Shown here: positions 1 through 52,284 of the stretch, piece after piece
Layout of the letters: each line of letters starts with the position of its first letter
Position numbering within the stretch: position 1 is the stretch's first letter
IMG/VR virus record: IMGVR_UViG_3300005253_000088
Location: 1-52,284 of that record
Length of the DNA stretch: 52,284 nt
DNA from: a virus
Lineage: Duplodnaviria; Caudoviricetes
Reading direction: 5' to 3' (one strand)
Program-made: the position numbers and the translations under genes
The notes under the pieces: generated by a model
Told to the model about the DNA's origin: nothing
Seen by the model: only the letters and a program-made list of their open reading frames with translations
Database searches by the model: none

Positions 1-459
1 GCTAAAGCATTCGATAAAAATTTTACTGACGCTTTAAAAGATCATTTACCAGGTATTAAAAAAAGACTACTTGAGTTAAATAAGATCGCTGGAACTGGTA
101 GTGCCGCTGGCCCAGGTTCAATTGTTGTACGGGGAATTGGTGCCAAGACTGGGCGTACATTAGTTGGTGCTGTATTTGGCTTTGGTGTTGCTGGGGGACC
201 AGGAGCTGCTGTTGGTGGACTATTAGGTGCGTCTATGCCTGAGATGGTAGCTGGGATTTTATCTTCTCCTAAAGGGTTTGCGCTTCTAAAGAAAACTATC
301 GAATTAGGTAATAAGCCAATCTCTGCTGCGACTTGGATTGCTATTGGCGAACTTGTAACACGTGGCTCTTCAGTAAGGCTATCTAAAGGAAAACCTTCTA
401 AGCCATTCGCACGAAAGGGCGAAAATATTGGTTTACCTGTTGCGTCTGAACTAAACTAG
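1..459 (+). CDS. 3' part of an internal virion/ejection protein; probably the same gene that starts at 51176
   Basis: Frame 1 is open from base 1 (AKAFDKNF...GAVFGFGVAGGPGAAVGGLLGASMPE...) to TAG at 457-459. It has Gly/Ala-rich hydrophobic segments like the 51176 ORF. Confidence 0.7.
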   Translation, partial: AKAFDKNFTDALKDHLPGIKKRLLELNKIAGTGSAAGPGSIVVRGIGAKTGRTLVGAVFGFGVAGGPGAAVGGLLGASMPEMVAGILSSPKGFALLKKTIELGNKPISAATWIAIGELVTRGSSVRLSKGKPSKPFARKGENIGLPVASELN

Positions 460-461
460 TG

Positions 462-475
462 GTATCATGTGATAC
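462..475. promoter_or_regulatory. Dispersed palindrome site 1, GTATCATGTGATAC (1 mismatch), intergenic
   Basis: GGTATCATGTGATACC at 461-476, between a stop codon and the tail fibre start. Confidence 0.6.
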
Positions 476-492
476 CTACATTGGAATAGAAA

Positions 493-2181
493 ATGACTGT
501 TAATACACAAGTTAAAAAAGTATCTGCTGTTGGCGATGGAGCAACGAGAACTTTCTCGTTTTCTCCTATAGTCATCTACGCTAACGATGAGCTTGAAGTT
601 ATAACGACTGTGATTGCTACAGGGGTTGAGACAGAAATCTCTCAGGGCTCCAGCTCGACTACCTATAGCATCAGTATTGCGGCCAATGGTTATCCTGACA
701 CCGGCTCTATCGACTACCCAGCCTCGGGGGGTACTCTTATACCTAATACAGTACGGATCAGTATCCGGCATAAGCCTACGATTGAAAACCTTACTGATCT
801 TAGCCCTGGTAAATATGATCCTGCGGTCCAGGAAACTCAGTATGACAAGTTTACCCGGATTATGCTTTTGCTTCAGGAGCAAGTGGATCGCTGTCTGAAA
901 CTTCCAGTGTCTTCCACGGACGTAGCTTCAGCTTTAGTAACAGAAATTGCTACACCTATCAGTGGGGATGGTACTAAAAGCTTGGTATTAAATGCTGCTG
1001 AAACAGCTTTTGCGCTGTCTGTTGCTTCCACCACCACAGGTTCTGCTTCTGATAGTACCCCAGCGGACGTAAACCTTTCAGCGGGTGCTGCTGGGTCTAA
1101 CGCGGCCTATTCACGGGATGATCATGCCCACTTTCTACCTACTACTGTTCCTCGCTTAGCTACAGAAAACGTCTACACCGAAAGCCAAGTCTGGTTTAAG
1201 GGTAGTGATGTAACTGCTGCGGGAGCGATGACACTTGGTGCTGGTAATATATTCGATATCGATGGCTCTACCCCTATAGCTACGATTACAACCATTGGCG
1301 TAGGCACTGTCATTATCTTACATTTTAACGCAGCTACTACTATTACACATAATGCTTCTGATATGGTGTTGCCCGGTGCAGAAGATATCTCTACGTTCGT
1401 TGGTTATGAACTTATGCTTCTTGAGTACGCTACGGGAGACTGGCGTTTTATTTCTGATAATGCAGACATAGCCGTGTATCGTAGGTCATCTGTAGACTTT
1501 ACTTTAAAGACCACTCTTCAAACAGATTTTCATGGAGACACGCTAGACGGAAACCTGTGGAATGCGACAGCAGGTGGGGGCTCTGGTAACGCTGTGGCCA
1601 TGTCAGCGGGGGCTGGAGGTAGGTATAGTCTGCTTACGTCAAGCGCAGATGAAGGCGCTACCCACGCTAACGGTGCTTCAGGCATCAGTAGCGCTGCTTT
1701 GAATTGGCGGGCTGACCAAGGCGGGTTAACTTTAGAAGCTCGTATACAGGTGGACGATATCACAAGCGTTGCCATCTTTGTCGGCTTTACAGATGTGGAG
1801 AGTACGACAGTTGAGTTGCCTATCTTTAAGACTGTTGGTGCTGATACTATCGACAGTGATGCTGTCAATGCGTGCGGGGTTGGTTTTGACACAGACGGTA
1901 CTACTGATCAATGGTTTCATGGGGGAGTGAAAGCAAATACGGATACTGCCGCCACTCATTCCGGCTCTGCTCCAGTTAACGACACTTGGGCTACAATCAG
2001 GGTTGAAGTCGGCCTGTCTGGGGCGGTTAGAGGGTTTATAAACGGAATAGCCATAGGAACTGCTACATTTAGTGCGGTTACAGCTACTACACCCCTTACT
2101 CCTGTTATCTTTGTTTGTCAACGCACGGGCTCTGCGCGTACTTTATTGGTAGATTATATTTGGTGTCAGGCTAGCAGATGA
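493..2181 (+). CDS. Tail fibre / receptor-binding protein with a C-terminal ConA/LamG-like domain
   Basis: N-terminus GDGATRTFSF...YDP...E...DK.T...Q is typical of podovirus fibre attachment domains. The C-terminal beta-rich domain ends LLVDYIW. The gene is last in the morphogenesis arm. Confidence 0.75.
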   Translation: MTVNTQVKKVSAVGDGATRTFSFSPIVIYANDELEVITTVIATGVETEISQGSSSTTYSISIAANGYPDTGSIDYPASGGTLIPNTVRISIRHKPTIENLTDLSPGKYDPAVQETQYDKFTRIMLLLQEQVDRCLKLPVSSTDVASALVTEIATPISGDGTKSLVLNAAETAFALSVASTTTGSASDSTPADVNLSAGAAGSNAAYSRDDHAHFLPTTVPRLATENVYTESQVWFKGSDVTAAGAMTLGAGNIFDIDGSTPIATITTIGVGTVIILHFNAATTITHNASDMVLPGAEDISTFVGYELMLLEYATGDWRFISDNADIAVYRRSSVDFTLKTTLQTDFHGDTLDGNLWNATAGGGSGNAVAMSAGAGGRYSLLTSSADEGATHANGASGISSAALNWRADQGGLTLEARIQVDDITSVAIFVGFTDVESTTVELPIFKTVGADTIDSDAVNACGVGFDTDGTTDQWFHGGVKANTDTAATHSGSAPVNDTWATIRVEVGLSGAVRGFINGIAIGTATFSAVTATTPLTPVIFVCQRTGSARTLLVDYIWCQASR

Positions 2182-2363
2182 TCAAAGACGTAGAACAGAT
2201 AGTAAAAGCTACTTGTGACATAGCAAGTATATCCTGTATCGTGGCCACGTTTATGAATATGCTGCCGAATTTAGCAGCAGGTGCTTCCTTGATTTGGGGG
2301 CTGATTAGAATTTGGGAAACGAAAACTGTTCAAAAACGAATCCGAAAATGGAGAAAGAAATGA
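2178..2363 (+). CDS. Putative holin (61 aa)
   Basis: One to two hydrophobic segments and a basic C-terminus (KRIRKWRKK). ATGA-coupled to the tail fibre gene. Confidence 0.55.
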   Translation: MIKDVEQIVKATCDIASISCIVATFMNMLPNLAAGASLIWGLIRIWETKTVQKRIRKWRKK

Positions 2364-2635
2364 GTGAATTTTTAGATGTAATCAAAAGCGCAGGCCCAGC
2401 TAAGGAAGCTGCTACTGCTGCTTTAAATCAGTTACGCACTGAGTATGAACTTGGTCTTGCGGCTTATAACGATATCTGGGGAGGGGGTACCAGTTCTAAA
2501 ACTGCTATCATGTCCTTGGTAAAGCAGTATGGGCCTATGCTTCTTAAAGCATCAGGCATCGCCCTCCCCGTGGGTATCTTATCACAGCCTGGGTTCTTGG
2601 ATAATATATTAGGTGTGTTTGGTAAGCTATTTTAG
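2360..2635 (+). CDS. Small protein with a hydrophobic C-terminus (possible lysis accessory)
   Basis: ATG at 2360 overlaps the holin TGA, preceded by a GGAG RBS. Begins MSEFLDVIK. Confidence 0.55.
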   Translation: MSEFLDVIKSAGPAKEAATAALNQLRTEYELGLAAYNDIWGGGTSSKTAIMSLVKQYGPMLLKASGIALPVGILSQPGFLDNILGVFGKLF

Positions 2636-3114
2636 GTTTTTAGCTTATCTTGGGGCTCTAGCCCTGGCAGGGGCGGTTCGTCTTCTGGCTCCATCCTCTC
2701 CTTAAAATACTTATCTTGTACTTTGAGATTTGCATCTACTTCTTTTAGTGCGATTATAAAATTGTAGCTCTTATCTTGAGATAAATCTGTGCTTTTTAGT
2801 ACCTCATGTAAATACCCCATGACATTAAACAGCAAACCGCATAAAGCATCTTGAAAGGCAACTTCAGCTTCTGGCCTTTGGCGATGAATAGCCCATACAT
2901 CCATAAAATGCCTCCAAGCTGACTTCATGTAAGAATCAAGAGGCACCCCTTTCTGCCAGTTATCACTATCCCGTATTGACCCGTCAGCCATCTTACGATG
3001 CTTATGAAGATATTGAACATATCGTTGTAATACTAACGGGGATAAAGCTCCTTCATAGTCCAGCTTTCCTTCTTCTGTATCTCTGGTAGCTCCAGTATCA
3101 AATGTTCGTTTCAT
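2632..3114 (-). CDS. DUF5664-like dATP/dGTP diphosphohydrolase domain protein
   Basis: F.TGA.RD...GK.DY, NWQKG.P..SY..SA.RH and ALC.LLFN motifs. Confidence 0.75.
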   Translation of the reverse strand: MKRTFDTGATRDTEEGKLDYEGALSPLVLQRYVQYLHKHRKMADGSIRDSDNWQKGVPLDSYMKSAWRHFMDVWAIHRQRPEAEVAFQDALCGLLFNVMGYLHEVLKSTDLSQDKSYNFIIALKEVDANLKVQDKYFKERMEPEDEPPLPGLEPQDKLKT

Positions 3115-3569
3115 AATTCATCCCCTCTATAGAGTTTTATAACCACATCAGCTTCTCGGAAGGAAATATAAGCTATTTCAAACTGTGCTCCCCATCGTTT
3201 CTTTTGCTCAAGGGTTGGCCTCAGCGCAACCACTCGTTTAATTCCAGCCTGGATTACATGCAAAGCACATTTATCGCAAGGAGGAAATGGCCATGTATAT
3301 ATTGTGTAATTTCTAAGGTCTCTTCGTGACAATATAATTGCATTCAATTCCGCGTGAATAGTTCGGCTTAGCTTTACATTTCTGTTGTTATATAGTACAG
3401 GGTTATCATCCATACCTTGAGGAAACCCATTGTAGGCTAAGATTACTTGTGTATTGTCGGGGCTTACCAACACCGCCCCAACCTGAGTGCTAGGGTCTTT
3501 GGATTTTCTCTCGGCCCAAAACTTAGCTAGCGCTAAATAATCTAAATCCCATCTTGTTTGACTATTCAT
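3111..3569 (-). CDS. dcd: dCMP deaminase
   Basis: SKDPSTQVGA, YNGFP, HAELNAI and PCDKC zinc-deaminase motifs. Confidence 0.92.
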   Translation of the reverse strand: MNSQTRWDLDYLALAKFWAERKSKDPSTQVGAVLVSPDNTQVILAYNGFPQGMDDNPVLYNNRNVKLSRTIHAELNAIILSRRDLRNYTIYTWPFPPCDKCALHVIQAGIKRVVALRPTLEQKKRWGAQFEIAYISFREADVVIKLYRGDEL

Positions 3570-3796
3570 AGTTTTTTATCATCCTTTATTTTATATATGG
3601 CGTTTCTTCCAAATACTCCATCAGTATATCCAGATATTTCATAATTTTCGTGAAAAGCATTTTCAATATCGAAAGATAATTTTATCCATAACCATCCGCA
3701 CCCTAGCATACTTATAGCTATTGGAGTTATAATCCACCACCAATATTCTTGAATAAAATTATAAATAGATTGCATTGTCATTTTTTTAATCCTCAT
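3566..3796 (-). CDS. Small membrane protein
   Basis: One hydrophobic segment (WWWIITPIAISMLGCGWLWI); tightly coupled in the operon. Confidence 0.55.
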   Translation of the reverse strand: MRIKKMTMQSIYNFIQEYWWWIITPIAISMLGCGWLWIKLSFDIENAFHENYEISGYTDGVFGRNAIYKIKDDKKL

Positions 3797-4208
3797 TCAA
3801 CACCTTCAAAAGTTCAAACATTCCTACAACAACATGATCAGCCATCTTGGCCATTAGCTCAGGTTCCTCGCCATCCCTGGTGACGATGATAGTGCACTTG
3901 CCTTGGCCTACCATCCAGCCTAGCTCTAGGTGAGCGGACCTGCCACAAGGTAGCAACAACACCCCTGTATCAGATCGTTCCATAGCAGTGAAATCATTCT
4001 CAAACCCAATCTTAGCTAGTGGGTGAGTAAGAGCTTTAACATATTCATCAGCGGACCAATGAAGATAATCAAGATCGATCTCTTTCCAATTGAATGCTGC
4101 GTTTTGTACCCTGAAGTCATAGACTTCATGACCATCTTTTCGGAGTGCGGCCACATAATAAGGTTGTTCCTCGTTGCGCCAACTAGACGCTAAGTAGATA
4201 TTAGCCAT
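3786..4208 (-). CDS. Nucleoside 2-deoxyribosyltransferase-like (NDT/N-glycosidase fold) protein, copy B
   Basis: IYLASSWRN start, D..AMERSD..VLLLPCGRSAHLELGW with the catalytic-type Glu. Confidence 0.75.
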   Translation of the reverse strand: MANIYLASSWRNEEQPYYVAALRKDGHEVYDFRVQNAAFNWKEIDLDYLHWSADEYVKALTHPLAKIGFENDFTAMERSDTGVLLLPCGRSAHLELGWMVGQGKCTIIVTRDGEEPELMAKMADHVVVGMFELLKVLNED

Positions 4209-4629
4209 AGTTCAGTATCCTTTCTACTAAAGACGGTAGATCAGAATATACACTGTTAGCAAGCCGGTACATCACATCCCAACGGTCAACATCGTCAAGC
4301 AGGATACACCCAGGCTTCCCTTGACCTATGAGATAACCTAACTCAAGATGACCAGACTTACCAGCGGGTAGTACAAGGATGCCCATACTAGCACGGTTAA
4401 GATGATAATAATCATACTCAAATATATGATTAGCAGCAAACCCCTGTAAAGCCTCATCGTAATTATGGCCTCGGGTTTCTTCATATCGTTTCCAAGCATC
4501 ATCTGCGTCTGGGCCACCAGCAAACCAGTCATCAAATACTTCATAACCGGTTTCATCTCGAAGTATCTTACCGATTTCAGGAATCTTTGGATTACGAAGT
4601 GATCCTATGAGGTATATAATCTTATCCAT
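4201..4629 (-). CDS. Nucleoside 2-deoxyribosyltransferase-like protein, copy A
   Basis: IYLIGSLRN and LVLPAGKSGHLELGY. Start ATG at 4629 overlaps the upstream TAA. Confidence 0.72.
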   Translation of the reverse strand: MDKIIYLIGSLRNPKIPEIGKILRDETGYEVFDDWFAGGPDADDAWKRYEETRGHNYDEALQGFAANHIFEYDYYHLNRASMGILVLPAGKSGHLELGYLIGQGKPGCILLDDVDRWDVMYRLANSVYSDLPSLVERILNYG

Positions 4630-6095
4630 TAAGCCCTCCATTTACCATTATAGATCGTGAACAAAGCTCTCTTACCGTTAGGGTATATCAAGCAGTTGGT
4701 GTGTGACCAGGAAGACATACCTTCGTTGTAGCCCTGGTCAAGCTTACCCATCACCCCCACACGGGTAGCACCTTCATCTTCTCCTGCTGAGTGGCCATGG
4801 GCTACGACACACTTACGGCCGGTCTTGGCAAAGGCTCTGAGGTTAGGGGATCGTGATCCGTTCAATCCTATATCACCGTGCATCCCTAGCTCAACGCCTC
4901 CATTAGCATCAGGGCAAACTATGTAGGATTCATCCCGGCGCAGGAACTTGATTGTATTAGGGGTACCTAGCTGTTGAAATGCCCACTCCACCGGATAAGG
5001 TATGTCCTGGCCTTTGGCGATGGCCTCGTAAACGGCAAGGTTGGCTTTGAGGTATAGCCTAGCATTCAAAGGATCAGATCGAAAATCAGTTTCTTTCAGC
5101 CAGCGCACGAAAGCCATATCATGGTTGCTGCATACAACAACACTTTCGCACCATTGCCGGTGCGCCTTATAGAGAAACATATGAGCTTCACCTATTTCCT
5201 CATAAATGCTTAGCTTTTTTTCTGAAGACTTCTCAAACATTTTCCAAGGATCATCACGATCATGGTGGTTTTGGGCTCGGAAGTCTATAAGGTCGTGGAA
5301 TATTTGACGCTTAGGCTCTAACTGATCTAAGATACCCCTCTTGCCCCAAGCTAGCTTTTCCGTGTCATCATCAAGCTGACGCTCATGTATATCCCCCCAA
5401 ATGATAGCTTCAGGGCGGTGGCCAGAAGTAATTTGTCCATTCTTGACCCGAGTATCGAAGTCATAGAAGGTGCCGTCACTGCCCGCCTTGAGCGGACGCA
5501 CGAACCAAGTGCCGTCACTGTCTACCTCCACTAAGACCGCGCCATAGCCATGGTGAAACTCAGCCTTTTGCCCAGCTTTCTTTTGAATGTAGTTGCGAAG
5601 CGTTACCGTACCAGTGGTGTAGAGAAACTTGGTACCAGCGCTCTTAGGTGAAGCTACTGAAACTGTAGCAAATTTACTATGAGGGATGATAGAGGATGCC
5701 CGGCCAGTGTAGCTTTCCATTCCCGAGAGTGGGTTGACAGCAGTAGGCAGGATTTGAAGCTCACCGCACCACACAAGACCGGGGGCAAGGATGATACTAT
5801 CATCACAGATATAAGGTTCTAGTCGCCTGTCCCACCACTCCGGTTGCTTATCGCTTTCTTGGGAAGTCTTACGCTTCGTGCTAACGGGGTTGGTCATCTT
5901 GTTGTAGGTGAAGGTGGCCGCCATTACCCTGGCATTCAGGTAATCAGCAAAAGCCAGGATATTTTTCCAGAGTTGGTCATGAACGTAGGTATTGTTCTGA
6001 GCAGATGTTAGGATATAGTAATGCACTTGCCCCTTAGCTGGCAAGCTTAGCTTTTGTTTTTGTACAATACTATAGGTGCCGGTTTCGACTATCAT
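4629..6095 (-). CDS. T5 A1-like metallophosphoesterase/nuclease
   Basis: GDIH, HDLIDF, SNHD, HGD.G.NGSR, HGHS and GYNEGMSSWSHT...YPNGKR calcineurin-like motifs, in the order seen in A1-type phage proteins. Confidence 0.7.
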   Translation of the reverse strand: MIVETGTYSIVQKQKLSLPAKGQVHYYILTSAQNNTYVHDQLWKNILAFADYLNARVMAATFTYNKMTNPVSTKRKTSQESDKQPEWWDRRLEPYICDDSIILAPGLVWCGELQILPTAVNPLSGMESYTGRASSIIPHSKFATVSVASPKSAGTKFLYTTGTVTLRNYIQKKAGQKAEFHHGYGAVLVEVDSDGTWFVRPLKAGSDGTFYDFDTRVKNGQITSGHRPEAIIWGDIHERQLDDDTEKLAWGKRGILDQLEPKRQIFHDLIDFRAQNHHDRDDPWKMFEKSSEKKLSIYEEIGEAHMFLYKAHRQWCESVVVCSNHDMAFVRWLKETDFRSDPLNARLYLKANLAVYEAIAKGQDIPYPVEWAFQQLGTPNTIKFLRRDESYIVCPDANGGVELGMHGDIGLNGSRSPNLRAFAKTGRKCVVAHGHSAGEDEGATRVGVMGKLDQGYNEGMSSWSHTNCLIYPNGKRALFTIYNGKWRA

Positions 6096-6285
6096 TTTCG
6101 TTTCTTTCTTCTAAGTCTGCTTGGTTATATTGGTCGGTTATCAAATCAACCTCGCACACAGGAAACTCAGGATTGTTAACCATATTCCAAAGTACGCCAC
6201 ACGTTTCACAGTCTGCTCTTGGCCTAAAAATTGCTCTATATAAAGGGTGATCTCCACATCTAACCACAAATCTAGTGTTTGCCAT
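6070..6285 (-). CDS. Hypothetical Cys/His protein
   Basis: C..HP.Y......RADCETC; overlaps its neighbours in the operon. Confidence 0.55.
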   Translation of the reverse strand: MANTRFVVRCGDHPLYRAIFRPRADCETCGVLWNMVNNPEFPVCEVDLITDQYNQADLEERNENDSRNRHL

Positions 6286-6604
6286 CTTCTAGCTCCCGCA
6301 TTATTTTTAGGAAATCTTTAGCTGGTATAACAACCACCCACGGTCTACGGCTCTTACGATGAAACACCAAAGGAACATCGGGTTTCCATTTCTTATCGTG
6401 GTTCGCTTGATCCATCGCTGGCCATAGTTGGAATTTCTCAGTGTATTTGACTTCGATATGGTAGCCGGGGATGTTATGCACTATATCAGGACTGTCCCCC
6501 CCGCCTGCGAACTGCTGGCCACGTCGGGCTTCAAAGCCATACTCACGAAGCAAAGCAGCGACTTCACGCTCACCTCGCTTACCTTTTTGGTTGCTATTCA
6601 CCAT
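6272..6604 (-). CDS. Hjc-like Holliday junction resolvase (PD-(D/E)xK)
   Basis: KGKRGEREVA..L...G..ARRGQQF.GG.DSPDI...HIEVK. Confidence 0.85.
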   Translation of the reverse strand: MVNSNQKGKRGEREVAALLREYGFEARRGQQFAGGGDSPDIVHNIPGYHIEVKYTEKFQLWPAMDQANHDKKWKPDVPLVFHRKSRRPWVVVIPAKDFLKIMRELEDGKH

Positions 6605-6606
6605 TA

Positions 6607-6828
6607 TTATTGCCCATATTTGCTTAATCGTTTTTTAGTGTATTCTACCTTTGCCTTATCAAACTCAGTCTGTAGCTTAAGACACCTAGTTCTTGTATCT
6701 TCATCTAGTATAGACGCATTAACTCGACAAGTTAGAAGCACATTATATTTTCCACGGTCGAGTAAAGAAGGAGAATTATCACATGCAGCTAACATTAACA
6801 ACAATACTAAAGCTGAAATTATTTTCAT
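6607..6828 (-). CDS. Putative lipoprotein
   Basis: MKIISALVLLLMLAA|C lipobox signal peptide. Confidence 0.65.
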   Translation of the reverse strand: MKIISALVLLLMLAACDNSPSLLDRGKYNVLLTCRVNASILDEDTRTRCLKLQTEFDKAKVEYTKKRLSKYGQ

Positions 6829-6831
6829 AAC

Positions 6832-7038
6832 TTAACTTTCCTGTGGCCGGGAAATGAAGTCAATACCGTTTGAATCCCATTCAGGATAAGCATCTATTGA
6901 AACTACCGTCACTAGCAAAGCTTCGTCATTAACGCCTGAGATACCATTGATAACAGTACCCCCCTTGAACCGTTCCCCAATACTATGATTTTCATACTCT
7001 TTATCTGAAACATGATGTACTTCATAATGATGTGTCAT
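6832..7038 (-). CDS. Hypothetical protein
   Basis: ATGA-coupled to the polymerase stop codon. Confidence 0.5.
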   Translation of the reverse strand: MTHHYEVHHVSDKEYENHSIGERFKGGTVINGISGVNDEALLVTVVSIDAYPEWDSNGIDFISRPQES

Positions 7039-9020
7039 TTCCTATACCTCTTTCCAGTCCAGGTTTCAACTTTAATAGGCCAATCTTTGGCCCAATCACC
7101 AGGACATTCATTCATAATCTCAGCAAATTCTTTTTCACTGCCAAAGCCCGCAGGCACTTCGCAAACGATTTCATCATAAACAGTGAGGATCACGTGATAC
7201 CCAGCGTCTTCAGCTCGTTTTACAGCCGGGGCTAGTATCTCTCTGCTGGTGGCTTGCACTGCGTTTTCCGTTAGTTTCCCCCCGTAAGTACCAACCCGCT
7301 TCCACTGCCCCTCTTTATTGGCCATGTAGGTAAGCTTATTCACTGGCTTACAGTTGCAGGTGCCATTTTCGCAGTCTTGGTTAACGGAAGGTTTATGCCA
7401 GTGGGGCATGGACAGCTTCACTTGCGGATCACGGTACCAGATACGCTTGCTGTTTGGCAATTCCATAGCAAGCCATTCATCCACCATCGTAAATCGAATG
7501 CCGTTATAAGATGTTATGATACCTGGATTTTGGACGGCTTCAATAGCATCTTCTTGCAGGGCTTGCCATAGGTTTACAATAGCTGGATGTTCTCCACGCC
7601 AGGATTTACAGATTTTGATAATTCTTTCGTCGCTATGCCTTCCACTATTATCAAACTTAAGCCATGCACCAAGCGCACCCTGATAACCAAATGCCAATTC
7701 CCCGGTTTTCCCGTCCTGTCTTTCTGTCGGATGCGTGGCTTTAGTAACGGTGCCAGGAGGTAAGCCGTAAATTTTATCAGCCATGAATTCATAAATTTTT
7801 ACACCTTTCCTGAAAGCGTCCACTTTCCATTCTTCACCCGCAATACACGCGAGAATAACAGCCTCAACCGAAACGAAATCACCCGAGATAATTTTGTTGC
7901 CTTCTTCTGCCATGATCCAGTGCCGAGACGCCTTAGAAATCGCATCCATGGCGTCTCCGTAGGCGCAATCGAGCCACTCAGCGTCACCATACATGATATC
8001 TCTGACAAGTTGTTCTGGGGCTGTATCCTCAAAGCCGCGAGTGAGATTGAGGGGCTGAAACCCAGAACCAGTGTTTCTTCCTGTCCCGGCTCCATGATAA
8101 CGCGTCTGAAACCGGGCACGCCCGTCCATTCCACGCTGACGGGACATGGCATCGAGTTTTTTAGTTGAAGCTTTGTTGATCCATAGTCGGATTTGAAGTG
8201 CAGTTCTAACAGGGCCACTGGGTAAGTCTCCTTCTTCTAGCAGTTCCTTCAAATAATCAGCTTGCATGTTCTCCAGCTCAACCCCTTCACCTCGGAACCA
8301 ATCCATTAGCTTAGCGGTTTGGGTAGGGTTGAGGTTGGTAAGCTTACGAAATTCTTTTGTCAATTCCTTGCTGCGCTGCTCTACGATCTTGGTGGCCGCA
8401 TCTATTCCTTCTTGATCCAGATAAAGCCCACGCATGTTAATCTTTTGGTCAAGCAAAAATATCTCTAACTCTTTATCAGGAAGATCACCTAACTCATCGC
8501 TGACTGCTTGTTCTAGCTGAACATCCCACTTGCAATAATCGACAAATTTACGGAAATCTTCAGGCGGTATCTCAGTCTTGGCAGTCTTCAGATAAAGCTT
8601 GGAATATTTAGTGATCAGCCTACCACCTTCTGGGTCTTTGCCTGGGAACCCTAGCGCCCGCGCCAATCGATCTAAGGCAGCGGGCATGGCGTAGTAACAA
8701 GCGACAGCCATAGTATCACGCCATTGTTCATCTTTTGGGATAGGCCAATTATAGCGCTTCGACATAATGTTATGCCAAATTGACTTTTCAAATGAAACAT
8801 TATGAGCTTCAATAAGATAGCCATCTTGTAAAGCGCTCTCTAAATCACTGGGTATAAAATACCAAGAGCCTTTCACTGGCCACCACTCCTGTACCGGCTC
8901 GTTATCAATAGCCCAACAAGCACAGATAACTTCAGTCGTGGGGTGCTCGGAATACGCCCAAGCCCCAACTTTAGTTAAATCTGCAAATGATTTAGTTTCA
9001 AAATCTATTGTAACAGTCAT
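7035..9020 (-). CDS. polA: Family A DNA polymerase (APSE-type, 3'-5' exonuclease plus polymerase domains)
   Basis: Exo I IDFET and AHN..FE; YHGAGTGR; motif A GDFVSVEA; motif B RQDGKTGELAFGY; ENAVQA; motif C VYDE. Start set at ATG 9020 (ATGA overlap). Confidence 0.93.
   Translation of the reverse strand: MTVTIDFETKSFADLTKVGAWAYSEHPTTEVICACWAIDNEPVQEWWPVKGSWYFIPSDLESALQDGYLIEAHNVSFEKSIWHNIMSKRYNWPIPKDEQWRDTMAVACYYAMPAALDRLARALGFPGKDPEGGRLITKYSKLYLKTAKTEIPPEDFRKFVDYCKWDVQLEQAVSDELGDLPDKELEIFLLDQKINMRGLYLDQEGIDAATKIVEQRSKELTKEFRKLTNLNPTQTAKLMDWFRGEGVELENMQADYLKELLEEGDLPSGPVRTALQIRLWINKASTKKLDAMSRQRGMDGRARFQTRYHGAGTGRNTGSGFQPLNLTRGFEDTAPEQLVRDIMYGDAEWLDCAYGDAMDAISKASRHWIMAEEGNKIISGDFVSVEAVILACIAGEEWKVDAFRKGVKIYEFMADKIYGLPPGTVTKATHPTERQDGKTGELAFGYQGALGAWLKFDNSGRHSDERIIKICKSWRGEHPAIVNLWQALQEDAIEAVQNPGIITSYNGIRFTMVDEWLAMELPNSKRIWYRDPQVKLSMPHWHKPSVNQDCENGTCNCKPVNKLTYMANKEGQWKRVGTYGGKLTENAVQATSREILAPAVKRAEDAGYHVILTVYDEIVCEVPAGFGSEKEFAEIMNECPGDWAKDWPIKVETWTGKRYRK
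7187..7200. promoter_or_regulatory. Dispersed palindrome site 2, GGATCACGTGATAC (1 mismatch), inside polA
   Basis: Direct sequence match. Confidence 0.5.
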
Positions 9021-9337
9021 TTTGGGTGCCAATGCCCCCCTACTACTATGTGGCATCTCTCGTGATGCAACACCCTCTCATACATGTCTTTTGACAGGTG
9101 CCGGTTGATGATAATATATGGTGGCTCTTGCTCCCCTAGCCAAAATGTGGCCCCCCATAGGGTTTCCCCCAGCTTAATTTTATAACGTTCTTGAATTTCT
9201 GCTAGATATGACGAACTAACTTTAATAACTTCGATGTGAGCCGTTAATTCTGTAAGATCGCGTAGGCATTCAGGAGGATATTTATACCCATCCGGGCTAC
9301 TGAATAATAATGCTGTTGCAAGAAATAGCTCTATCAT
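9017..9337 (-). CDS. Small HExxH protein with a hydrophobic N-terminus (possible exported zinc metallopeptidase-like)
   Basis: MIELFLATALLFSS and I.IN..L......VLHHERCH. Confidence 0.55.
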   Translation of the reverse strand: MIELFLATALLFSSPDGYKYPPECLRDLTELTAHIEVIKVSSSYLAEIQERYKIKLGETLWGATFWLGEQEPPYIIINRHLSKDMYERVLHHERCHIVVGGHWHPK

Positions 9338-9347
9338 GTTAATTCCG

Positions 9348-9557
9348 CTATCGAATATGGATAGATTTAGCTTTGTGGTTGATTTTATAGATTTTTAAAA
9401 ACTCAAGTTCAGTCCAACTTTCTGGGCTAACACGGCTAAACCTATGCCAAACTACCTTACCACAATTTGGGCAGTTTTCTGACGCAAAAACTGGAGTTTC
9501 ATCTGGCATAGAAAGCATTAAAGGTTCTCCACAGCAAGGATATTCACCGAGTATCAT
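9348..9557 (-). CDS. Small zinc-ribbon protein
   Basis: PCCGE ... CPNCGK. Confidence 0.55.
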   Translation of the reverse strand: MILGEYPCCGEPLMLSMPDETPVFASENCPNCGKVVWHRFSRVSPESWTELEFLKIYKINHKAKSIHIR

Positions 9558-9578
9558 AGCAAATCCTCAGGTAATGAA

Positions 9579-9615
9579 ATGGGGGTGTAGAACGTAGCCA
9601 CCACCACACCCCCAT
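9579..9615 (-). terminator. Stem-loop downstream of the SSB gene (terminator or processing site)
   Basis: 10-bp inverted repeat ATGGGGGTGT/ACACCCCCAT in the intergenic gap; no clear U-tract. Confidence 0.45.
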
Positions 9616-9630
9616 CCATCGGCCCCGCAT

Positions 9631-10260
9631 CTATTCTTTTGCTTTTCGGGTGCGGGTTTTACGACCTCCAGCCGCTTTGCCTACAGGCTTGAACAAGCTA
9701 CTGCTATCTGAAACTGTCACCAGCCGTTCACCGTCTCGGGTCTTTTGAAAGGCGGCTAGGTAGAACATGATAGCGTGGTTGCCTGTTCTGCTGTCTTCGT
9801 AGTTGTCGATGGTTACGCCTACGATACCATAACATCCAGGATATACCACTGATTTGTTAACGGGCTCCACCAACTCCACCTGTTCATCATAAACTTCGGC
9901 TCCACCGGCATCATCGTCACCGTTGCGATTGAAGAATGTGTGGGCACGAATAACAGTACAACCTTTGTAAGCATCTCCTTCCTTACCTTTCTCTTCCCGG
10001 CGCTTGGCTAGCCGATCTCCGTCTAACAAAGGTAGGATAATATTCCCATTGTTGAAATCGTCTTCGACTTCATTACCCCATTTTTCGATAGCGTAATCAA
10101 ACAGAATGTCCTTCAGTGCTTCGATACCAGCTTCATCATCGATAGCAACTTCAACATTATATCGGGGGGTAGCTTTTTCGTCAAACTGATCCTTGACAAA
10201 CAAACTTTCATTAATCAGACGCCCTTCAGGGAGCGCAATCTTCGTTTTCTCTTCAGCCAT
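9631..10260 (-). CDS. ssb: Single-stranded DNA-binding protein (DUF2815/gp2.5-like)
   Basis: PL.DGD, VYPGCY and ..FYL...QK.RDGERL motifs. Canonical position between DUF2800 and PolA. Confidence 0.8.
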   Translation of the reverse strand: MAEEKTKIALPEGRLINESLFVKDQFDEKATPRYNVEVAIDDEAGIEALKDILFDYAIEKWGNEVEDDFNNGNIILPLLDGDRLAKRREEKGKEGDAYKGCTVIRAHTFFNRNGDDDAGGAEVYDEQVELVEPVNKSVVYPGCYGIVGVTIDNYEDSRTGNHAIMFYLAAFQKTRDGERLVTVSDSSSLFKPVGKAAGGRKTRTRKAKE

Positions 10261-11439
10261 TTACTTCTTTCCTTTCTGGGGTTTAAACAGGGATTTGTTA
10301 CTAGTATCAACAGCAGGCCGGGTACTGGATGCCTTACCCACCGTAAGACCCTTATCAGGTTTGAAAGCATATCTTGCCGTAAAGGTTTTACCCTCGGGCA
10401 TCTCATCAATTTGAGCTGGAGACTTAAGCTTGATCTCGGTGTAAGCTCGATTACCAAACTTTGCCTTAGCTGCGTCTTCAGTGTCGGGTTTGAATTCCCG
10501 ATTGGATCGGGCCTTGATCAGCTTCCTGCCGGGTATCTTCTTACCCGCACTAAGCCTAGCGAATGCAGTCTTGGTAGCTGCTGCGCCCACGATCTTGGCC
10601 ACATCCAATAGGTCCATGAAACGCCCAACCTGGGCATTAGTCAGCTTAGCAGCAGAACCTTTTTCATCGATTTCATTTATCATAATTTCCAACTCATCAA
10701 AGTCTTTGAGAATTTGTGGGCAAGCCCGGCCACGGGCAGGACAGAACCGGCAGTGCTCGCCACTCTGAGTATCACATGATACTAAAGCCTTGTCCATGGC
10801 GGGGAGTAAAGTATCATGTAGCCATTCAGCCAGATCATCAACGCTAATTTCCCATTCCCTAAGTGGCCCATCGAAGTGAAAGCCTCTAGGTTGAGCAATG
10901 TGGATCACTACCTTATCAATATCATCCCAAAGGTCTAGTTCTTCCAGAATGCCGCAAGCGTAGTACATGCCTTGAGGGTTGCGAGCGACTTCAACAATGA
11001 TACCAACCCCATACTTTAAGTCCCAAATATCAAGCTGTCGAGCTTCCATATCTACATAGGCAACATCCGATTGACCATAGAAATATTTATGCAAGTCTGG
11101 GCGATGAAACCGTTTCTCAATAAAGAAATTGCTTTGGTTCCTGTTAGGGTGAGCTGATCTTACACCGTTAAGGTAAACCTGGACCGCATCAGCCATTTCC
11201 TTATTAACACGGATATCAGGAGTATCACTATAGTTATCAATTAGCCCCCCAATCCATTCCCAAGCATCTAAATCTTTTTTTAGACAATGTTCTCCGACTA
11301 TGTGCGCTGTAGTACCTAAAGCTGCGTATTCGCTTTCATCCTCTTCGACACCATGGCTTAGGGTAACAGAACCAGGGCAGGGTATCCATCGATAGGCTCC
11401 GCTACCGCCAAGAGGGCTATGCTGGGGGAGGTTGTTCAT
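10261..11439 (-). CDS. DUF2800 Cas4-like PD-(D/E)xK exonuclease
   Basis: HS.LG.S.A.RW..CPGS, A.LGT.AH, G..D, DLKYG.G, NPQ.M.YA.G, QPR and GEHCRFCPA..ACP. Confidence 0.9.
   Translation of the reverse strand: MNNLPQHSPLGGSGAYRWIPCPGSVTLSHGVEEDESEYAALGTTAHIVGEHCLKKDLDAWEWIGGLIDNYSDTPDIRVNKEMADAVQVYLNGVRSAHPNRNQSNFFIEKRFHRPDLHKYFYGQSDVAYVDMEARQLDIWDLKYGVGIIVEVARNPQGMYYACGILEELDLWDDIDKVVIHIAQPRGFHFDGPLREWEISVDDLAEWLHDTLLPAMDKALVSCDTQSGEHCRFCPARGRACPQILKDFDELEIMINEIDEKGSAAKLTNAQVGRFMDLLDVAKIVGAAATKTAFARLSAGKKIPGRKLIKARSNREFKPDTEDAAKAKFGNRAYTEIKLKSPAQIDEMPEGKTFTARYAFKPDKGLTVGKASSTRPAVDTSNKSLFKPQKGKK
10769..10782. promoter_or_regulatory. Dispersed palindrome site 3, GTATCACATGATAC (reverse complement of site 1), inside the DUF2800 gene
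   Basis: AGTATCACATGATACT at 10768-10783. Confidence 0.55.
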
Positions 11440-11441
11440 GT

Positions 11442-11762
11442 TTACCTTCTCTCTCTCTCTTCATATTGATCTAATAATGCTTTTATTTCAGGATCAGCAG
11501 TGTATACGCTTGATAAAGAATCATTATAGTTTTTCAAATCTTCACGATCACAATCTACCTCCACCGGCTGTCCCTCCGTAAAGCTAGAACATTTACTAGC
11601 AAAATTTAATCGCTTATCCTCGCCGTAGAATCTATCGAAAGAACCGTCAGGGTGAAGTTTTTTTAAGCAAATAAATTCAGTTCCTTCTGTTGTATAGTTG
11701 GAGTACCCATAATCTTCAAACAGACAAAACTTGCAATCCTCACAGCTACTCATTAGCTTCAA
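11442..11762 (-). CDS. Hypothetical Cys-rich protein
   Basis: CEDCKFC...C...H; coupled in the operon. Confidence 0.55.
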   Translation of the reverse strand: MKLMSSCEDCKFCLFEDYGYSNYTTEGTEFICLKKLHPDGSFDRFYGEDKRLNFASKCSSFTEGQPVEVDCDREDLKNYNDSLSSVYTADPEIKALLDQYEERERR

Positions 11763-12267
11763 TCATTTCATGGATCAAGTCAACGAAATGCCTACGCTGA
11801 TCACCGTCTAGCTTCTTGACGTCACTCACATCAAAGGTATCTTCAAGAAGTTTCATAACTACCTTGGGGGTAAGAGCGGCAGCGCCTTCACTAGCCGCCT
11901 TAGATAGATCAGCATCACTTATTTTATCAGTTTCTTTAGCTGTTCTGCTACGGCGTCTAGGAGAGGATGAAACGGTATCTTCCCCGCCTTTACCCTTGCT
12001 GCTACGTTTGCGGCGGTGAGGTTTTTCGGCCCCAGTACCAGTTTCTTCGTCTGAGCTTTCACTAGCCTCTGGCTTCGTTTCCTCAGCAAGTCGATTACGG
12101 CGTCTAGTAGGCTTCTTGGGCTCATCCTCTGTTTCCTCCGCAATAATAAACGCTTTAACCTCTTCCGGTATTAAAGCCCCCGTAGGCGCACGAAATGTCG
12201 CTACAAAATCAGCAAGACGCTGTGCATCTTCATCTGTTTCGATATCAAAAAAGTATCCAATTTTCAT
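11746..12267 (-). CDS. Hypothetical protein (charged linker with a helical C-terminus; the typical neighbour upstream of DUF2800)
   Basis: Low-complexity E/K/R middle and a C-terminal ..LLE..F.V..V.KL motif. Confidence 0.65.
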   Translation of the reverse strand: MKIGYFFDIETDEDAQRLADFVATFRAPTGALIPEEVKAFIIAEETEDEPKKPTRRRNRLAEETKPEASESSDEETGTGAEKPHRRKRSSKGKGGEDTVSSSPRRRSRTAKETDKISDADLSKAASEGAAALTPKVVMKLLEDTFDVSDVKKLDGDQRRHFVDLIHEMIEANE

Positions 12268-12269
12268 AA

Positions 12270-12449
12270 TTATTTCCCCTGAAAATCAAGTGCGTGTTGC
12301 AATGCAGTAGAAAATGTCTCAAGCACTAGCTCAGTAACTTCATCTGTCATTCCGTTTTGAATTTCACTGTGCCCGAAAAAAAGATTAATACCGATATTAA
12401 AGCCAGTTTTGTGAAGACCTTGTTTTATACTAATAGCATTTACATTCAT
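12270..12449 (-). CDS. Hypothetical 59 aa protein (MNVNAISIKQG...)
   Basis: Translated by hand; AAGGGG RBS; lies just downstream of a promoter. Confidence 0.5.
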   Translation of the reverse strand: MNVNAISIKQGLHKTGFNIGINLFFGHSEIQNGMTDEVTELVLETFSTALQHALDFQGK

Positions 12450-12472
12450 GTGAATTTCCCCTTTCGATTGAT

Positions 12473-12501
12473 AGCATAACTCAAGTAAAAAGCCCTGTCA
12501 A
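12473..12501 (-). promoter_or_regulatory. Sigma70-like promoter TTGACA-N17-TATGCT
   Basis: Reverse complement of 12496-12501 and 12473-12478; intergenic. Confidence 0.7.
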
Positions 12502-12511
12502 GTACTTTCTT

Positions 12512-13996
12512 TTACTGCTTATCCAAGGCTGCGTAAATATCGATACCTTTTCTGATAGCATTACTAACTATTCTTTCGTCCATAGTACCAGGAACTACTG
12601 GCATATGACCTAAAACGTAGTCTCCCTGCTGCCCTGGCCTATGAGGACGATCAAGTAATTGTTCGTTACGGCCTTCCACCCAATCAGGTTCAGCATTAAG
12701 TACATCCTGAGCAACAGAGAAATTCCAACCCATCCCAAGCGGCCCCATTTGCCCCAATATAATACCAATGTCGGCATTACCCTGGAATTGATCAACAGCG
12801 TATTGCTTCTTAACCGTGGTCGTATTCCCATCCATATAAACAAGGCCGTGATGGGCTAGCTTTTCGCGCATGTAATCCAACACCGAATGATGCCAAGCAG
12901 CCACAACAAGCTTAGTGATACCTTCGGACATAAGCTCATTAATATAATCCACCACAGCCGGAGCCTTGGCTTCTCCCAGTAACCGTCTAGCTGTTGAAAT
13001 AGCCCCATCCACAGGCACATTCCGGTCAAAAGCACCAAGGTCCATTTCGTACATCTTCTCGGCTCGTTTCCAGCCGGGATGCTTTAGTGCCTTACGCATA
13101 GCGGGGGTAATAGCCAAGGGAAAAACATGCCAGCGTTTGGGGGGCAGCTCATGTAGCACTTGTTCCTTGAGACGGCGAACCATAACATGCTTCCGAAGCC
13201 GGTATTGGAGATCATCCAAATTGCGAGGTACATTACGAACCTTATCAGACCAATGGAGTTTACTAATCATTCGTGGTTCTATGGGGTTGTTATCCTCGTC
13301 TCGGTCTACCAGGACCGGGCTACGGATCATACCTCCGCCTAAGCCATAGTAGTAGTTGCGAAAATCAGTTAGGCTTATCTGATCAATAGCATCCCAATTT
13401 AGCAATCGGATCATGTTGTAACACTCGATAGGTTGATTAGGAAGAATTGTACCACTGGCCATGGTAATACGCCCTACCACAGAAGGTAGCATATCAGGAG
13501 CGCACAACACCTTAGTTCGTTTATTACCCTTGGGGTCTTTCAAAGCGTGGGCCTCATCAAGTATCAGGTGATCCCACATCTGATCCATGATAGCTTCAAG
13601 GATCGCCGAGTTACGAAGCATGTCATAGGAAGTGATGGTGTAGTCAGCTTTTAAACTAACGCCATCACTTGATTTTAAAATCGGGTAAGTGTTAACATTA
13701 GTTTGAGTAGACCAGCGCCAAATCTCACGCTCCCAGTTAAGCCTTAGACTGGCTGGGCACACAACTAAGGTGTTTTTTGCTTCAATAGCGTTTCCAAGCA
13801 GGATACATTCAGCCGTCTTGCCAAGACCGGGTGCGTCACCAAAGAGTGCGTTGTTTCGTTTAAGATGGTACTCGACCCCTGCAAACTGGTAATCATAAGG
13901 AACGTATTCGCCATCTTCAGGATAAGGAGCAGAGTAGAAATAAGGCTTGGTGGCTCTGGAAGCTTCTACATCAAAATCAGTCATATGCTTTTTCAT
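12512..13996 (-). CDS. SNF2-family (HARP-like) helicase
   Basis: GDAPGLGKT, VCPASL..NW, DEAH, SGT and Q..DR.HRPGQ. Start likely ATG 13996, after a GAGGGGGG RBS. Confidence 0.9.
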   Translation of the reverse strand: MKKHMTDFDVEASRATKPYFYSAPYPEDGEYVPYDYQFAGVEYHLKRNNALFGDAPGLGKTAECILLGNAIEAKNTLVVCPASLRLNWEREIWRWSTQTNVNTYPILKSSDGVSLKADYTITSYDMLRNSAILEAIMDQMWDHLILDEAHALKDPKGNKRTKVLCAPDMLPSVVGRITMASGTILPNQPIECYNMIRLLNWDAIDQISLTDFRNYYYGLGGGMIRSPVLVDRDEDNNPIEPRMISKLHWSDKVRNVPRNLDDLQYRLRKHVMVRRLKEQVLHELPPKRWHVFPLAITPAMRKALKHPGWKRAEKMYEMDLGAFDRNVPVDGAISTARRLLGEAKAPAVVDYINELMSEGITKLVVAAWHHSVLDYMREKLAHHGLVYMDGNTTTVKKQYAVDQFQGNADIGIILGQMGPLGMGWNFSVAQDVLNAEPDWVEGRNEQLLDRPHRPGQQGDYVLGHMPVVPGTMDERIVSNAIRKGIDIYAALDKQ

Positions 13997-14007
13997 CTGT
14001 GCCCCCC

Positions 14008-14181
14008 TCAATCGCCCACGATCTTTAGGTATTTCACCCAATCCGCCTCATGGTGCTCATCCTTGCCGTTGATGCGCAGATGGATGTTTGTAAAATGGGC
14101 GTGTCTCGTTCTCTCGATCAGGCGCTTGATGGCCTCGCGTTGGCTGTCGTTGATAGCCTCTTCAGGTATTTCAAGCTTCAT
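14008..14181 (-). CDS. Hypothetical 57 aa protein (MKLEIPEEAINDSQREAIKR...)
   Basis: Translated by hand; fills the gap in the - strand operon. Confidence 0.5.
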   Translation of the reverse strand: MKLEIPEEAINDSQREAIKRLIERTRHAHFTNIHLRINGKDEHHEADWVKYLKIVGD

Positions 14182-14336
14182 ATCGCTTGTCCCGCCGCGA
14201 TTCTGTCATGGTGTCTACTCCTTCTCGGCCAAGGCTTCAATGATTTCCGCGCACTCGTCGCAAAGTCTATCATCGGGTGCCCGGTGTACGTCAAAAGGTT
14301 CGTTGCACATGTCACAGTATGTCACAGGTTCATAAC

Positions 14337-14504
14337 TCATGGCCCTACTCCGCCCCCCTCGGTGTATTCGGTTTCGGGTCCGATAATTATGGGGGATCCG
14401 ATAATTATGGGGGAGCGGTGTGCCTCGATGCCCCCGACGCCATCACACAATGAACACGAATATTCCTCGTGATTTTCGTTATAGATGCGTGGTGTATGTG
14501 TCAT
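14337..14504 (-). CDS. Hypothetical 55 aa protein with an 18-bp tandem duplication (SPIIIG SPIIIG)
   Basis: Translated by hand; ATGA overlaps on both sides. Confidence 0.45.
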   Translation of the reverse strand: MTHTPRIYNENHEEYSCSLCDGVGGIEAHRSPIIIGSPIIIGPETEYTEGGGVGP

Positions 14505-14917
14505 GGGGTTTTCTCCATTTCGATCTTGATGTTGACGAGGACCTCAGTACACTCAGCTATGACCCCTTCCAGGCTCTGCCGGGCGGCCTCCCAGTCCATT
14601 TTGGCACCATACTTATCCGACAACTCACGGATTAGGAACAGGAACAGGGTATCACCGACGTTTTCAGAGGCTTCGACCAACTCACGGATTAGGAACAGGA
14701 ACAGGGTATCACCGACGTTTTCAGCGGCTTCGACACCCTTCAGATGGCTGCACACCCCTTCCCCGTACGTGACGGCACACAGACGTTGTGCGGCGTTCAT
14801 GGTAGCCATCGCCCCGTCCCCTTGGGACGACGGAGGGACTTTGCACCCAACATCTGCACCCGTTTGGGTGAGGGAGCGCAGGGCCCTATTTAGGTAGGCT
14901 GAGGTTGCTTTGGCCAT
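14501..14917 (-). CDS. Hypothetical protein starting MAKATSAYLNRALRSL, with an internal 19-aa duplication
   Basis: AGGAG RBS; ENVGDTLFLFLIREL occurs twice. Confidence 0.6.
   Translation of the reverse strand: MAKATSAYLNRALRSLTQTGADVGCKVPPSSQGDGAMATMNAAQRLCAVTYGEGVCSHLKGVEAAENVGDTLFLFLIRELVEASENVGDTLFLFLIRELSDKYGAKMDWEAARQSLEGVIAECTEVLVNIKIEMEKTP
14621..14734. repeat. 57-bp tandem duplication (2 copies, 1 mismatch)
   Basis: CAACTCACGGATTAGGAACAGGAACAGGGTATCACCGACGTTTTCAG(A/C)GGCTTCGAC starting at 14621 and 14678. Confidence 0.95.
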
Positions 14918-15333
14918 TTCAATCTCCTAGAGTATTTCTTCGAGGGTTAACCGAATTTTGATTACTGAGGCCCGTAGATGAGCTTTGGGCGTTCTCGCAG
15001 TGAGAATATGATTGTCGGGTATCCATGACTGTTATCTGCATCAATCACACCGCGCTCTATTAATCGTGTTGCCGCCGCTGCCCGCTTCCGGTGGGCCGTG
15101 ATCCAGAAGATCGTGGTGCCAAATTTCCCATCTTCGGCCCCGTTGATGGCGGCAAGGATTTCTCCCTCTGCCCCAGTCCTGGTTCGTCCATCCAAGATCA
15201 TTTGACAATGACCTGGACAAAAAGCGTTAGGGCCGATCCCAGCATCATTAAAAACAACGCAACCAGCGCAAGACCCCAAATAATCTCGCCTTTGGTAATT
15301 CTGGGGATGTCAAACATGGTCGTTTATTCCTCG

Positions 15334-15516
15334 CTATCGCACGTTGCCGATGACAACATATTCATCATCATTGTTATGCTTGCGTAGTAACACCTTCATT
15401 TCTCCATGCGTCTTGCGGTCCCGTTCCGAATGATAGGTGTGATTGTTGGCGTGGCTAGATACTTCTAGGTTTGGGTCAGCCATTTTCAGGGCCGCTATGA
15501 GTTGCTTCACTGTCAT
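15334..15516 (-). CDS. Hypothetical protein
   Basis: MTVKQLIAALKMADP.LEV is a common phage mini-protein start; GGAGG RBS. Confidence 0.6.
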   Translation of the reverse strand: MTVKQLIAALKMADPNLEVSSHANNHTYHSERDRKTHGEMKVLLRKHNNDDEYVVIGNVR

Positions 15517-15639
15517 CCGTGGCCTCCTTTAGTTACAACCCCAAATCGTCACCGCCACCCACGCCATGATGGCGACAATGATAATTATAGGGATCATATT
15601 AAATTTAAAATGGTATCCAGCCATATCTCATTTCTCCAT

Positions 15640-15828
15640 TCATTTGTTCGATCCTTTAGATTTCGCTGCGCGTCGTTTCGCGTTTAAACTAATTCGTCGG
15701 CCAGTTGCATGGTTTTTCTTTTTGCTTTTCTTTAAACCAGGAATAACGTGCTTTGGTGGCTCAAATCGTTCAAGTCTCCTACGCCGTGCTAAAGCACATT
15801 CAGTAATAAAATCAGCTTCGCCTTCCAT
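15640..15828 (-). CDS. Small basic hypothetical protein
   Basis: K/R-rich 62 aa ORF on the operon strand. Confidence 0.45.
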   Translation of the reverse strand: MEGEADFITECALARRRRLERFEPPKHVIPGLKKSKKKNHATGRRISLNAKRRAAKSKGSNK

Positions 15829-15961
15829 TGCTAAACCTTTTTAAAGAAGGGCTTCCACCTTCACGCAGCCCTGACACTCGCTCAATCGAGTTGTGACCTT
15901 GAGAACGGTATCCTCCAGGTAGACCAATAGGGAAGACACCGCCTACGAAGCCGTTGATGTC

Positions 15962-16126
15962 TTACTTCTTAGACTCTTTAAAAACTTCGATAAAGAACTT
16001 GCCGCCGCTTACTGTCATTTTCTGCGATTTAAAAGCTTCATTAAGTAAGGCTGTTTCAAAATTAGTTTCGGGAACTAGCTCAAACGACATCCCACCGTAC
16101 ATAAAATTAATTGGCTCAATTTTCAT
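15962..16126 (-). CDS. Hypothetical 54 aa protein (MKIEPINFMYGG...)
   Basis: Translated by hand; AGGA RBS. Confidence 0.5.
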   Translation of the reverse strand: MKIEPINFMYGGMSFELVPETNFETALLNEAFKSQKMTVSGGKFFIEVFKESKK

Positions 16127-16135
16127 GTTCAAATC

Positions 16136-16966
16136 CTACCTATTAGCTGATTTCACAGCCTTACGCTTGCCTCGGCGCATATGTGCAGGGATAGCAGTTA
16201 AATCTTCCTTGCTTTCACCGTTAGTCATAGGGTTATCGAGCTTAACGCCGACTTCGGCAGCAGCCCACGCAAGGAAAGCCATCTTATCAGAAGGCTTTAG
16301 ATTGTTGAAGTAGAACTTGACGCCTTCAATACCTGTTACTTCTTTTATCGGGGTTTTCTTAATATCATGAATTTTTTTAGCATCGACCTTAGAAACAACC
16401 GACATACCCAGATCACCAGCCCGGCTTTCGATTAGAGAAAGCTGGGTCTTATCATCCAAGGCAGCAACCGCATCATTAGCCATGTTAAAGGGGGTGGAGG
16501 GTGAAGCTGTAGCGGGTGCCGAGGAAGGATCACGTGATACCGAAGCTTTCCGATCCCGTAGAGCCCTGTTGGCGGCTTTGTTCTTGAGCCGCATATCTTC
16601 CAGGGCTAGCTTGGGATCATCGGCAGCGCCAACCTGGACCAGCTTCTTGACGGTTTCATATGATTGCGAAACATTAACTTCAGCCCATTTCTTGAAGTTG
16701 AGCTTTCGCTTCTCGCACATATCACGGGCGAATTCCAACTGGATCGCGGCAGCCAGCCGGTGATCGAAAGCTTTACCATCGGCTTGGGAAGCCTTCTCCA
16801 GGCGGACATTGATGTCTCTGGCTACAGGAGCTAACTCCCGCAAGGAAACGATATCCTTAGCCTTCTTGTCCATGTCTTTCGCCAATGCCTTGACCTTCTT
16901 TTTGGCTGGGGCCTTCTTCACAGGCTTGGCCGTCTTAACAGGTTTCTTATGAGTATGTTTTGCCAT
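16136..16966 (-). CDS. Putative DNA-binding protein (histone H1-like K/P/A N-tail plus a DUF3102-like core)
   Basis: KKPVKTAKPVKKAPAKKK tail. The L..AR......F.KW...N...S.ET.KKL..VG pattern resembles DUF3102. Confidence 0.55.
   Translation of the reverse strand: MAKHTHKKPVKTAKPVKKAPAKKKVKALAKDMDKKAKDIVSLRELAPVARDINVRLEKASQADGKAFDHRLAAAIQLEFARDMCEKRKLNFKKWAEVNVSQSYETVKKLVQVGAADDPKLALEDMRLKNKAANRALRDRKASVSRDPSSAPATASPSTPFNMANDAVAALDDKTQLSLIESRAGDLGMSVVSKVDAKKIHDIKKTPIKEVTGIEGVKFYFNNLKPSDKMAFLAWAAAEVGVKLDNPMTNGESKEDLTAIPAHMRRGKRKAVKSANR
16527..16540. promoter_or_regulatory. Dispersed palindrome site 4, GGATCACGTGATAC (1 mismatch)
   Basis: Identical to site 2; lies inside the DUF3102-like gene. 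Confidence 0.5.
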
Positions 16967-16978
16967 TGTCTTTCCTCT

Positions 16979-17170
16979 TTAACTGTTTAAAACTTTTAAG
17001 ATACTGTAAGCGATCCCTAGATCGTGAGCAATTTGGTCGAGATCATATGGGTAATCTTCCATGGCACACTCCATATGAACTAAAGCATGTTCAAGGGAGA
17101 CTGGACAATCTATTGCTTTTAGCTCTTGGATAAGGTCCGGTATAGAAGCGTCAAAATTAAATTCTGCCAT
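16979..17170 (-). CDS. Hypothetical protein
   Basis: Shares the start junction AGGAAAGACAATGGCA with the 16966 gene. Confidence 0.55.
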   Translation of the reverse strand: MAEFNFDASIPDLIQELKAIDCPVSLEHALVHMECAMEDYPYDLDQIAHDLGIAYSILKVLNS

Positions 17171-17276
17171 TGTCTTTCCTTTCTAAAAAATAAATATACA
17201 AAGAGACACCTAAGCCGGCGCCCATAAACAGCCCAGCTAGATAAGCAAATAGCTGACTATAAAGAAATAAATTCAT
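17157..17276 (-). CDS. 39 aa membrane peptide
   Basis: MNLFLYSQLFAYLAGLFMGAGLGVSLYIYFL; GGGG RBS. Confidence 0.45.
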   Translation of the reverse strand: MNLFLYSQLFAYLAGLFMGAGLGVSLYIYFLERKDNGRI

Positions 17277-17300
17277 TTGGAATTCCCCAGTTCTGAAATT

Positions 17301-17343
17301 CCCCCGCCTGACAAAGACACCAAAGCCAATTGTCAGGCGGGGG
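17301..17343. other. 14-bp perfect inverted repeat (strong hairpin)
   Basis: CCCCCGCCTGACAA ... TTGTCAGGCGGGGG with a 15-nt loop. Confidence 0.75.
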
Positions 17344-17416
17344 CACCACAACCAACCAATATGTTATTCTTTCATAATCTTAGGAACTTGTCAACAATTT
17401 AATTTTAACAACAAAA

Positions 17417-17737
17417 TCAAAGAGTATAGCTCATAGGATCAGGTCTCGCAGGCTCATCCTCACCAAAACTAATGACACAAGCTACGTTTTTATCACTGAC
17501 CGCGATAATGGTCCAAGTACCCGATTTTTCATTCTTGAAGAACTCAATGCGAAGCTTGGTTTTTTCATCCACATGAACCTTGGCCAAATGCTCATCAAAA
17601 TCACTGGCTAATAGTTTGACCAGTAACATACGTTCCATACAAAGCGGGGGTGATTGAGAGCGAGCTTGGCCCAGAAACAGCCCAAGCGCAAGAAACACCA
17701 CCAACCATAGACTGAAGGATTTCAAAAGCTGTTTCAT
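17417..17737 (-). CDS. Exported small protein
   Basis: Signal-peptide-like N-terminus; C..R......L...F.E and EFF.N.KSGTWTII....N.AC..S.GE. Confidence 0.65.
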   Translation of the reverse strand: MKQLLKSFSLWLVVFLALGLFLGQARSQSPPLCMERMLLVKLLASDFDEHLAKVHVDEKTKLRIEFFKNEKSGTWTIIAVSDKNVACVISFGEDEPARPDPMSYTL

Positions 17738-17757
17738 GGCGGACCGCCTTTCTGCGG

Positions 17758-17979
17758 TTATACATCCCCAAAAACTCGCTTAGTAACATTTTGGACTGGA
17801 TCGATTAAAGAACCCTTACTAATTAAGTTATGAATATCAATCTTAGGCTCTCCCGCGATCAGCATAGGCTTGCTGTGGCATTGTGGGGGTCTTTTTCTGT
17901 AAGCCTTTACATCAAAGACTATCACAGGGAACCGCTCCACCCGAGCGCATGTGCCACAGATTAGCCTAACCGTTGTCAT
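17758..17979 (-). CDS. Hypothetical zinc-ribbon-like protein
   Basis: CGTC...PQCH.KPM; ATGA-coupled. Confidence 0.5.
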   Translation of the reverse strand: MTTVRLICGTCARVERFPVIVFDVKAYRKRPPQCHSKPMLIAGEPKIDIHNLISKGSLIDPVQNVTKRVFGDV

Positions 17980-18206
17980 TGTTTAAATCCCCTTCTAAAT
18001 CCAAAAAGTTTACCGTTTTCATCAAGTAGTTCGTGATCACCACCCAAGCAAGAGACACATTTAACAGGACTACGCATTTTCCAAGGCTGGCCTTCAACAT
18101 GAAAGAAGATACTCCGTCTAACGATCACTTCCATACCTTCAGGCAAACAAGGGGAGCTACCGTCTGCGATTAAAATATTTCCAACTTCTACGTCTTCAAA
18201 GTTCAT
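17976..18206 (-). CDS. Hypothetical protein
   Basis: ATGA-coupled on both sides. Confidence 0.55.
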   Translation of the reverse strand: MNFEDVEVGNILIADGSSPCLPEGMEVIVRRSIFFHVEGQPWKMRSPVKCVSCLGGDHELLDENGKLFGFRRGFKQ

Positions 18207-18523
18207 ACCAATTCTTTCTTTGGTACCCGTCGAATAAATGGATCAGGATGCAGTTCCCGATCAACGATTTCTCGAAAAATGGTAATGTCAGTGTTATTGT
18301 CACGGATAGGCCGGAAACGACATATCTTATAACCCCACTTAAGCCCATTATGTTGTTTTCTAGTGATTTCCCATATTGTTATAGTGCCCCTTACAGCGTT
18401 AACAGTTCTAACCGTATAAATAGCTCCTAACGTAAGCTGTTCCCCACGCCAAGAGCCGCGACCATTTAGATGAGAAGTTGCATCTACACATATAACTTTA
18501 TCGTCTGGGCCAACAGCATCCAT
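18203..18523 (-). CDS. Hypothetical protein
   Basis: GP.DKVICVD...LTLG.IYTVR...RFRP is a phage small-protein pattern; GGAGG RBS. Confidence 0.65.
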   Translation of the reverse strand: MDAVGPDDKVICVDATSHLNGRGSWRGEQLTLGAIYTVRTVNAVRGTITIWEITRKQHNGLKWGYKICRFRPIRDNNTDITIFREIVDRELHPDPFIRRVPKKELV

Positions 18524-18524
18524 A

Positions 18525-18770
18525 TCAACCTCCTACCCTCCTTTTAATAGCAATTCTGTTGTACTTGTCTACCTGGAAAGATTTACAAACTTCCGGTGAT
18601 AAACTCCAGCGATACAAGGCCCCGTCCTTCGTAACACTGATTAAAGTGTTTAGTTTTTTACCAGAGCTATCATAACAGTCTAAGCGGATAACCCCCCCAG
18701 AGTTTTCTAACCCAAAATAAATTTCTTCTTCTAACTCTAGAACGTCTGTTTTCAGTAAAAACTTTACCAT
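18525..18770 (-). CDS. Hypothetical protein, first gene of a leftward transcript
   Basis: AAGGGG RBS; a divergent TTGACG lies upstream at 18817-18822. Confidence 0.6.
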   Translation of the reverse strand: MVKFLLKTDVLELEEEIYFGLENSGGVIRLDCYDSSGKKLNTLISVTKDGALYRWSLSPEVCKSFQVDKYNRIAIKRRVGG

Positions 18771-18837
18771 GGTAAATCCCCTTTCATTTATATCTTTACC
18801 ACCTATTAATCATTCCCGTCAAGCCTAAAATTATCCC

Positions 18838-18867
18838 TTGACATTTCAAATAATTATACAGTATAGT
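18838..18867 (+). promoter_or_regulatory. Sigma70-like promoter TTGACA-N18-TATAGT for the primase-helicase
   Basis: Direct match in an AT-rich divergent intergenic region. Confidence 0.6.
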
Positions 18868-18897
18868 AGCAGGCTACAACTAAAAGTGGGAAAATCA

Positions 18898-20811
18898 ATG
18901 AATAAACTGCTAGAAGCAGCACTCGATTACGCAAGTCGAGGCTGGTATGTACTTCCCTGTAAAGCAGATAAAACTCCTTTTACTAGACATGGTGTTAACG
19001 ACGCAAGTATAGATACAAAAACAATTGAAAAATGGTGGCAAGACCACTCCAAAGCTAACGTAGCCATTGATGTAGGCCGCTCGGGCATGATGGTTTTAGA
19101 TTTGGACCCAGGTTCAGATAAACAAGAATTGGAGATCGCATTAGATGGATTACCTAATACCCAACTCAAAGCTAGAACCCCACGTGGCGGCGAGCATTTA
19201 TTCTATGGTATCAACGCCGACGAGATTGTTGCCCCTTCTGCTTCAAAAATCGCCGCGCACGTGGATGTCCGTAGCTTCCATAGCTATGTCCTTTTGGCTC
19301 CCAGTACAACCTTGGATGGTCAGTATGAATGGATCAGCGAAGGTCAAGCCACCTATAGAACTGATACCATGGTTAGGCTGGCAAATTCGGCGAAGGAGAA
19401 GTCGAAGGACCGAGACAACTGGATCATAGATCAAGACCTGGGTGGGAATATAATCCTAGCTATAGATTGGCTCAAAACCAAAGCCAAAGTAGCTATAGAA
19501 GGCCAAGGCGGCGACCACATGGCCTATTCTACCGCAGCCATGATGAAATCCTTTGGTATCTCTGAAACCTTGGCCATGGAATTGATTTGGGAACATTGGA
19601 ATCCAAGATGTAACCCGCCTTGGGATGCGGATGAATGGGCTCACTTAGAAGCTAAAGTTTTCAACAGCTATAGCTACAACACTTCACCCCCAGGCAACAT
19701 GACCCCAGGCTACAAGCAAGCCAAAGCCAAGCAATTATTCAAACCAGTGACCATAGCAACACCAGATGGTGTCGAAATCAAGGCCGGGCATTTCCGGTTT
19801 GTAGACCGAGACGGTATGGAGCATATACGGCCCCCGGAATGGTTGATAGAAGATTTCTTGCCCCAGGACGGCTATGCAATGATGTTTGGCGCTTTTGGTA
19901 CCTTCAAAACCTTCATAGCCCTAGACATCGCCTTGAGCATTACCACAGGCTTCCCAGACAAGGCCACTTGGACAGCCATCTTAGCTTCCGGCAGTGTACT
20001 ATTCGCAGCCGGTGAAGGACGCCCCGGCATCAAAGCCAGGATCAACGCCTGGGAACAGGTCCATTGGTTCGGTAACAAGGCTCAGGGCATAGTCTTAGCT
20101 GATCCTGTGCCTAACATAACTGAAAATCTAGAGCCATTCATAGAAGGGGCTAAAACATTATCCCCGGATGGTTACAAGCTAGTGGTTATAGATACGGTCG
20201 GGAGGGCAATGGCTGGCACCAATGAAAATGCCCAGGAAAACGCCAGTACCTTCACAAACTTAGTTGATACCCTACGCTATGAATTGAATTGTGCGGTATT
20301 GGCCTTGCACCATACCGGCCATAGCGATAAGGACCGGGCCAGGGGGAGTAGTGTATTCGGCGCGGATGCAGACGTGCTGCTAGGTTTGGAGCGCCGGGGT
20401 AAGGCTTACATAGTTGATATGGAAATGCACAAGCAAAAGGATGCTGCCATATGGAAAGACAAGCTAGCTTTGAAATTGAGTGAAATCAATATCACTGGTA
20501 CCGATCAAAAATCATTGGTAGCGGCCAAGTACACCATCAAGGAACCAGACAAAGCCAAATCCGATCAATCTCAGCTTCAAATCATAGATGATGCCATACA
20601 GGCTATCTTAGCTAACAACAAAGAACGGTCCTGGTCAGGTGCTGGCTTAGCTGAAGCTGTAGGCACCTATAAAACCGTTGACGGTATCACCGCCAAAACT
20701 GTTGCAACGGACTGGCTGCCCAAGATCAAGGCCAACCAAAGCACCAAGTCAAGAAAATGTTTTGACGCTGAGCGATCCCAAAGAGATGGCCAATGGCGAT
20801 GGACTAGCTAA
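18898..20811 (+). CDS. Bifunctional primase-polymerase + PriCT + AAA (RepA/AAA_25) helicase
   Basis: AL.YA.RGW.VLPC, LDLD, TPRGG.H.FY and VDVRS; PriCT-like WN.RC.PPW; Walker A GAFGTFKT, Walker B VVIDT, HHTG and RGSS. Start ATG at 18898. Confidence 0.92.
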   Translation: MNKLLEAALDYASRGWYVLPCKADKTPFTRHGVNDASIDTKTIEKWWQDHSKANVAIDVGRSGMMVLDLDPGSDKQELEIALDGLPNTQLKARTPRGGEHLFYGINADEIVAPSASKIAAHVDVRSFHSYVLLAPSTTLDGQYEWISEGQATYRTDTMVRLANSAKEKSKDRDNWIIDQDLGGNIILAIDWLKTKAKVAIEGQGGDHMAYSTAAMMKSFGISETLAMELIWEHWNPRCNPPWDADEWAHLEAKVFNSYSYNTSPPGNMTPGYKQAKAKQLFKPVTIATPDGVEIKAGHFRFVDRDGMEHIRPPEWLIEDFLPQDGYAMMFGAFGTFKTFIALDIALSITTGFPDKATWTAILASGSVLFAAGEGRPGIKARINAWEQVHWFGNKAQGIVLADPVPNITENLEPFIEGAKTLSPDGYKLVVIDTVGRAMAGTNENAQENASTFTNLVDTLRYELNCAVLALHHTGHSDKDRARGSSVFGADADVLLGLERRGKAYIVDMEMHKQKDAAIWKDKLALKLSEINITGTDQKSLVAAKYTIKEPDKAKSDQSQLQIIDDAIQAILANNKERSWSGAGLAEAVGTYKTVDGITAKTVATDWLPKIKANQSTKSRKCFDAERSQRDGQWRWTS

Positions 20812-21133
20812 GAGCTTTTTTGATGGCGGCGCGGGCAACTACCATCGCGCATTGTCCGTCGTCCATTTCGTTTGTGTGAGTCTGACAAAAGCCGGAGTGG
20901 TCAAGGCGGCACTCATCATCATCGACTAGTGCTTCCAGCATCATCAACAAATCCGGTGCGGTGGCGATCAAGCGAGCTTGATCCTCGCATATGCTTTTAT
21001 CATTGGCATAAACATGGGCGATAAGAGCACCAATTTGTGTTCGGACCTCACAAATCCAAGCAAAATCGCCCTTGCCAACCTTTCGGTCGCTGGCGTGAAG
21101 CTCATTAAGCCACGGTTCTGGTGTATATGTCAT
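20804..21133 (-). CDS. Hypothetical phage protein (TPEPW...ARLIATAPDLL..LE family)
   Basis: A recognisable common phage motif; convergent with the primase gene. Confidence 0.7.
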   Translation of the reverse strand: MTYTPEPWLNELHASDRKVGKGDFAWICEVRTQIGALIAHVYANDKSICEDQARLIATAPDLLMMLEALVDDDECRLDHSGFCQTHTNEMDDGQCAMVVARAAIKKALS

Positions 21134-21205
21134 AGTCTGTTTCTTCCTGGTTTGCGGTAGACTACGCAGGGGTCAGTTGAGGTAGGCTGAGGTTGCTTTG
21201 GTCAT
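21134..21205 (-). pseudogene. Stop-interrupted KATSAYLN leader in frame with the 21133 gene
   Basis: ATG 21205 gives MTKATSAYLN*PLRSLPQTRKKQT-MTYTP...; it is homologous to the start of the 14917 gene. Confidence 0.55.
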
Positions 21206-21245
21206 TTCATTTTCCTATTTTAGTGCGTTAATGACGGTGGACTAG

Positions 21246-21479
21246 CTAATCAGTAGTTATTTGAACTGGTATAACCTTTTGTAAATCTCCCTCGCCGCAA
21301 AAGAATTCTCCTGCGCTATTGAATGCCATTACTCGACCATCATCATGGTGGTACTCACTTTTAAAACAAAGTAAATCTAAATTGGCTATAGTAACAAAGG
21401 GACCAGGAGGTATATCTTTTAAATTTTGAGGCCAATCAATAGGTAGTAATATATATTTAATTTTGCTCGTTTCAAACAT
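21246..21479 (-). CDS. Hypothetical protein
   Basis: L.D.PPGPF...L.FKSEY...AFNSAGEFF pattern; AGGAG RBS. Confidence 0.65.
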   Translation of the reverse strand: MFETSKIKYILLPIDWPQNLKDIPPGPFVTIANLDLLCFKSEYHHDDGRVMAFNSAGEFFCGEGDLQKVIPVQITTD

Positions 21480-21508
21480 GGTATTCTCCTATTTCAGTGT
21501 TGAAAATC

Positions 21509-21537
21509 AGACTAGCAGTTATAGCTAGCCACGTCAA
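21509..21537 (-). promoter_or_regulatory. Sigma70-like promoter TTGACG-N17-TAGTCT
   Basis: Reverse complement of 21532-21537 and 21509-21514. Confidence 0.6.
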
Positions 21538-21581
21538 GGAAGTTAATTTTCATAAATAAAATATTGTTAGATTACAACGGT

Positions 21582-21909
21582 CCGGATACTCAAAACAGGG
21601 GTTCGTTACGGTTTTCAAACGATAGGGGGTGTCTTAACGTATTGTATTCTAATGATACACCTTGTTTTGGGGTAGTGACTTATGGTTAATATTGGTATAT
21701 ATAGAATGATTGTACTCTGTCATAAAGGGCGAGTATCCGGGTGAGTATCCGGGTTGCAGGGAGTTTGAGTATCCGGGTTTTTGAGTATCCGGACGAGTAT
21801 CCGGGTGAGTATCCGGAGGGGGCCATTGAAATGTAACAATGTTTTTTGAGTATCCGGGTGAGTATCCGGGAAGATTGGGTTGGGGGTTTCTCTGGTTGTG
21901 AGTATCCGG
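21582..21909. repeat. Iteron-like array of GAGTATCCGG (9 direct + 1 inverted); candidate replication origin
   Basis: Direct copies at 21731, 21743, 21767, 21783, 21795, 21807, 21848, 21860 and 21900; inverted CCGGATACTC at 21582; AT-rich flanks; non-coding. Confidence 0.8.
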
Positions 21910-22141
21910 GGAGGGGGTTATGTAGTAACCCTCCCGGCTACACAGAACTTTATTTTAAACAAAACTTACCATTGGCCTTTCTTATGGTGTGCTGGTTTTT
22001 TCTTTTCAGATGGTGGCCAAATATTTGTAGTGGTTAGCTGTGGGCTTTTAATTTTGCGGTGTGCAATTGATTTGAGTATCTCGCTATGTAGGACACTAAC
22101 ATCATTCAATTGAGCCGCATCCCATTTTCGTCTAAGATAAG

Positions 22142-22654
22142 TCATAGGGTTAATTCCCTTTTAGCTTCGGCAAAGGAACGAAGGCGTTTGTTGAGGTAGG
22201 ATGAGGTGGCTTGGCCAATACCAAGGGCAAAGGCTAACGCCATTTGATCCTCGGGGAAGTTTCCGAAAACTTCCTTGTACTCAAACTGGCCCATGATCTC
22301 GAATTCGATTAGATCACAGAATAGATCGGTTTGCGTTCCGGGGTCGTATATTAGACGAATGTGATCTTTTTGGATTTCGCAAGCTTTGCGCTCGCCTTCT
22401 TTATCAAACTTAAGATTATAGGTATAGTGGCACCAATCGTGCCAAGCGCGAAAAGCCCAGTTGGTTTCAGAACAAGCATAAATGGTTTTATTACTGGCAC
22501 CATTCCAAACCAGCATCCGCCCGGTGGTGTTAATATGGTCCTGAAGCTCTTGAAGGGTGCTAGGGGCGGGGTCGCCAACGTCATAGCCTGTGGGGTGCAG
22601 TCTGTTGGCTATGGTTATCACAGCCACGTTAAAAGCTTTTGAGAGGGGTTCCAT
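22142..22654 (-). CDS. Hypothetical protein (N.AFRAWHD..H family) with a C-terminal ATSSYLN module
   Basis: N..FRAWHDW.H.......F..EGE motif; AGGAG RBS. Confidence 0.7.
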   Translation of the reverse strand: MEPLSKAFNVAVITIANRLHPTGYDVGDPAPSTLQELQDHINTTGRMLVWNGASNKTIYACSETNWAFRAWHDWCHYTYNLKFDKEGERKACEIQKDHIRLIYDPGTQTDLFCDLIEFEIMGQFEYKEVFGNFPEDQMALAFALGIGQATSSYLNKRLRSFAEAKRELTL

Positions 22655-22683
22655 GATTAAACTCTCCTGTTGTTTGAAATTGT

Positions 22684-22878
22684 TTAGCCATAGATTTGAA
22701 TGGCATTAAGTGTATTTCCCCAGTTTTCCCACGTTGTTGCTGATTGTTTGTCTTGCCAAGTACAGCGTAAGTGTTCAGCTTTTTTGTAACACACAACTGC
22801 TAAGGCTTCAGTTACTTTGTCTAAGCCTGTAGCGTCTATAAGTGCTTCTAACTCATTTTGTAATTTTTCTTCTGTCAT
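22684..22878 (-). CDS. Hypothetical protein (LE.LID..GL..V..AL..VC..KAEHL...WQD family)
   Basis: Recognisable phage mini-protein pattern; GGAGG RBS. Confidence 0.65.
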   Translation of the reverse strand: MTEEKLQNELEALIDATGLDKVTEALAVVCYKKAEHLRCTWQDKQSATTWENWGNTLNAIQIYG

Positions 22879-22880
22879 GA

Positions 22881-23132
22881 TTAAACCCTCCGATTTTTTG
22901 AGTAGTCATTTAGATTGGTGGCGATGCCATTGCGATAGTGTGACATGGCCATGTTGAAGGTGAAAGGATTGGATAAGTCTGCTTTGGCGCGTTCCCTGCA
23001 ACGTCGTGTTATCTCGGGCGCGTGGTAGTGGAATAGGCGACTGATTTGGTTCGCCCGTTGTGGTGGTGTAAGCAACGGTAGCTTACAAGCGAAGTTCTGG
23101 CGCTGTATCATCTCTTCATAGAAGGATTTCAT
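22881..23132 (-). CDS. Hypothetical protein
   Basis: Operon-strand ORF with an AGGA RBS. Confidence 0.5.
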   Translation of the reverse strand: MKSFYEEMIQRQNFACKLPLLTPPQRANQISRLFHYHAPEITRRCRERAKADLSNPFTFNMAMSHYRNGIATNLNDYSKNRRV

Positions 23133-23135
23133 TGG

Positions 23136-23315
23136 TTAGTCCTTTCTTATGGTGTCGTATATTTTGTTTAGTTTGTTTAAAAGTTTAGTTCTGTTGTTAA
23201 CTGCGCATTGTTCAACATTTGCAGGGACCATTCCGTAGGCTAAATCTTCTCTTTTGGCTGCGTCTATACAGTTAATAATTTCTTTTAGTTCTTTTGAGGT
23301 TAAATATATTTTCAT
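23136..23315 (-). CDS. Hypothetical 59 aa protein (MKIYLTSKELKEII...)
   Basis: Translated by hand. Confidence 0.5.
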   Translation of the reverse strand: MKIYLTSKELKEIINCIDAAKREDLAYGMVPANVEQCAVNNRTKLLNKLNKIYDTIRKD

Positions 23316-23409
23316 TGTATTGCCCTTTCAAGCGAGATTTGAACGTAGGATATCAAGGCCCAGGATATGTAGCCATATATGAGCCCGGCAAGTGTGATAG
23401 GGATGTATT

Positions 23410-23589
23410 TCATTTACTTAATCCACAAGCTTTGTAAAATCGGCTTAGGCTAAAGCGCTCGTTGTCTTGGTTAAACATACCCATGAATTCATAGATTAAA
23501 GTTTTTAGTTGTTCATCATCTCCAATCGCTTGGGTGTCCTTGAATATCTTGGCGATTGCTTCATAGTGGCGGTGTTGAAACATAGTCAT
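23410..23589 (-). CDS. Hypothetical 59 aa protein (F.HRHYEAIA...F..DNERF...RF..ACG family)
   Basis: Translated by hand; AGGTGATGATATG start junction. Confidence 0.6.
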   Translation of the reverse strand: MTMFQHRHYEAIAKIFKDTQAIGDDEQLKTLIYEFMGMFNQDNERFSLSRFYKACGLSK

Positions 23590-23619
23590 ATCATCACCTA
23601 TTCTAAAAGTTGAATGTGT

Positions 23620-23907
23620 TTAGTCGAATTGTCCTACGGTTATAAAATGTAAGGCGTGGTTTTTAGGTAGTTTGGTGCGGAGAAAATCACTTGTTATTGC
23701 GTTAAACTCTTGCCCGCCGATGTCTTGTTTTTTGCGTCCATTGTTGACAGATATATCAACTAGCCCATTGCTATCAAACTCCGCTCTGAGGCTTTTATCG
23801 GCGAGTTGCGAGCATGGCCACCAAGCGCCAGACTTATGCGCCCATGAATATGTATCGCGTCTTGATAACCAAAGTATGATGTAGCTATCTGTAATTTTGG
23901 TTCTCAT
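23620..23907 (-). CDS. Hypothetical early protein
   Basis: AGGTGATGATATG start junction. Confidence 0.65.
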   Translation of the reverse strand: MRTKITDSYIILWLSRRDTYSWAHKSGAWWPCSQLADKSLRAEFDSNGLVDISVNNGRKKQDIGGQEFNAITSDFLRTKLPKNHALHFITVGQFD

Positions 23908-23922
23908 ATCATCACCTGTTGG

Positions 23923-24156
23923 TTAGTGGTTAGTTTGGGCTAGAACGGCGGCAACTGCTTGTTTTTTGTTGCCTGAGCCGATAAAATCTCCGACAGTGGG
24001 AGGCCGTGTTGCGTAGGAAAGCCGGAAGGCTTGCCAGGGGAATGTTTCGGTGTCGGTGTTGGTAAACTTGCGGATGTAACCTTCTATGCCGCCCGATGAG
24101 TTTAGGACTTGTTCTAAGATTTCGTGGTCGTTGTGTATTACTGTTTTTGTGGTCAT
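23923..24156 (-). CDS. Hypothetical early protein
   Basis: Bounded on both sides by the TAACCAACAGGTGATGATATG junction. Confidence 0.6.
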   Translation of the reverse strand: MTTKTVIHNDHEILEQVLNSSGGIEGYIRKFTNTDTETFPWQAFRLSYATRPPTVGDFIGSGNKKQAVAAVLAQTNH

Positions 24157-24308
24157 ATCATCACCTGTTGGTTAGGTTGAGGTTTCATAATCAATATCAA
24201 CGACAATGTGTTCCTTATTTACAATACACCATAGCGTGCCGTTATTTGAGTATATAGCACATTGATGATGGGTGCAATTGTGGTCATGGTCATACTATCA
24301 CCTATTGG

Positions 24309-24533
24309 TTAGGTGTTTATAGGTGTAACTTCGTTTTCAGTTTCAATCCAACATCTAGCACCACATGATAACGGCTTATCGGGTCGGTAAATTACGGTAG
24401 ATGGGCCGTTGATTGTTACTTCATGAGCGTAGATGTTTGATTTTCCTCGCTTGATGGTAAGGCAAGGCTTGCGTTCGCCAGTTTTGGCATTGCGTTTGAT
24501 AACGTGTTGGTTTACGTGAATTCTAGTAATCAT
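24309..24533 (-). CDS. Conserved phage hypothetical protein (RIHVNQH.I..N......P.LT.K...N.Y.HEV.I.GP..V.Y.PDKPLSCGAR.WIET)
   Basis: Well-conserved-looking phage motif; GGAG RBS. Confidence 0.75.
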   Translation of the reverse strand: MITRIHVNQHVIKRNAKTGERKPCLTIKRGKSNIYAHEVTINGPSTVIYRPDKPLSCGARCWIETENEVTPINT

Positions 24534-24557
24534 ATTCTCAACTCCATAAGTGAGGGG

Positions 24558-24728
24558 TTAGGTGTTCATCCACTCATCGAATGTTTTCAGTGGTGCGCCG
24601 CTCCGTGTTATGTCGCCACCATTACCATCATCGGCGCAATCAAGATAAATCTGGTATTCGTCTTTCGGCGTTCCGCGATTAACGGTCTGCCATAAAATGT
24701 GCTGGGTAAGGTATTTATCGGTGGTCAT
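24558..24728 (-). CDS. Hypothetical 56 aa protein (RGT..DEY.IYL.CADDG.GGDIT....LKTFDEW)
   Basis: Translated by hand; AGGTGATGATATG junction. Confidence 0.6.
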   Translation of the reverse strand: MTTDKYLTQHILWQTVNRGTPKDEYQIYLDCADDGNGGDITRSGAPLKTFDEWMNT

Positions 24729-24830
24729 ATCATCACCTTTTAAATTTGCCTATCTACTGATAGGTAGACTAGGATCGACTGGTTTAGGAATTAAATCCTT
24801 TATTTGATTGCATAAGTGAGGGGGTAGTCA

Positions 24831-25052
24831 TTAGAGCCACCCTGTATGCTTGTAAAGATACTCGGCGCGCTTAAGGGCCTTAGTAGTATCAGCAAGCTTG
24901 GCTTTTAGGACATTCATTGAGTGGAGCCGGCGCTGGCGGGTTGCTATCACGAGCATCCGGTCTAAGAATGTGACCCTTGCCTTAAACCCAGATATGCGGT
25001 TGCGCTGTTTGGCGTCTACCCGCTCTAAAACCTGTTCGACTGTCTTGGTCAT
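24831..25052 (-). CDS. Basic hypothetical protein, first early gene
   Basis: GGAG RBS; TTGACA at 25102-25107 (- strand) upstream. Confidence 0.55.
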   Translation of the reverse strand: MTKTVEQVLERVDAKQRNRISGFKARVTFLDRMLVIATRQRRLHSMNVLKAKLADTTKALKRAEYLYKHTGWL

Positions 25053-25155
25053 TTGATTATCTCCATAAGTGAGCGGGAACCATGCCCTAGCTAGCCCAGG
25101 CTGTCAAGTCCTCTTACATTACATTTGCATGACAACCTATCTATTGATAGGCAAG

Positions 25156-25169
25156 GTCTCACGTGATGC
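25156..25169. promoter_or_regulatory. Dispersed palindrome site 5, GTCTCACGTGATGC (2 mismatches), intergenic
   Basis: GGTCTCACGTGATGCC directly abutting the sigma54-like repeats. Confidence 0.45.
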
Positions 25170-25173
25170 CCCA

Positions 25174-25243
25174 TGCAAGTATCATGCCATGCAAGTATCA
25201 TGCCACTAGCTACCACTAGCTAGCCCATGCAAGTATCGTGCCA
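25174..25243 (-). promoter_or_regulatory. Three sigma54 (RpoN) -24/-12 consensus-like sites
   Basis: Reverse complements: TGGCACGATACTTGCA (25228-25243) and TGGCATGATACTTGCA (25190-25205, 25174-25189), against the consensus TGGCACG-N4-TTGCW. Confidence 0.7.
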
Positions 25244-25302
25244 ACTATTGCTTGGACCGCTTGGCGTTGACTATTCGTATGCTATCTAAGGGAAACAGAC
25301 TT

Positions 25303-25316
25303 CGGGGGTACCCCCG
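25303..25316. other. Perfect palindrome CGGGGGTACCCCCG upstream of terS (candidate packaging/terminus signal)
   Basis: 14-bp palindrome at the strand-switch point. Confidence 0.45.
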
Positions 25317-25405
25317 GGCCGATGTCTTTTGCCACCCCATAGAACCTCAAAAGCTTTAAAATAAAAAATAGAAAAAAAAGTTAGACTTCTAAGGAAAAAG
25401 GAGTA

Positions 25406-25435
25406 TTGACAACACCTAGTAAGTTCCTCTATACT
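25406..25435 (+). promoter_or_regulatory. Sigma70-like promoter TTGACA-N18-TATACT at the head of the late arm
   Basis: Direct match, with an A-rich UP-like tract upstream (25358-25380). Confidence 0.65.
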
Positions 25436-25545
25436 CTAATCTGCTGGCAGATCGGGTGGTTCCCCAACCCTGGATCGCAGGCAGGCGCTAAAGGGGGAGT
25501 AGCGCATCCAAGAAATAACTCCCCCACAAAATAACGAGGGACAAT

Positions 25546-25674
25546 ATGGTAATTCTTGAGATTGTTCAGTGGTATATCTGGGGGGTTATGGGGCTCGTAG
25601 GTATTGCATCTATGGGGATAGCCTGTTTAGTTGTATATCTAATATATAGGTTAGATATCGGCGGTAAAGGATAG
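25546..25674 (+). CDS. 42 aa single-pass membrane peptide
   Basis: Translated by hand: MVILEIVQWYIWGVMGLVGIASMGIACLVVYLIYRLDIGGKG; GAGGG RBS. Confidence 0.5.
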   Translation: MVILEIVQWYIWGVMGLVGIASMGIACLVVYLIYRLDIGGKG

Positions 25675-25681
25675 AAAAGCT

Positions 25682-26245
25682 GTGACTACCCTTAAACAGA
25701 AACCGCTTAGTGAAAAATATATCAGAACGATAGATTTCTATTTCGAGAATGGTTTCAATAAACAGGAAGCGATGCTTAGCGCTGGGTGGGCTGAGGTTAC
25801 GGCTAAGACGGATACAACCCGTTTCTTTACCCGTGAAGACGTAAAAGGAGAGATTGCCCGCCGCCAAGCAAAGCTCGCTAAAAAGCATGAGCTTACCACG
25901 GATTGGATTATCACCCGTCTTATGCGTATCGCTAATGCTTCAGAATCCTTAGCTAAATTTAAGAGAGTGAGTGAAGATGGGATGCTTTACTGGGATTTTG
26001 CTGATGCTACTCCCGAAGATTTAAAGGTTATCAGTGGTTTAATGACTGAAAGCTATCAAGATGGCCGGGGTAAAGAAGCTAAAATTATCAAGAAATTCAA
26101 AATCAAGGAAAGAGATGAAAAGGGAGCTTTAGATAGCCTCGCCCGCATCAAGGGCATGTTTGATGATAAGATGACAGTGGCCGGTGAGCTTTCCTTGGTG
26201 GAGCGGCTCCAACGTGGCCGTAAGAGAGCGAATAAAGGAGAATAG
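25682..26245 (+). CDS. terS: Terminase small subunit
   Basis: N..EA.LSAG...TA, V..EI......LA.K..LT.D.I...L..IA and KIK..D.KGALD.LARI.GMF motifs. Confidence 0.85.
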   Translation: MTTLKQKPLSEKYIRTIDFYFENGFNKQEAMLSAGWAEVTAKTDTTRFFTREDVKGEIARRQAKLAKKHELTTDWIITRLMRIANASESLAKFKRVSEDGMLYWDFADATPEDLKVISGLMTESYQDGRGKEAKIIKKFKIKERDEKGALDSLARIKGMFDDKMTVAGELSLVERLQRGRKRANKGE

Positions 26246-26250
26246 GAGAA

Positions 26251-26466
26251 ATGGGTAATGTCGTAGAATTAGATTGTATAACAACTTTAGATATTTCAGC
26301 CGATAGGGTTTTAAGTGCGGCATTAGAAGAAGATTTAGCTGGGGTTGTACTCGTTGGGTATAAAAAAGATGGGTCAGAATTCTTTCGATCTAGTTACGCT
26401 GACGGTGGAACTATATTATGGTTATTTGAAAAGTGTAAGAAACAATTGTTAGAAATGTGGAACTAG
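26251..26466 (+). CDS. Conserved phage hypothetical protein
   Basis: TTLDI..DRVL..A....L..VVLVG...DG.EFF.SS.ADGG..LWL.E..K..LL; AGGAG RBS. Confidence 0.7.
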   Translation: MGNVVELDCITTLDISADRVLSAALEEDLAGVVLVGYKKDGSEFFRSSYADGGTILWLFEKCKKQLLEMWN

Positions 26467-26469
26467 AGA

Positions 26470-26895
26470 ATGAAATTTTCTAATCTTCACTACCCGCTTC
26501 CGTTAAGAACTCTTTATCTAGGAAAAGAAAAACATCTTCTTTTATCTAATTTTATGATAAGATGGGATGGAGGGAAAATTACAGCTAGACAAGGCTTTAT
26601 TTGGGATGGGGCATCTATTCCTCATAGGTTGAGAGGGATAGTTAGTAAGGCAGGGGATATTCAATGGGCAGCTTGTATTCACGACTGGTTATATTTAAAT
26701 CGTGTACTGGATGATAACACTATCATATATAGAGCATTTGCTGATAGAATTCTTTTAGAAGGAATGAAAGAAGTTCCTGTTGAAGTAGAAAATGGGGATA
26801 CAACTGTAAGGGTTCCTTGGTATCGACGTGGTATAGTATATAGTGGTGTTAGAATTGGTGGTTGGTTAGTTTGGAATCGAAGAAATTTTGATTAG
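26470..26895 (+). CDS. DUF1353 family protein
   Basis: GF.WDGASIP, AA.IHDWLY, R..AD.I..E.M and VPWYRR.I.Y.GVR.GG. Confidence 0.85.
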   Translation: MKFSNLHYPLPLRTLYLGKEKHLLLSNFMIRWDGGKITARQGFIWDGASIPHRLRGIVSKAGDIQWAACIHDWLYLNRVLDDNTIIYRAFADRILLEGMKEVPVEVENGDTTVRVPWYRRGIVYSGVRIGGWLVWNRRNFD

Positions 26896-26904
26896 GAGAA
26901 GACT

Positions 26905-27270
26905 ATGAGATTTTTAGCTTTAGTTTTAGCGTTGTTTTTGTTTGTGGCTCCTGCTCATGCTGTTCACCCCGGCTCAACCGTTACGGCTGACATTATCGCC
27001 CAGAATACATTCACTGATGCTCTTGTGAACATCAATTCTGTACGCGGTCGAGCCACTGCTACACGTGTCTCCATCTCAGTATCCGGCACATTTGGTGCCA
27101 CTGTAACGCTTCAGCGTAGGCTAGACGGGACCAACTGGCGCGATGTTAGCAATTGGACTACCACGACAGAAGAAAGCTATATTGTTGATCAAAGGGTTGA
27201 TTTACGTATAGGCGTCAAAACTGGCAATTTTACATCTGGAACTGCTGTCGTAAGACTGGGCTCGCACTAG
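26905..27270 (+). CDS. Signal-peptide-bearing small beta-sandwich protein
   Basis: MRFLALVLALFLFVAPAHA| followed by SGTFGATVTLQR..DG.NW...LRIGVKTGNFTSGT. Confidence 0.75.
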   Translation: MRFLALVLALFLFVAPAHAVHPGSTVTADIIAQNTFTDALVNINSVRGRATATRVSISVSGTFGATVTLQRRLDGTNWRDVSNWTTTTEESYIVDQRVDLRIGVKTGNFTSGTAVVRLGSH

Positions 27271-27271
27271 A

Positions 27272-28654
27272 ATGAAAAAGCTTCTACTTTCGCTAGCTCT
27301 ACTCGTAGGGCTGGCGTTCCCCGCATCTGCCACTGAAGTCTCTGTCTGTTCTCCTGTAGTTGATCCCGTACAGGTGGGAGCAGTCTTATATGACTGTGAT
27401 CCTACTCTCACCTTAGACTTCAACTTCGCTACTGATCGGAGTTTGCAAGGCCGTAGAGGGCCAACCCTCACCTATTCTGGTGGGAATAACGGAACATATT
27501 TTGACAGCGCGGGAGTGTTGCAAACCTCGGGAACAAACGAAGCCCGCTTCACCCATGATCCGGCGACAGGCGCATCCCTTGGGCTGCTAATCGAGGAAGC
27601 GCGGACGAATTTGCTGCTTCAGAGTGAGGATTTCTCGACCACTTGGGTAGACTCTGCTGTTACTCCGGTGGGGATTTCAACAAATACCACTGTTGCTCCT
27701 GACGGGAACACCACCGCAGATACTCTCACAGACGATAGCGCAGTAAATTTCGAGGGCCTAGAGCAAGCCATTACCGTTGCCAATAACTCAACACCGTGGA
27801 CCGCTACCGTATATATTAAGAAGGACAGTGACGAGACAAGGTTCTCCGAACTTCAAATAAAGCTTACCGGCGGCACTCTCCAGCGAGTGAATGTTTCGCT
27901 TAATACAAGTACGGGGGCTATCCTGGAACGCGCATCAACCGGGACAACCGTAGTCTCAGTTCAAGACGCGGGGGATTATTGGCGGCTAAGGGTGACGGTC
28001 GATAATAACTCTACCGGCAACGTCACACTTGAAGTTTTCCTTTTCCCCGCCGCTGGCAATACATTAGGGACCATTTCCGCCACCGCAACCGGATCAATCA
28101 TCGCTTGGGGGGCGCAATTAGAAAACGCCGCTTTCCCGCTCAGTTACATCTCCACCACCACTGCCGCCGTCACCCGTTCCTTGGACGTAGCGGGGACAAC
28201 TGACGTGACATGGTTTAACCAGAGCGAAGGGACGATCTTAGTAGAAGTAACCCACTTAGCCTTGGTCGGAACAGCCGACTACCTAATCCAAATTGATGAC
28301 GGAGGCAGTTCTGATCGAATATTTTTGATTACGGACACAAACGATAAAACAACACTTAACACGACCAATTCAAGCGGGGATAATGGTAGTTCCGTAGTTG
28401 ATGTTGTCGTTGTTGCTGGAACATCGTTTAAGGCGATTGGAGCATTTGCACAAGATGACGTGGTTGCGGGAAAAGATGGGGTCTTGGACGCCACTCCCGA
28501 CACCACTGCCGATTTCCCAACTGCGGATGCGTTAACGACTGTCCGGATTGGCGATAGTCACGCGGGCGACCGAACCGTGAACGGCACCATCGCCAAAATC
28601 AGATATTGGCATGTCCACAAGGAAGATAATTTCTTGATTAATAGGACTAATTGA
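27272..28654 (+). CDS. Signal-peptide-bearing head-spike/fibre-like protein with carbohydrate-binding and LamG-like domains
   Basis: MKKLLLSLALLVGLAFPASA|; GTYFD..G.LQT....ARF.HDP.TG..LGLLIEEARTNLLLQSEDF and WGAQLE.....SYI.TT.AAVTR..D, a signature of phage spike/fibre proteins. Confidence 0.8.
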   Translation: MKKLLLSLALLVGLAFPASATEVSVCSPVVDPVQVGAVLYDCDPTLTLDFNFATDRSLQGRRGPTLTYSGGNNGTYFDSAGVLQTSGTNEARFTHDPATGASLGLLIEEARTNLLLQSEDFSTTWVDSAVTPVGISTNTTVAPDGNTTADTLTDDSAVNFEGLEQAITVANNSTPWTATVYIKKDSDETRFSELQIKLTGGTLQRVNVSLNTSTGAILERASTGTTVVSVQDAGDYWRLRVTVDNNSTGNVTLEVFLFPAAGNTLGTISATATGSIIAWGAQLENAAFPLSYISTTTAAVTRSLDVAGTTDVTWFNQSEGTILVEVTHLALVGTADYLIQIDDGGSSDRIFLITDTNDKTTLNTTNSSGDNGSSVVDVVVVAGTSFKAIGAFAQDDVVAGKDGVLDATPDTTADFPTADALTTVRIGDSHAGDRTVNGTIAKIRYWHVHKEDNFLINRTN

Positions 28655-28679
28655 CATAGAGGAAATTTGAGTGTATTAT
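28651..28679 (+). promoter_or_regulatory. Internal sigma70-like promoter TTGACA-N17-TATTAT
   Basis: Near-consensus; overlaps the stop codon of the 27272 gene. Confidence 0.7.
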
Positions 28680-28710
28680 CGGGGGAAATGCGAATATATA
28701 AGGAAGCATC

Positions 28711-29076
28711 ATGGCGACCATAGGTAAAATAACGACTCCCCAGCCTGGAAGATCATTTCATACTATTTGGGAGACGATGACAGAGACGGATAACGTAGGT
28801 GAAGCTCTCACTAATCCTGGGGCCTCGGATCGCAGTGTTCATTTGCTGGGAACTGTAGGAGGTGCTACTATCCTAATTGAGGGGAGTAATGTTCTTGTGC
28901 CTTCGAGTGATACAGATTGGTTCACTCTCCATGACGAAAACGGCGATGTGTTGAGTTTCACTGCTGTCGATGACGGCCACGCTATTTCAGAGAACGTCTT
29001 ACATTACAGGCCTCGGCTCACTAGTGGTTCTGGTGTTGATATCGATATTATCATCTTCTCAAGGAGCACCATGTAA
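28711..29076 (+). CDS. Small beta-sandwich structural-like protein
   Basis: DRSVHLLGTVGGATILIEGSN...W.TL.D..G......RPRLTSG. Confidence 0.7.
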   Translation: MATIGKITTPQPGRSFHTIWETMTETDNVGEALTNPGASDRSVHLLGTVGGATILIEGSNVLVPSSDTDWFTLHDENGDVLSFTAVDDGHAISENVLHYRPRLTSGSGVDIDIIIFSRSTM

Positions 29077-29558
29077 TGAGTGATCTAAGCCAAGCTGTAG
29101 CGCTGGTTAAAGGGCTAGGCAAGCAGTATCGTGCTGTCCTGGCTGTCTCTAAAGCCTTGGAGGGGATCAACAACCTTGACTTGGCCCGAGAGAAGGCTGA
29201 GCGGACAACCAAGGACGCTATACAGGCCGCTGCGGCTGCTGAAGCTGAGCGAATTGAAGTTGAGAAGGAGCTTGATGAAGCTAACGAGGCCTTGGGTTTC
29301 GCCCGTTCTGAGGCCAAGAAGGTTTTGGCTGATGGTGATGCTAAGGCGCGGAAAGCCTTTCAGGACGCTGTAGCCAAGGGCGATAAAGTCATTCAAGAAG
29401 CAAAAGATAAGCAGGAAGCTATCGCTGATAAGGTATCACGTGATACCAAAGAGCATGATTTGAAGATGAAAAGGTTTAAAGCTTTTGAAGATGTAGCTCA
29501 GGCTAAACTTGATGCGATTCAAGAAGAGATTGATGCGTTGAAAAAGAGGTTAGGATGA
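29076..29558 (+). CDS. Coiled-coil protein
   Basis: A/E/K-rich heptad pattern throughout. Confidence 0.65.
   Translation: MSDLSQAVALVKGLGKQYRAVLAVSKALEGINNLDLAREKAERTTKDAIQAAAAAEAERIEVEKELDEANEALGFARSEAKKVLADGDAKARKAFQDAVAKGDKVIQEAKDKQEAIADKVSRDTKEHDLKMKRFKAFEDVAQAKLDAIQEEIDALKKRLG
29433..29446. promoter_or_regulatory. Dispersed palindrome site 6, perfect (16-bp GGTATCACGTGATACC at 29432-29447)
   Basis: Direct match inside a CDS. Confidence 0.65.
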
Positions 29559-30160
29559 TGAGAGAATTAGATACCAAGACCCTTGGGGAATTTGCTTGCG
29601 CTTGTGCAACAAATTTTACTCAACCCTCTCGCTATTCTACAACCCACCCGAAGGTTGCGATCTACGGACGTGAATGGGTTTTGCAGTGCTTGGTCAATCT
29701 GCATTTCAAGGATGAGTTTGAGTATGTTGTAGCTGCGATCAAGCCGAAACTTGGTCCTGAAATTCTAGTCGAATTCGAGAAGGAGACGGCTGAGCGATTC
29801 ACGCCACGCTTTGATACAGTGTTGGCGGAACAATTGGCTTTGCGCCTCGCCATCACGCCGGAAGGCGATCATATCCCAGGTAAGATCGGCAATGTCCTGG
29901 TGGGCAGCCGCACGGTGGCCAACCGCATCACCTCATTCGAGAAAAAAGGCTCCATGCGCCGACGCCTCAATGCCTATGAGGCCGGTGAACCCCCGCCTGC
30001 ACCCGAAGTGATCAGCATCACGCGTCCCGCCAACTGGCCGGTCTATGCCGGTGAGGACGAGGAACGTGCCCTGGAAGGCGGGGGTGCAGCCGATCCACTC
30101 CCCAATCCCAACACCATGTTCGTCGGTGATCAGCATATGCAACCAGTGAAGGAGGGCTGA
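29555..30160 (+). CDS. Hypothetical protein
   Basis: ATGA-coupled; base composition shifts to GC-rich in the 3' half. Confidence 0.55.
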   Translation: MMRELDTKTLGEFACACATNFTQPSRYSTTHPKVAIYGREWVLQCLVNLHFKDEFEYVVAAIKPKLGPEILVEFEKETAERFTPRFDTVLAEQLALRLAITPEGDHIPGKIGNVLVGSRTVANRITSFEKKGSMRRRLNAYEAGEPPPAPEVISITRPANWPVYAGEDEERALEGGGAADPLPNPNTMFVGDQHMQPVKEG

Positions 30161-30162
30161 TT

Positions 30163-30603
30163 ATGGCACTCAATCCACGTATCGCCAACGTGATCGCCAT
30201 TCTTGGCCTGGACGCGCTGCTTGACGGTCTTGATGCCGGAGCAGGTGCAGCCACCATAGACGGACGGTCTGGTGCGCAACCCGCCGATCCCGATACTACC
30301 ATCACGGGCACACGGCTGTTCGCCAATGTGATGACGGACCCGGCGTTTGCGGGTGCGACCGACGGCGCTGGTAAGGCGACTGCGGCGGCATCAGCTATCA
30401 GCGATGACACCAGTGCCGACGCCACCGGCACCCTGGGCTATAACCGCATTGGCTCCACCACCACGCCGCCAACGCTGATCGATGACCTGATCGACGGCGA
30501 GTGCGGCACCTCGGGCGCGGACTACAATTACAACACCCTCGCCATCGTTTCCGGCGCGACGGTCTCCATGTCGGCCCTGACGATTGATCTAAGCGAGACT
30601 TGA
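30163..30603 (+). CDS. Putative virion structural protein
   Basis: I..RSG.QPA.PD...TGT.L.......PAF..A..G.ATA..I..DT.ADATGT...RI...DG.CGTSGAD...NT.AI.SG.TV is a recurrent phage minor-structural pattern. Confidence 0.65.
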   Translation: MALNPRIANVIAILGLDALLDGLDAGAGAATIDGRSGAQPADPDTTITGTRLFANVMTDPAFAGATDGAGKATAAASAISDDTSADATGTLGYNRIGSTTTPPTLIDDLIDGECGTSGADYNYNTLAIVSGATVSMSALTIDLSET

Positions 30604-30615
30604 TAGGAAAGAATT

Positions 30616-31194
30616 ATGGCCACAAATGATGTTCTCCTAAAAACAGGAACACAGATTTCATTCGCGGATCATGCGACAGATTTTTCTGGCGGGGCTGCCA
30701 AGACTTCTGTTGAGCAAGCCGGGGCGACTGATGTTCAGGTTGATCTCACAGGCCTTGTGGCCGGGGCGGGTCGGGAAAGTGCGAAGTTCGATTTCGGGGC
30801 CACACGGGCGCGCAACTATTCAATCATGGCGTCCCTTGAATTCGCCACGGCTCCCGTCACCGGGGAGGTGGTTAGCTTCTATCTGGTCCCCTCCAATGAC
30901 GCCACGGCTGCCAACGGTAATCCACAAAGCATTGACGGTGTGGATGCCGCCGCCCCGTCCGGTCACAGCACTTTGGCGGAACTCATAGCGGCCAGTATGT
31001 GGATCGGGAGTTTCGTGTGTTCTGCCGATGCCACAACGACGGTGCAAACGGCTTGGTGCGGGTCTTTCAGACCGCCAACCCGGCACGGCATTTTACTTGT
31101 TGTCAATGATACCTCCGACGCGATCCACTCCGACGCCGTAGAGTGCAACATCGTCTTTGATCCTAACGTTGATGAAATCCAAGCAGCGGTATAA
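30616..31194 (+). CDS. Putative virion structural protein (beta-sandwich)
   Basis: Beta-rich, Ala/Thr/Gly composition; AGGA RBS. Confidence 0.6.
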   Translation: MATNDVLLKTGTQISFADHATDFSGGAAKTSVEQAGATDVQVDLTGLVAGAGRESAKFDFGATRARNYSIMASLEFATAPVTGEVVSFYLVPSNDATAANGNPQSIDGVDAAAPSGHSTLAELIAASMWIGSFVCSADATTTVQTAWCGSFRPPTRHGILLVVNDTSDAIHSDAVECNIVFDPNVDEIQAAV

Positions 31195-31199
31195 GGCTC

Positions 31200-32441
31200 G
31201 TGTCCAATAATTCTCGAAAGCCCGCCCGTTGGGGCTTTGACAAAGGACTGGCCGATCCCAAGTGGGATTGGTTTTGGCGTTCCAACCCTACTGTTTTCCC
31301 GTTTTGGGAGGGCGCTGGTTCATCCAAAGCTGTAGTTGAGCCACGGTTAGCCACCCCCAGCGCTTCCCCATGGATAGCGTCTGCCGCTGGTCTTGCCATC
31401 GACATGAACGACGATGGCGACAAGATAGTCCTGGACCCGGTATTCGATTTCTCCGCATGGGATAAGTTTTCTTGTTTCATTGCGATTGATGTTGACAGTT
31501 ATGAGGGGGGAAACCCAGCTTTTTGGCGCACGGCCGCCGGGGCGACTGGAAATACATTCTTTATCACCAACGGTGGTGGTGGACTTTGGGTTAGGTGGGG
31601 TGGGACCGACACCGCCAAGACCACGACAACACTAGGCACGGGACAAAAGTTCTTTGGCTTCTCCACAAAATCAGGTGACACAAGTGCATTTCTTGACGGG
31701 AAAAATATAGGCAGTTCCGCAAACGCTTATACTTGGCCGGGTGGTAGTAGCGCAACTATAAGTTTTTTGGGCTGGCAAACCTCGGGCGCGGAACGAGTAG
31801 ACGGCAAATATCAATTGATTGTTTTTGCCGAGGATCACTGGACAGATACTCAACACGCTCTACTAGCCGCCGACCCCTTCGGCCCGTTCCGCATGATAGA
31901 CGAGGTTGGCGTGGTTGCCGGGGTGGCTGGCGCTCCAAGCGGCTCCGGCACTCTCACCTTCGGCCCCATCGCCATATCGGGCACCGGGGACATGCAGGCG
32001 GACGGGACGGGGGGGTTAGTGCTTTCAAGGCCGTCAATCGCTGGCACGGGAGTTGCGGGGGCCGATGGTACAGGTGCTCTGGCTCTGGGGCCACCACTGA
32101 TTGCTGGAACGGCGGTGGAAGAGTTCATAGGCTCGGGTGTACTTGCCCTTGCGGTTCCGGCTATAGCGGGCACGGGCAGTCATAGCACCGATGCCCCAGC
32201 CGGCACGGGGGCGCTGCTGTTAGGCGTGCCAAGTATTGTCGGCACCGGCATAGAAGAATTGATTGGGTCAGGGGCGCTCACCTTGGCCCGTCCGAATATC
32301 GCCGGCACGGGAGTTGCGGGGGCTGATGGCGTGGGTATCCTGACTATCGCCGTGATCGTCATCACCGGCACCGGGCTTGGAGGCGTAGTTGCTGCTCTTG
32401 CAGGCTTATTTCCTAGAATACGTAGGCGAAGGCGTAGATAA
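31200..32441 (+). CDS. LamG/ConA-like domain + Gly-rich GTG repeat stalk + poly-Arg tail
   Basis: FLDGK..G LamG-like region; repeated G.G.L.L..P.IAGTG units; ends FPRIRRRRRR. Confidence 0.7.
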   Translation: MSNNSRKPARWGFDKGLADPKWDWFWRSNPTVFPFWEGAGSSKAVVEPRLATPSASPWIASAAGLAIDMNDDGDKIVLDPVFDFSAWDKFSCFIAIDVDSYEGGNPAFWRTAAGATGNTFFITNGGGGLWVRWGGTDTAKTTTTLGTGQKFFGFSTKSGDTSAFLDGKNIGSSANAYTWPGGSSATISFLGWQTSGAERVDGKYQLIVFAEDHWTDTQHALLAADPFGPFRMIDEVGVVAGVAGAPSGSGTLTFGPIAISGTGDMQADGTGGLVLSRPSIAGTGVAGADGTGALALGPPLIAGTAVEEFIGSGVLALAVPAIAGTGSHSTDAPAGTGALLLGVPSIVGTGIEELIGSGALTLARPNIAGTGVAGADGVGILTIAVIVITGTGLGGVVAALAGLFPRIRRRRRR

Positions 32442-32442
32442 A

Positions 32443-33168
32443 ATGGTTTCTATTGTAGCAGGAGCTAGCGGCGGCGATCCTAACTTCGTAGGCGAGGATG
32501 CTACCGCTTCGCCTACAGCTTCGGGCATAGATAGCATTGCAGTAGGGCCAAACACTACAGCAGCGGGCACTGACGGCATTGCTGCCGGTAACGATGCAAC
32601 TGCTAATGAATCTAGAAATATCGCTATTGGTGCGCTAGCTGGAGCTGGCCAGAATAGTGGGGGGACCATAGAGAATGACGCAATAGCCATTGGAACAGCA
32701 ACTTCATCATTTGAAACCGACTGTATCGCCATTGGAAATAGTGCCCAAGCGGGACAGAGTGGCGCGTCTGTTGATCCAGCAGGAATAGCTATTGGTCGTC
32801 AATCTTTAGCGAACCAAAGTCAAGCTATTGCTATCGGATCACGATCTGATGCTACTGGAACAAATGCTGTAGCCCTTGGAGGGGACGGAACCCTTGGAGC
32901 CCAAGCAACTGCTGCTGACGCAATCGCAGTTGGTACGGCTATAGCCAGCGCTGCCAATGCTGTGGCTATTGGCAATGGGTCGTCTGAAGCTCAGGCATCG
33001 TGTGTTGCCCTGGATGGTTTAACCGGAGCTTTAACGCCTCCAGTCGGCACCACAGGTCAAGTTCCAGGAACGCCACGCAATGGGATGCTTAGGTATGATA
33101 CCACGACAAATAAACTTGTAGTTCGTATTAACGGCGCTTGGCATAGCGTAGATACGACAGCGGTGTAA
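32443..33168 (+). CDS. YadA-head (Hep_Hag)-like repeat fibre/adhesin protein
   Basis: Multiple (S/A)IAIG / AVA(L/I)G repeats; C-terminal PVGTTGQ.P.TP.NGMLRYDTTTNK fibre motif. Start ATG at 32443. Confidence 0.75.
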   Translation: MVSIVAGASGGDPNFVGEDATASPTASGIDSIAVGPNTTAAGTDGIAAGNDATANESRNIAIGALAGAGQNSGGTIENDAIAIGTATSSFETDCIAIGNSAQAGQSGASVDPAGIAIGRQSLANQSQAIAIGSRSDATGTNAVALGGDGTLGAQATAADAIAVGTAIASAANAVAIGNGSSEAQASCVALDGLTGALTPPVGTTGQVPGTPRNGMLRYDTTTNKLVVRINGAWHSVDTTAV

Positions 33169-33171
33169 AAA

Positions 33172-34662
33172 ATGGCATACCTCGGTGATTATCCCGTAGA
33201 TGCTACGGCCTACATATACTTCGATAGCTTCGATGCTAACGGTGCATCCGCTAGCATCACGGGGCTGGCTGTGACTGACATTGAGATTTACAAAAATGGT
33301 TCTATTACACAGCGGGCTAGTGATGCGGGCTACACCTTGCTCGATACAGACGGTATTGACTTTGATGCTCTTGTGGGCATCAATGGCTTTTCGATTGATC
33401 TTTCAAACGATACAGATGCAGGATTTTATGCCGCTGGCGGGGAATACGTCATTGTGGTGTCATCCGTTACGTTGGAAAGCCAAACGGTCAGTTTCATAGC
33501 GGGGACATTTTCCATAGAGCGAACTGGCGGAGCGTTGGCCTTGCTCAAGGGCACCAATAGCTTGGCCAATATTAAAGCCGAGACTGCTTTGATTGTGGCT
33601 GATACAAATGAGCTTCAGACTGATGATGTACCGGGGCTTATTGCAGCTTTGAATAATATTACAGCAGCAAGCATATGGGCCGTTGATGCAACGGGGGAGC
33701 AGACACAAGGAACTTTTGGTCAAGCTATAGGTGATCCCGGGGTGGATGCTGATACTATATATGGAGCCGTTGTAACGGGTGCTGCGGGAGCAAATATTTC
33801 GGTTGATTTAATTAGCGTGAAATCAACAGTTGATAATATCGAAAACGGTGTTAGTATTATTATACAAGACACCAATGAACTTCAGACTGATGATGTACCG
33901 GGGCTTATTGCAGCCCTTAACGACATAGCCGCGACGGATATTGTTTCAGCCGGGGCCATCACTACCCTTTCGGGCGCTGTTGTAAACGTAGATTTAGTAG
34001 ACGTGCTAACAACTTACACGGGCAATACGTTGCAGACGGGAGATACATATTCTTTAGCTAACGGCGCTACTGGTTTTGTAGCGATAGATACGGTTGTTGA
34101 TGCCATCTTAGTAGACACTGGGACCACACTCCAAGCTGAGCTAGATGCTATCCAGGCCGCTGTTATCACCAACGCTGCTGGTGTTGATGTAGCTGCCGAT
34201 ATTATAGCTCTGAAGGCTGAAACTGCCCTGATTGTGGCAGATACAAATGAGCTTCAGACTGATGATGTACCGACACTTATCTCTACCTTGGATGGTGTTG
34301 TAGATACGGTTAAGGCTGAAACTGCTTTAATTGTCGCTGACACCAATGAACTTCAGACTGATTGGGCTGACGGTGGCAGACTTGATGTTATCTTAGATGC
34401 CGTCAGTGCTCCTACAGCAGCAGCGGTTGCCGACGCTGTATGGGATGAGGCACAGTCTGCTCATGTGATATCAGGAAGTTTTGGTATTATTGCTTCAGAA
34501 ATTGCGGATATTCTTATTGATACGGGTACAACTATCCCAGCCACTCTAACTGTTATCAGTGCCGATATAGCCACGACCACTAGTATAGCGGCTTCGGCAG
34601 CGGATACTCACCCACGAGTTCGCACTAGTAGAAGGCGTAGAGATGACAGACGTATCACGTGA
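33172..34662 (+). CDS. Fibre-like coiled-coil repeat protein with an Arg-rich C-terminus
   Basis: Four DTNELQTD units (three preceded by KAETALIVA); VADAVWDE motif; ends RVRTSRRRRDDRRIT. Confidence 0.7.
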   Translation: MAYLGDYPVDATAYIYFDSFDANGASASITGLAVTDIEIYKNGSITQRASDAGYTLLDTDGIDFDALVGINGFSIDLSNDTDAGFYAAGGEYVIVVSSVTLESQTVSFIAGTFSIERTGGALALLKGTNSLANIKAETALIVADTNELQTDDVPGLIAALNNITAASIWAVDATGEQTQGTFGQAIGDPGVDADTIYGAVVTGAAGANISVDLISVKSTVDNIENGVSIIIQDTNELQTDDVPGLIAALNDIAATDIVSAGAITTLSGAVVNVDLVDVLTTYTGNTLQTGDTYSLANGATGFVAIDTVVDAILVDTGTTLQAELDAIQAAVITNAAGVDVAADIIALKAETALIVADTNELQTDDVPTLISTLDGVVDTVKAETALIVADTNELQTDWADGGRLDVILDAVSAPTAAAVADAVWDEAQSAHVISGSFGIIASEIADILIDTGTTIPATLTVISADIATTTSIAASAADTHPRVRTSRRRRDDRRIT

Positions 34663-36283
34663 TACTCCCCTATCGGATGACGAACAGCTAGCTGAAGACC
34701 TAGCCGGGTTTTATGCTGATCCACTAGGCTATGTCATGTATATGTGGCCTTGGGACACGGAAGCTTCAATCCAGTTGGTGGAATTGACTCCTGAGTATTA
34801 TGAACGGTTCCCTGGAGCAAAATGTGTCAATCCCGACTGTCCTTCTAAAGACCATGATCATGCCCATGGGCCGGATAAGTGGGCTTGCGAATTCCTTGAT
34901 CAGTTAGGGGAAGATATCAAGGAACGGAATTTTGATGGTACTCACGCTGTTCGACCTATCCAAAATTCAACATCTTCTGGGCACGGTATTGGGAAAACCG
35001 TGCTTGTTGGGATGCTAATTAAATTTATTTCAGATACTCGTCCATTCTCCCGAGGGATTGTAACAGCGAATACTGCTGATCAGTTACGAACTAAAACCTG
35101 GGCTGAATTAGGTAAATGGCATCGCCTATCTTTGACTAGCCATTGGTTCACTTACACCTCTGGCCGTAATGCTATGTCACTTTATCATAACGATTTCAAG
35201 GAAGAATGGCGTTGTGATGCTCAGACTTGCCGGGAGGAAAACTCTGAAGCATTCGCTGGGCTACATGCTGCTAATTCGACTGCTTATTATATCTTTGATG
35301 AAGCTAGTGCGGTGCCAAATAGTATCTTTGAAGTGCGAGAGGGGGGTACTACTGATGGAGAGCCAATGACCTTTGACTTTGGCAACCCAACCCGTAATAG
35401 TGGCCGGTTCTTTGATAACTGTAAGGGGCGTTTTAAAGCTGACTATCGGGTACGTTGTATCGATAGTCGAGATGTTCAGATCACTAACAAAGAACGCATC
35501 GACAGATGGATTGCTTCCTACGGGGAAGATAGTGACTTTGTAAAAGTTCGTGTCAAAGGAGAATTTCCTTCAGTCGGTAGTATGCAGTTTATTGGTACTG
35601 ACGATGTAGACAGAGCTATGGAACGCGAACCAACTGTAGATCGTTATGCACCTCTTATTATTGGTGTAGATGTGGCCCGGTTTGGGGATGACGACACTGT
35701 AATTTACCCTCGCATCGGTAACGACGCCCGTTCTTTTCCTATCGAACGCTATAAAGGTTTGGATACGATTCAAGTATCAGGAAAAGTTATAGAGTGTATT
35801 CGTCGGTTTCGCGCCATTGGAATGGACCCTTCGGCGGTGTTTGTAGATGGAGGTGGTATTGGCGCTGGAGTTGTAGATTATCTTCGCCATCTTGGTTATG
35901 ATATCATCGAAGTTCAATTTGGCGGTGGTGCTACTGATAAAGATGTCTATCGTTTCAAATCAGATGAAATGTGGGGAACAATGCGTGAGGCTATCGTTAC
36001 CAAGTTAGTTCTCCCGAAGCTCACAAGCCAAGGTGGGGTAGAATTAAAGGATCAGTTGACACAACGGGAGTTTGGGTATACAATCCAGGGGAATAAGGTT
36101 CATCTTGAATCTAAAAAAGATATGAAAGAACGGCTTGGGGGTGAAGCAGCTTCTCCTGATATCGCAGATGCGTTGGCTTTGACTTACGCACAAGAAGTAG
36201 CACCTTTGCGGATAGTTGCAGGCGAAAGAACTGCCGGGAAATTGATAACCTCTGAATTTGATCCTCTTGACGGAAAATATTAG
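34643..36283 (+). CDS. terL: Terminase large subunit (APSE/BPP-1 type)
   Basis: Walker A SGHGIGKT, TANT..QL..KTWAEL.KW, FAGLH, Walker B IFDEAS, GNPTR, nuclease GVDVARFGDD and SPD.ADALALT. Confidence 0.95.
   Translation: MTDVSRDTPLSDDEQLAEDLAGFYADPLGYVMYMWPWDTEASIQLVELTPEYYERFPGAKCVNPDCPSKDHDHAHGPDKWACEFLDQLGEDIKERNFDGTHAVRPIQNSTSSGHGIGKTVLVGMLIKFISDTRPFSRGIVTANTADQLRTKTWAELGKWHRLSLTSHWFTYTSGRNAMSLYHNDFKEEWRCDAQTCREENSEAFAGLHAANSTAYYIFDEASAVPNSIFEVREGGTTDGEPMTFDFGNPTRNSGRFFDNCKGRFKADYRVRCIDSRDVQITNKERIDRWIASYGEDSDFVKVRVKGEFPSVGSMQFIGTDDVDRAMEREPTVDRYAPLIIGVDVARFGDDDTVIYPRIGNDARSFPIERYKGLDTIQVSGKVIECIRRFRAIGMDPSAVFVDGGGIGAGVVDYLRHLGYDIIEVQFGGGATDKDVYRFKSDEMWGTMREAIVTKLVLPKLTSQGGVELKDQLTQREFGYTIQGNKVHLESKKDMKERLGGEAASPDIADALALTYAQEVAPLRIVAGERTAGKLITSEFDPLDGKY
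34652..34665. promoter_or_regulatory. Dispersed palindrome site 7, perfect GTATCACGTGATAC, at the terL start
   Basis: Direct match in the overlap of two CDSs. Confidence 0.65.
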
Positions 36284-36294
36284 GGAGTAGAAAT

Positions 36295-36531
36295 ATGTGT
36301 ATTGGTGGTCTTTTCGGCAGTTCTAAACCTTCTACTCCTGCTCCCCCTCCTTTGCCACCTCCTTTGCCTCCTATCACGGAACCTTCAGATGAGGATGTTG
36401 TTGGTACCCGTCAGAGAGCTAGACGCAGGGCAGCGACGGCTGGTGGCCGAGAATCTACTATTCTTACTGGCCCGCAAGGCTTAGGTCCAGTTGCTAGTAC
36501 AACCCAGAATACTATCTTGGGAACGGCTTAG
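36295..36531 (+). CDS. Small Pro-rich virion assembly protein upstream of the portal
   Basis: MC.GG...P.PPP...RRR....GR.STILTG..G is the typical gene before BPP-1/T7-type portals. Confidence 0.75.
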   Translation: MCIGGLFGSSKPSTPAPPPLPPPLPPITEPSDEDVVGTRQRARRRAATAGGRESTILTGPQGLGPVASTTQNTILGTA

Positions 36532-36534
36532 TTT

Positions 36535-38241
36535 ATGGCTGAGAAAGTAGATAAAAACTCTCGAAAATATTTTGATGGACGGCGAGGCGCTATGAAGACA
36601 GAGCGCCAGTCTTTTATCGCGCACTATAAAGATTTATCGAATTTTGTACAGCCTCGCCGTGGCCGTTTTCTTGTTACAGACAGAAATAAGGGAAAAACTA
36701 AGCACCAGAGCATTATCAATAGTCGTGCAACTTGGGCTTTGAGGGTAGCTCGTGCAGGTATGTTTGCAGGTGTTATGTCCCCTGCTCGACCTTGGTTTCG
36801 TTTAACTACTCATAATCCTGCTCTTATGGAATCCCATGCCGTTAAGTTATGGCTTGCTGAAGTTGAGAAGTTGATGCGTTCTATCTTTAACCAAGGCAAT
36901 CTTTACAATATGGCTCCAGTAATGCTTGGGGAACTACTGCTGTTTGGTACTGGGTGTATGCTCCATGTTGATGATTTTACTGATGTGGCCCGGTTCTATA
37001 CACAAACAGTCGGTTCTTATATGATCGCACAAAATGAGCGTTTTGTAGTTGATACGCTTGTGCGTGAGTTTCAGATGACGACTACTCAGTTGGTATCAAA
37101 TTTTGGATTAAATAATGTCAGTACCCAAGTGAAACAAGCTTTTGATCTTGGAAATTACGAAAATTGGTATGATGTTGTTCATTTTATTGAGCCTAACCCA
37201 GAGCATGACATTAAAAAGTTAAATAATAAATTCAAGCGTTTTCGTTCAGTTCATTTTGAGCCCAGCGATAAAACACCTGATAAGAATAAGTTTTTGAAAG
37301 TGGCGGGTTTTACTCGCTTTCCAGCCTATTGTCCTCGTTGGGATGTGGCGGGAGAAGATATCTATGGCACGGATTGCCCAGGTATGACTTCGCTTGGGGA
37401 TATTAAGCAACTTCAGATGGCTGAGAAACGTAAGGCTCAGGCCATAGCAAAAATGTCCAACCCGCCATTGCAAGGTCCGCCTTCTATTCGTAATGTTGAA
37501 AGTGTCCCTGGTGGATTTACACATAATATGGGGGCAACTGGGGGAAAGATTGAACCTATCTATGCGGTTAATCCGCAAGTGAATGAGTTGAATGCTGATA
37601 TCAAGGGGGTAGAACAACGCATAGAAGATAACTTTTTTGTGGATTTATTTTTAGCGGTTACCAATATGGAAGGTATTCAGCCCAAGAATCAGTTGGAGCT
37701 AAGTGAACGTACTGGAGAAAAGCTTCTTCAAGTTGGGCCTGTTTTGGAGCGTGTCCATGGAGAGTTTCTTGAGGGGTTGATTGATAACATTTTTGATCAA
37801 ATTATTGAGGGGGATATTTTACCTCTACCACCTGAAGAAATTCAGGGAGAAGCCTTGAAGGTGGAGTTTGTATCCTCTTTAGCTCAGGCTCAGAAATCTA
37901 TTGCTGTAGGGGGAATCGATCAGTTGGCCGCATTTGTAACAGGATTAGCGGGAGCTGGGTATGAACAAGCTTTAGATAAGTTTAGTGCAGATGAAGCTGT
38001 AGATTTATATAGTGATCTAATCGGGGGCTCACCTAAGCTTATTGTGCCTGATGAAGAAGTTGCTGAGCTACGGGAAGCTCGTGCTCAGGCTGAGCAGCAA
38101 GCGCAACAGCAAGCTATGCTTCTTGAGACGCTTAAGAGTGGTGGCGGTGCTATCAAGGATTTGGCTAGCGCTGACTTGGAAGGAGATAATGTAGCTTCTC
38201 GGACAGCAAGGATATTACAGGAAGCTGCGGGAAATGCCTAA
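36535..38241 (+). CDS. Portal (head-tail connector, T7 gp8/Bbp21-like)
   Basis: G.MSPARPWFRL, FGTG, RW....E.YG..CPG...LGD.KQLQ, PPL and E.L..GPVLER...EFL..LI. Confidence 0.93.
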   Translation: MAEKVDKNSRKYFDGRRGAMKTERQSFIAHYKDLSNFVQPRRGRFLVTDRNKGKTKHQSIINSRATWALRVARAGMFAGVMSPARPWFRLTTHNPALMESHAVKLWLAEVEKLMRSIFNQGNLYNMAPVMLGELLLFGTGCMLHVDDFTDVARFYTQTVGSYMIAQNERFVVDTLVREFQMTTTQLVSNFGLNNVSTQVKQAFDLGNYENWYDVVHFIEPNPEHDIKKLNNKFKRFRSVHFEPSDKTPDKNKFLKVAGFTRFPAYCPRWDVAGEDIYGTDCPGMTSLGDIKQLQMAEKRKAQAIAKMSNPPLQGPPSIRNVESVPGGFTHNMGATGGKIEPIYAVNPQVNELNADIKGVEQRIEDNFFVDLFLAVTNMEGIQPKNQLELSERTGEKLLQVGPVLERVHGEFLEGLIDNIFDQIIEGDILPLPPEEIQGEALKVEFVSSLAQAQKSIAVGGIDQLAAFVTGLAGAGYEQALDKFSADEAVDLYSDLIGGSPKLIVPDEEVAELREARAQAEQQAQQQAMLLETLKSGGGAIKDLASADLEGDNVASRTARILQEAAGNA

Positions 38242-38545
38242 AAAACAAACTGATATGGGTGACGAGGGCCAAGTTCAAGGGCGCAGGGATAAAACTCGAA
38301 TAGCTAAAGAGCAGGAACAGGAAGAATTAAGGCAAGTATTGCAAACACAAGTAGGTCGTGCTATCATATATCGGTTGATGCGTGAATGTGGAACATATCA
38401 TAGTGTTTTTGATACAAATGCTTTGGTTATGGCTTTTAATGAAGGTAGACGGCATGTGGGGTTAACTCTTTTAGAAGAAGTCTTGACAGACCACAATAAC
38501 GCATATATAATGATGCAACATGAAGCTAATGAAAAGGATAAGTAG
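38234..38545 (+). CDS. Bbp19-like conserved phage protein
   Basis: L..V..T..GR..I..L...CG....F......MAFNEGRR.VGL. Confidence 0.8.
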   Translation: MPKKQTDMGDEGQVQGRRDKTRIAKEQEQEELRQVLQTQVGRAIIYRLMRECGTYHSVFDTNALVMAFNEGRRHVGLTLLEEVLTDHNNAYIMMQHEANEKDK

Positions 38546-38547
38546 TA

Positions 38548-39207
38548 ATGGCTGAAGAAGAAGAAACGTCTTTAATCGGGGACGAAAGCGGGAAAGAGAA
38601 TGATGTTAAGGCTACAGAAGCTGAGACTAAGGATGCTAAGGTAGATGATGCCAAAGCTGTAGACGCTAAGGCAGATGATGCCGAAGCAAAAGCCGACGAG
38701 GAAACCAAAGAATCTGAGGATGACAAAGATCAAGATGGTGCTCCAGACGAGTATGCTGACTTTTCTATGCCAGAAGGTATGGATATCGACAAAGCTGCTC
38801 TTGCAGAATTCGCTCCTGTTGCAAAAGAGTTGAATCTGACACAAGATCAAGCTCAAAAACTTGTTGATATCCAGGCCAAGGCAGTACAAGATTCAGTGAA
38901 AGCTCAATCGGATGCGTGGGCAGAGACAAAGAAAACTTGGGAAGCTGAGGTTAAATCTGATAAAGAGATAGGTGGTGATAACTTCGATGAGAAGGTAGCA
39001 TCAGCTAAGCTTGCGTTGGATAAGATCGGTACTCCTGAGTTACGTGATCTACTGAATGCTACGGGTATTGGCAGTAATGTTGAGCTTATTCGAGCATTCT
39101 CTAAAGTAGGTGACATGATCAAAGATGATACGATGCACTTTGGCAGCGCTAGTAATTCAAGCGAAAAGAAAAGTCCTGCACAAATTCTCTTTCCCGATTC
39201 AAATTAA
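38548..39207 (+). CDS. Capsid scaffolding protein
   Basis: Acidic N-terminus; APE.Y.DF.MPEG, F...AKEL.L.Q.QAQKL.D, W......DKE.GG and G.GS..ELIR.F.KVG. Confidence 0.8.
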   Translation: MAEEEETSLIGDESGKENDVKATEAETKDAKVDDAKAVDAKADDAEAKADEETKESEDDKDQDGAPDEYADFSMPEGMDIDKAALAEFAPVAKELNLTQDQAQKLVDIQAKAVQDSVKAQSDAWAETKKTWEAEVKSDKEIGGDNFDEKVASAKLALDKIGTPELRDLLNATGIGSNVELIRAFSKVGDMIKDDTMHFGSASNSSEKKSPAQILFPDSN

Positions 39208-39220
39208 GGAGCACTAAGTT

Positions 39221-40231
39221 ATGGCTACTCTTTCAGTTAGAAATCCTACTCTTCTGGATATGGCTAAAGCTCAAGACCCAGACGGTAAAATTGCAGTTGT
39301 TGTAGAAATTTTGAATGAAGTCAATGAAATCCTGGATGATATGGTCTGGGTTGAAGGTAATCTTACGACTGGTCATATGACTACGCAACGGACAGGTCTT
39401 CCTGCGCCAACGTGGCGTAAGATGTATGGTGGCGTTCAGCCTACCAAGGGCACGACTGCTCAGGTGACTGATAACACTGGTATGTTGGTGGCGTTCTCAG
39501 AAATTGATATGGCACTGGCTAAGCTGAATAACAACACTGCTGCCTATCGATTGCTTCAGGATCGTGCTCATATTGAAGGCATGGCTCAGGAGTTGTCGGA
39601 TACTTTATTCTTCGGTAACGAAGATACTGAGCCCGAGGCGTTTACTGGGTTTGCCCCGCGTTACAATACTACTAGTGCTGAATCAGGTGATAACATCATC
39701 TTAGGTGGTTCAGCTTCTGGTCAAACTGACAATCGTAGTATTTGGTTGGTGACTTGGGGTGACGATCTTATCCACGGTATCATTCCTAAGGGCTCAACTG
39801 CTGGTCTTCAGGTTGAAGATTTAGGAATGCAGTTGCTTCAAGATGCTTCTGATGGCAGCAATACAGGTCGAATGAAGGCTCTCGTAAGTCACTATGAGTG
39901 GCACGCTGGTTTAACTGTTGCTGATTGGCGTTATGCTGCTCGTATTCCAAACATCGATAACTCTTTGCTTACTCCTGATGCGAGTTCAGGCGCTGATCTT
40001 GCTGACCTGATGTTCCAGGCCATGAACTTGATTCCGAACCTTTCTCGTGGCCGTCCAGCATTTTACATGAGCCGGGATATGTTGACCTTCCTTCGGCGTC
40101 AACTTTCTGCTGCTACTTCGATGAGTACGCTTCAGATTGAAAATGTTGGCGGTAAGATGGTCACAAGTTTCCAGGGTATTCCTATTCGCCGCTGCGATAC
40201 ACTCGCTGCTGATGAAACTCGGATCACCTAA
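39221..40231 (+). CDS. Major capsid protein (Bbp17-like)
   Basis: PTL.D.AK..DPDG.I..VVE.L...NEIL.D..W.EGN..TGH.TT.RTGLP.PTWRK.YGGV; ends F.GIPIR.CD.L...E..I. Confidence 0.93.
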   Translation: MATLSVRNPTLLDMAKAQDPDGKIAVVVEILNEVNEILDDMVWVEGNLTTGHMTTQRTGLPAPTWRKMYGGVQPTKGTTAQVTDNTGMLVAFSEIDMALAKLNNNTAAYRLLQDRAHIEGMAQELSDTLFFGNEDTEPEAFTGFAPRYNTTSAESGDNIILGGSASGQTDNRSIWLVTWGDDLIHGIIPKGSTAGLQVEDLGMQLLQDASDGSNTGRMKALVSHYEWHAGLTVADWRYAARIPNIDNSLLTPDASSGADLADLMFQAMNLIPNLSRGRPAFYMSRDMLTFLRRQLSAATSMSTLQIENVGGKMVTSFQGIPIRRCDTLAADETRIT

Positions 40232-40253
40232 ATTAAATTGAAGGAATAAGAAT

Positions 40254-40715
40254 ATGGCTATTTTGGATGAAAGATCAGAGTTTTGTGATGCAGTTGCTGT
40301 TCCTACGGGCGGTGCTGCCACTACTCTAGTTGGCGATGTTATGGACCTGGGTTCAGTCGCTCGTGATATTGGCCAAGGTAAACCGATCTATCTAAATATT
40401 AGCGTAGATACGGCTATTGCTGGCGGTACTGCTGTTCAGTTTGTTTTGGCAAGCGACAGCACTGCTGCTATTTCAACAGACGGCTCAGAAACTCGACATT
40501 TCTTGTCTGATGTTTTCGCTGTTGCTGATTTGATTGCTGGCTTTAGCTTTAGTATTGCATTGCCTATGGGCGATGTTGCAGCTTCAGTTACTCCCTATGA
40601 GCGTTACCTTGGCATCCTGGTGGTCGGTACGGGTACTCAGTCAGCTGGCGCTATTAATGCGTTTCTGTCTGTTGATCCGCACGGCTGGCGTAGTTATCCT
40701 GACGCTAATAACTAG
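40254..40715 (+). CDS. Bbp16-like capsid cement protein
   Basis: MAILD....F.D...., D..DL....RD.G.G.P.YL, ERYLG and AG.INAFL. Confidence 0.85.
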   Translation: MAILDERSEFCDAVAVPTGGAATTLVGDVMDLGSVARDIGQGKPIYLNISVDTAIAGGTAVQFVLASDSTAAISTDGSETRHFLSDVFAVADLIAGFSFSIALPMGDVAASVTPYERYLGILVVGTGTQSAGAINAFLSVDPHGWRSYPDANN

Positions 40716-40726
40716 GCGATATAATT

Positions 40727-40750
40727 CTCCGGGGGCAGTTGCTCCCGGAG
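40727..40750 (+). terminator. Hairpin after the capsid/cement genes
   Basis: CTCCGGGGGCA-GT-TGCTCCCGGAG stem; followed by a palindrome site rather than a U-tract. Confidence 0.5.
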
Positions 40751-40763
40751 TATCACGTGATAC
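40750..40763. promoter_or_regulatory. Dispersed palindrome site 8, perfect GTATCACGTGATAC, intergenic
   Basis: Direct match between the hairpin and the RBS of the next gene. Confidence 0.7.
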
Positions 40764-40776
40764 CTAAGGAACCATT

Positions 40777-41118
40777 ATGAAAGTTATCCTGAAACGAACT
40801 TTTTTTACTCCTAAAGGGCGTTTTCGTGCGAGCCTTACAAAGAAAGGTCCGCCTGTTGAAATTCCTGATGAGTATCGAGAGATATTACCCTCTGATGCCA
40901 AGATTGTGGACGATGATTATGTTGCACCTAAAGTAGAAGAAGGGCCGCAAACTTTAAGTGAAGCTGCAAGATCAGCCGGTCTTGATGTCGATAGAGTGTC
41001 CGCTGAAGATGCGGCCCGAGTGTTTGCAAAAGCTGAAGAAAATGAACTTGAAGATAAGGCTAAGAAATTTCAGGATGACCTTGCGGCAGAAAAAGCTGCC
41101 GGTAAACCAAAGAAATAA
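40777..41118 (+). CDS. Hypothetical protein (post-capsid gene)
   Basis: AAGGA RBS; syntenic position. Confidence 0.65.
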   Translation: MKVILKRTFFTPKGRFRASLTKKGPPVEIPDEYREILPSDAKIVDDDYVAPKVEEGPQTLSEAARSAGLDVDRVSAEDAARVFAKAEENELEDKAKKFQDDLAAEKAAGKPKK

Positions 41119-41131
41119 GGAAACTATTCCT

Positions 41132-42277
41132 ATGTTTAATTACCTAAAAACTTTAGCAGCAGGCGCTTTTCTATTTTTGATTGCTGCTTTCCCTGTTCAA
41201 GCTTCTCATACAGCTATCGTAGGCAGTACCTTTACGGCTGTTGATCAAGTTAGCACGGCTTTACGTGTAGCTACTTTAGGTGATACTGTTTCTATCCATA
41301 TCAACGGTGTTTACGATATGGTTGTAGAACTTCAGAAAGAAGTTGGTTCTCCAGGTTCTGGTGCTTGGGCTACTATCCCCGGCTTCAAAGATATTGCCCC
41401 CGCTGCTAACACTCAGTATCGAATTGGTTATACGACTGAGACTGCTAATGAGTCGATTCGTTTGCGTGTTACGACTGACACTAGCGGTACTCTTGTTTAC
41501 TCAATGTTCGATGGCCGTCTTACGCCCCGCACTTTTTCTCGTACTACCCATGTAAATGGTTTTGATGACTTTTATGCAAATGACATTGGCACCACAGGTG
41601 ATGCTACGTTCTCCCCGTCTATGGATTGGACATATTTTATTCACACTGACGGCACTCCTTTTGATGTTCTAGTCAGCATACAAGAAGGCGCTGGAGATAT
41701 GACATCTGGTACTGGCGGGACTATCGCGGCTGATGTTACTGCTGTTAGCGGTGACATAGTGGCTAACAGTGCTGCTTTAATTAGTGATGGTATAACTGCC
41801 GTAGAGTGGCGTGTTAAATCAGATAATGTCGGGGGCCAGTCTTTTGGTTTCGGCTTATCTGGTGTTGTTGCTATCGCTGATGCAATCGCTTTATTTACGA
41901 TTGATAGTAACCTTGTGACTGATACTGCCGCGACCAATGATATTGCTATCATGTTCTCAACTGATGCTGACGGTCTTACAGTTTGGCAATCAGTGTCTAC
42001 TAACGCAGGCAATGTCGGCAATAATGACGATGAGTGGGCCTGCGCTAACACTGTAGCAGCTAATACCTATTACAGGCTACGGATTGAAATTGAAGCAACA
42101 GGTGATGCTTTTTTCTTTGTTGATGGTAACTTGTGTGGTGTTGAAGCTCTAGCTATCGCTACTACGGCTCGATTGATTCCATATGCTTGGGCTACTTCAG
42201 CTACTGACACTACGACTGGTGGTGCTGTTATTATCGTGGACTATGTTGATTTTTATATGGCTCGGCCATCTGATTAG
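41132..42277 (+). CDS. Signal-peptide-bearing beta-sandwich + ConA-like protein
   Basis: Start ATG 41132: MFNYLKTLAAGAFLFLIAAFPVQA|. The C-terminal domain resembles the tail fibre C-terminus (FDDF...Y.LRIE....G.A.FFVDG...IVDY). Confidence 0.75.
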   Translation: MFNYLKTLAAGAFLFLIAAFPVQASHTAIVGSTFTAVDQVSTALRVATLGDTVSIHINGVYDMVVELQKEVGSPGSGAWATIPGFKDIAPAANTQYRIGYTTETANESIRLRVTTDTSGTLVYSMFDGRLTPRTFSRTTHVNGFDDFYANDIGTTGDATFSPSMDWTYFIHTDGTPFDVLVSIQEGAGDMTSGTGGTIAADVTAVSGDIVANSAALISDGITAVEWRVKSDNVGGQSFGFGLSGVVAIADAIALFTIDSNLVTDTAATNDIAIMFSTDADGLTVWQSVSTNAGNVGNNDDEWACANTVAANTYYRLRIEIEATGDAFFFVDGNLCGVEALAIATTARLIPYAWATSATDTTTGGAVIIVDYVDFYMARPSD

Positions 42278-42287
42278 GGAGACAAAA

Positions 42288-42764
42288 ATGGTTGGTTTAA
42301 CACGAAGAGAAGTTGTTCAGTCTCTTGATCGTTCAAGCCGGACTGTAACTGAAACAGCAGCTTTTACGTTTGATCCACGAGTTCACGGTGGCCGGATTAC
42401 GTTGCTTAGTCTGCTTGCGGGCTATACGGCTACACTGCCTGCGGCTATTGGTTCTGGCGTAATCTATCGCATCCATGTCGGTATCGTAAGAACTTCTAAT
42501 AGTTACATTATTCAAGTGATTAACTCTAGCGATAATATGGAAGGGTCTGTAACGATTGTCGATTCAGACACTAATGATAATTGTGAAGGATTTGTTACAA
42601 CTTCCAACACTTCTGACACTATCACTATGAATGCCACTACTACTGGTGGTCTTACCATCGGTGATTGGATTGAACTTGTCGATATCGCTGCAAATGTGTG
42701 GCATGTACGTGGCCAATTGTCAGGCTCTGGTGATTTAGCTACTCCGTTTAGTGCTGCTGTTTAA
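42288..42764 (+). CDS. Putative capsid decoration/structural protein
   Basis: Start ATG 42288; H.GR...L......TLPAA.GSG..Y, DTITMN.TTTGG..GD.IE..D.AA..W.V.G....G..ATPF. Confidence 0.7.
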   Translation: MVGLTRREVVQSLDRSSRTVTETAAFTFDPRVHGGRITLLSLLAGYTATLPAAIGSGVIYRIHVGIVRTSNSYIIQVINSSDNMEGSVTIVDSDTNDNCEGFVTTSNTSDTITMNATTTGGLTIGDWIELVDIAANVWHVRGQLSGSGDLATPFSAAV

Positions 42765-42782
42765 CCATAGGGAGCTTTTGTA

Positions 42783-43844
42783 ATGGCGACGGTTTCCACG
42801 AATTTTACGGAAGCAGGGGTTAGTGCTACCTTAAGTTTGCAAGTTATCGGAGAGGATATAACTATTGCTCTCTCCGGTACCTATTCAGCGACAGTACAGC
42901 TAGAGCGGGCGCTTACTCCTGATGAGCAGTCTTGGGAGGCGGTGTACCCACCTAACCGTGGCTCTCCTTGGAATACGGATGATGCAACCGTATCGGATGT
43001 ATATCAAACTCTAAGCAAAAACGAGAAACTGCGTCTTCGCTGTACCGCCTTCACGAGCGGTACGGTTGTTACAACTATCTCTGACGGTGATCTTATCCTT
43101 TATGAGCGTAAAGATACTGTTGGAACTGTTGTAGATCGTATCACTCAGAGCGGTAGGCAGCATACAGGCACAGATAGTCATACTGGGGTTGAAACTCACA
43201 CCGGAGCAGAAACTCATACTGGTGCTGAAGAACATACCGGAGTTGAAACTCACACTGGAGCAGAGACTCACACTGGCGCTGAGGAACATACTGGGATTGA
43301 AACTCACACCGGAGCAGAAACTCATACTGGTGCTGAAGAACATACCGGAGTTGAAACTCACACTGGAGCAGAGACTCACACTGGTGCTGAAGAACATACC
43401 GGAGTTGAAACTCACACTGGAGCAGAAACCCATTCTGGTGTGGAAACGTTTGTTCGCGTCACGGGCGCTCAAGCCCCTACCATGTTTAACCAACCTGCCG
43501 TTCAAACGGCTACCAATACAGCTACCCTAACTGATGCCCAGATGATTGGTGGCATCTTGGTAGGTACGCCTACGTCTGCGGCTGCTTACACTATGAGGAC
43601 GGGCGCGGAACTTGAGGCTGCTTTACCTGCAACAGTCGCTGATGGTGATGCTTTTGACCTGACGATCATCAATCTCGGTAGCACTACCGATGTGATTACG
43701 CTTACGAATCCCGGCAGCGGCATCACTGTTGTTGGTGAGACCACCATTAGCCCTCTAGCTGATGTGGCCACTTTGGGTGCCGCCTCTGGTACGTTCCGTT
43801 TCCGTAGGACAGCCTCAGATACGTTTATTGCCTATAGGCTGTAG
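42783..43844 (+). CDS. Fibre-like protein with 16 HTGxEx hexapeptide repeats
   Basis: N-terminal beta-sandwich, His-periodic repeat and a C-terminal decoration-type domain. Confidence 0.75.
   Translation: MATVSTNFTEAGVSATLSLQVIGEDITIALSGTYSATVQLERALTPDEQSWEAVYPPNRGSPWNTDDATVSDVYQTLSKNEKLRLRCTAFTSGTVVTTISDGDLILYERKDTVGTVVDRITQSGRQHTGTDSHTGVETHTGAETHTGAEEHTGVETHTGAETHTGAEEHTGIETHTGAETHTGAEEHTGVETHTGAETHTGAEEHTGVETHTGAETHSGVETFVRVTGAQAPTMFNQPAVQTATNTATLTDAQMIGGILVGTPTSAAAYTMRTGAELEAALPATVADGDAFDLTIINLGSTTDVITLTNPGSGITVVGETTISPLADVATLGAASGTFRFRRTASDTFIAYRL
43161..43448 (+). repeat. 18-bp tandem repeat x16 with 54/108-bp higher-order periodicity
   Basis: CA(T/C)AC(T/C)GG...GAAACT-type units encoding HTGVET/HTGAET/HTGAEE. 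Confidence 0.95.
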
Positions 43845-43846
43845 CC

Positions 43847-44476
43847 ATGGCCAAGTCAATTTCTGGCCCTACACATATCGCTAATATGGCTTTGTCCCAT
43901 GTAGGGGCAAGCGATATCGAAAGTCTTGAAGAAGATAGTTCAGAAGCAAATCAATCCCGTATTTTCTATGATATCTGTCGCCGTCAAACCTTAGAAGCTT
44001 TTGACTGGACGTTTGCTCGTAGGCGTCAAGAAGTGGCTCTCCATGGCGATATAATCTCAGAAACAGCAGACGATCCTTTGGCGGGAGTCTGGGGTTTCCG
44101 GCATCAGTATCCTGCTGATGCACTTGTTATACGAAAAATCCAAAATCCTAATGCCCCTCCGGGCGACGACTTTCCTTTTGAGATTGAACTAAGTTTAGAT
44201 GGTGAAACGAAGAGTATCTTATCAAATATTGAAAATCCTGTAATAGTTTACACCCGAGATATAGAAGATACTGGATTATTCTCAGCGTTGTTTTCGCTAG
44301 CGCTTTCTTATTTACTTGCTTCTCTCATTGCTTATCCTCTCGGGAAGAAGGAGAAGGTTGTAGCCCGAGTGATCAGATCGTATGATGTTTCTGTTACTAA
44401 CGCAGCCGCTAATGACGCTAACGAAAGGATGCCTACTCCAGAACGCGATGCGGATACGATAAGGGCTCGTATTTAG
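43847..44476 (+). CDS. Tail tubular protein A / head-tail adaptor
   Basis: IANMAL..VG...I.SL.E.S.EA......YD..R...L....WTFA.RR, YP.D and F..AL...LA..IA.PL. Confidence 0.85.
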   Translation: MAKSISGPTHIANMALSHVGASDIESLEEDSSEANQSRIFYDICRRQTLEAFDWTFARRRQEVALHGDIISETADDPLAGVWGFRHQYPADALVIRKIQNPNAPPGDDFPFEIELSLDGETKSILSNIENPVIVYTRDIEDTGLFSALFSLALSYLLASLIAYPLGKKEKVVARVIRSYDVSVTNAAANDANERMPTPERDADTIRARI

Positions 44477-47400
44477 ATGGTTGCCTTTATTCTTCCTTCT
44501 TTTGCCAAAGGAGAGATTTCCCCTTCGTTGTATGGGCGAGTTGATGTAGCAATGTACAAACATGCGCTACGGAGAGCGCGTAATACTATCATTCACCCTG
44601 ATGGTGGTATCTCCAATCGTCCTGGTTCTTTGATCATTGGCCCAATTAAAGATCATACCGTTTCTACTACTCGTTTATTTGATTTTCAGTTCCGAACTTC
44701 TGATCAGTATGTTCTAGAATTTGGTACTGAATATATACGTGTTATCAGAAACGATGCTCAGGTCTTAAATGCTTCAACAACTGTTACTGGAGCTACACAA
44801 GCAAATCCTGTAGTTATTACAGCTATTGTTCATGGCCTTTCAAATGATGCTGAAGTTTTTATAACGGCTGTTCTGGGGATGACTGAGCTGAACGGTAATC
44901 GTTATATTATTAAGAACGTAACAGCAGATACTTTTGAGCTAACTCACCAAATAACACGACTTGATATTGATGGAACTGCTTTTACAGCTTATTCTTCTGC
45001 CGGTACTGTTGCTGATATTTTTGAACTTACTACCCCCTATGCGGCTGGAGATTTATCTACACTAAAGATGGTTCAGTCTGGGGATATTCTTACTGTCACA
45101 CACCCTACTTATGCCCCCCGAGACTTGGCCAGAACAGGCCACAATGCCTGGACGTTGACTGTCAATACATATGCGCCAATTCAAGCTCGTCCTACTAGCG
45201 TAGCTGTCGCTCAACAGGGTGCGTCCGGTTCTACGACTCACCGATACAAGGTTACGGCTATCCGGCAAGAAGAAGATATATTTGAAGAAAGTCTGTCGGG
45301 GCTTAGTAGTACATCTCAAGTTATTTCAGGCGCGACAAAAACTAATCCTGTTGTTGTAACTGCTACTTCACATCCATATGCTAATGGAGATGAAGTTGAG
45401 ATACTTAGTATTGGGGGTATGACAGAATTAAATGGCAGGCGTTTCTTTGTAGCTAACCAGGATACTAATGATTTTGAACTTGAGGGTGAAGATGGTAGTT
45501 CCTTCACCGCCTTTTCATCAAATGGTACTGCCAATGCTACTTTTGTAGAATTAACAAATTCTATTACAGTTGCTTTAACTGTGATTGCTAACTTTAATCG
45601 TGTTTCCTGGGCAGCAACTACAAATGCTAATAGGTATGCGATCTATCGAAGGCAGAGTGGCCGTTACAGATGGATCGCTGAAGTAGATGCTCCCCTTCTT
45701 TCTTTTGACGATGTAACAGACCGTACTACGGCTGCCGGTGCCATACATCAGACAGATAATGAAGTTGGCCCTCCACGAGCACGAAATCCATTTCTATTTA
45801 CAGACAATTTTCCCGGTGCTTCAAGCTACTATCAGCAACGGCAAATCTATGGTGGGTCTAATAATAAACCTGATACTTCTTTTTATTCTCAGACTGGCAA
45901 TCGCTTGAATATGAGTGTATCTGAACCCACGCAAGCAGATGATGCTATGACTGCTTCGCTTAACTCAAGGCAAGTGCACGAGATACGGCATTTTGTACCT
46001 GGAAATGACTTGATGATCCTGACAAGTGGGGGGGAATGGCGCGTTAACTCTGGGGAAAATTCTGGCTTTTCAATCGATACTCTTAAACAGAAGCCACAAT
46101 CTGATTGGGGATCAGCTCATCATAAGCCAATTGTAGCGGGTAATGTGATATTGTTTGTTGAAGATGGTAATGCTCGGGTACGAAGTTTAGGGTATTCTTT
46201 TCAACTTGATGGTTACACCGGTACTGATTTAAATATTCTCGCAAATCATCTTCTGACAGAAGAAGGGCCAGCTAAATTTATTATCACTGACTGGGCTTAC
46301 CAAAGTGTTCCTGAAGGTAGGTTATATATTGTCCGTAGTGATGGTCAAATTCTTACTATGACTTTTAACCAAACACAGGAAATTATTGCTTGGACAACCT
46401 GGGATACTAATGGCCGGTATGAAGCAATTACTTCTCTGCGGCGATCTCTTTCTTCAGTAGAAGATGGAATATATTTTATCGTTCAACGTAAAGTTAATGG
46501 GAATACAGTTCGTTTTATCGAGAGACTATCTACTCGAAAATTCGCTCAACCTGAAGACGCTTATTTTTTGGATGGGGGTTTTATTTTAAATGACCCTAAA
46601 GCAATCTCTAACATTACTTCTTCTGGAACTGTAACAACATCTGAAAACCATAACTTGTCAAGCGGGGATACAGTAGACATAGAAGGAACTAAGTTTGCTA
46701 CAGAATTTGATGATGATGGTAATGAAATCGATCCAGATGCGTTTGATTCTGCAAATGGCCGATTTCAGGTTCTTGTAGAAGATGAGCGTACTTTTGATTT
46801 ATACGCCAAAAGTAATCGTACAATTGCTGTTCCTGTTATTGAAGGTCATACGCAGGATAATATTGGTTTCACAGAGCGAGAGCCATTAGTTTTAACAAAG
46901 CCTTCTGGGGTGGAAGTTGGTGATCTACTCTTAGTTTTTATATCTCAAGCTTTAACTGCTTCTGTCGGGCCGAATTTAACTAGTGGATTATCAGAAGATT
47001 TTGTTCCGGGCTGGAGACGTTTTACAGAGTTTAGTCAAAAAGAGGCAGGCAGTATTACTCCACTTAATCTGGCAATTGCCGGGTACTGGAGAATTGCAGA
47101 CGGTACTGAAGAAGACACTTTAACTACTAAATATGTTGAATATGAGGTTAATCACTATTGGGCGTCGGATAATATACGAAGAAGTCCCGGTGATCCTTGG
47201 GATTTGATATTTGAGAGCGAAGTATACGGGTTACATTTAATAGGTTACTATATTAGAGTGTCTGGTGTAAATGCTGACAATCCTATTCATAGCATAGGAC
47301 AAGTTGTTGTTTCTGACGATGCAACTTCTTTTTCTGTTCCTAGTCTTGAAACTGCGGTAAACGGAAGCTTAATATTTTCTTTAGGTAGTGCCCAACTTTT

Positions 47401-48187
47401 ATTAAGCACAGCGCAACCGGAATGGGCGATACCTAATGATCCTGGCGGAGATGATGATCGGCAAGTAGTAAGTGAATTCTCAAGTTTAGCTTGGGGGACT
47501 AAAGAGCAACTTGAAGCTGGAGCGTCAGGTTCTTTCGATCTTACTACACTTTTTGCATCTACTGATATGCACCGGCAATTTTCCTTAAATCCTTCTGATT
47601 CGCTCGCAGCAAATTTAAACCTCGGCTCCTTTGATGACCAAGAGGATGATTTGGGTAACGTAAGAAAAGCTGTTACAGAAATTTCAGGATTGGAAGATTT
47701 AGAAGGTGAATGTATTAGCCTTGGTGGCCTAGGAGTGGTAGCTGATGGTGCTCGGCAGGGGTCTTTATGCGGTACCACCCCCGGTGAAGAAGATTGCGTA
47801 GTTGATGCAAAAATAACTTTATGTAATTTAGCCAGTCGAGTACATATTGGCTGGAGATATATTTCAGATATTGAAACTTTGGATGTTGAAGCATCCAAAG
47901 GTACTTTACAAGGTAAAACGCAACGAGTACCACGGGTGACAATTCGATACAAGAAATCTCGTCTGCCTTTGATAGGGCCAAATCGATTTAAGCTTCTTAG
48001 ACAAAAACCCCGTGAAGACGAAGATATGGGTGACCCAACCGCTTTGTTAACCGGGGACCGCCCTCTTATAATCAAGCCTGAGTGGAACTCTAATGGCCGT
48101 ATATTCATACGAATGCTAGAGCCTGAACCTCTCACAATTACAGCTATTATTCCTGAGCTTGAGATAGAAGATGAAACCAAAGACTAA
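44477..48187 (+). CDS. Tail tubular protein B / nozzle (Bbp13-like) with inserted domains
   Basis: SF..GEISP.LYGRVD..Y, G.I.NRPG, Q.Y.LEFG..YIR, QSGD.L...HP.YAP..L.R, FP.....QQR..YG and AW..W.T.G motifs; contains E1-FCCH-like repeats. Confidence 0.88.
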   Translation: MVAFILPSFAKGEISPSLYGRVDVAMYKHALRRARNTIIHPDGGISNRPGSLIIGPIKDHTVSTTRLFDFQFRTSDQYVLEFGTEYIRVIRNDAQVLNASTTVTGATQANPVVITAIVHGLSNDAEVFITAVLGMTELNGNRYIIKNVTADTFELTHQITRLDIDGTAFTAYSSAGTVADIFELTTPYAAGDLSTLKMVQSGDILTVTHPTYAPRDLARTGHNAWTLTVNTYAPIQARPTSVAVAQQGASGSTTHRYKVTAIRQEEDIFEESLSGLSSTSQVISGATKTNPVVVTATSHPYANGDEVEILSIGGMTELNGRRFFVANQDTNDFELEGEDGSSFTAFSSNGTANATFVELTNSITVALTVIANFNRVSWAATTNANRYAIYRRQSGRYRWIAEVDAPLLSFDDVTDRTTAAGAIHQTDNEVGPPRARNPFLFTDNFPGASSYYQQRQIYGGSNNKPDTSFYSQTGNRLNMSVSEPTQADDAMTASLNSRQVHEIRHFVPGNDLMILTSGGEWRVNSGENSGFSIDTLKQKPQSDWGSAHHKPIVAGNVILFVEDGNARVRSLGYSFQLDGYTGTDLNILANHLLTEEGPAKFIITDWAYQSVPEGRLYIVRSDGQILTMTFNQTQEIIAWTTWDTNGRYEAITSLRRSLSSVEDGIYFIVQRKVNGNTVRFIERLSTRKFAQPEDAYFLDGGFILNDPKAISNITSSGTVTTSENHNLSSGDTVDIEGTKFATEFDDDGNEIDPDAFDSANGRFQVLVEDERTFDLYAKSNRTIAVPVIEGHTQDNIGFTEREPLVLTKPSGVEVGDLLLVFISQALTASVGPNLTSGLSEDFVPGWRRFTEFSQKEAGSITPLNLAIAGYWRIADGTEEDTLTTKYVEYEVNHYWASDNIRRSPGDPWDLIFESEVYGLHLIGYYIRVSGVNADNPIHSIGQVVVSDDATSFSVPSLETAVNGSLIFSLGSAQLLLSTAQPEWAIPNDPGGDDDRQVVSEFSSLAWGTKEQLEAGASGSFDLTTLFASTDMHRQFSLNPSDSLAANLNLGSFDDQEDDLGNVRKAVTEISGLEDLEGECISLGGLGVVADGARQGSLCGTTPGEEDCVVDAKITLCNLASRVHIGWRYISDIETLDVEASKGTLQGKTQRVPRVTIRYKKSRLPLIGPNRFKLLRQKPREDEDMGDPTALLTGDRPLIIKPEWNSNGRIFIRMLEPEPLTITAIIPELEIEDETKD

Positions 48188-48650
48188 GTATGCTATAGTA
48201 CCCCCTACTAAGGAGCATATAGAAGCTTTAGCTTTAAATATGAACAAGGCAGATGTTGATGAGGTATGGGCGGCGGGCAGGAAAACTCCTTTAGAAGCTC
48301 TAGAGCAGTCGGTATATGCCTCTCCTGAGCCATATGTGGGGCTGCATGAGGGGCGAGCTTTGTGCATGTTTGGGGTGGCAGAGTTAACAATTCTCGATAA
48401 CAAGGGTATCCCTTGGATGTTATCTTCAGACGAACTAAAATATCATGCCCGGCCTTTCCTCCGGGGAAGTAGGATGTATATAGATTTGATGAAAGAGAAA
48501 TATCCGTTTATGGTCAACTTTGTAGATGCTCGTAATCGCGCAGCTATTCGTTGGCTGAGATGGTTACATTTTAGGCTACTGCCTGCTGAAGCTCATGGGC
48601 CTGATCAAATGTTATTCCATCGTTTTGAGATGGGAGTAGAGAATGTGTGA
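48171..48650 (+). CDS. DUF2833 / T7 gp13-like protein (GNAT-like fold)
   Basis: AD..EV.A....P.EAL, G.PW.L and NFVDARN..AIRWL.WL.F. Confidence 0.8.
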   Translation: MKPKTKYAIVPPTKEHIEALALNMNKADVDEVWAAGRKTPLEALEQSVYASPEPYVGLHEGRALCMFGVAELTILDNKGIPWMLSSDELKYHARPFLRGSRMYIDLMKEKYPFMVNFVDARNRAAIRWLRWLHFRLLPAEAHGPDQMLFHRFEMGVENV

Positions 48651-49140
48651 TCTTGCTACAGCCATTACAGTTATTGGTGGAATTGTTTCTATAGCTGGGC
48701 AAATTTCCGAAGGTAAAGCTCGTGATAGAGAGGCGGCGTTTAATGCCCAAGTAGCTCGTAACAATCAGATCATTGCTGATCGTGCTGCGGTTGATGCAAG
48801 GCTTCGTGGTGAAGCTGCTGCTGCTAGGCAAGGGGAGAAGACCAGGCAATTCAAAGCCCGGCAACGAACTGCCTTAGCTGCGGGTGGGGTTGTAGTAGAT
48901 GAATTTAGTGCTCTTGATTTGATCACAGATACTTCGGCCATTGGCCGGGAAGAAGAATCTATTATTCGCCGTAATGCTGAAAGAGAAGCACTTGGTTTTA
49001 CTACTCGGGGTTTGAATTTTGCATCTAGCACTGAGCTAGCTGATCTCCGGGGACAAGCGGCACGGCGAGAAGCAGGCTTTGGTGCTTTTGGTACGTTGCT
49101 TACAACTGCGGGTACTGTTTCTCGTAGATTTAGGGTGTAG
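48643..49140 (+). CDS. Internal virion protein (T7 gp14/Bbp11-like)
   Basis: MC start, NAQ.A..N...A...A.DA..RG, QR.A.AA.GV and SALD...DT. Confidence 0.75.
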   Translation: MCDLATAITVIGGIVSIAGQISEGKARDREAAFNAQVARNNQIIADRAAVDARLRGEAAAARQGEKTRQFKARQRTALAAGGVVVDEFSALDLITDTSAIGREEESIIRRNAEREALGFTTRGLNFASSTELADLRGQAARREAGFGAFGTLLTTAGTVSRRFRV

Positions 49141-49142
49141 AT

Positions 49143-51176
49143 ATGGCTGTAGTTCCAAAAGTAATTCCTGAAGTTCGTCCCCAGGCTGGGCCAACTGTAT
49201 TTCAGAATGTTCCAACTACTGGCGCAGAATTTGGTGTACGCGGTGCTCAGCAAACACAAGCATTTGGTAAAACATTGCAAGCTGAAGGGGAGAAGTTTTT
49301 TAAGCAAGAAGAAGCTAAGCGAAAGGTTGCAAAAAAACTTCAGAACAGGAAAGAAGCTGTTAGCCGTGCTGACATTCTTACGCAATATAATACTGATGCA
49401 GAAAAACTTTTTAGAACAACTGATTCTCAAGAAGATTTTTCTAGGGAGGATACAAAAGTTGGGTTTGGAGTACAGCTAGCGGAACTTCGGAAAAATTCTA
49501 TGGCTTCTTTTCAAGGGTCGCCAGAAGGACGCTTTATTCTTGATGAAAGATTAGCTAAAGCTGAGGGACAATTTGTTGGGCGTTCTGTAGAAAAGTCAAC
49601 TTCAATTGAACAAGCTAAGGTTGAGCGAGTTATTGGTGGGCATATTAGTGATGGGGTAAGAGTAGTTTCTGGAAATCCCAGCTTACTGGATGCTCAAATT
49701 ACTGAAACTTTAAAGTTAGCACAACAAGATTTTGGTGCTTTCGACCCAAAACAAGAACTTGCTTTTAATAGGGTAATTCCTGCAACTTTAGCGAATGCTG
49801 CTATATCAGCGTACACGATCAAAGGCCAATTTGATAAAGCTAAAGAAGTGCTTACACGGCCTGATATATCTGTTGCTTTAGGTCCAAAAAGGCAGCAACA
49901 ACTTTTTGATAAAATTGGAACTGCTGAGGCTGCGATAGTAAAAGCTACTGCTGAAGCTCGTAACAAAGATGTCAAAGGTATTCCTCGGGATATTTTTAAT
50001 AAACTACCTGAAGCTGATCAAAGAGAAATTATGGAATTAGACGAAGACGAAGGAAGAATGTTAACTCCTGAAGAAACTGAAGCGGCTGGGTTTGATGAAG
50101 GAACTTTAGTTTTTCAAAAAGAAGGAAGCGCACCTAAAGTAGTACAAAAGCCAGGGGTTGATCTAGCTGAAGAAGAAGCTAGATCTCGGGTTAAAGAACG
50201 TGGAAAACTTCAAGCTAGGCGAAGTAATGTCGAAAGTATTTTACGAGCTGCGGGAGTAGCTTCCTTAGCTGAGGGTGGAGCACCTATTTTTGCGGGAGAA
50301 GAAGGCAAAGGTAGCGCGAGTGAAGATACTCGTTCTGTAGCAAGGCTAATGCAAGCTTCAAGGCGACTTCTAGCAGCAGGTCAAACAGCTCTAGCTAATA
50401 GTTTACTATCCCAAGCTCGGTTTGTGGTAGAAAACAGTCCCGACATTCAATTGCAAAAAGATTTAAATAAGCCTGTTTCCAGACAATTGGCTGCTGAAAT
50501 GGGGGTGCCTGCGGGAACTACTCTTGGGGAAGTAGCTAATCGTATTCCACGAACGCCGGAAGAAACAGCAGAAGCTGTTTCTGAAGCTAGAGCCACGGGT
50601 AAAGGCCGGGTTGAAGCTAAGCAACAGCTTGCGTTCATTGATCAAGCTACTGGTACTATCGTTAATATGCTAGATGCTGTTGAAAGAGACCCTGGCATTG
50701 TTGGCGCACGAGGTTCGTTGCGAGCTACCGGACAAACTGCAATTGGAGTGCTTAGTGATTTAGGAGCTAGTCCTGTTATAGATGCAGCGCGTTCTATTGC
50801 TTTAACCAGTTCTGATGCTAGTGCTGAAGATTTTGAGGGATGGTTTGATAATCCAAAGCTCTCCACCATTAAACTGTTTGAAAATAGTGTTGGCCTTGTT
50901 TTAGCTCGGCTTAGAACCCCTCAAGGACGAGTGCCAGTAGAAATCATAAAACGTTCCATTCAAGATGTAAAACTTTCTGGCTTTACATCCACTGAACAGG
51001 TGGAAAACAGACTACAATTTGTTCTAAATACCTTAGCTGTTAGAGGCCAAGGTTTACGCAGAACATTTGAAATAGAAGAAGAAGCGATTCAACCTGAGGC
51101 TGAGCTTGGAGCTGAAACAGAAACTCAAAAGCCAACTCATCGTATCGAAAACGGTAAGTTGATAAGGATTCCATAA
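49143..51176 (+). CDS. Large internal virion/ejection protein
   Basis: Helical A/E/K/Q-rich 677 aa ORF in the ejection-protein position. Confidence 0.65.
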   Translation: MAVVPKVIPEVRPQAGPTVFQNVPTTGAEFGVRGAQQTQAFGKTLQAEGEKFFKQEEAKRKVAKKLQNRKEAVSRADILTQYNTDAEKLFRTTDSQEDFSREDTKVGFGVQLAELRKNSMASFQGSPEGRFILDERLAKAEGQFVGRSVEKSTSIEQAKVERVIGGHISDGVRVVSGNPSLLDAQITETLKLAQQDFGAFDPKQELAFNRVIPATLANAAISAYTIKGQFDKAKEVLTRPDISVALGPKRQQQLFDKIGTAEAAIVKATAEARNKDVKGIPRDIFNKLPEADQREIMELDEDEGRMLTPEETEAAGFDEGTLVFQKEGSAPKVVQKPGVDLAEEEARSRVKERGKLQARRSNVESILRAAGVASLAEGGAPIFAGEEGKGSASEDTRSVARLMQASRRLLAAGQTALANSLLSQARFVVENSPDIQLQKDLNKPVSRQLAAEMGVPAGTTLGEVANRIPRTPEETAEAVSEARATGKGRVEAKQQLAFIDQATGTIVNMLDAVERDPGIVGARGSLRATGQTAIGVLSDLGASPVIDAARSIALTSSDASAEDFEGWFDNPKLSTIKLFENSVGLVLARLRTPQGRVPVEIIKRSIQDVKLSGFTSTEQVENRLQFVLNTLAVRGQGLRRTFEIEEEAIQPEAELGAETETQKPTHRIENGKLIRIP

Positions 51177-52284
51177 TGGGCACAATCATAGTAGAAGGAA
51201 TTGGCCCTATAGAAATTGCGGGAGATGAGCCCACATCTGAAGAATCGACTGCTATTGCTGCCGGGGTACAAGAAGAACCCTTGGCCACTCCTGAAGCTGA
51301 TCCTGCCAGCGAAGGTAGGACAGGACTTATTCCTCAAGAGTTTCGTGCGGAAGTTCGTGAAGAAGTGGAAGATATGCCTGGGCTTCTTCAATTTTTAACC
51401 GAAATGACTCCCGCAACAGGTGGAGCAATTAGTGGAGCAGCTTTAGGAGCCCCCCTTGGCCCCGCTGGTGTAATTGGTGGAGGTATACTTGGGGGCTTGC
51501 TGGGCGAGTTTATAGGTCAAGAAACCGGTGTTACTCCCGAAAGTGATGTTGCCCTAGGGCTCGCCGCTGCTGGGCCAGTTATCGGTAAGGGGTTAGGAGC
51601 AGCAGTTAAATTAGGGAGAAAAGCAGTAGGAAAAGCTGTGTCAAAACTTCCGCCTGCTAAGGCAGCGCTATCAACTGTTACTACCAAAGCAGCAGTTCCT
51701 GAGTTTGAGAGTGTTGGAGGTAAAATATTAGCATCTCAAAAAGGCCTTCTAGCTCGGCCAGCGAAAGAACTTTATGCTGCTGCAAAAAAAGTAGGGGCTC
51801 GTATCGCTCCTTTGGAATTTCGTAAAGCTTTTACAGCATTTAATGAACTAACTACAGAACTGAAAGTTTTTGGTGCTTTCCCCGAGGGGCAACAAGCGCT
51901 TGGGTTAGTTAATCAAGCTATGCAAACTTTAACTGCTTCAGGACAAGTAGGGAAAGCTGTTGGAGTTTCATTTGAAAATCTTATAGCTGCTAGACAGATG
52001 GTAGGTATCGCTGTTTCTAAAGCAGAAACTGCTGGAGGTATAAGATTAGGGGCAGCAAAACAGGTATTTAAAGAGCTTGCTGATGTACTTGACAGAGTTA
52101 GTATCGGAAAAACAGCAGCAAGGCGCGGTGCTAAAATCGCTAAAGCTGCCGCTGCCAGAGCTAAGTTAGAGTTTTCTGTTCGAGATTTTGAAAGAGCAGT
52201 TGCTCGGTTTACTAAAGTTAAAGCTGGGGAAGATATGGTTTCGATAGATATTTCACGATTAAATAACTGGATACGAATCGTTAC
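51176..52284 (+). CDS. Internal virion/DNA-ejection protein, 5' part (open to the window end)
   Basis: ATG 51176 overlaps the upstream TAA. Begins MGTIIVEGIGPIEIAGDEPT, with GGA..GA.LG...GP.G..GG.ILGG segments. I saw no stop before the end. Confidence 0.7.
   Translation, partial: MGTIIVEGIGPIEIAGDEPTSEESTAIAAGVQEEPLATPEADPASEGRTGLIPQEFRAEVREEVEDMPGLLQFLTEMTPATGGAISGAALGAPLGPAGVIGGGILGGLLGEFIGQETGVTPESDVALGLAAAGPVIGKGLGAAVKLGRKAVGKAVSKLPPAKAALSTVTTKAAVPEFESVGGKILASQKGLLARPAKELYAAAKKVGARIAPLEFRKAFTAFNELTTELKVFGAFPEGQQALGLVNQAMQTLTASGQVGKAVGVSFENLIAARQMVGIAVSKAETAGGIRLGAAKQVFKELADVLDRVSIGKTAARRGAKIAKAAAARAKLEFSVRDFERAVARFTKVKAGEDMVSIDISRLNNWIRIV

What the first reader, a model, noticed from the sequence alone, without database searches (positions are those of the whole stretch)
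462..40763. Genome-wide dispersed parS-like palindrome GTATCACGTGATAC (8 sites) with no ParB or repressor recognised
Seen: perfect copies at 29433, 34652 and 40750; 1-mismatch copies at 462, 7187, 10769 and 16527; a 2-mismatch copy at 25156. Neighbouring sites are 3.6-8.6 kb apart and occur in both transcription arms. Three are intergenic at module boundaries and five lie inside genes (polA, DUF2800, DUF3102-like, coiled-coil, terL start). Three exact copies of a 14-mer in 52 kb are far beyond chance (4^14 = 2.7e8). Known: chromosomal parS is TGTTTCACGTGAAACA, and this motif has the same core with a symmetric T-to-A change (GTA vs GTT). Dispersed intragenic operators are also known as L5 'stoperators'. 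Inference: a dimeric protein binds along the whole genome. It could be a phage-encoded organiser/repressor (best candidate 16136-16966, which has a site in its own gene) or a co-opted host ParB/SMC-loading factor used to segregate, compact or shield a non-integrated phage DNA.
Basis: partly seen in the sequence, partly recalled or inferred. Interest (0 to 1): 0.85.

Follow-up and report, generated by a model that had tools for sequence, protein, structure and literature searches.

The report
Dispersed palindromic binding sites across phage
A 16-base palindrome scattered along this uncultured phage genome, far more abundant in its distant relatives, is most likely the docking site of a previously undescribed phage protein whose gene sits among the replication genes, but what that binding achieves is still unknown.

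Summary
GTATCACGTGATAC occurs 3 times exactly, 4 times with one mismatch and 2 times with two mismatches in the 52,284-bp window. Shuffles expect 0.07.

The window is a near-complete IMG/VR podovirus genome. Distant relatives (40-65% protein identity, GC 49-65%) carry the same motif as a 16-bp palindrome, GGTATCACGTGATACC. They hold up to 27 copies per 48.8 kb. Other clades use variants that all keep the central ACGT.

- **Placement:** sites are mostly intergenic (54 of 93, 11.3 expected). They are evenly spaced, and inside genes they are written into tolerant protein loops.
- **Evidence for that gene:** it is predicted to form a homodimer. It is present wherever the motif is. A site flanks it in 20 of 24 cases. 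Residues in a basic helix track the motif variant.
- **Host ParB:** use of host ParB is not supported.

Best reading: a phage-encoded dimer binds sites dispersed along the genome, in the manner of stoperators or KorB. The downstream role, transcription control or replication, is unresolved. This is a new variant of a known kind.

The parts
462..475 (.). Site, one mismatch (GTATCATGTGATAC). It has G and C flanks. It is intergenic, 17 nt upstream of the ATG of gene 493-2181.
   Evidence: Homologues of gene 493-2181 in G005, G003, G002, G004 and G006 each have a site 10-32 nt upstream of their start.
7187..7200 (.). Site, one mismatch (GGATCACGTGATAC), inside polA about 150 nt before its stop.
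   Evidence: An exact site lies at the same distance from the polA stop in G001 (4281).
10769..10782 (.). Site, one mismatch (GTATCACATGATAC), inside DUF2800. It is read as V-S-C-D-T in a variable loop just before the G-E-H-C-R-F-C motif.
   Evidence: The orthologous position carries the exact motif in G001, G002, G003 and G005, but other residues and no motif in G004, G006, G008 and G009.
13561..13574 (.). Weak copy, two mismatches (GTATCAGGTGATCC), inside the SNF2 helicase gene.
   Evidence: Its status as a working site is uncertain.
16527..16540 (.). Site, one mismatch (GGATCACGTGATAC), inside the candidate reader gene itself.
   Evidence: In relatives the site usually flanks the gene instead.
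25156..25169 (.). Weak copy, two mismatches (GTCTCACGTGATGC), in the about 950-bp non-coding region between the two divergent arms.
29433..29446 (.). Exact site with the full 16-bp form. It lies in frame V-S-R-D-T inside ORF 29076-29558.
34652..34665 (.). Exact 14-mer. Its internal TGA is the stop of ORF 33172-34662, and it also encodes residues 4-8 of terL (start 34643).
   Evidence: G001 has the same arrangement (site 25604, stop at 25612-25614).
40750..40763 (.). Exact 14-mer. It is intergenic, directly after a GC-rich hairpin that follows gene 40254-40715, and 13 nt before the ATG of gene 40777-41118.
   Evidence: At a similar position beside the capsid-gene neighbour, G001, G003 and G005 have the motif at the tip of a longer palindrome.
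16136..16966 (-). Candidate reader ('A1', 276 aa). It has a Lys/Ala/Pro-rich tail, a helical hairpin, a helix-turn-helix-like pair, a basic helix (118-143) and a helical C-terminal domain.
12512..14041 (-). SNF2-type helicase, part of the replication module that co-occurs with the motif.
18838..20811 (+). Prim-Pol plus AAA_25 helicase fusion, part of the same module. A1 lies between this gene and SNF2 here and in G006, G008 and G009.
7035..11439 (-). polA, Enc34-type ssDNA-binding protein and DUF2800 nuclease. These are the rest of the module found in 7 of 7 motif genomes and in 0 of 3 complete relatives without the motif.

Best explanation
The palindromes are double-stranded DNA binding sites for a phage-encoded homodimer, the 276-aa product of 16136-16966 ('A1').

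**Proposed binding.** Each half of the dimer reads one half-site, GG-N-N-T-N-AC, probably with the basic helix 118-143. On that helix the invariant R126 and R137 bracket variable residues 129, 132 and 133.

**Site layout.** Sites are kept along the whole chromosome, about 2-7 kb apart. They sit wherever they cost least: squeezed between a stop codon and the next ribosome-binding site, or written into tolerant protein loops.

**Proposed role.** I commit to a genome-wide control role. Bound dimers would act as fixed roadblock or nucleation points that insulate or silence transcription across both arms, and would autoregulate A1 through the site next to its gene. This would work like L5 stoperators or KorB operators.

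**Shown.** The enrichment, family-wide conservation, clade-specific variants, DNA-level selection, even spacing, linkage to A1, and a homodimer prediction that beat its controls.

**Inferred.** That A1 binds the sites, which residues read them, and the role.
For: **Real and ancient**
- The window has 9 copies against 0.07 expected.
- The same 14-mer, allowing one mismatch, occurs 27, 17, 22, 12 and 8 times in five relatives. The reversed-pattern control gives 0 in all five.
- Those relatives share only 40-65% protein identity with the window and have GC of 49-65%.

**Selection acts on DNA, not on the protein**
- In DUF2800 the motif sits in a loop whose residues differ in genomes that lack it there (VSRDT against QTSTDT, QDATDV, ETSTET, EAAMDP).
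- Its V, S and D codons are identical in all 5 carriers (R is CGT in 4 and changed to Cys in the window), while 10 of 12 flanking conserved codons vary at the third base (my count).

**Double-stranded, two-fold reader rather than a hairpin**
- The whole 16-mer, including its centre, is self-complementary in every clade variant.
- Flanks show base preference but no extra pairing: at offset 2, 62 of 132 pair against 62.6 expected.
- Many sites have one altered half only.

- Full-length A1 is present in every motif-bearing record that is near-complete (G000-G003, G005, G006, G008), and also in the 23%-complete G004.
- It is absent from three complete relatives without the motif.
- G009 has the rest of the module at 44-63% identity but only a truncated 164-aa homologue, and it has no dispersed palindrome.
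- 20 of 24 A1 genes have a site within 150 nt of one end, 16 of them just past the stop. Roughly 2-3 would be expected from the loci's own densities (my arithmetic).
- The homodimer model scores ipSAE 0.67 against a best control of 0.00. That mark was reached by 20 of 30 proteins solved as pairs of one chain and 1 of 23 solved as single chains. The runs agree in at least 85% of contacts and the partner's pLDDT is at least 72.
- N129 with N133 occurs in 12 of 14 proteins from GGT(A/C)TCAC genomes and in 0 of 11 from GGGATCAC, GGKATYAC and GGTGTGAC genomes.
- One paralogue (c35698b) groups with the GGGATCAC clade at 91/85 support, yet carries N..N like its own genome's motif.

**Role**
- 54 of 93 sites are outside genes (11.3 expected), and 33 of 93 lie within 40 nt upstream of a start codon (6.1 expected).
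- Sites are densest among the small early genes of G001.
- Dispersed operator sets are established in other phages and plasmids (abstracts seen; section 8 of PMC4351075 read).
Against: - No binding has been measured.
- A1 matches no known DNA-binding family: Pfam, PHROGs, PDB sequences, Foldseek against PDB and BFVD with no match at E <= 0.001. The best VIA Z-score, 7.4, is non-specific.
- The motif co-occurs with the whole replication module, not with A1 alone.
- The covariation rests on few independent clades, and the A1 tree is largely unresolved: 11 of 22 inner branches are open.
- G001b and G004 break the N..N rule. G009's truncated homologue keeps N..N although its genome has no sites.

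Against a transcriptional role in particular:
- Intergenic gaps of about 35-40 nt leave no room for promoters.
- Sites are significantly evenly spaced even against a null that respects gene boundaries: CV 0.43-0.57 against 0.89-0.97, with a fraction of at most 0.001 in three genomes.
- Conserved sites sit in the middle of long genes.
- The structural arm, which must be expressed late, also carries sites.
- The 40 ORFs scanned showed no integrase or classical repressor. A lysogeny-type silencing role therefore lacks context. About 30 small ORFs were not scanned.
- G006 is not evenly spaced (CV 0.94).
Confidence: 0.45

Rival explanations
1. The sites serve replication. A1, alone or with the Prim-Pol helicase, uses the palindromes as dispersed assembly points for the replication machinery. 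These would be symmetric loading sites for two helicases, or fixed priming sites on both strands.
For: - A1 lies inside the replication module, between SNF2 and Prim-Pol.
- The motif is found only with that module.
- Perfect two-fold symmetry gives the same site on both strands.
- Sites are evenly spaced against a gene-boundary null, and conserved sites lie inside long genes such as polA, DUF2800 and Prim-Pol, as well as in the largest structural genes.
- A site lies next to the A1 gene, as origins lie next to initiator genes (the comparison is from general knowledge).
Against: - I know of no precedent for tens of origins or sequence-fixed priming sites in a 50-kb phage (recalled, not searched).
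- The window has gaps up to 12.9 kb and G006 up to 13.8 kb, too long if sites were needed for every lagging-strand start.
- G009 has the Prim-Pol at 51% identity but no sites.
- Density is highest among the small early genes of G001, about one per gene, which spacing alone does not need.
Confidence: 0.25
2. The motif works in RNA. It would form a short hairpin in front of ribosome-binding sites that stabilises, processes or controls translation of the messages.
For: - 33 of 93 sites lie within 40 nt upstream of a start codon.
- The sequence can form a 6-bp stem with an ACGT loop.
- Some copies sit at the tip of longer, terminator-like palindromes.
Against: - A hairpin does not need a self-complementary loop, yet the centre is palindromic in every variant.
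- There is no excess pairing in the flanks.
- One-sided changes that break the stem are common. GCATCACGTGATAC occurs 7 times in G003 (plus once in the reverse orientation) and would give a C-A mismatch in rightward transcripts.
- Conserved copies lie in the middle of genes.
Confidence: 0.05
3. A host protein reads the sites. This could be ParB, or another conserved factor, recruited to the phage DNA.
For: - Papers on ParB hold that sequence (listing and abstract starts only).
- Conservation across phages of very different GC content would fit a conserved host factor.
Against: - The motif differs between clades at positions 3, 4 and 6 of the half-site.
- Nothing in the window lies within 3 mismatches of parS.
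- Each of 5 bacterial genomes that hold the 16-mer has a single copy, so no host multi-site system was seen. The hosts of these phages are unknown, so this check is weak.
- The link to a phage gene is strong.
Confidence: 0.03
4. The sites mark a chemical event on the DNA: nicking, cleavage or base modification by a phage or host enzyme.
For: - The window encodes nucleotide-metabolism enzymes: a dCMP deaminase and weak matches to deoxyribosyltransferase and dNTP diphosphohydrolase families.
- Some podoviruses carry site-specific nicks (recalled, not checked).
Against: - A palindrome nicked on both strands would break the genome.
- No methyltransferase or nicking enzyme was seen in the 40 ORFs scanned.
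- 16 bp is far longer than usual modification sites (general knowledge).
- Only assembled contigs of the runs are held, so read ends could not be examined.
Confidence: 0.04
5. The copies are selfish or neutral repeats of the REP or MITE type, or recombination scars, with no function for the phage.
For: There are many identical short palindromes, mostly between genes.
Against: - Positions are conserved between genomes that share only about 50% protein identity.
- Copies occur in frame inside genes.
- The unit is only 16 bp.
- No transposase was seen in the 40 ORFs scanned.
- Spacing is more even than chance.
Confidence: 0.03

Closest known systems
17-bp dyad repeat of Cluster O mycobacteriophages (TGTTCGGNNNCCGAACA), PMC4351075. 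I read section 8 and passages.
   Same: - It is a dyad-symmetric short repeat present more than 30 times across about 70-kb phage genomes.
- Of 34 copies in Corndog, 14 are between genes, 10 are near 5' ends of genes and 10 are inside genes.
- Positions are largely shared between relatives.
   Different: - The sequence differs and has a 3-bp spacer, and the hosts and phage type (siphoviruses of Actinobacteria) are different.
- The five Cluster O genomes are close relatives. Here the motif persists across about 50% protein divergence, varies by clade, and can be tied to one candidate gene.
Stoperators of Cluster A mycobacteriophages (L5 gp71 type), PMC9283540. I saw only the start of the abstract.
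   Same: Many repressor-binding sites are distributed across the phage genome and act on transcription elongation. Their position in short intergenic gaps in both arms is recalled, not checked.
   Different: - The title and abstract start describe a monomeric repressor that recognises an asymmetric sequence. Here the site is a perfect palindrome and the candidate is predicted to be a dimer.
- Those phages are temperate (recalled). No integrase or immunity repressor was found among the 40 ORFs scanned here.
KorB and its operators on plasmid RK2, PMC11790492. I saw only the start of the abstract.
   Same: A site-specific protein bound at sites spread over a roughly 60-kb replicon silences genes at a distance. 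The number of operators (12) and their palindromic form are recalled.
   Different: KorB is a ParB-family CTPase clamp. No ParB_N domain is encoded in the window, and A1 shows no nucleotide-binding family.
ParB-parS chromosome and plasmid partition, PMC4333373 and others. I saw listings and abstract starts only.
   Same: - It uses a 16-bp palindrome with a CACGTG core, read by a homodimer.
That parS often follows parB is recalled.
   Different: - The motif differs from parS at 4 of 16 bases.
- No ParB_N domain is encoded, and no ParA was seen in the ORFs scanned.
- Sites are dispersed, not clustered.
- The phage shows no sign of plasmid-like maintenance, and A1 has no match in the plasmid collection.
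Eukaryotic bZIP factors on ACGT-core elements (G-box CACGTG, CRE TGACGTCA). Recalled only.
   Same: The targets are palindromes with an invariant ACGT centre, including both a CACGTG form and a TGACGTCA form (G006). A1 has a basic helix, R-x2-N-x2-A-N-x3-R, followed by a C-terminal dimerising part. It loosely recalls the bZIP basic region, N-x2-A-A-x2-(C/S)-R.
   Different: There is no leucine zipper, no sequence or fold match was found, and the spacing of residues agrees only in part. This is a resemblance from memory, not a test.

Membership tests
ParABS partition system (parS site) | The site matches the parS consensus TGTTNCACGTGAAACA. | tested here: not met
   The motif is 4 of 16 bases away. 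The window has 0 matches within 3 mismatches.
ParABS partition system (parS site) | A ParB protein with the ParB_N (CTPase) domain is encoded. | tested here: not met
   A six-frame search of the window with PF02195 gives 0 matches at E <= 0.1. The control matches in 11 of 14 genomes.
ParABS partition system (parS site) | A partner ParA ATPase is present. | tested here: inconclusive
   None was found among the 40 ORFs scanned with Pfam. About 30 small ORFs were not scanned.
Stoperator system (Cluster A mycobacteriophages) | The site is asymmetric and is read by a monomeric immunity repressor. | tested here: not met
   The site is a perfect palindrome and the candidate is predicted to be a homodimer. 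The defining feature is taken from the title and abstract start of PMC9283540.
Stoperator system (Cluster A mycobacteriophages) | Many sites are spread over the whole genome, mostly in short intergenic gaps. | tested here: met
   54 of 93 sites are outside genes and lie in both arms.
Stoperator system (Cluster A mycobacteriophages) | The sites block transcription elongation. | not testable with these tools
   No RNA run is listed for this phage. A reporter assay is needed.
Cluster O-type dyad repeats | A short dyad-symmetric repeat is present tens of times, between and inside genes, with positions shared by relatives. | tested here: met
   Relatives hold 27 copies in 48.8 kb (G001) and 22 in 44.6 kb (G003), with shared positions. 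The window itself has only 7-9 copies.
   The VIA match to Spo0J (1vz0, Z 6.5, rmsd 3.0, 63 aligned) is tied with unrelated helical proteins.
Pfam DUF3102 (PF11300) | The protein matches the family model above its cut-off. | tested here: not met
   No match at E <= 1 for 6 family members, nor at E <= 10 in a six-frame search of the window.
Pfam DUF3102 (PF11300) | The protein has a related fold or features. | tested here: inconclusive
   In the Atlas look-up, a cluster in which 27% of members carry DUF3102 scores 0.91 by features. By structure, a cluster that is 93% DUF3102 aligns to residues 40-129 with TM 0.70 by the row and 0.27 by the query. Both fall under the tool's bar for naming a family.
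bZIP-type basic-region reader | A basic region N-x2-A-A-x2-(C/S)-R is followed by a leucine zipper. | not tested
   The signature is recalled from memory. A1 has R126-x2-N-x2-A-N-x3-R137 and no zipper heptads were looked for. No PDB sequence match appears at E <= 10 other than unrelated proteins.
REP / MITE-type selfish palindromes | Copies are extragenic, mobile, and accompanied by a cognate transposase. | tested here: not met
   39 of 93 copies are inside genes, nearly all in one reading frame. Positions are conserved at about 50% protein identity. No transposase was seen in the scanned ORFs.

The most novel reading that the evidence does not exclude
A1 founds a new class of sequence-specific DNA reader. 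The dimer would be held together at both ends, by an N-terminal helical bundle and a C-terminal domain. It would read ACGT-core palindromes with a pair of basic helices and could close around the DNA. Its evenly spaced sites would be the fixed points from which the phage's Prim-Pol helicase replication machinery is loaded or primed in both directions. That would make it a phage chromosome with many programmed replication start sites, for which I know no precedent.
Probability: 0.15. Interest if true: 0.9.

Novelty: new variant of a known kind. Interest (0 to 1): 0.7.

Why it matters
- **A testable site-reader pair.** Here the same phenomenon spans a large uncultured family: at least 546 terL relatives in IMG/VR and 715 protein clusters for the candidate.
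- **Natural variation in specificity.** The site comes in several natural variants, which gives a ready-made set of swap experiments.
- **An unannotated DNA-binding family.** The candidate protein matches no Pfam, PHROGs or PDB entry. Confirming it would add a new DNA-binding family and a compact, orthogonal set of protein-operator pairs.
- **A possible new principle.** If the role turns out to be in replication or chromosome organisation rather than transcription, it would be a new principle for small phage genomes.

Tried and rejected
- **G009 repeats as origin iterons.** The tandem repeats in G009 (CCGTAAACACGAGC, 22.7-23.5 kb) looked like half-site iterons. They lie inside long minus-strand ORFs that encode hexapeptide repeats of the ARVYGK type, so they are coding repeats.
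- **Recognition by the helix-turn-helix-like helix 103-110.** Its residues vary within one motif class and recur across classes, for example SYENIRKL in both GGTATCAC and GGGATCAC genomes. It shows no covariation.
- **Longer hairpins.** There is no excess complementarity beyond the 16-18 bp. The small excess at offset 5 (46 against 34.4, reached by 18 of 2000 shuffles, uncorrected) probably comes from the few terminator-embedded copies.
- **Close cultured relatives.**
  - Megablast of 20 kb against 50,697 phage records gave no match.
  - A1 by tblastn gave no match in the phage or plasmid collections.
  - Structural genes reach 45-54% identity to BPP-1-like podoviruses, and polA reaches 38% at best.
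- **Literature.** Searching the motif strings returned only eukaryotic E-box/CLEAR-box papers and primer hits among the 20 listed of 611. DUF3102 occurs in 3 papers, and none of their titles or abstract starts concerns its function (listing only).
- **Fold searches.** These gave nothing specific. Four weak BFVD rows named 'DnaA C-terminal' (E 0.8-1.9) are not evidence.
- **Sequencing runs.** No RNA holder is listed, and the four DNA holders are kept as contigs only. Read ends, nicks and expression could not be examined, and read laying was not used.
- **Incomplete records.** G007 and G010 carry motif variants but no A1 in the part held (65% and 60% complete). This says nothing either way.

Full report
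**1. The observation**

The window is a whole IMG/VR virus record: 52,284 bp, linear, estimated 95% complete. GTATCACGTGATAC occurs:
- exactly at 29433, 34652 and 40750;
- with one mismatch at 462, 7187, 10769 and 16527;

Dinucleotide-preserving shuffles expect 0.07 matches, and none of 100 shuffles reaches 9. A shuffle of synonymous codons within my gene calls cannot touch the three intergenic copies. It gives a mean of 4.1 and a maximum of 7, and 0 of 300 shuffles reach 9. The stated contexts are right.

**2. What the genome is**

The left arm (about 2.6-25 kb) runs mostly on the minus strand.
- It encodes a family-A DNA polymerase, an Enc34-type ssDNA-binding protein, a DUF2800 nuclease and an SNF2 helicase. 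It also holds a Prim-Pol/AAA_25 fusion, which is on the plus strand.
- It also holds a dCMP deaminase and a PD-(D/E)XK/Hjc-like nuclease.

The right arm, on the plus strand, holds terS, tail genes, terL, portal, protease and the major head protein. Portal and capsid are 45-54% identical to BPP-1-like podoviruses. No nucleotide-level relative exists among 50,697 phage records. The 40 ORFs scanned showed no integrase, repressor, ParA or ParB.

**3. The motif belongs to a whole phage family**

A scan of IMG/VR for the exact 14-mer found contigs with many copies. Allowing one mismatch, counts over whole records were as follows:

| Record | Length | Copies |
|---|---|---|
| G001 | 48.8 kb, terminal repeats | 27 |
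| G003 | 44.6 kb | 22 |
| G005 | 48.1 kb | 17 |
| G002 | 48.2 kb | 12 |
| G004 | 25.5 kb | 8 |

The reversed-pattern control gave 0 in all five.

- These are distant relatives of the window. Core proteins are 40-65% identical and GC is 49-65%, against 45.7% in the window.
- In them the motif is a 16-bp palindrome, GGTATCACGTGATACC. The flanking G and C are present in 119 of 132 sites.
- A terL-based search found at least 546 relatives.
- Some clades use variants: GGGATCAC, GGCATCAC, GGTCTCAC, GACATCAC, GGTATTAC and GGTGTGAC half-sites. All have ACGT at the centre. Many relatives have none.

**4. Where the sites sit**

I used a crude gene caller of my own on six genomes and 93 sites.
- 54 sites are not inside a gene, against 11.3 expected.
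- 33 sites lie within 40 nt upstream of a start codon, against 6.1 expected.
- The gaps are minimal. Often the stop codon abuts the motif and the ribosome-binding site follows within 4-12 nt, which leaves no room for a promoter.
- Intragenic copies are almost all in the frame GTA-TCA-CGT-GAT-AC. One of the other two frames contains TGA.

Several positions are shared by relatives:
- upstream of the homologues of gene 493-2181;
- at the start of terL;
- about 150 nt before the polA stop;
- in one loop of DUF2800.

In that DUF2800 loop, genomes with the motif read VSRDT. G008, G006, G009 and G004 read QTSTDT, QDATDV, ETSTET and EAAMDP, with no motif. The V, S and D codons are identical in all five carriers (the Arg codon is CGT in four; the window has TGT, its one mismatch). 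By contrast, 10 of 12 flanking conserved codons vary at the third base (my count). The DNA is therefore imposing on the protein, not the reverse.

**5. Spacing**

Sites are more even than chance. The coefficient of variation of gaps is 0.43-0.57, against about 0.9 for random placement, in 6 of 7 genomes. The same holds against a null that draws intergenic sites from real gene boundaries: the fraction of nulls at or below the observed value is at most 0.001 in G001, G003 and G005, and about 0.03 in G002 and the window. G006 is an exception (CV 0.94), with 8 of 10 sites in its early and replication arm. In G001, density is highest among the small early genes.

**6. Duplex or hairpin**

Three observations favour a two-fold symmetric reader of duplex DNA.
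- Beyond the 16-18 bp there is base preference (T..A at offset 2) but no excess pairing: 62 of 132 against 62.6 expected.
- One-sided changes are common. An example is GCATCACGTGATAC, seven times in G003 plus once in the reverse orientation.
- The centre stays self-complementary in every variant, which a hairpin loop would not require.

**7.

*Co-occurrence.* The motif travels with the replication module.
- polA, the ssDNA-binding protein, DUF2800 and the 276-aa ORF are present in 7 of 7 motif genomes.
- They are absent from three complete relatives that share the structural genes but have no motif.
- Within the module the 276-aa ORF ('A1') stands out. G009 has the other module genes at 44-63% identity, but only a 164-aa homologue that lacks the N-terminal part, and it has no dispersed palindrome.
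- Every contig with a full-length A1 that I examined has dispersed ACGT-core sites, some of them degenerate.

*Linkage.* A site lies within 150 nt of one end of the A1 gene in 20 of 24 cases, 16 of them just past the stop. Site densities are only 0.2-1.2 per kb.

*The family.* A1 belongs to a large family: 715 clusters at E <= 0.001 in a library of 1.8 billion representatives. It has no match in Pfam, PHROGs or PDB sequences.

*Structure.* The AlphaFold model is confident (mean pLDDT 87) and all-helical. Fold searches give nothing specific. An Atlas look-up points weakly to DUF3102, a family for which three papers hold the name and none appears, by title and abstract start, to address its function (listing only).

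*Dimer.* A homodimer prediction scores ipSAE 0.67 against a best control of 0.00. The runs agree in at least 85% of contacts and the partner's pLDDT is at least 72. That mark was reached by 20 of 30 proteins solved as pairs of one chain and by 1 of 23 solved as single chains. The counts hold only roughly, because my own alignment was used. The interface uses the N-terminal hairpin (37-89) and the C-terminal domain (159-246).

**8. Covariation**

On the basic helix 118-143, R126 is invariant and R137 nearly so. They bracket variable residues.
- N129 with N133 occurs in 12 of 14 proteins from genomes with GGT(A/C)TCAC sites.
- It occurs in 0 of 11 proteins from genomes with GGGATCAC, GGKATYAC or GGTGTGAC sites.
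- One paralogue (c35698b) groups with the GGGATCAC-type clade at 91/85 support, yet has N..N like its genome's motif.

Against this:
- G001b and G004 break the rule.
- G009's truncated protein keeps N..N without any sites.
- The tree is mostly unresolved.
- The number of independent changes is small.
- The helix-turn-helix-like helix shows no such pattern.

The likeness of this basic helix and of ACGT-core targets to bZIP factors is a recollection, not a test.

**9. Host factor**

- The motif is 4 of 16 bases from the parS consensus, and nothing in the window lies within 3 mismatches of it.
- No ParB_N domain is encoded.
- The 16-mer occurs in many bacterial assemblies, but singly. 5 of 5 whole genomes checked have one copy each, allowing one mismatch.
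- The contexts are unrelated coding or intergenic sequences. Four of the 120 loci are phage-like.
- The hosts of this phage family remain unknown, so this is weak evidence. The clade-specific variation is the stronger argument against a conserved host reader.

**10. Mechanism**

I consider it well supported, at about 0.8, that the sites are duplex binding sites of a phage-encoded dimer and that A1 is that protein. The role is open.
- **Transcription control (about 0.4).** Weighing precedent, I commit to genome-wide transcription control or insulation with autoregulation. The precedents are stoperators, KorB, and the unexplained Cluster O repeats whose description matches this case closely.
- **Replication (about 0.25).** Even spacing, conserved sites inside long genes, perfect symmetry, and the position of A1 between the two helicase genes fit a replication role at least as naturally.
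- **RNA hairpin, host factor, nick or modification, selfish repeat.** These readings are each unlikely, for the reasons given under rival explanations.

**11. Novelty**

- The motif strings do not appear in phage literature among the 20 listed of 611 hits.
- The protein family is unannotated.
- The kind of feature, dispersed operator-like repeats, is known.
- New here are the palindrome family with natural specificity variants, its depth of conservation, and a nameable candidate reader.
- The window itself is a sparse, partly degenerate member: 7 copies within one mismatch, and only two with the full 16-bp flanks.

Noticed in passing
window 25406-25435 (+), with the A/T-rich stretch at 25355-25385: A near-consensus sigma-70-type promoter (TTGACA, 18 nt, TATACT; 11 of 12 bases) lies behind an A-rich tract. 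It faces the terS and structural arm. Overall the region has no more promoter-like hits than shuffles do.
   Followed up: partly
window 24746-24765 and 25135-25154: Two copies of a different 16-20 bp palindrome (CCTATCTAYTGATAGG) lie 369 nt apart and bracket the small leftward gene 24831-25052. They may be operators of another regulator.
   Followed up: no
window 25170-25243, and 24528-25080: There are three copies of CCATGCAAGTATCATGCCA just right of the weak site at 25156. There are also three copies, about 260 nt apart, of a roughly 34-nt leader (…CCATAAGTGAGGGG…) in front of small leftward genes.
   Followed up: no
window 2632-4208 (-): A nucleotide-metabolism cluster. It holds a dCMP deaminase (E 1e-17) and weak, below-cut-off matches to nucleoside 2-deoxyribosyltransferase and to the N-terminus of a dATP/dGTP diphosphohydrolase. 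This may hint at modified DNA.
   Followed up: no
window 32389-33168 (+) and 44477-48187 (+): A tail-fibre-like protein carries YadA-head repeats. The conserved 1236-aa virion protein carries two E1_FCCH-like stretches.
   Followed up: no
G001 (L122/L123) 17776, 19387, 19613: Three copies of a symmetric variant, GCTATCACGTGATAGC, lie in the early region of a genome that has two A1 paralogues. One paralogue has different residues (H..T..Q) on the basic helix. This may be a second site-reader pair.
   Followed up: partly
G001, G006, G008, L266, L275: Five genomes carry two A1 paralogues. In G008 and L275 two half-site classes coexist (GGGATCAC with GGTATCAC or GGGATAAC).
   Followed up: partly
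G009 (L251) 22.6-23.9 kb: An 18-bp tandem repeat (CCGTAAACACGAGC plus 4 nt) turned out to encode hexapeptide repeats (ARVYGK / ARIFGN) in two long minus-strand ORFs.
   Followed up: yes
L288, L297, L300, L346, L349, L367, L394 (Actinomyces, Trueperella and Pauljensenia assemblies): The 16-mer sits at the centre of a conserved palindrome of about 40 bp (…GGTTGAGGGCTT-motif-AAGCCCTCAACC…) in several Actinomycetaceae genomes. This is an unrelated conserved element of unknown role.
   Followed up: no
L380 (a bacterial assembly locus), about 1039-2955: A Prim-Pol homologue 51% identical to the window's lies next to a copy of the 16-mer in a bacterial assembly. It could point to a host or to a binned phage contig.
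   Followed up: no
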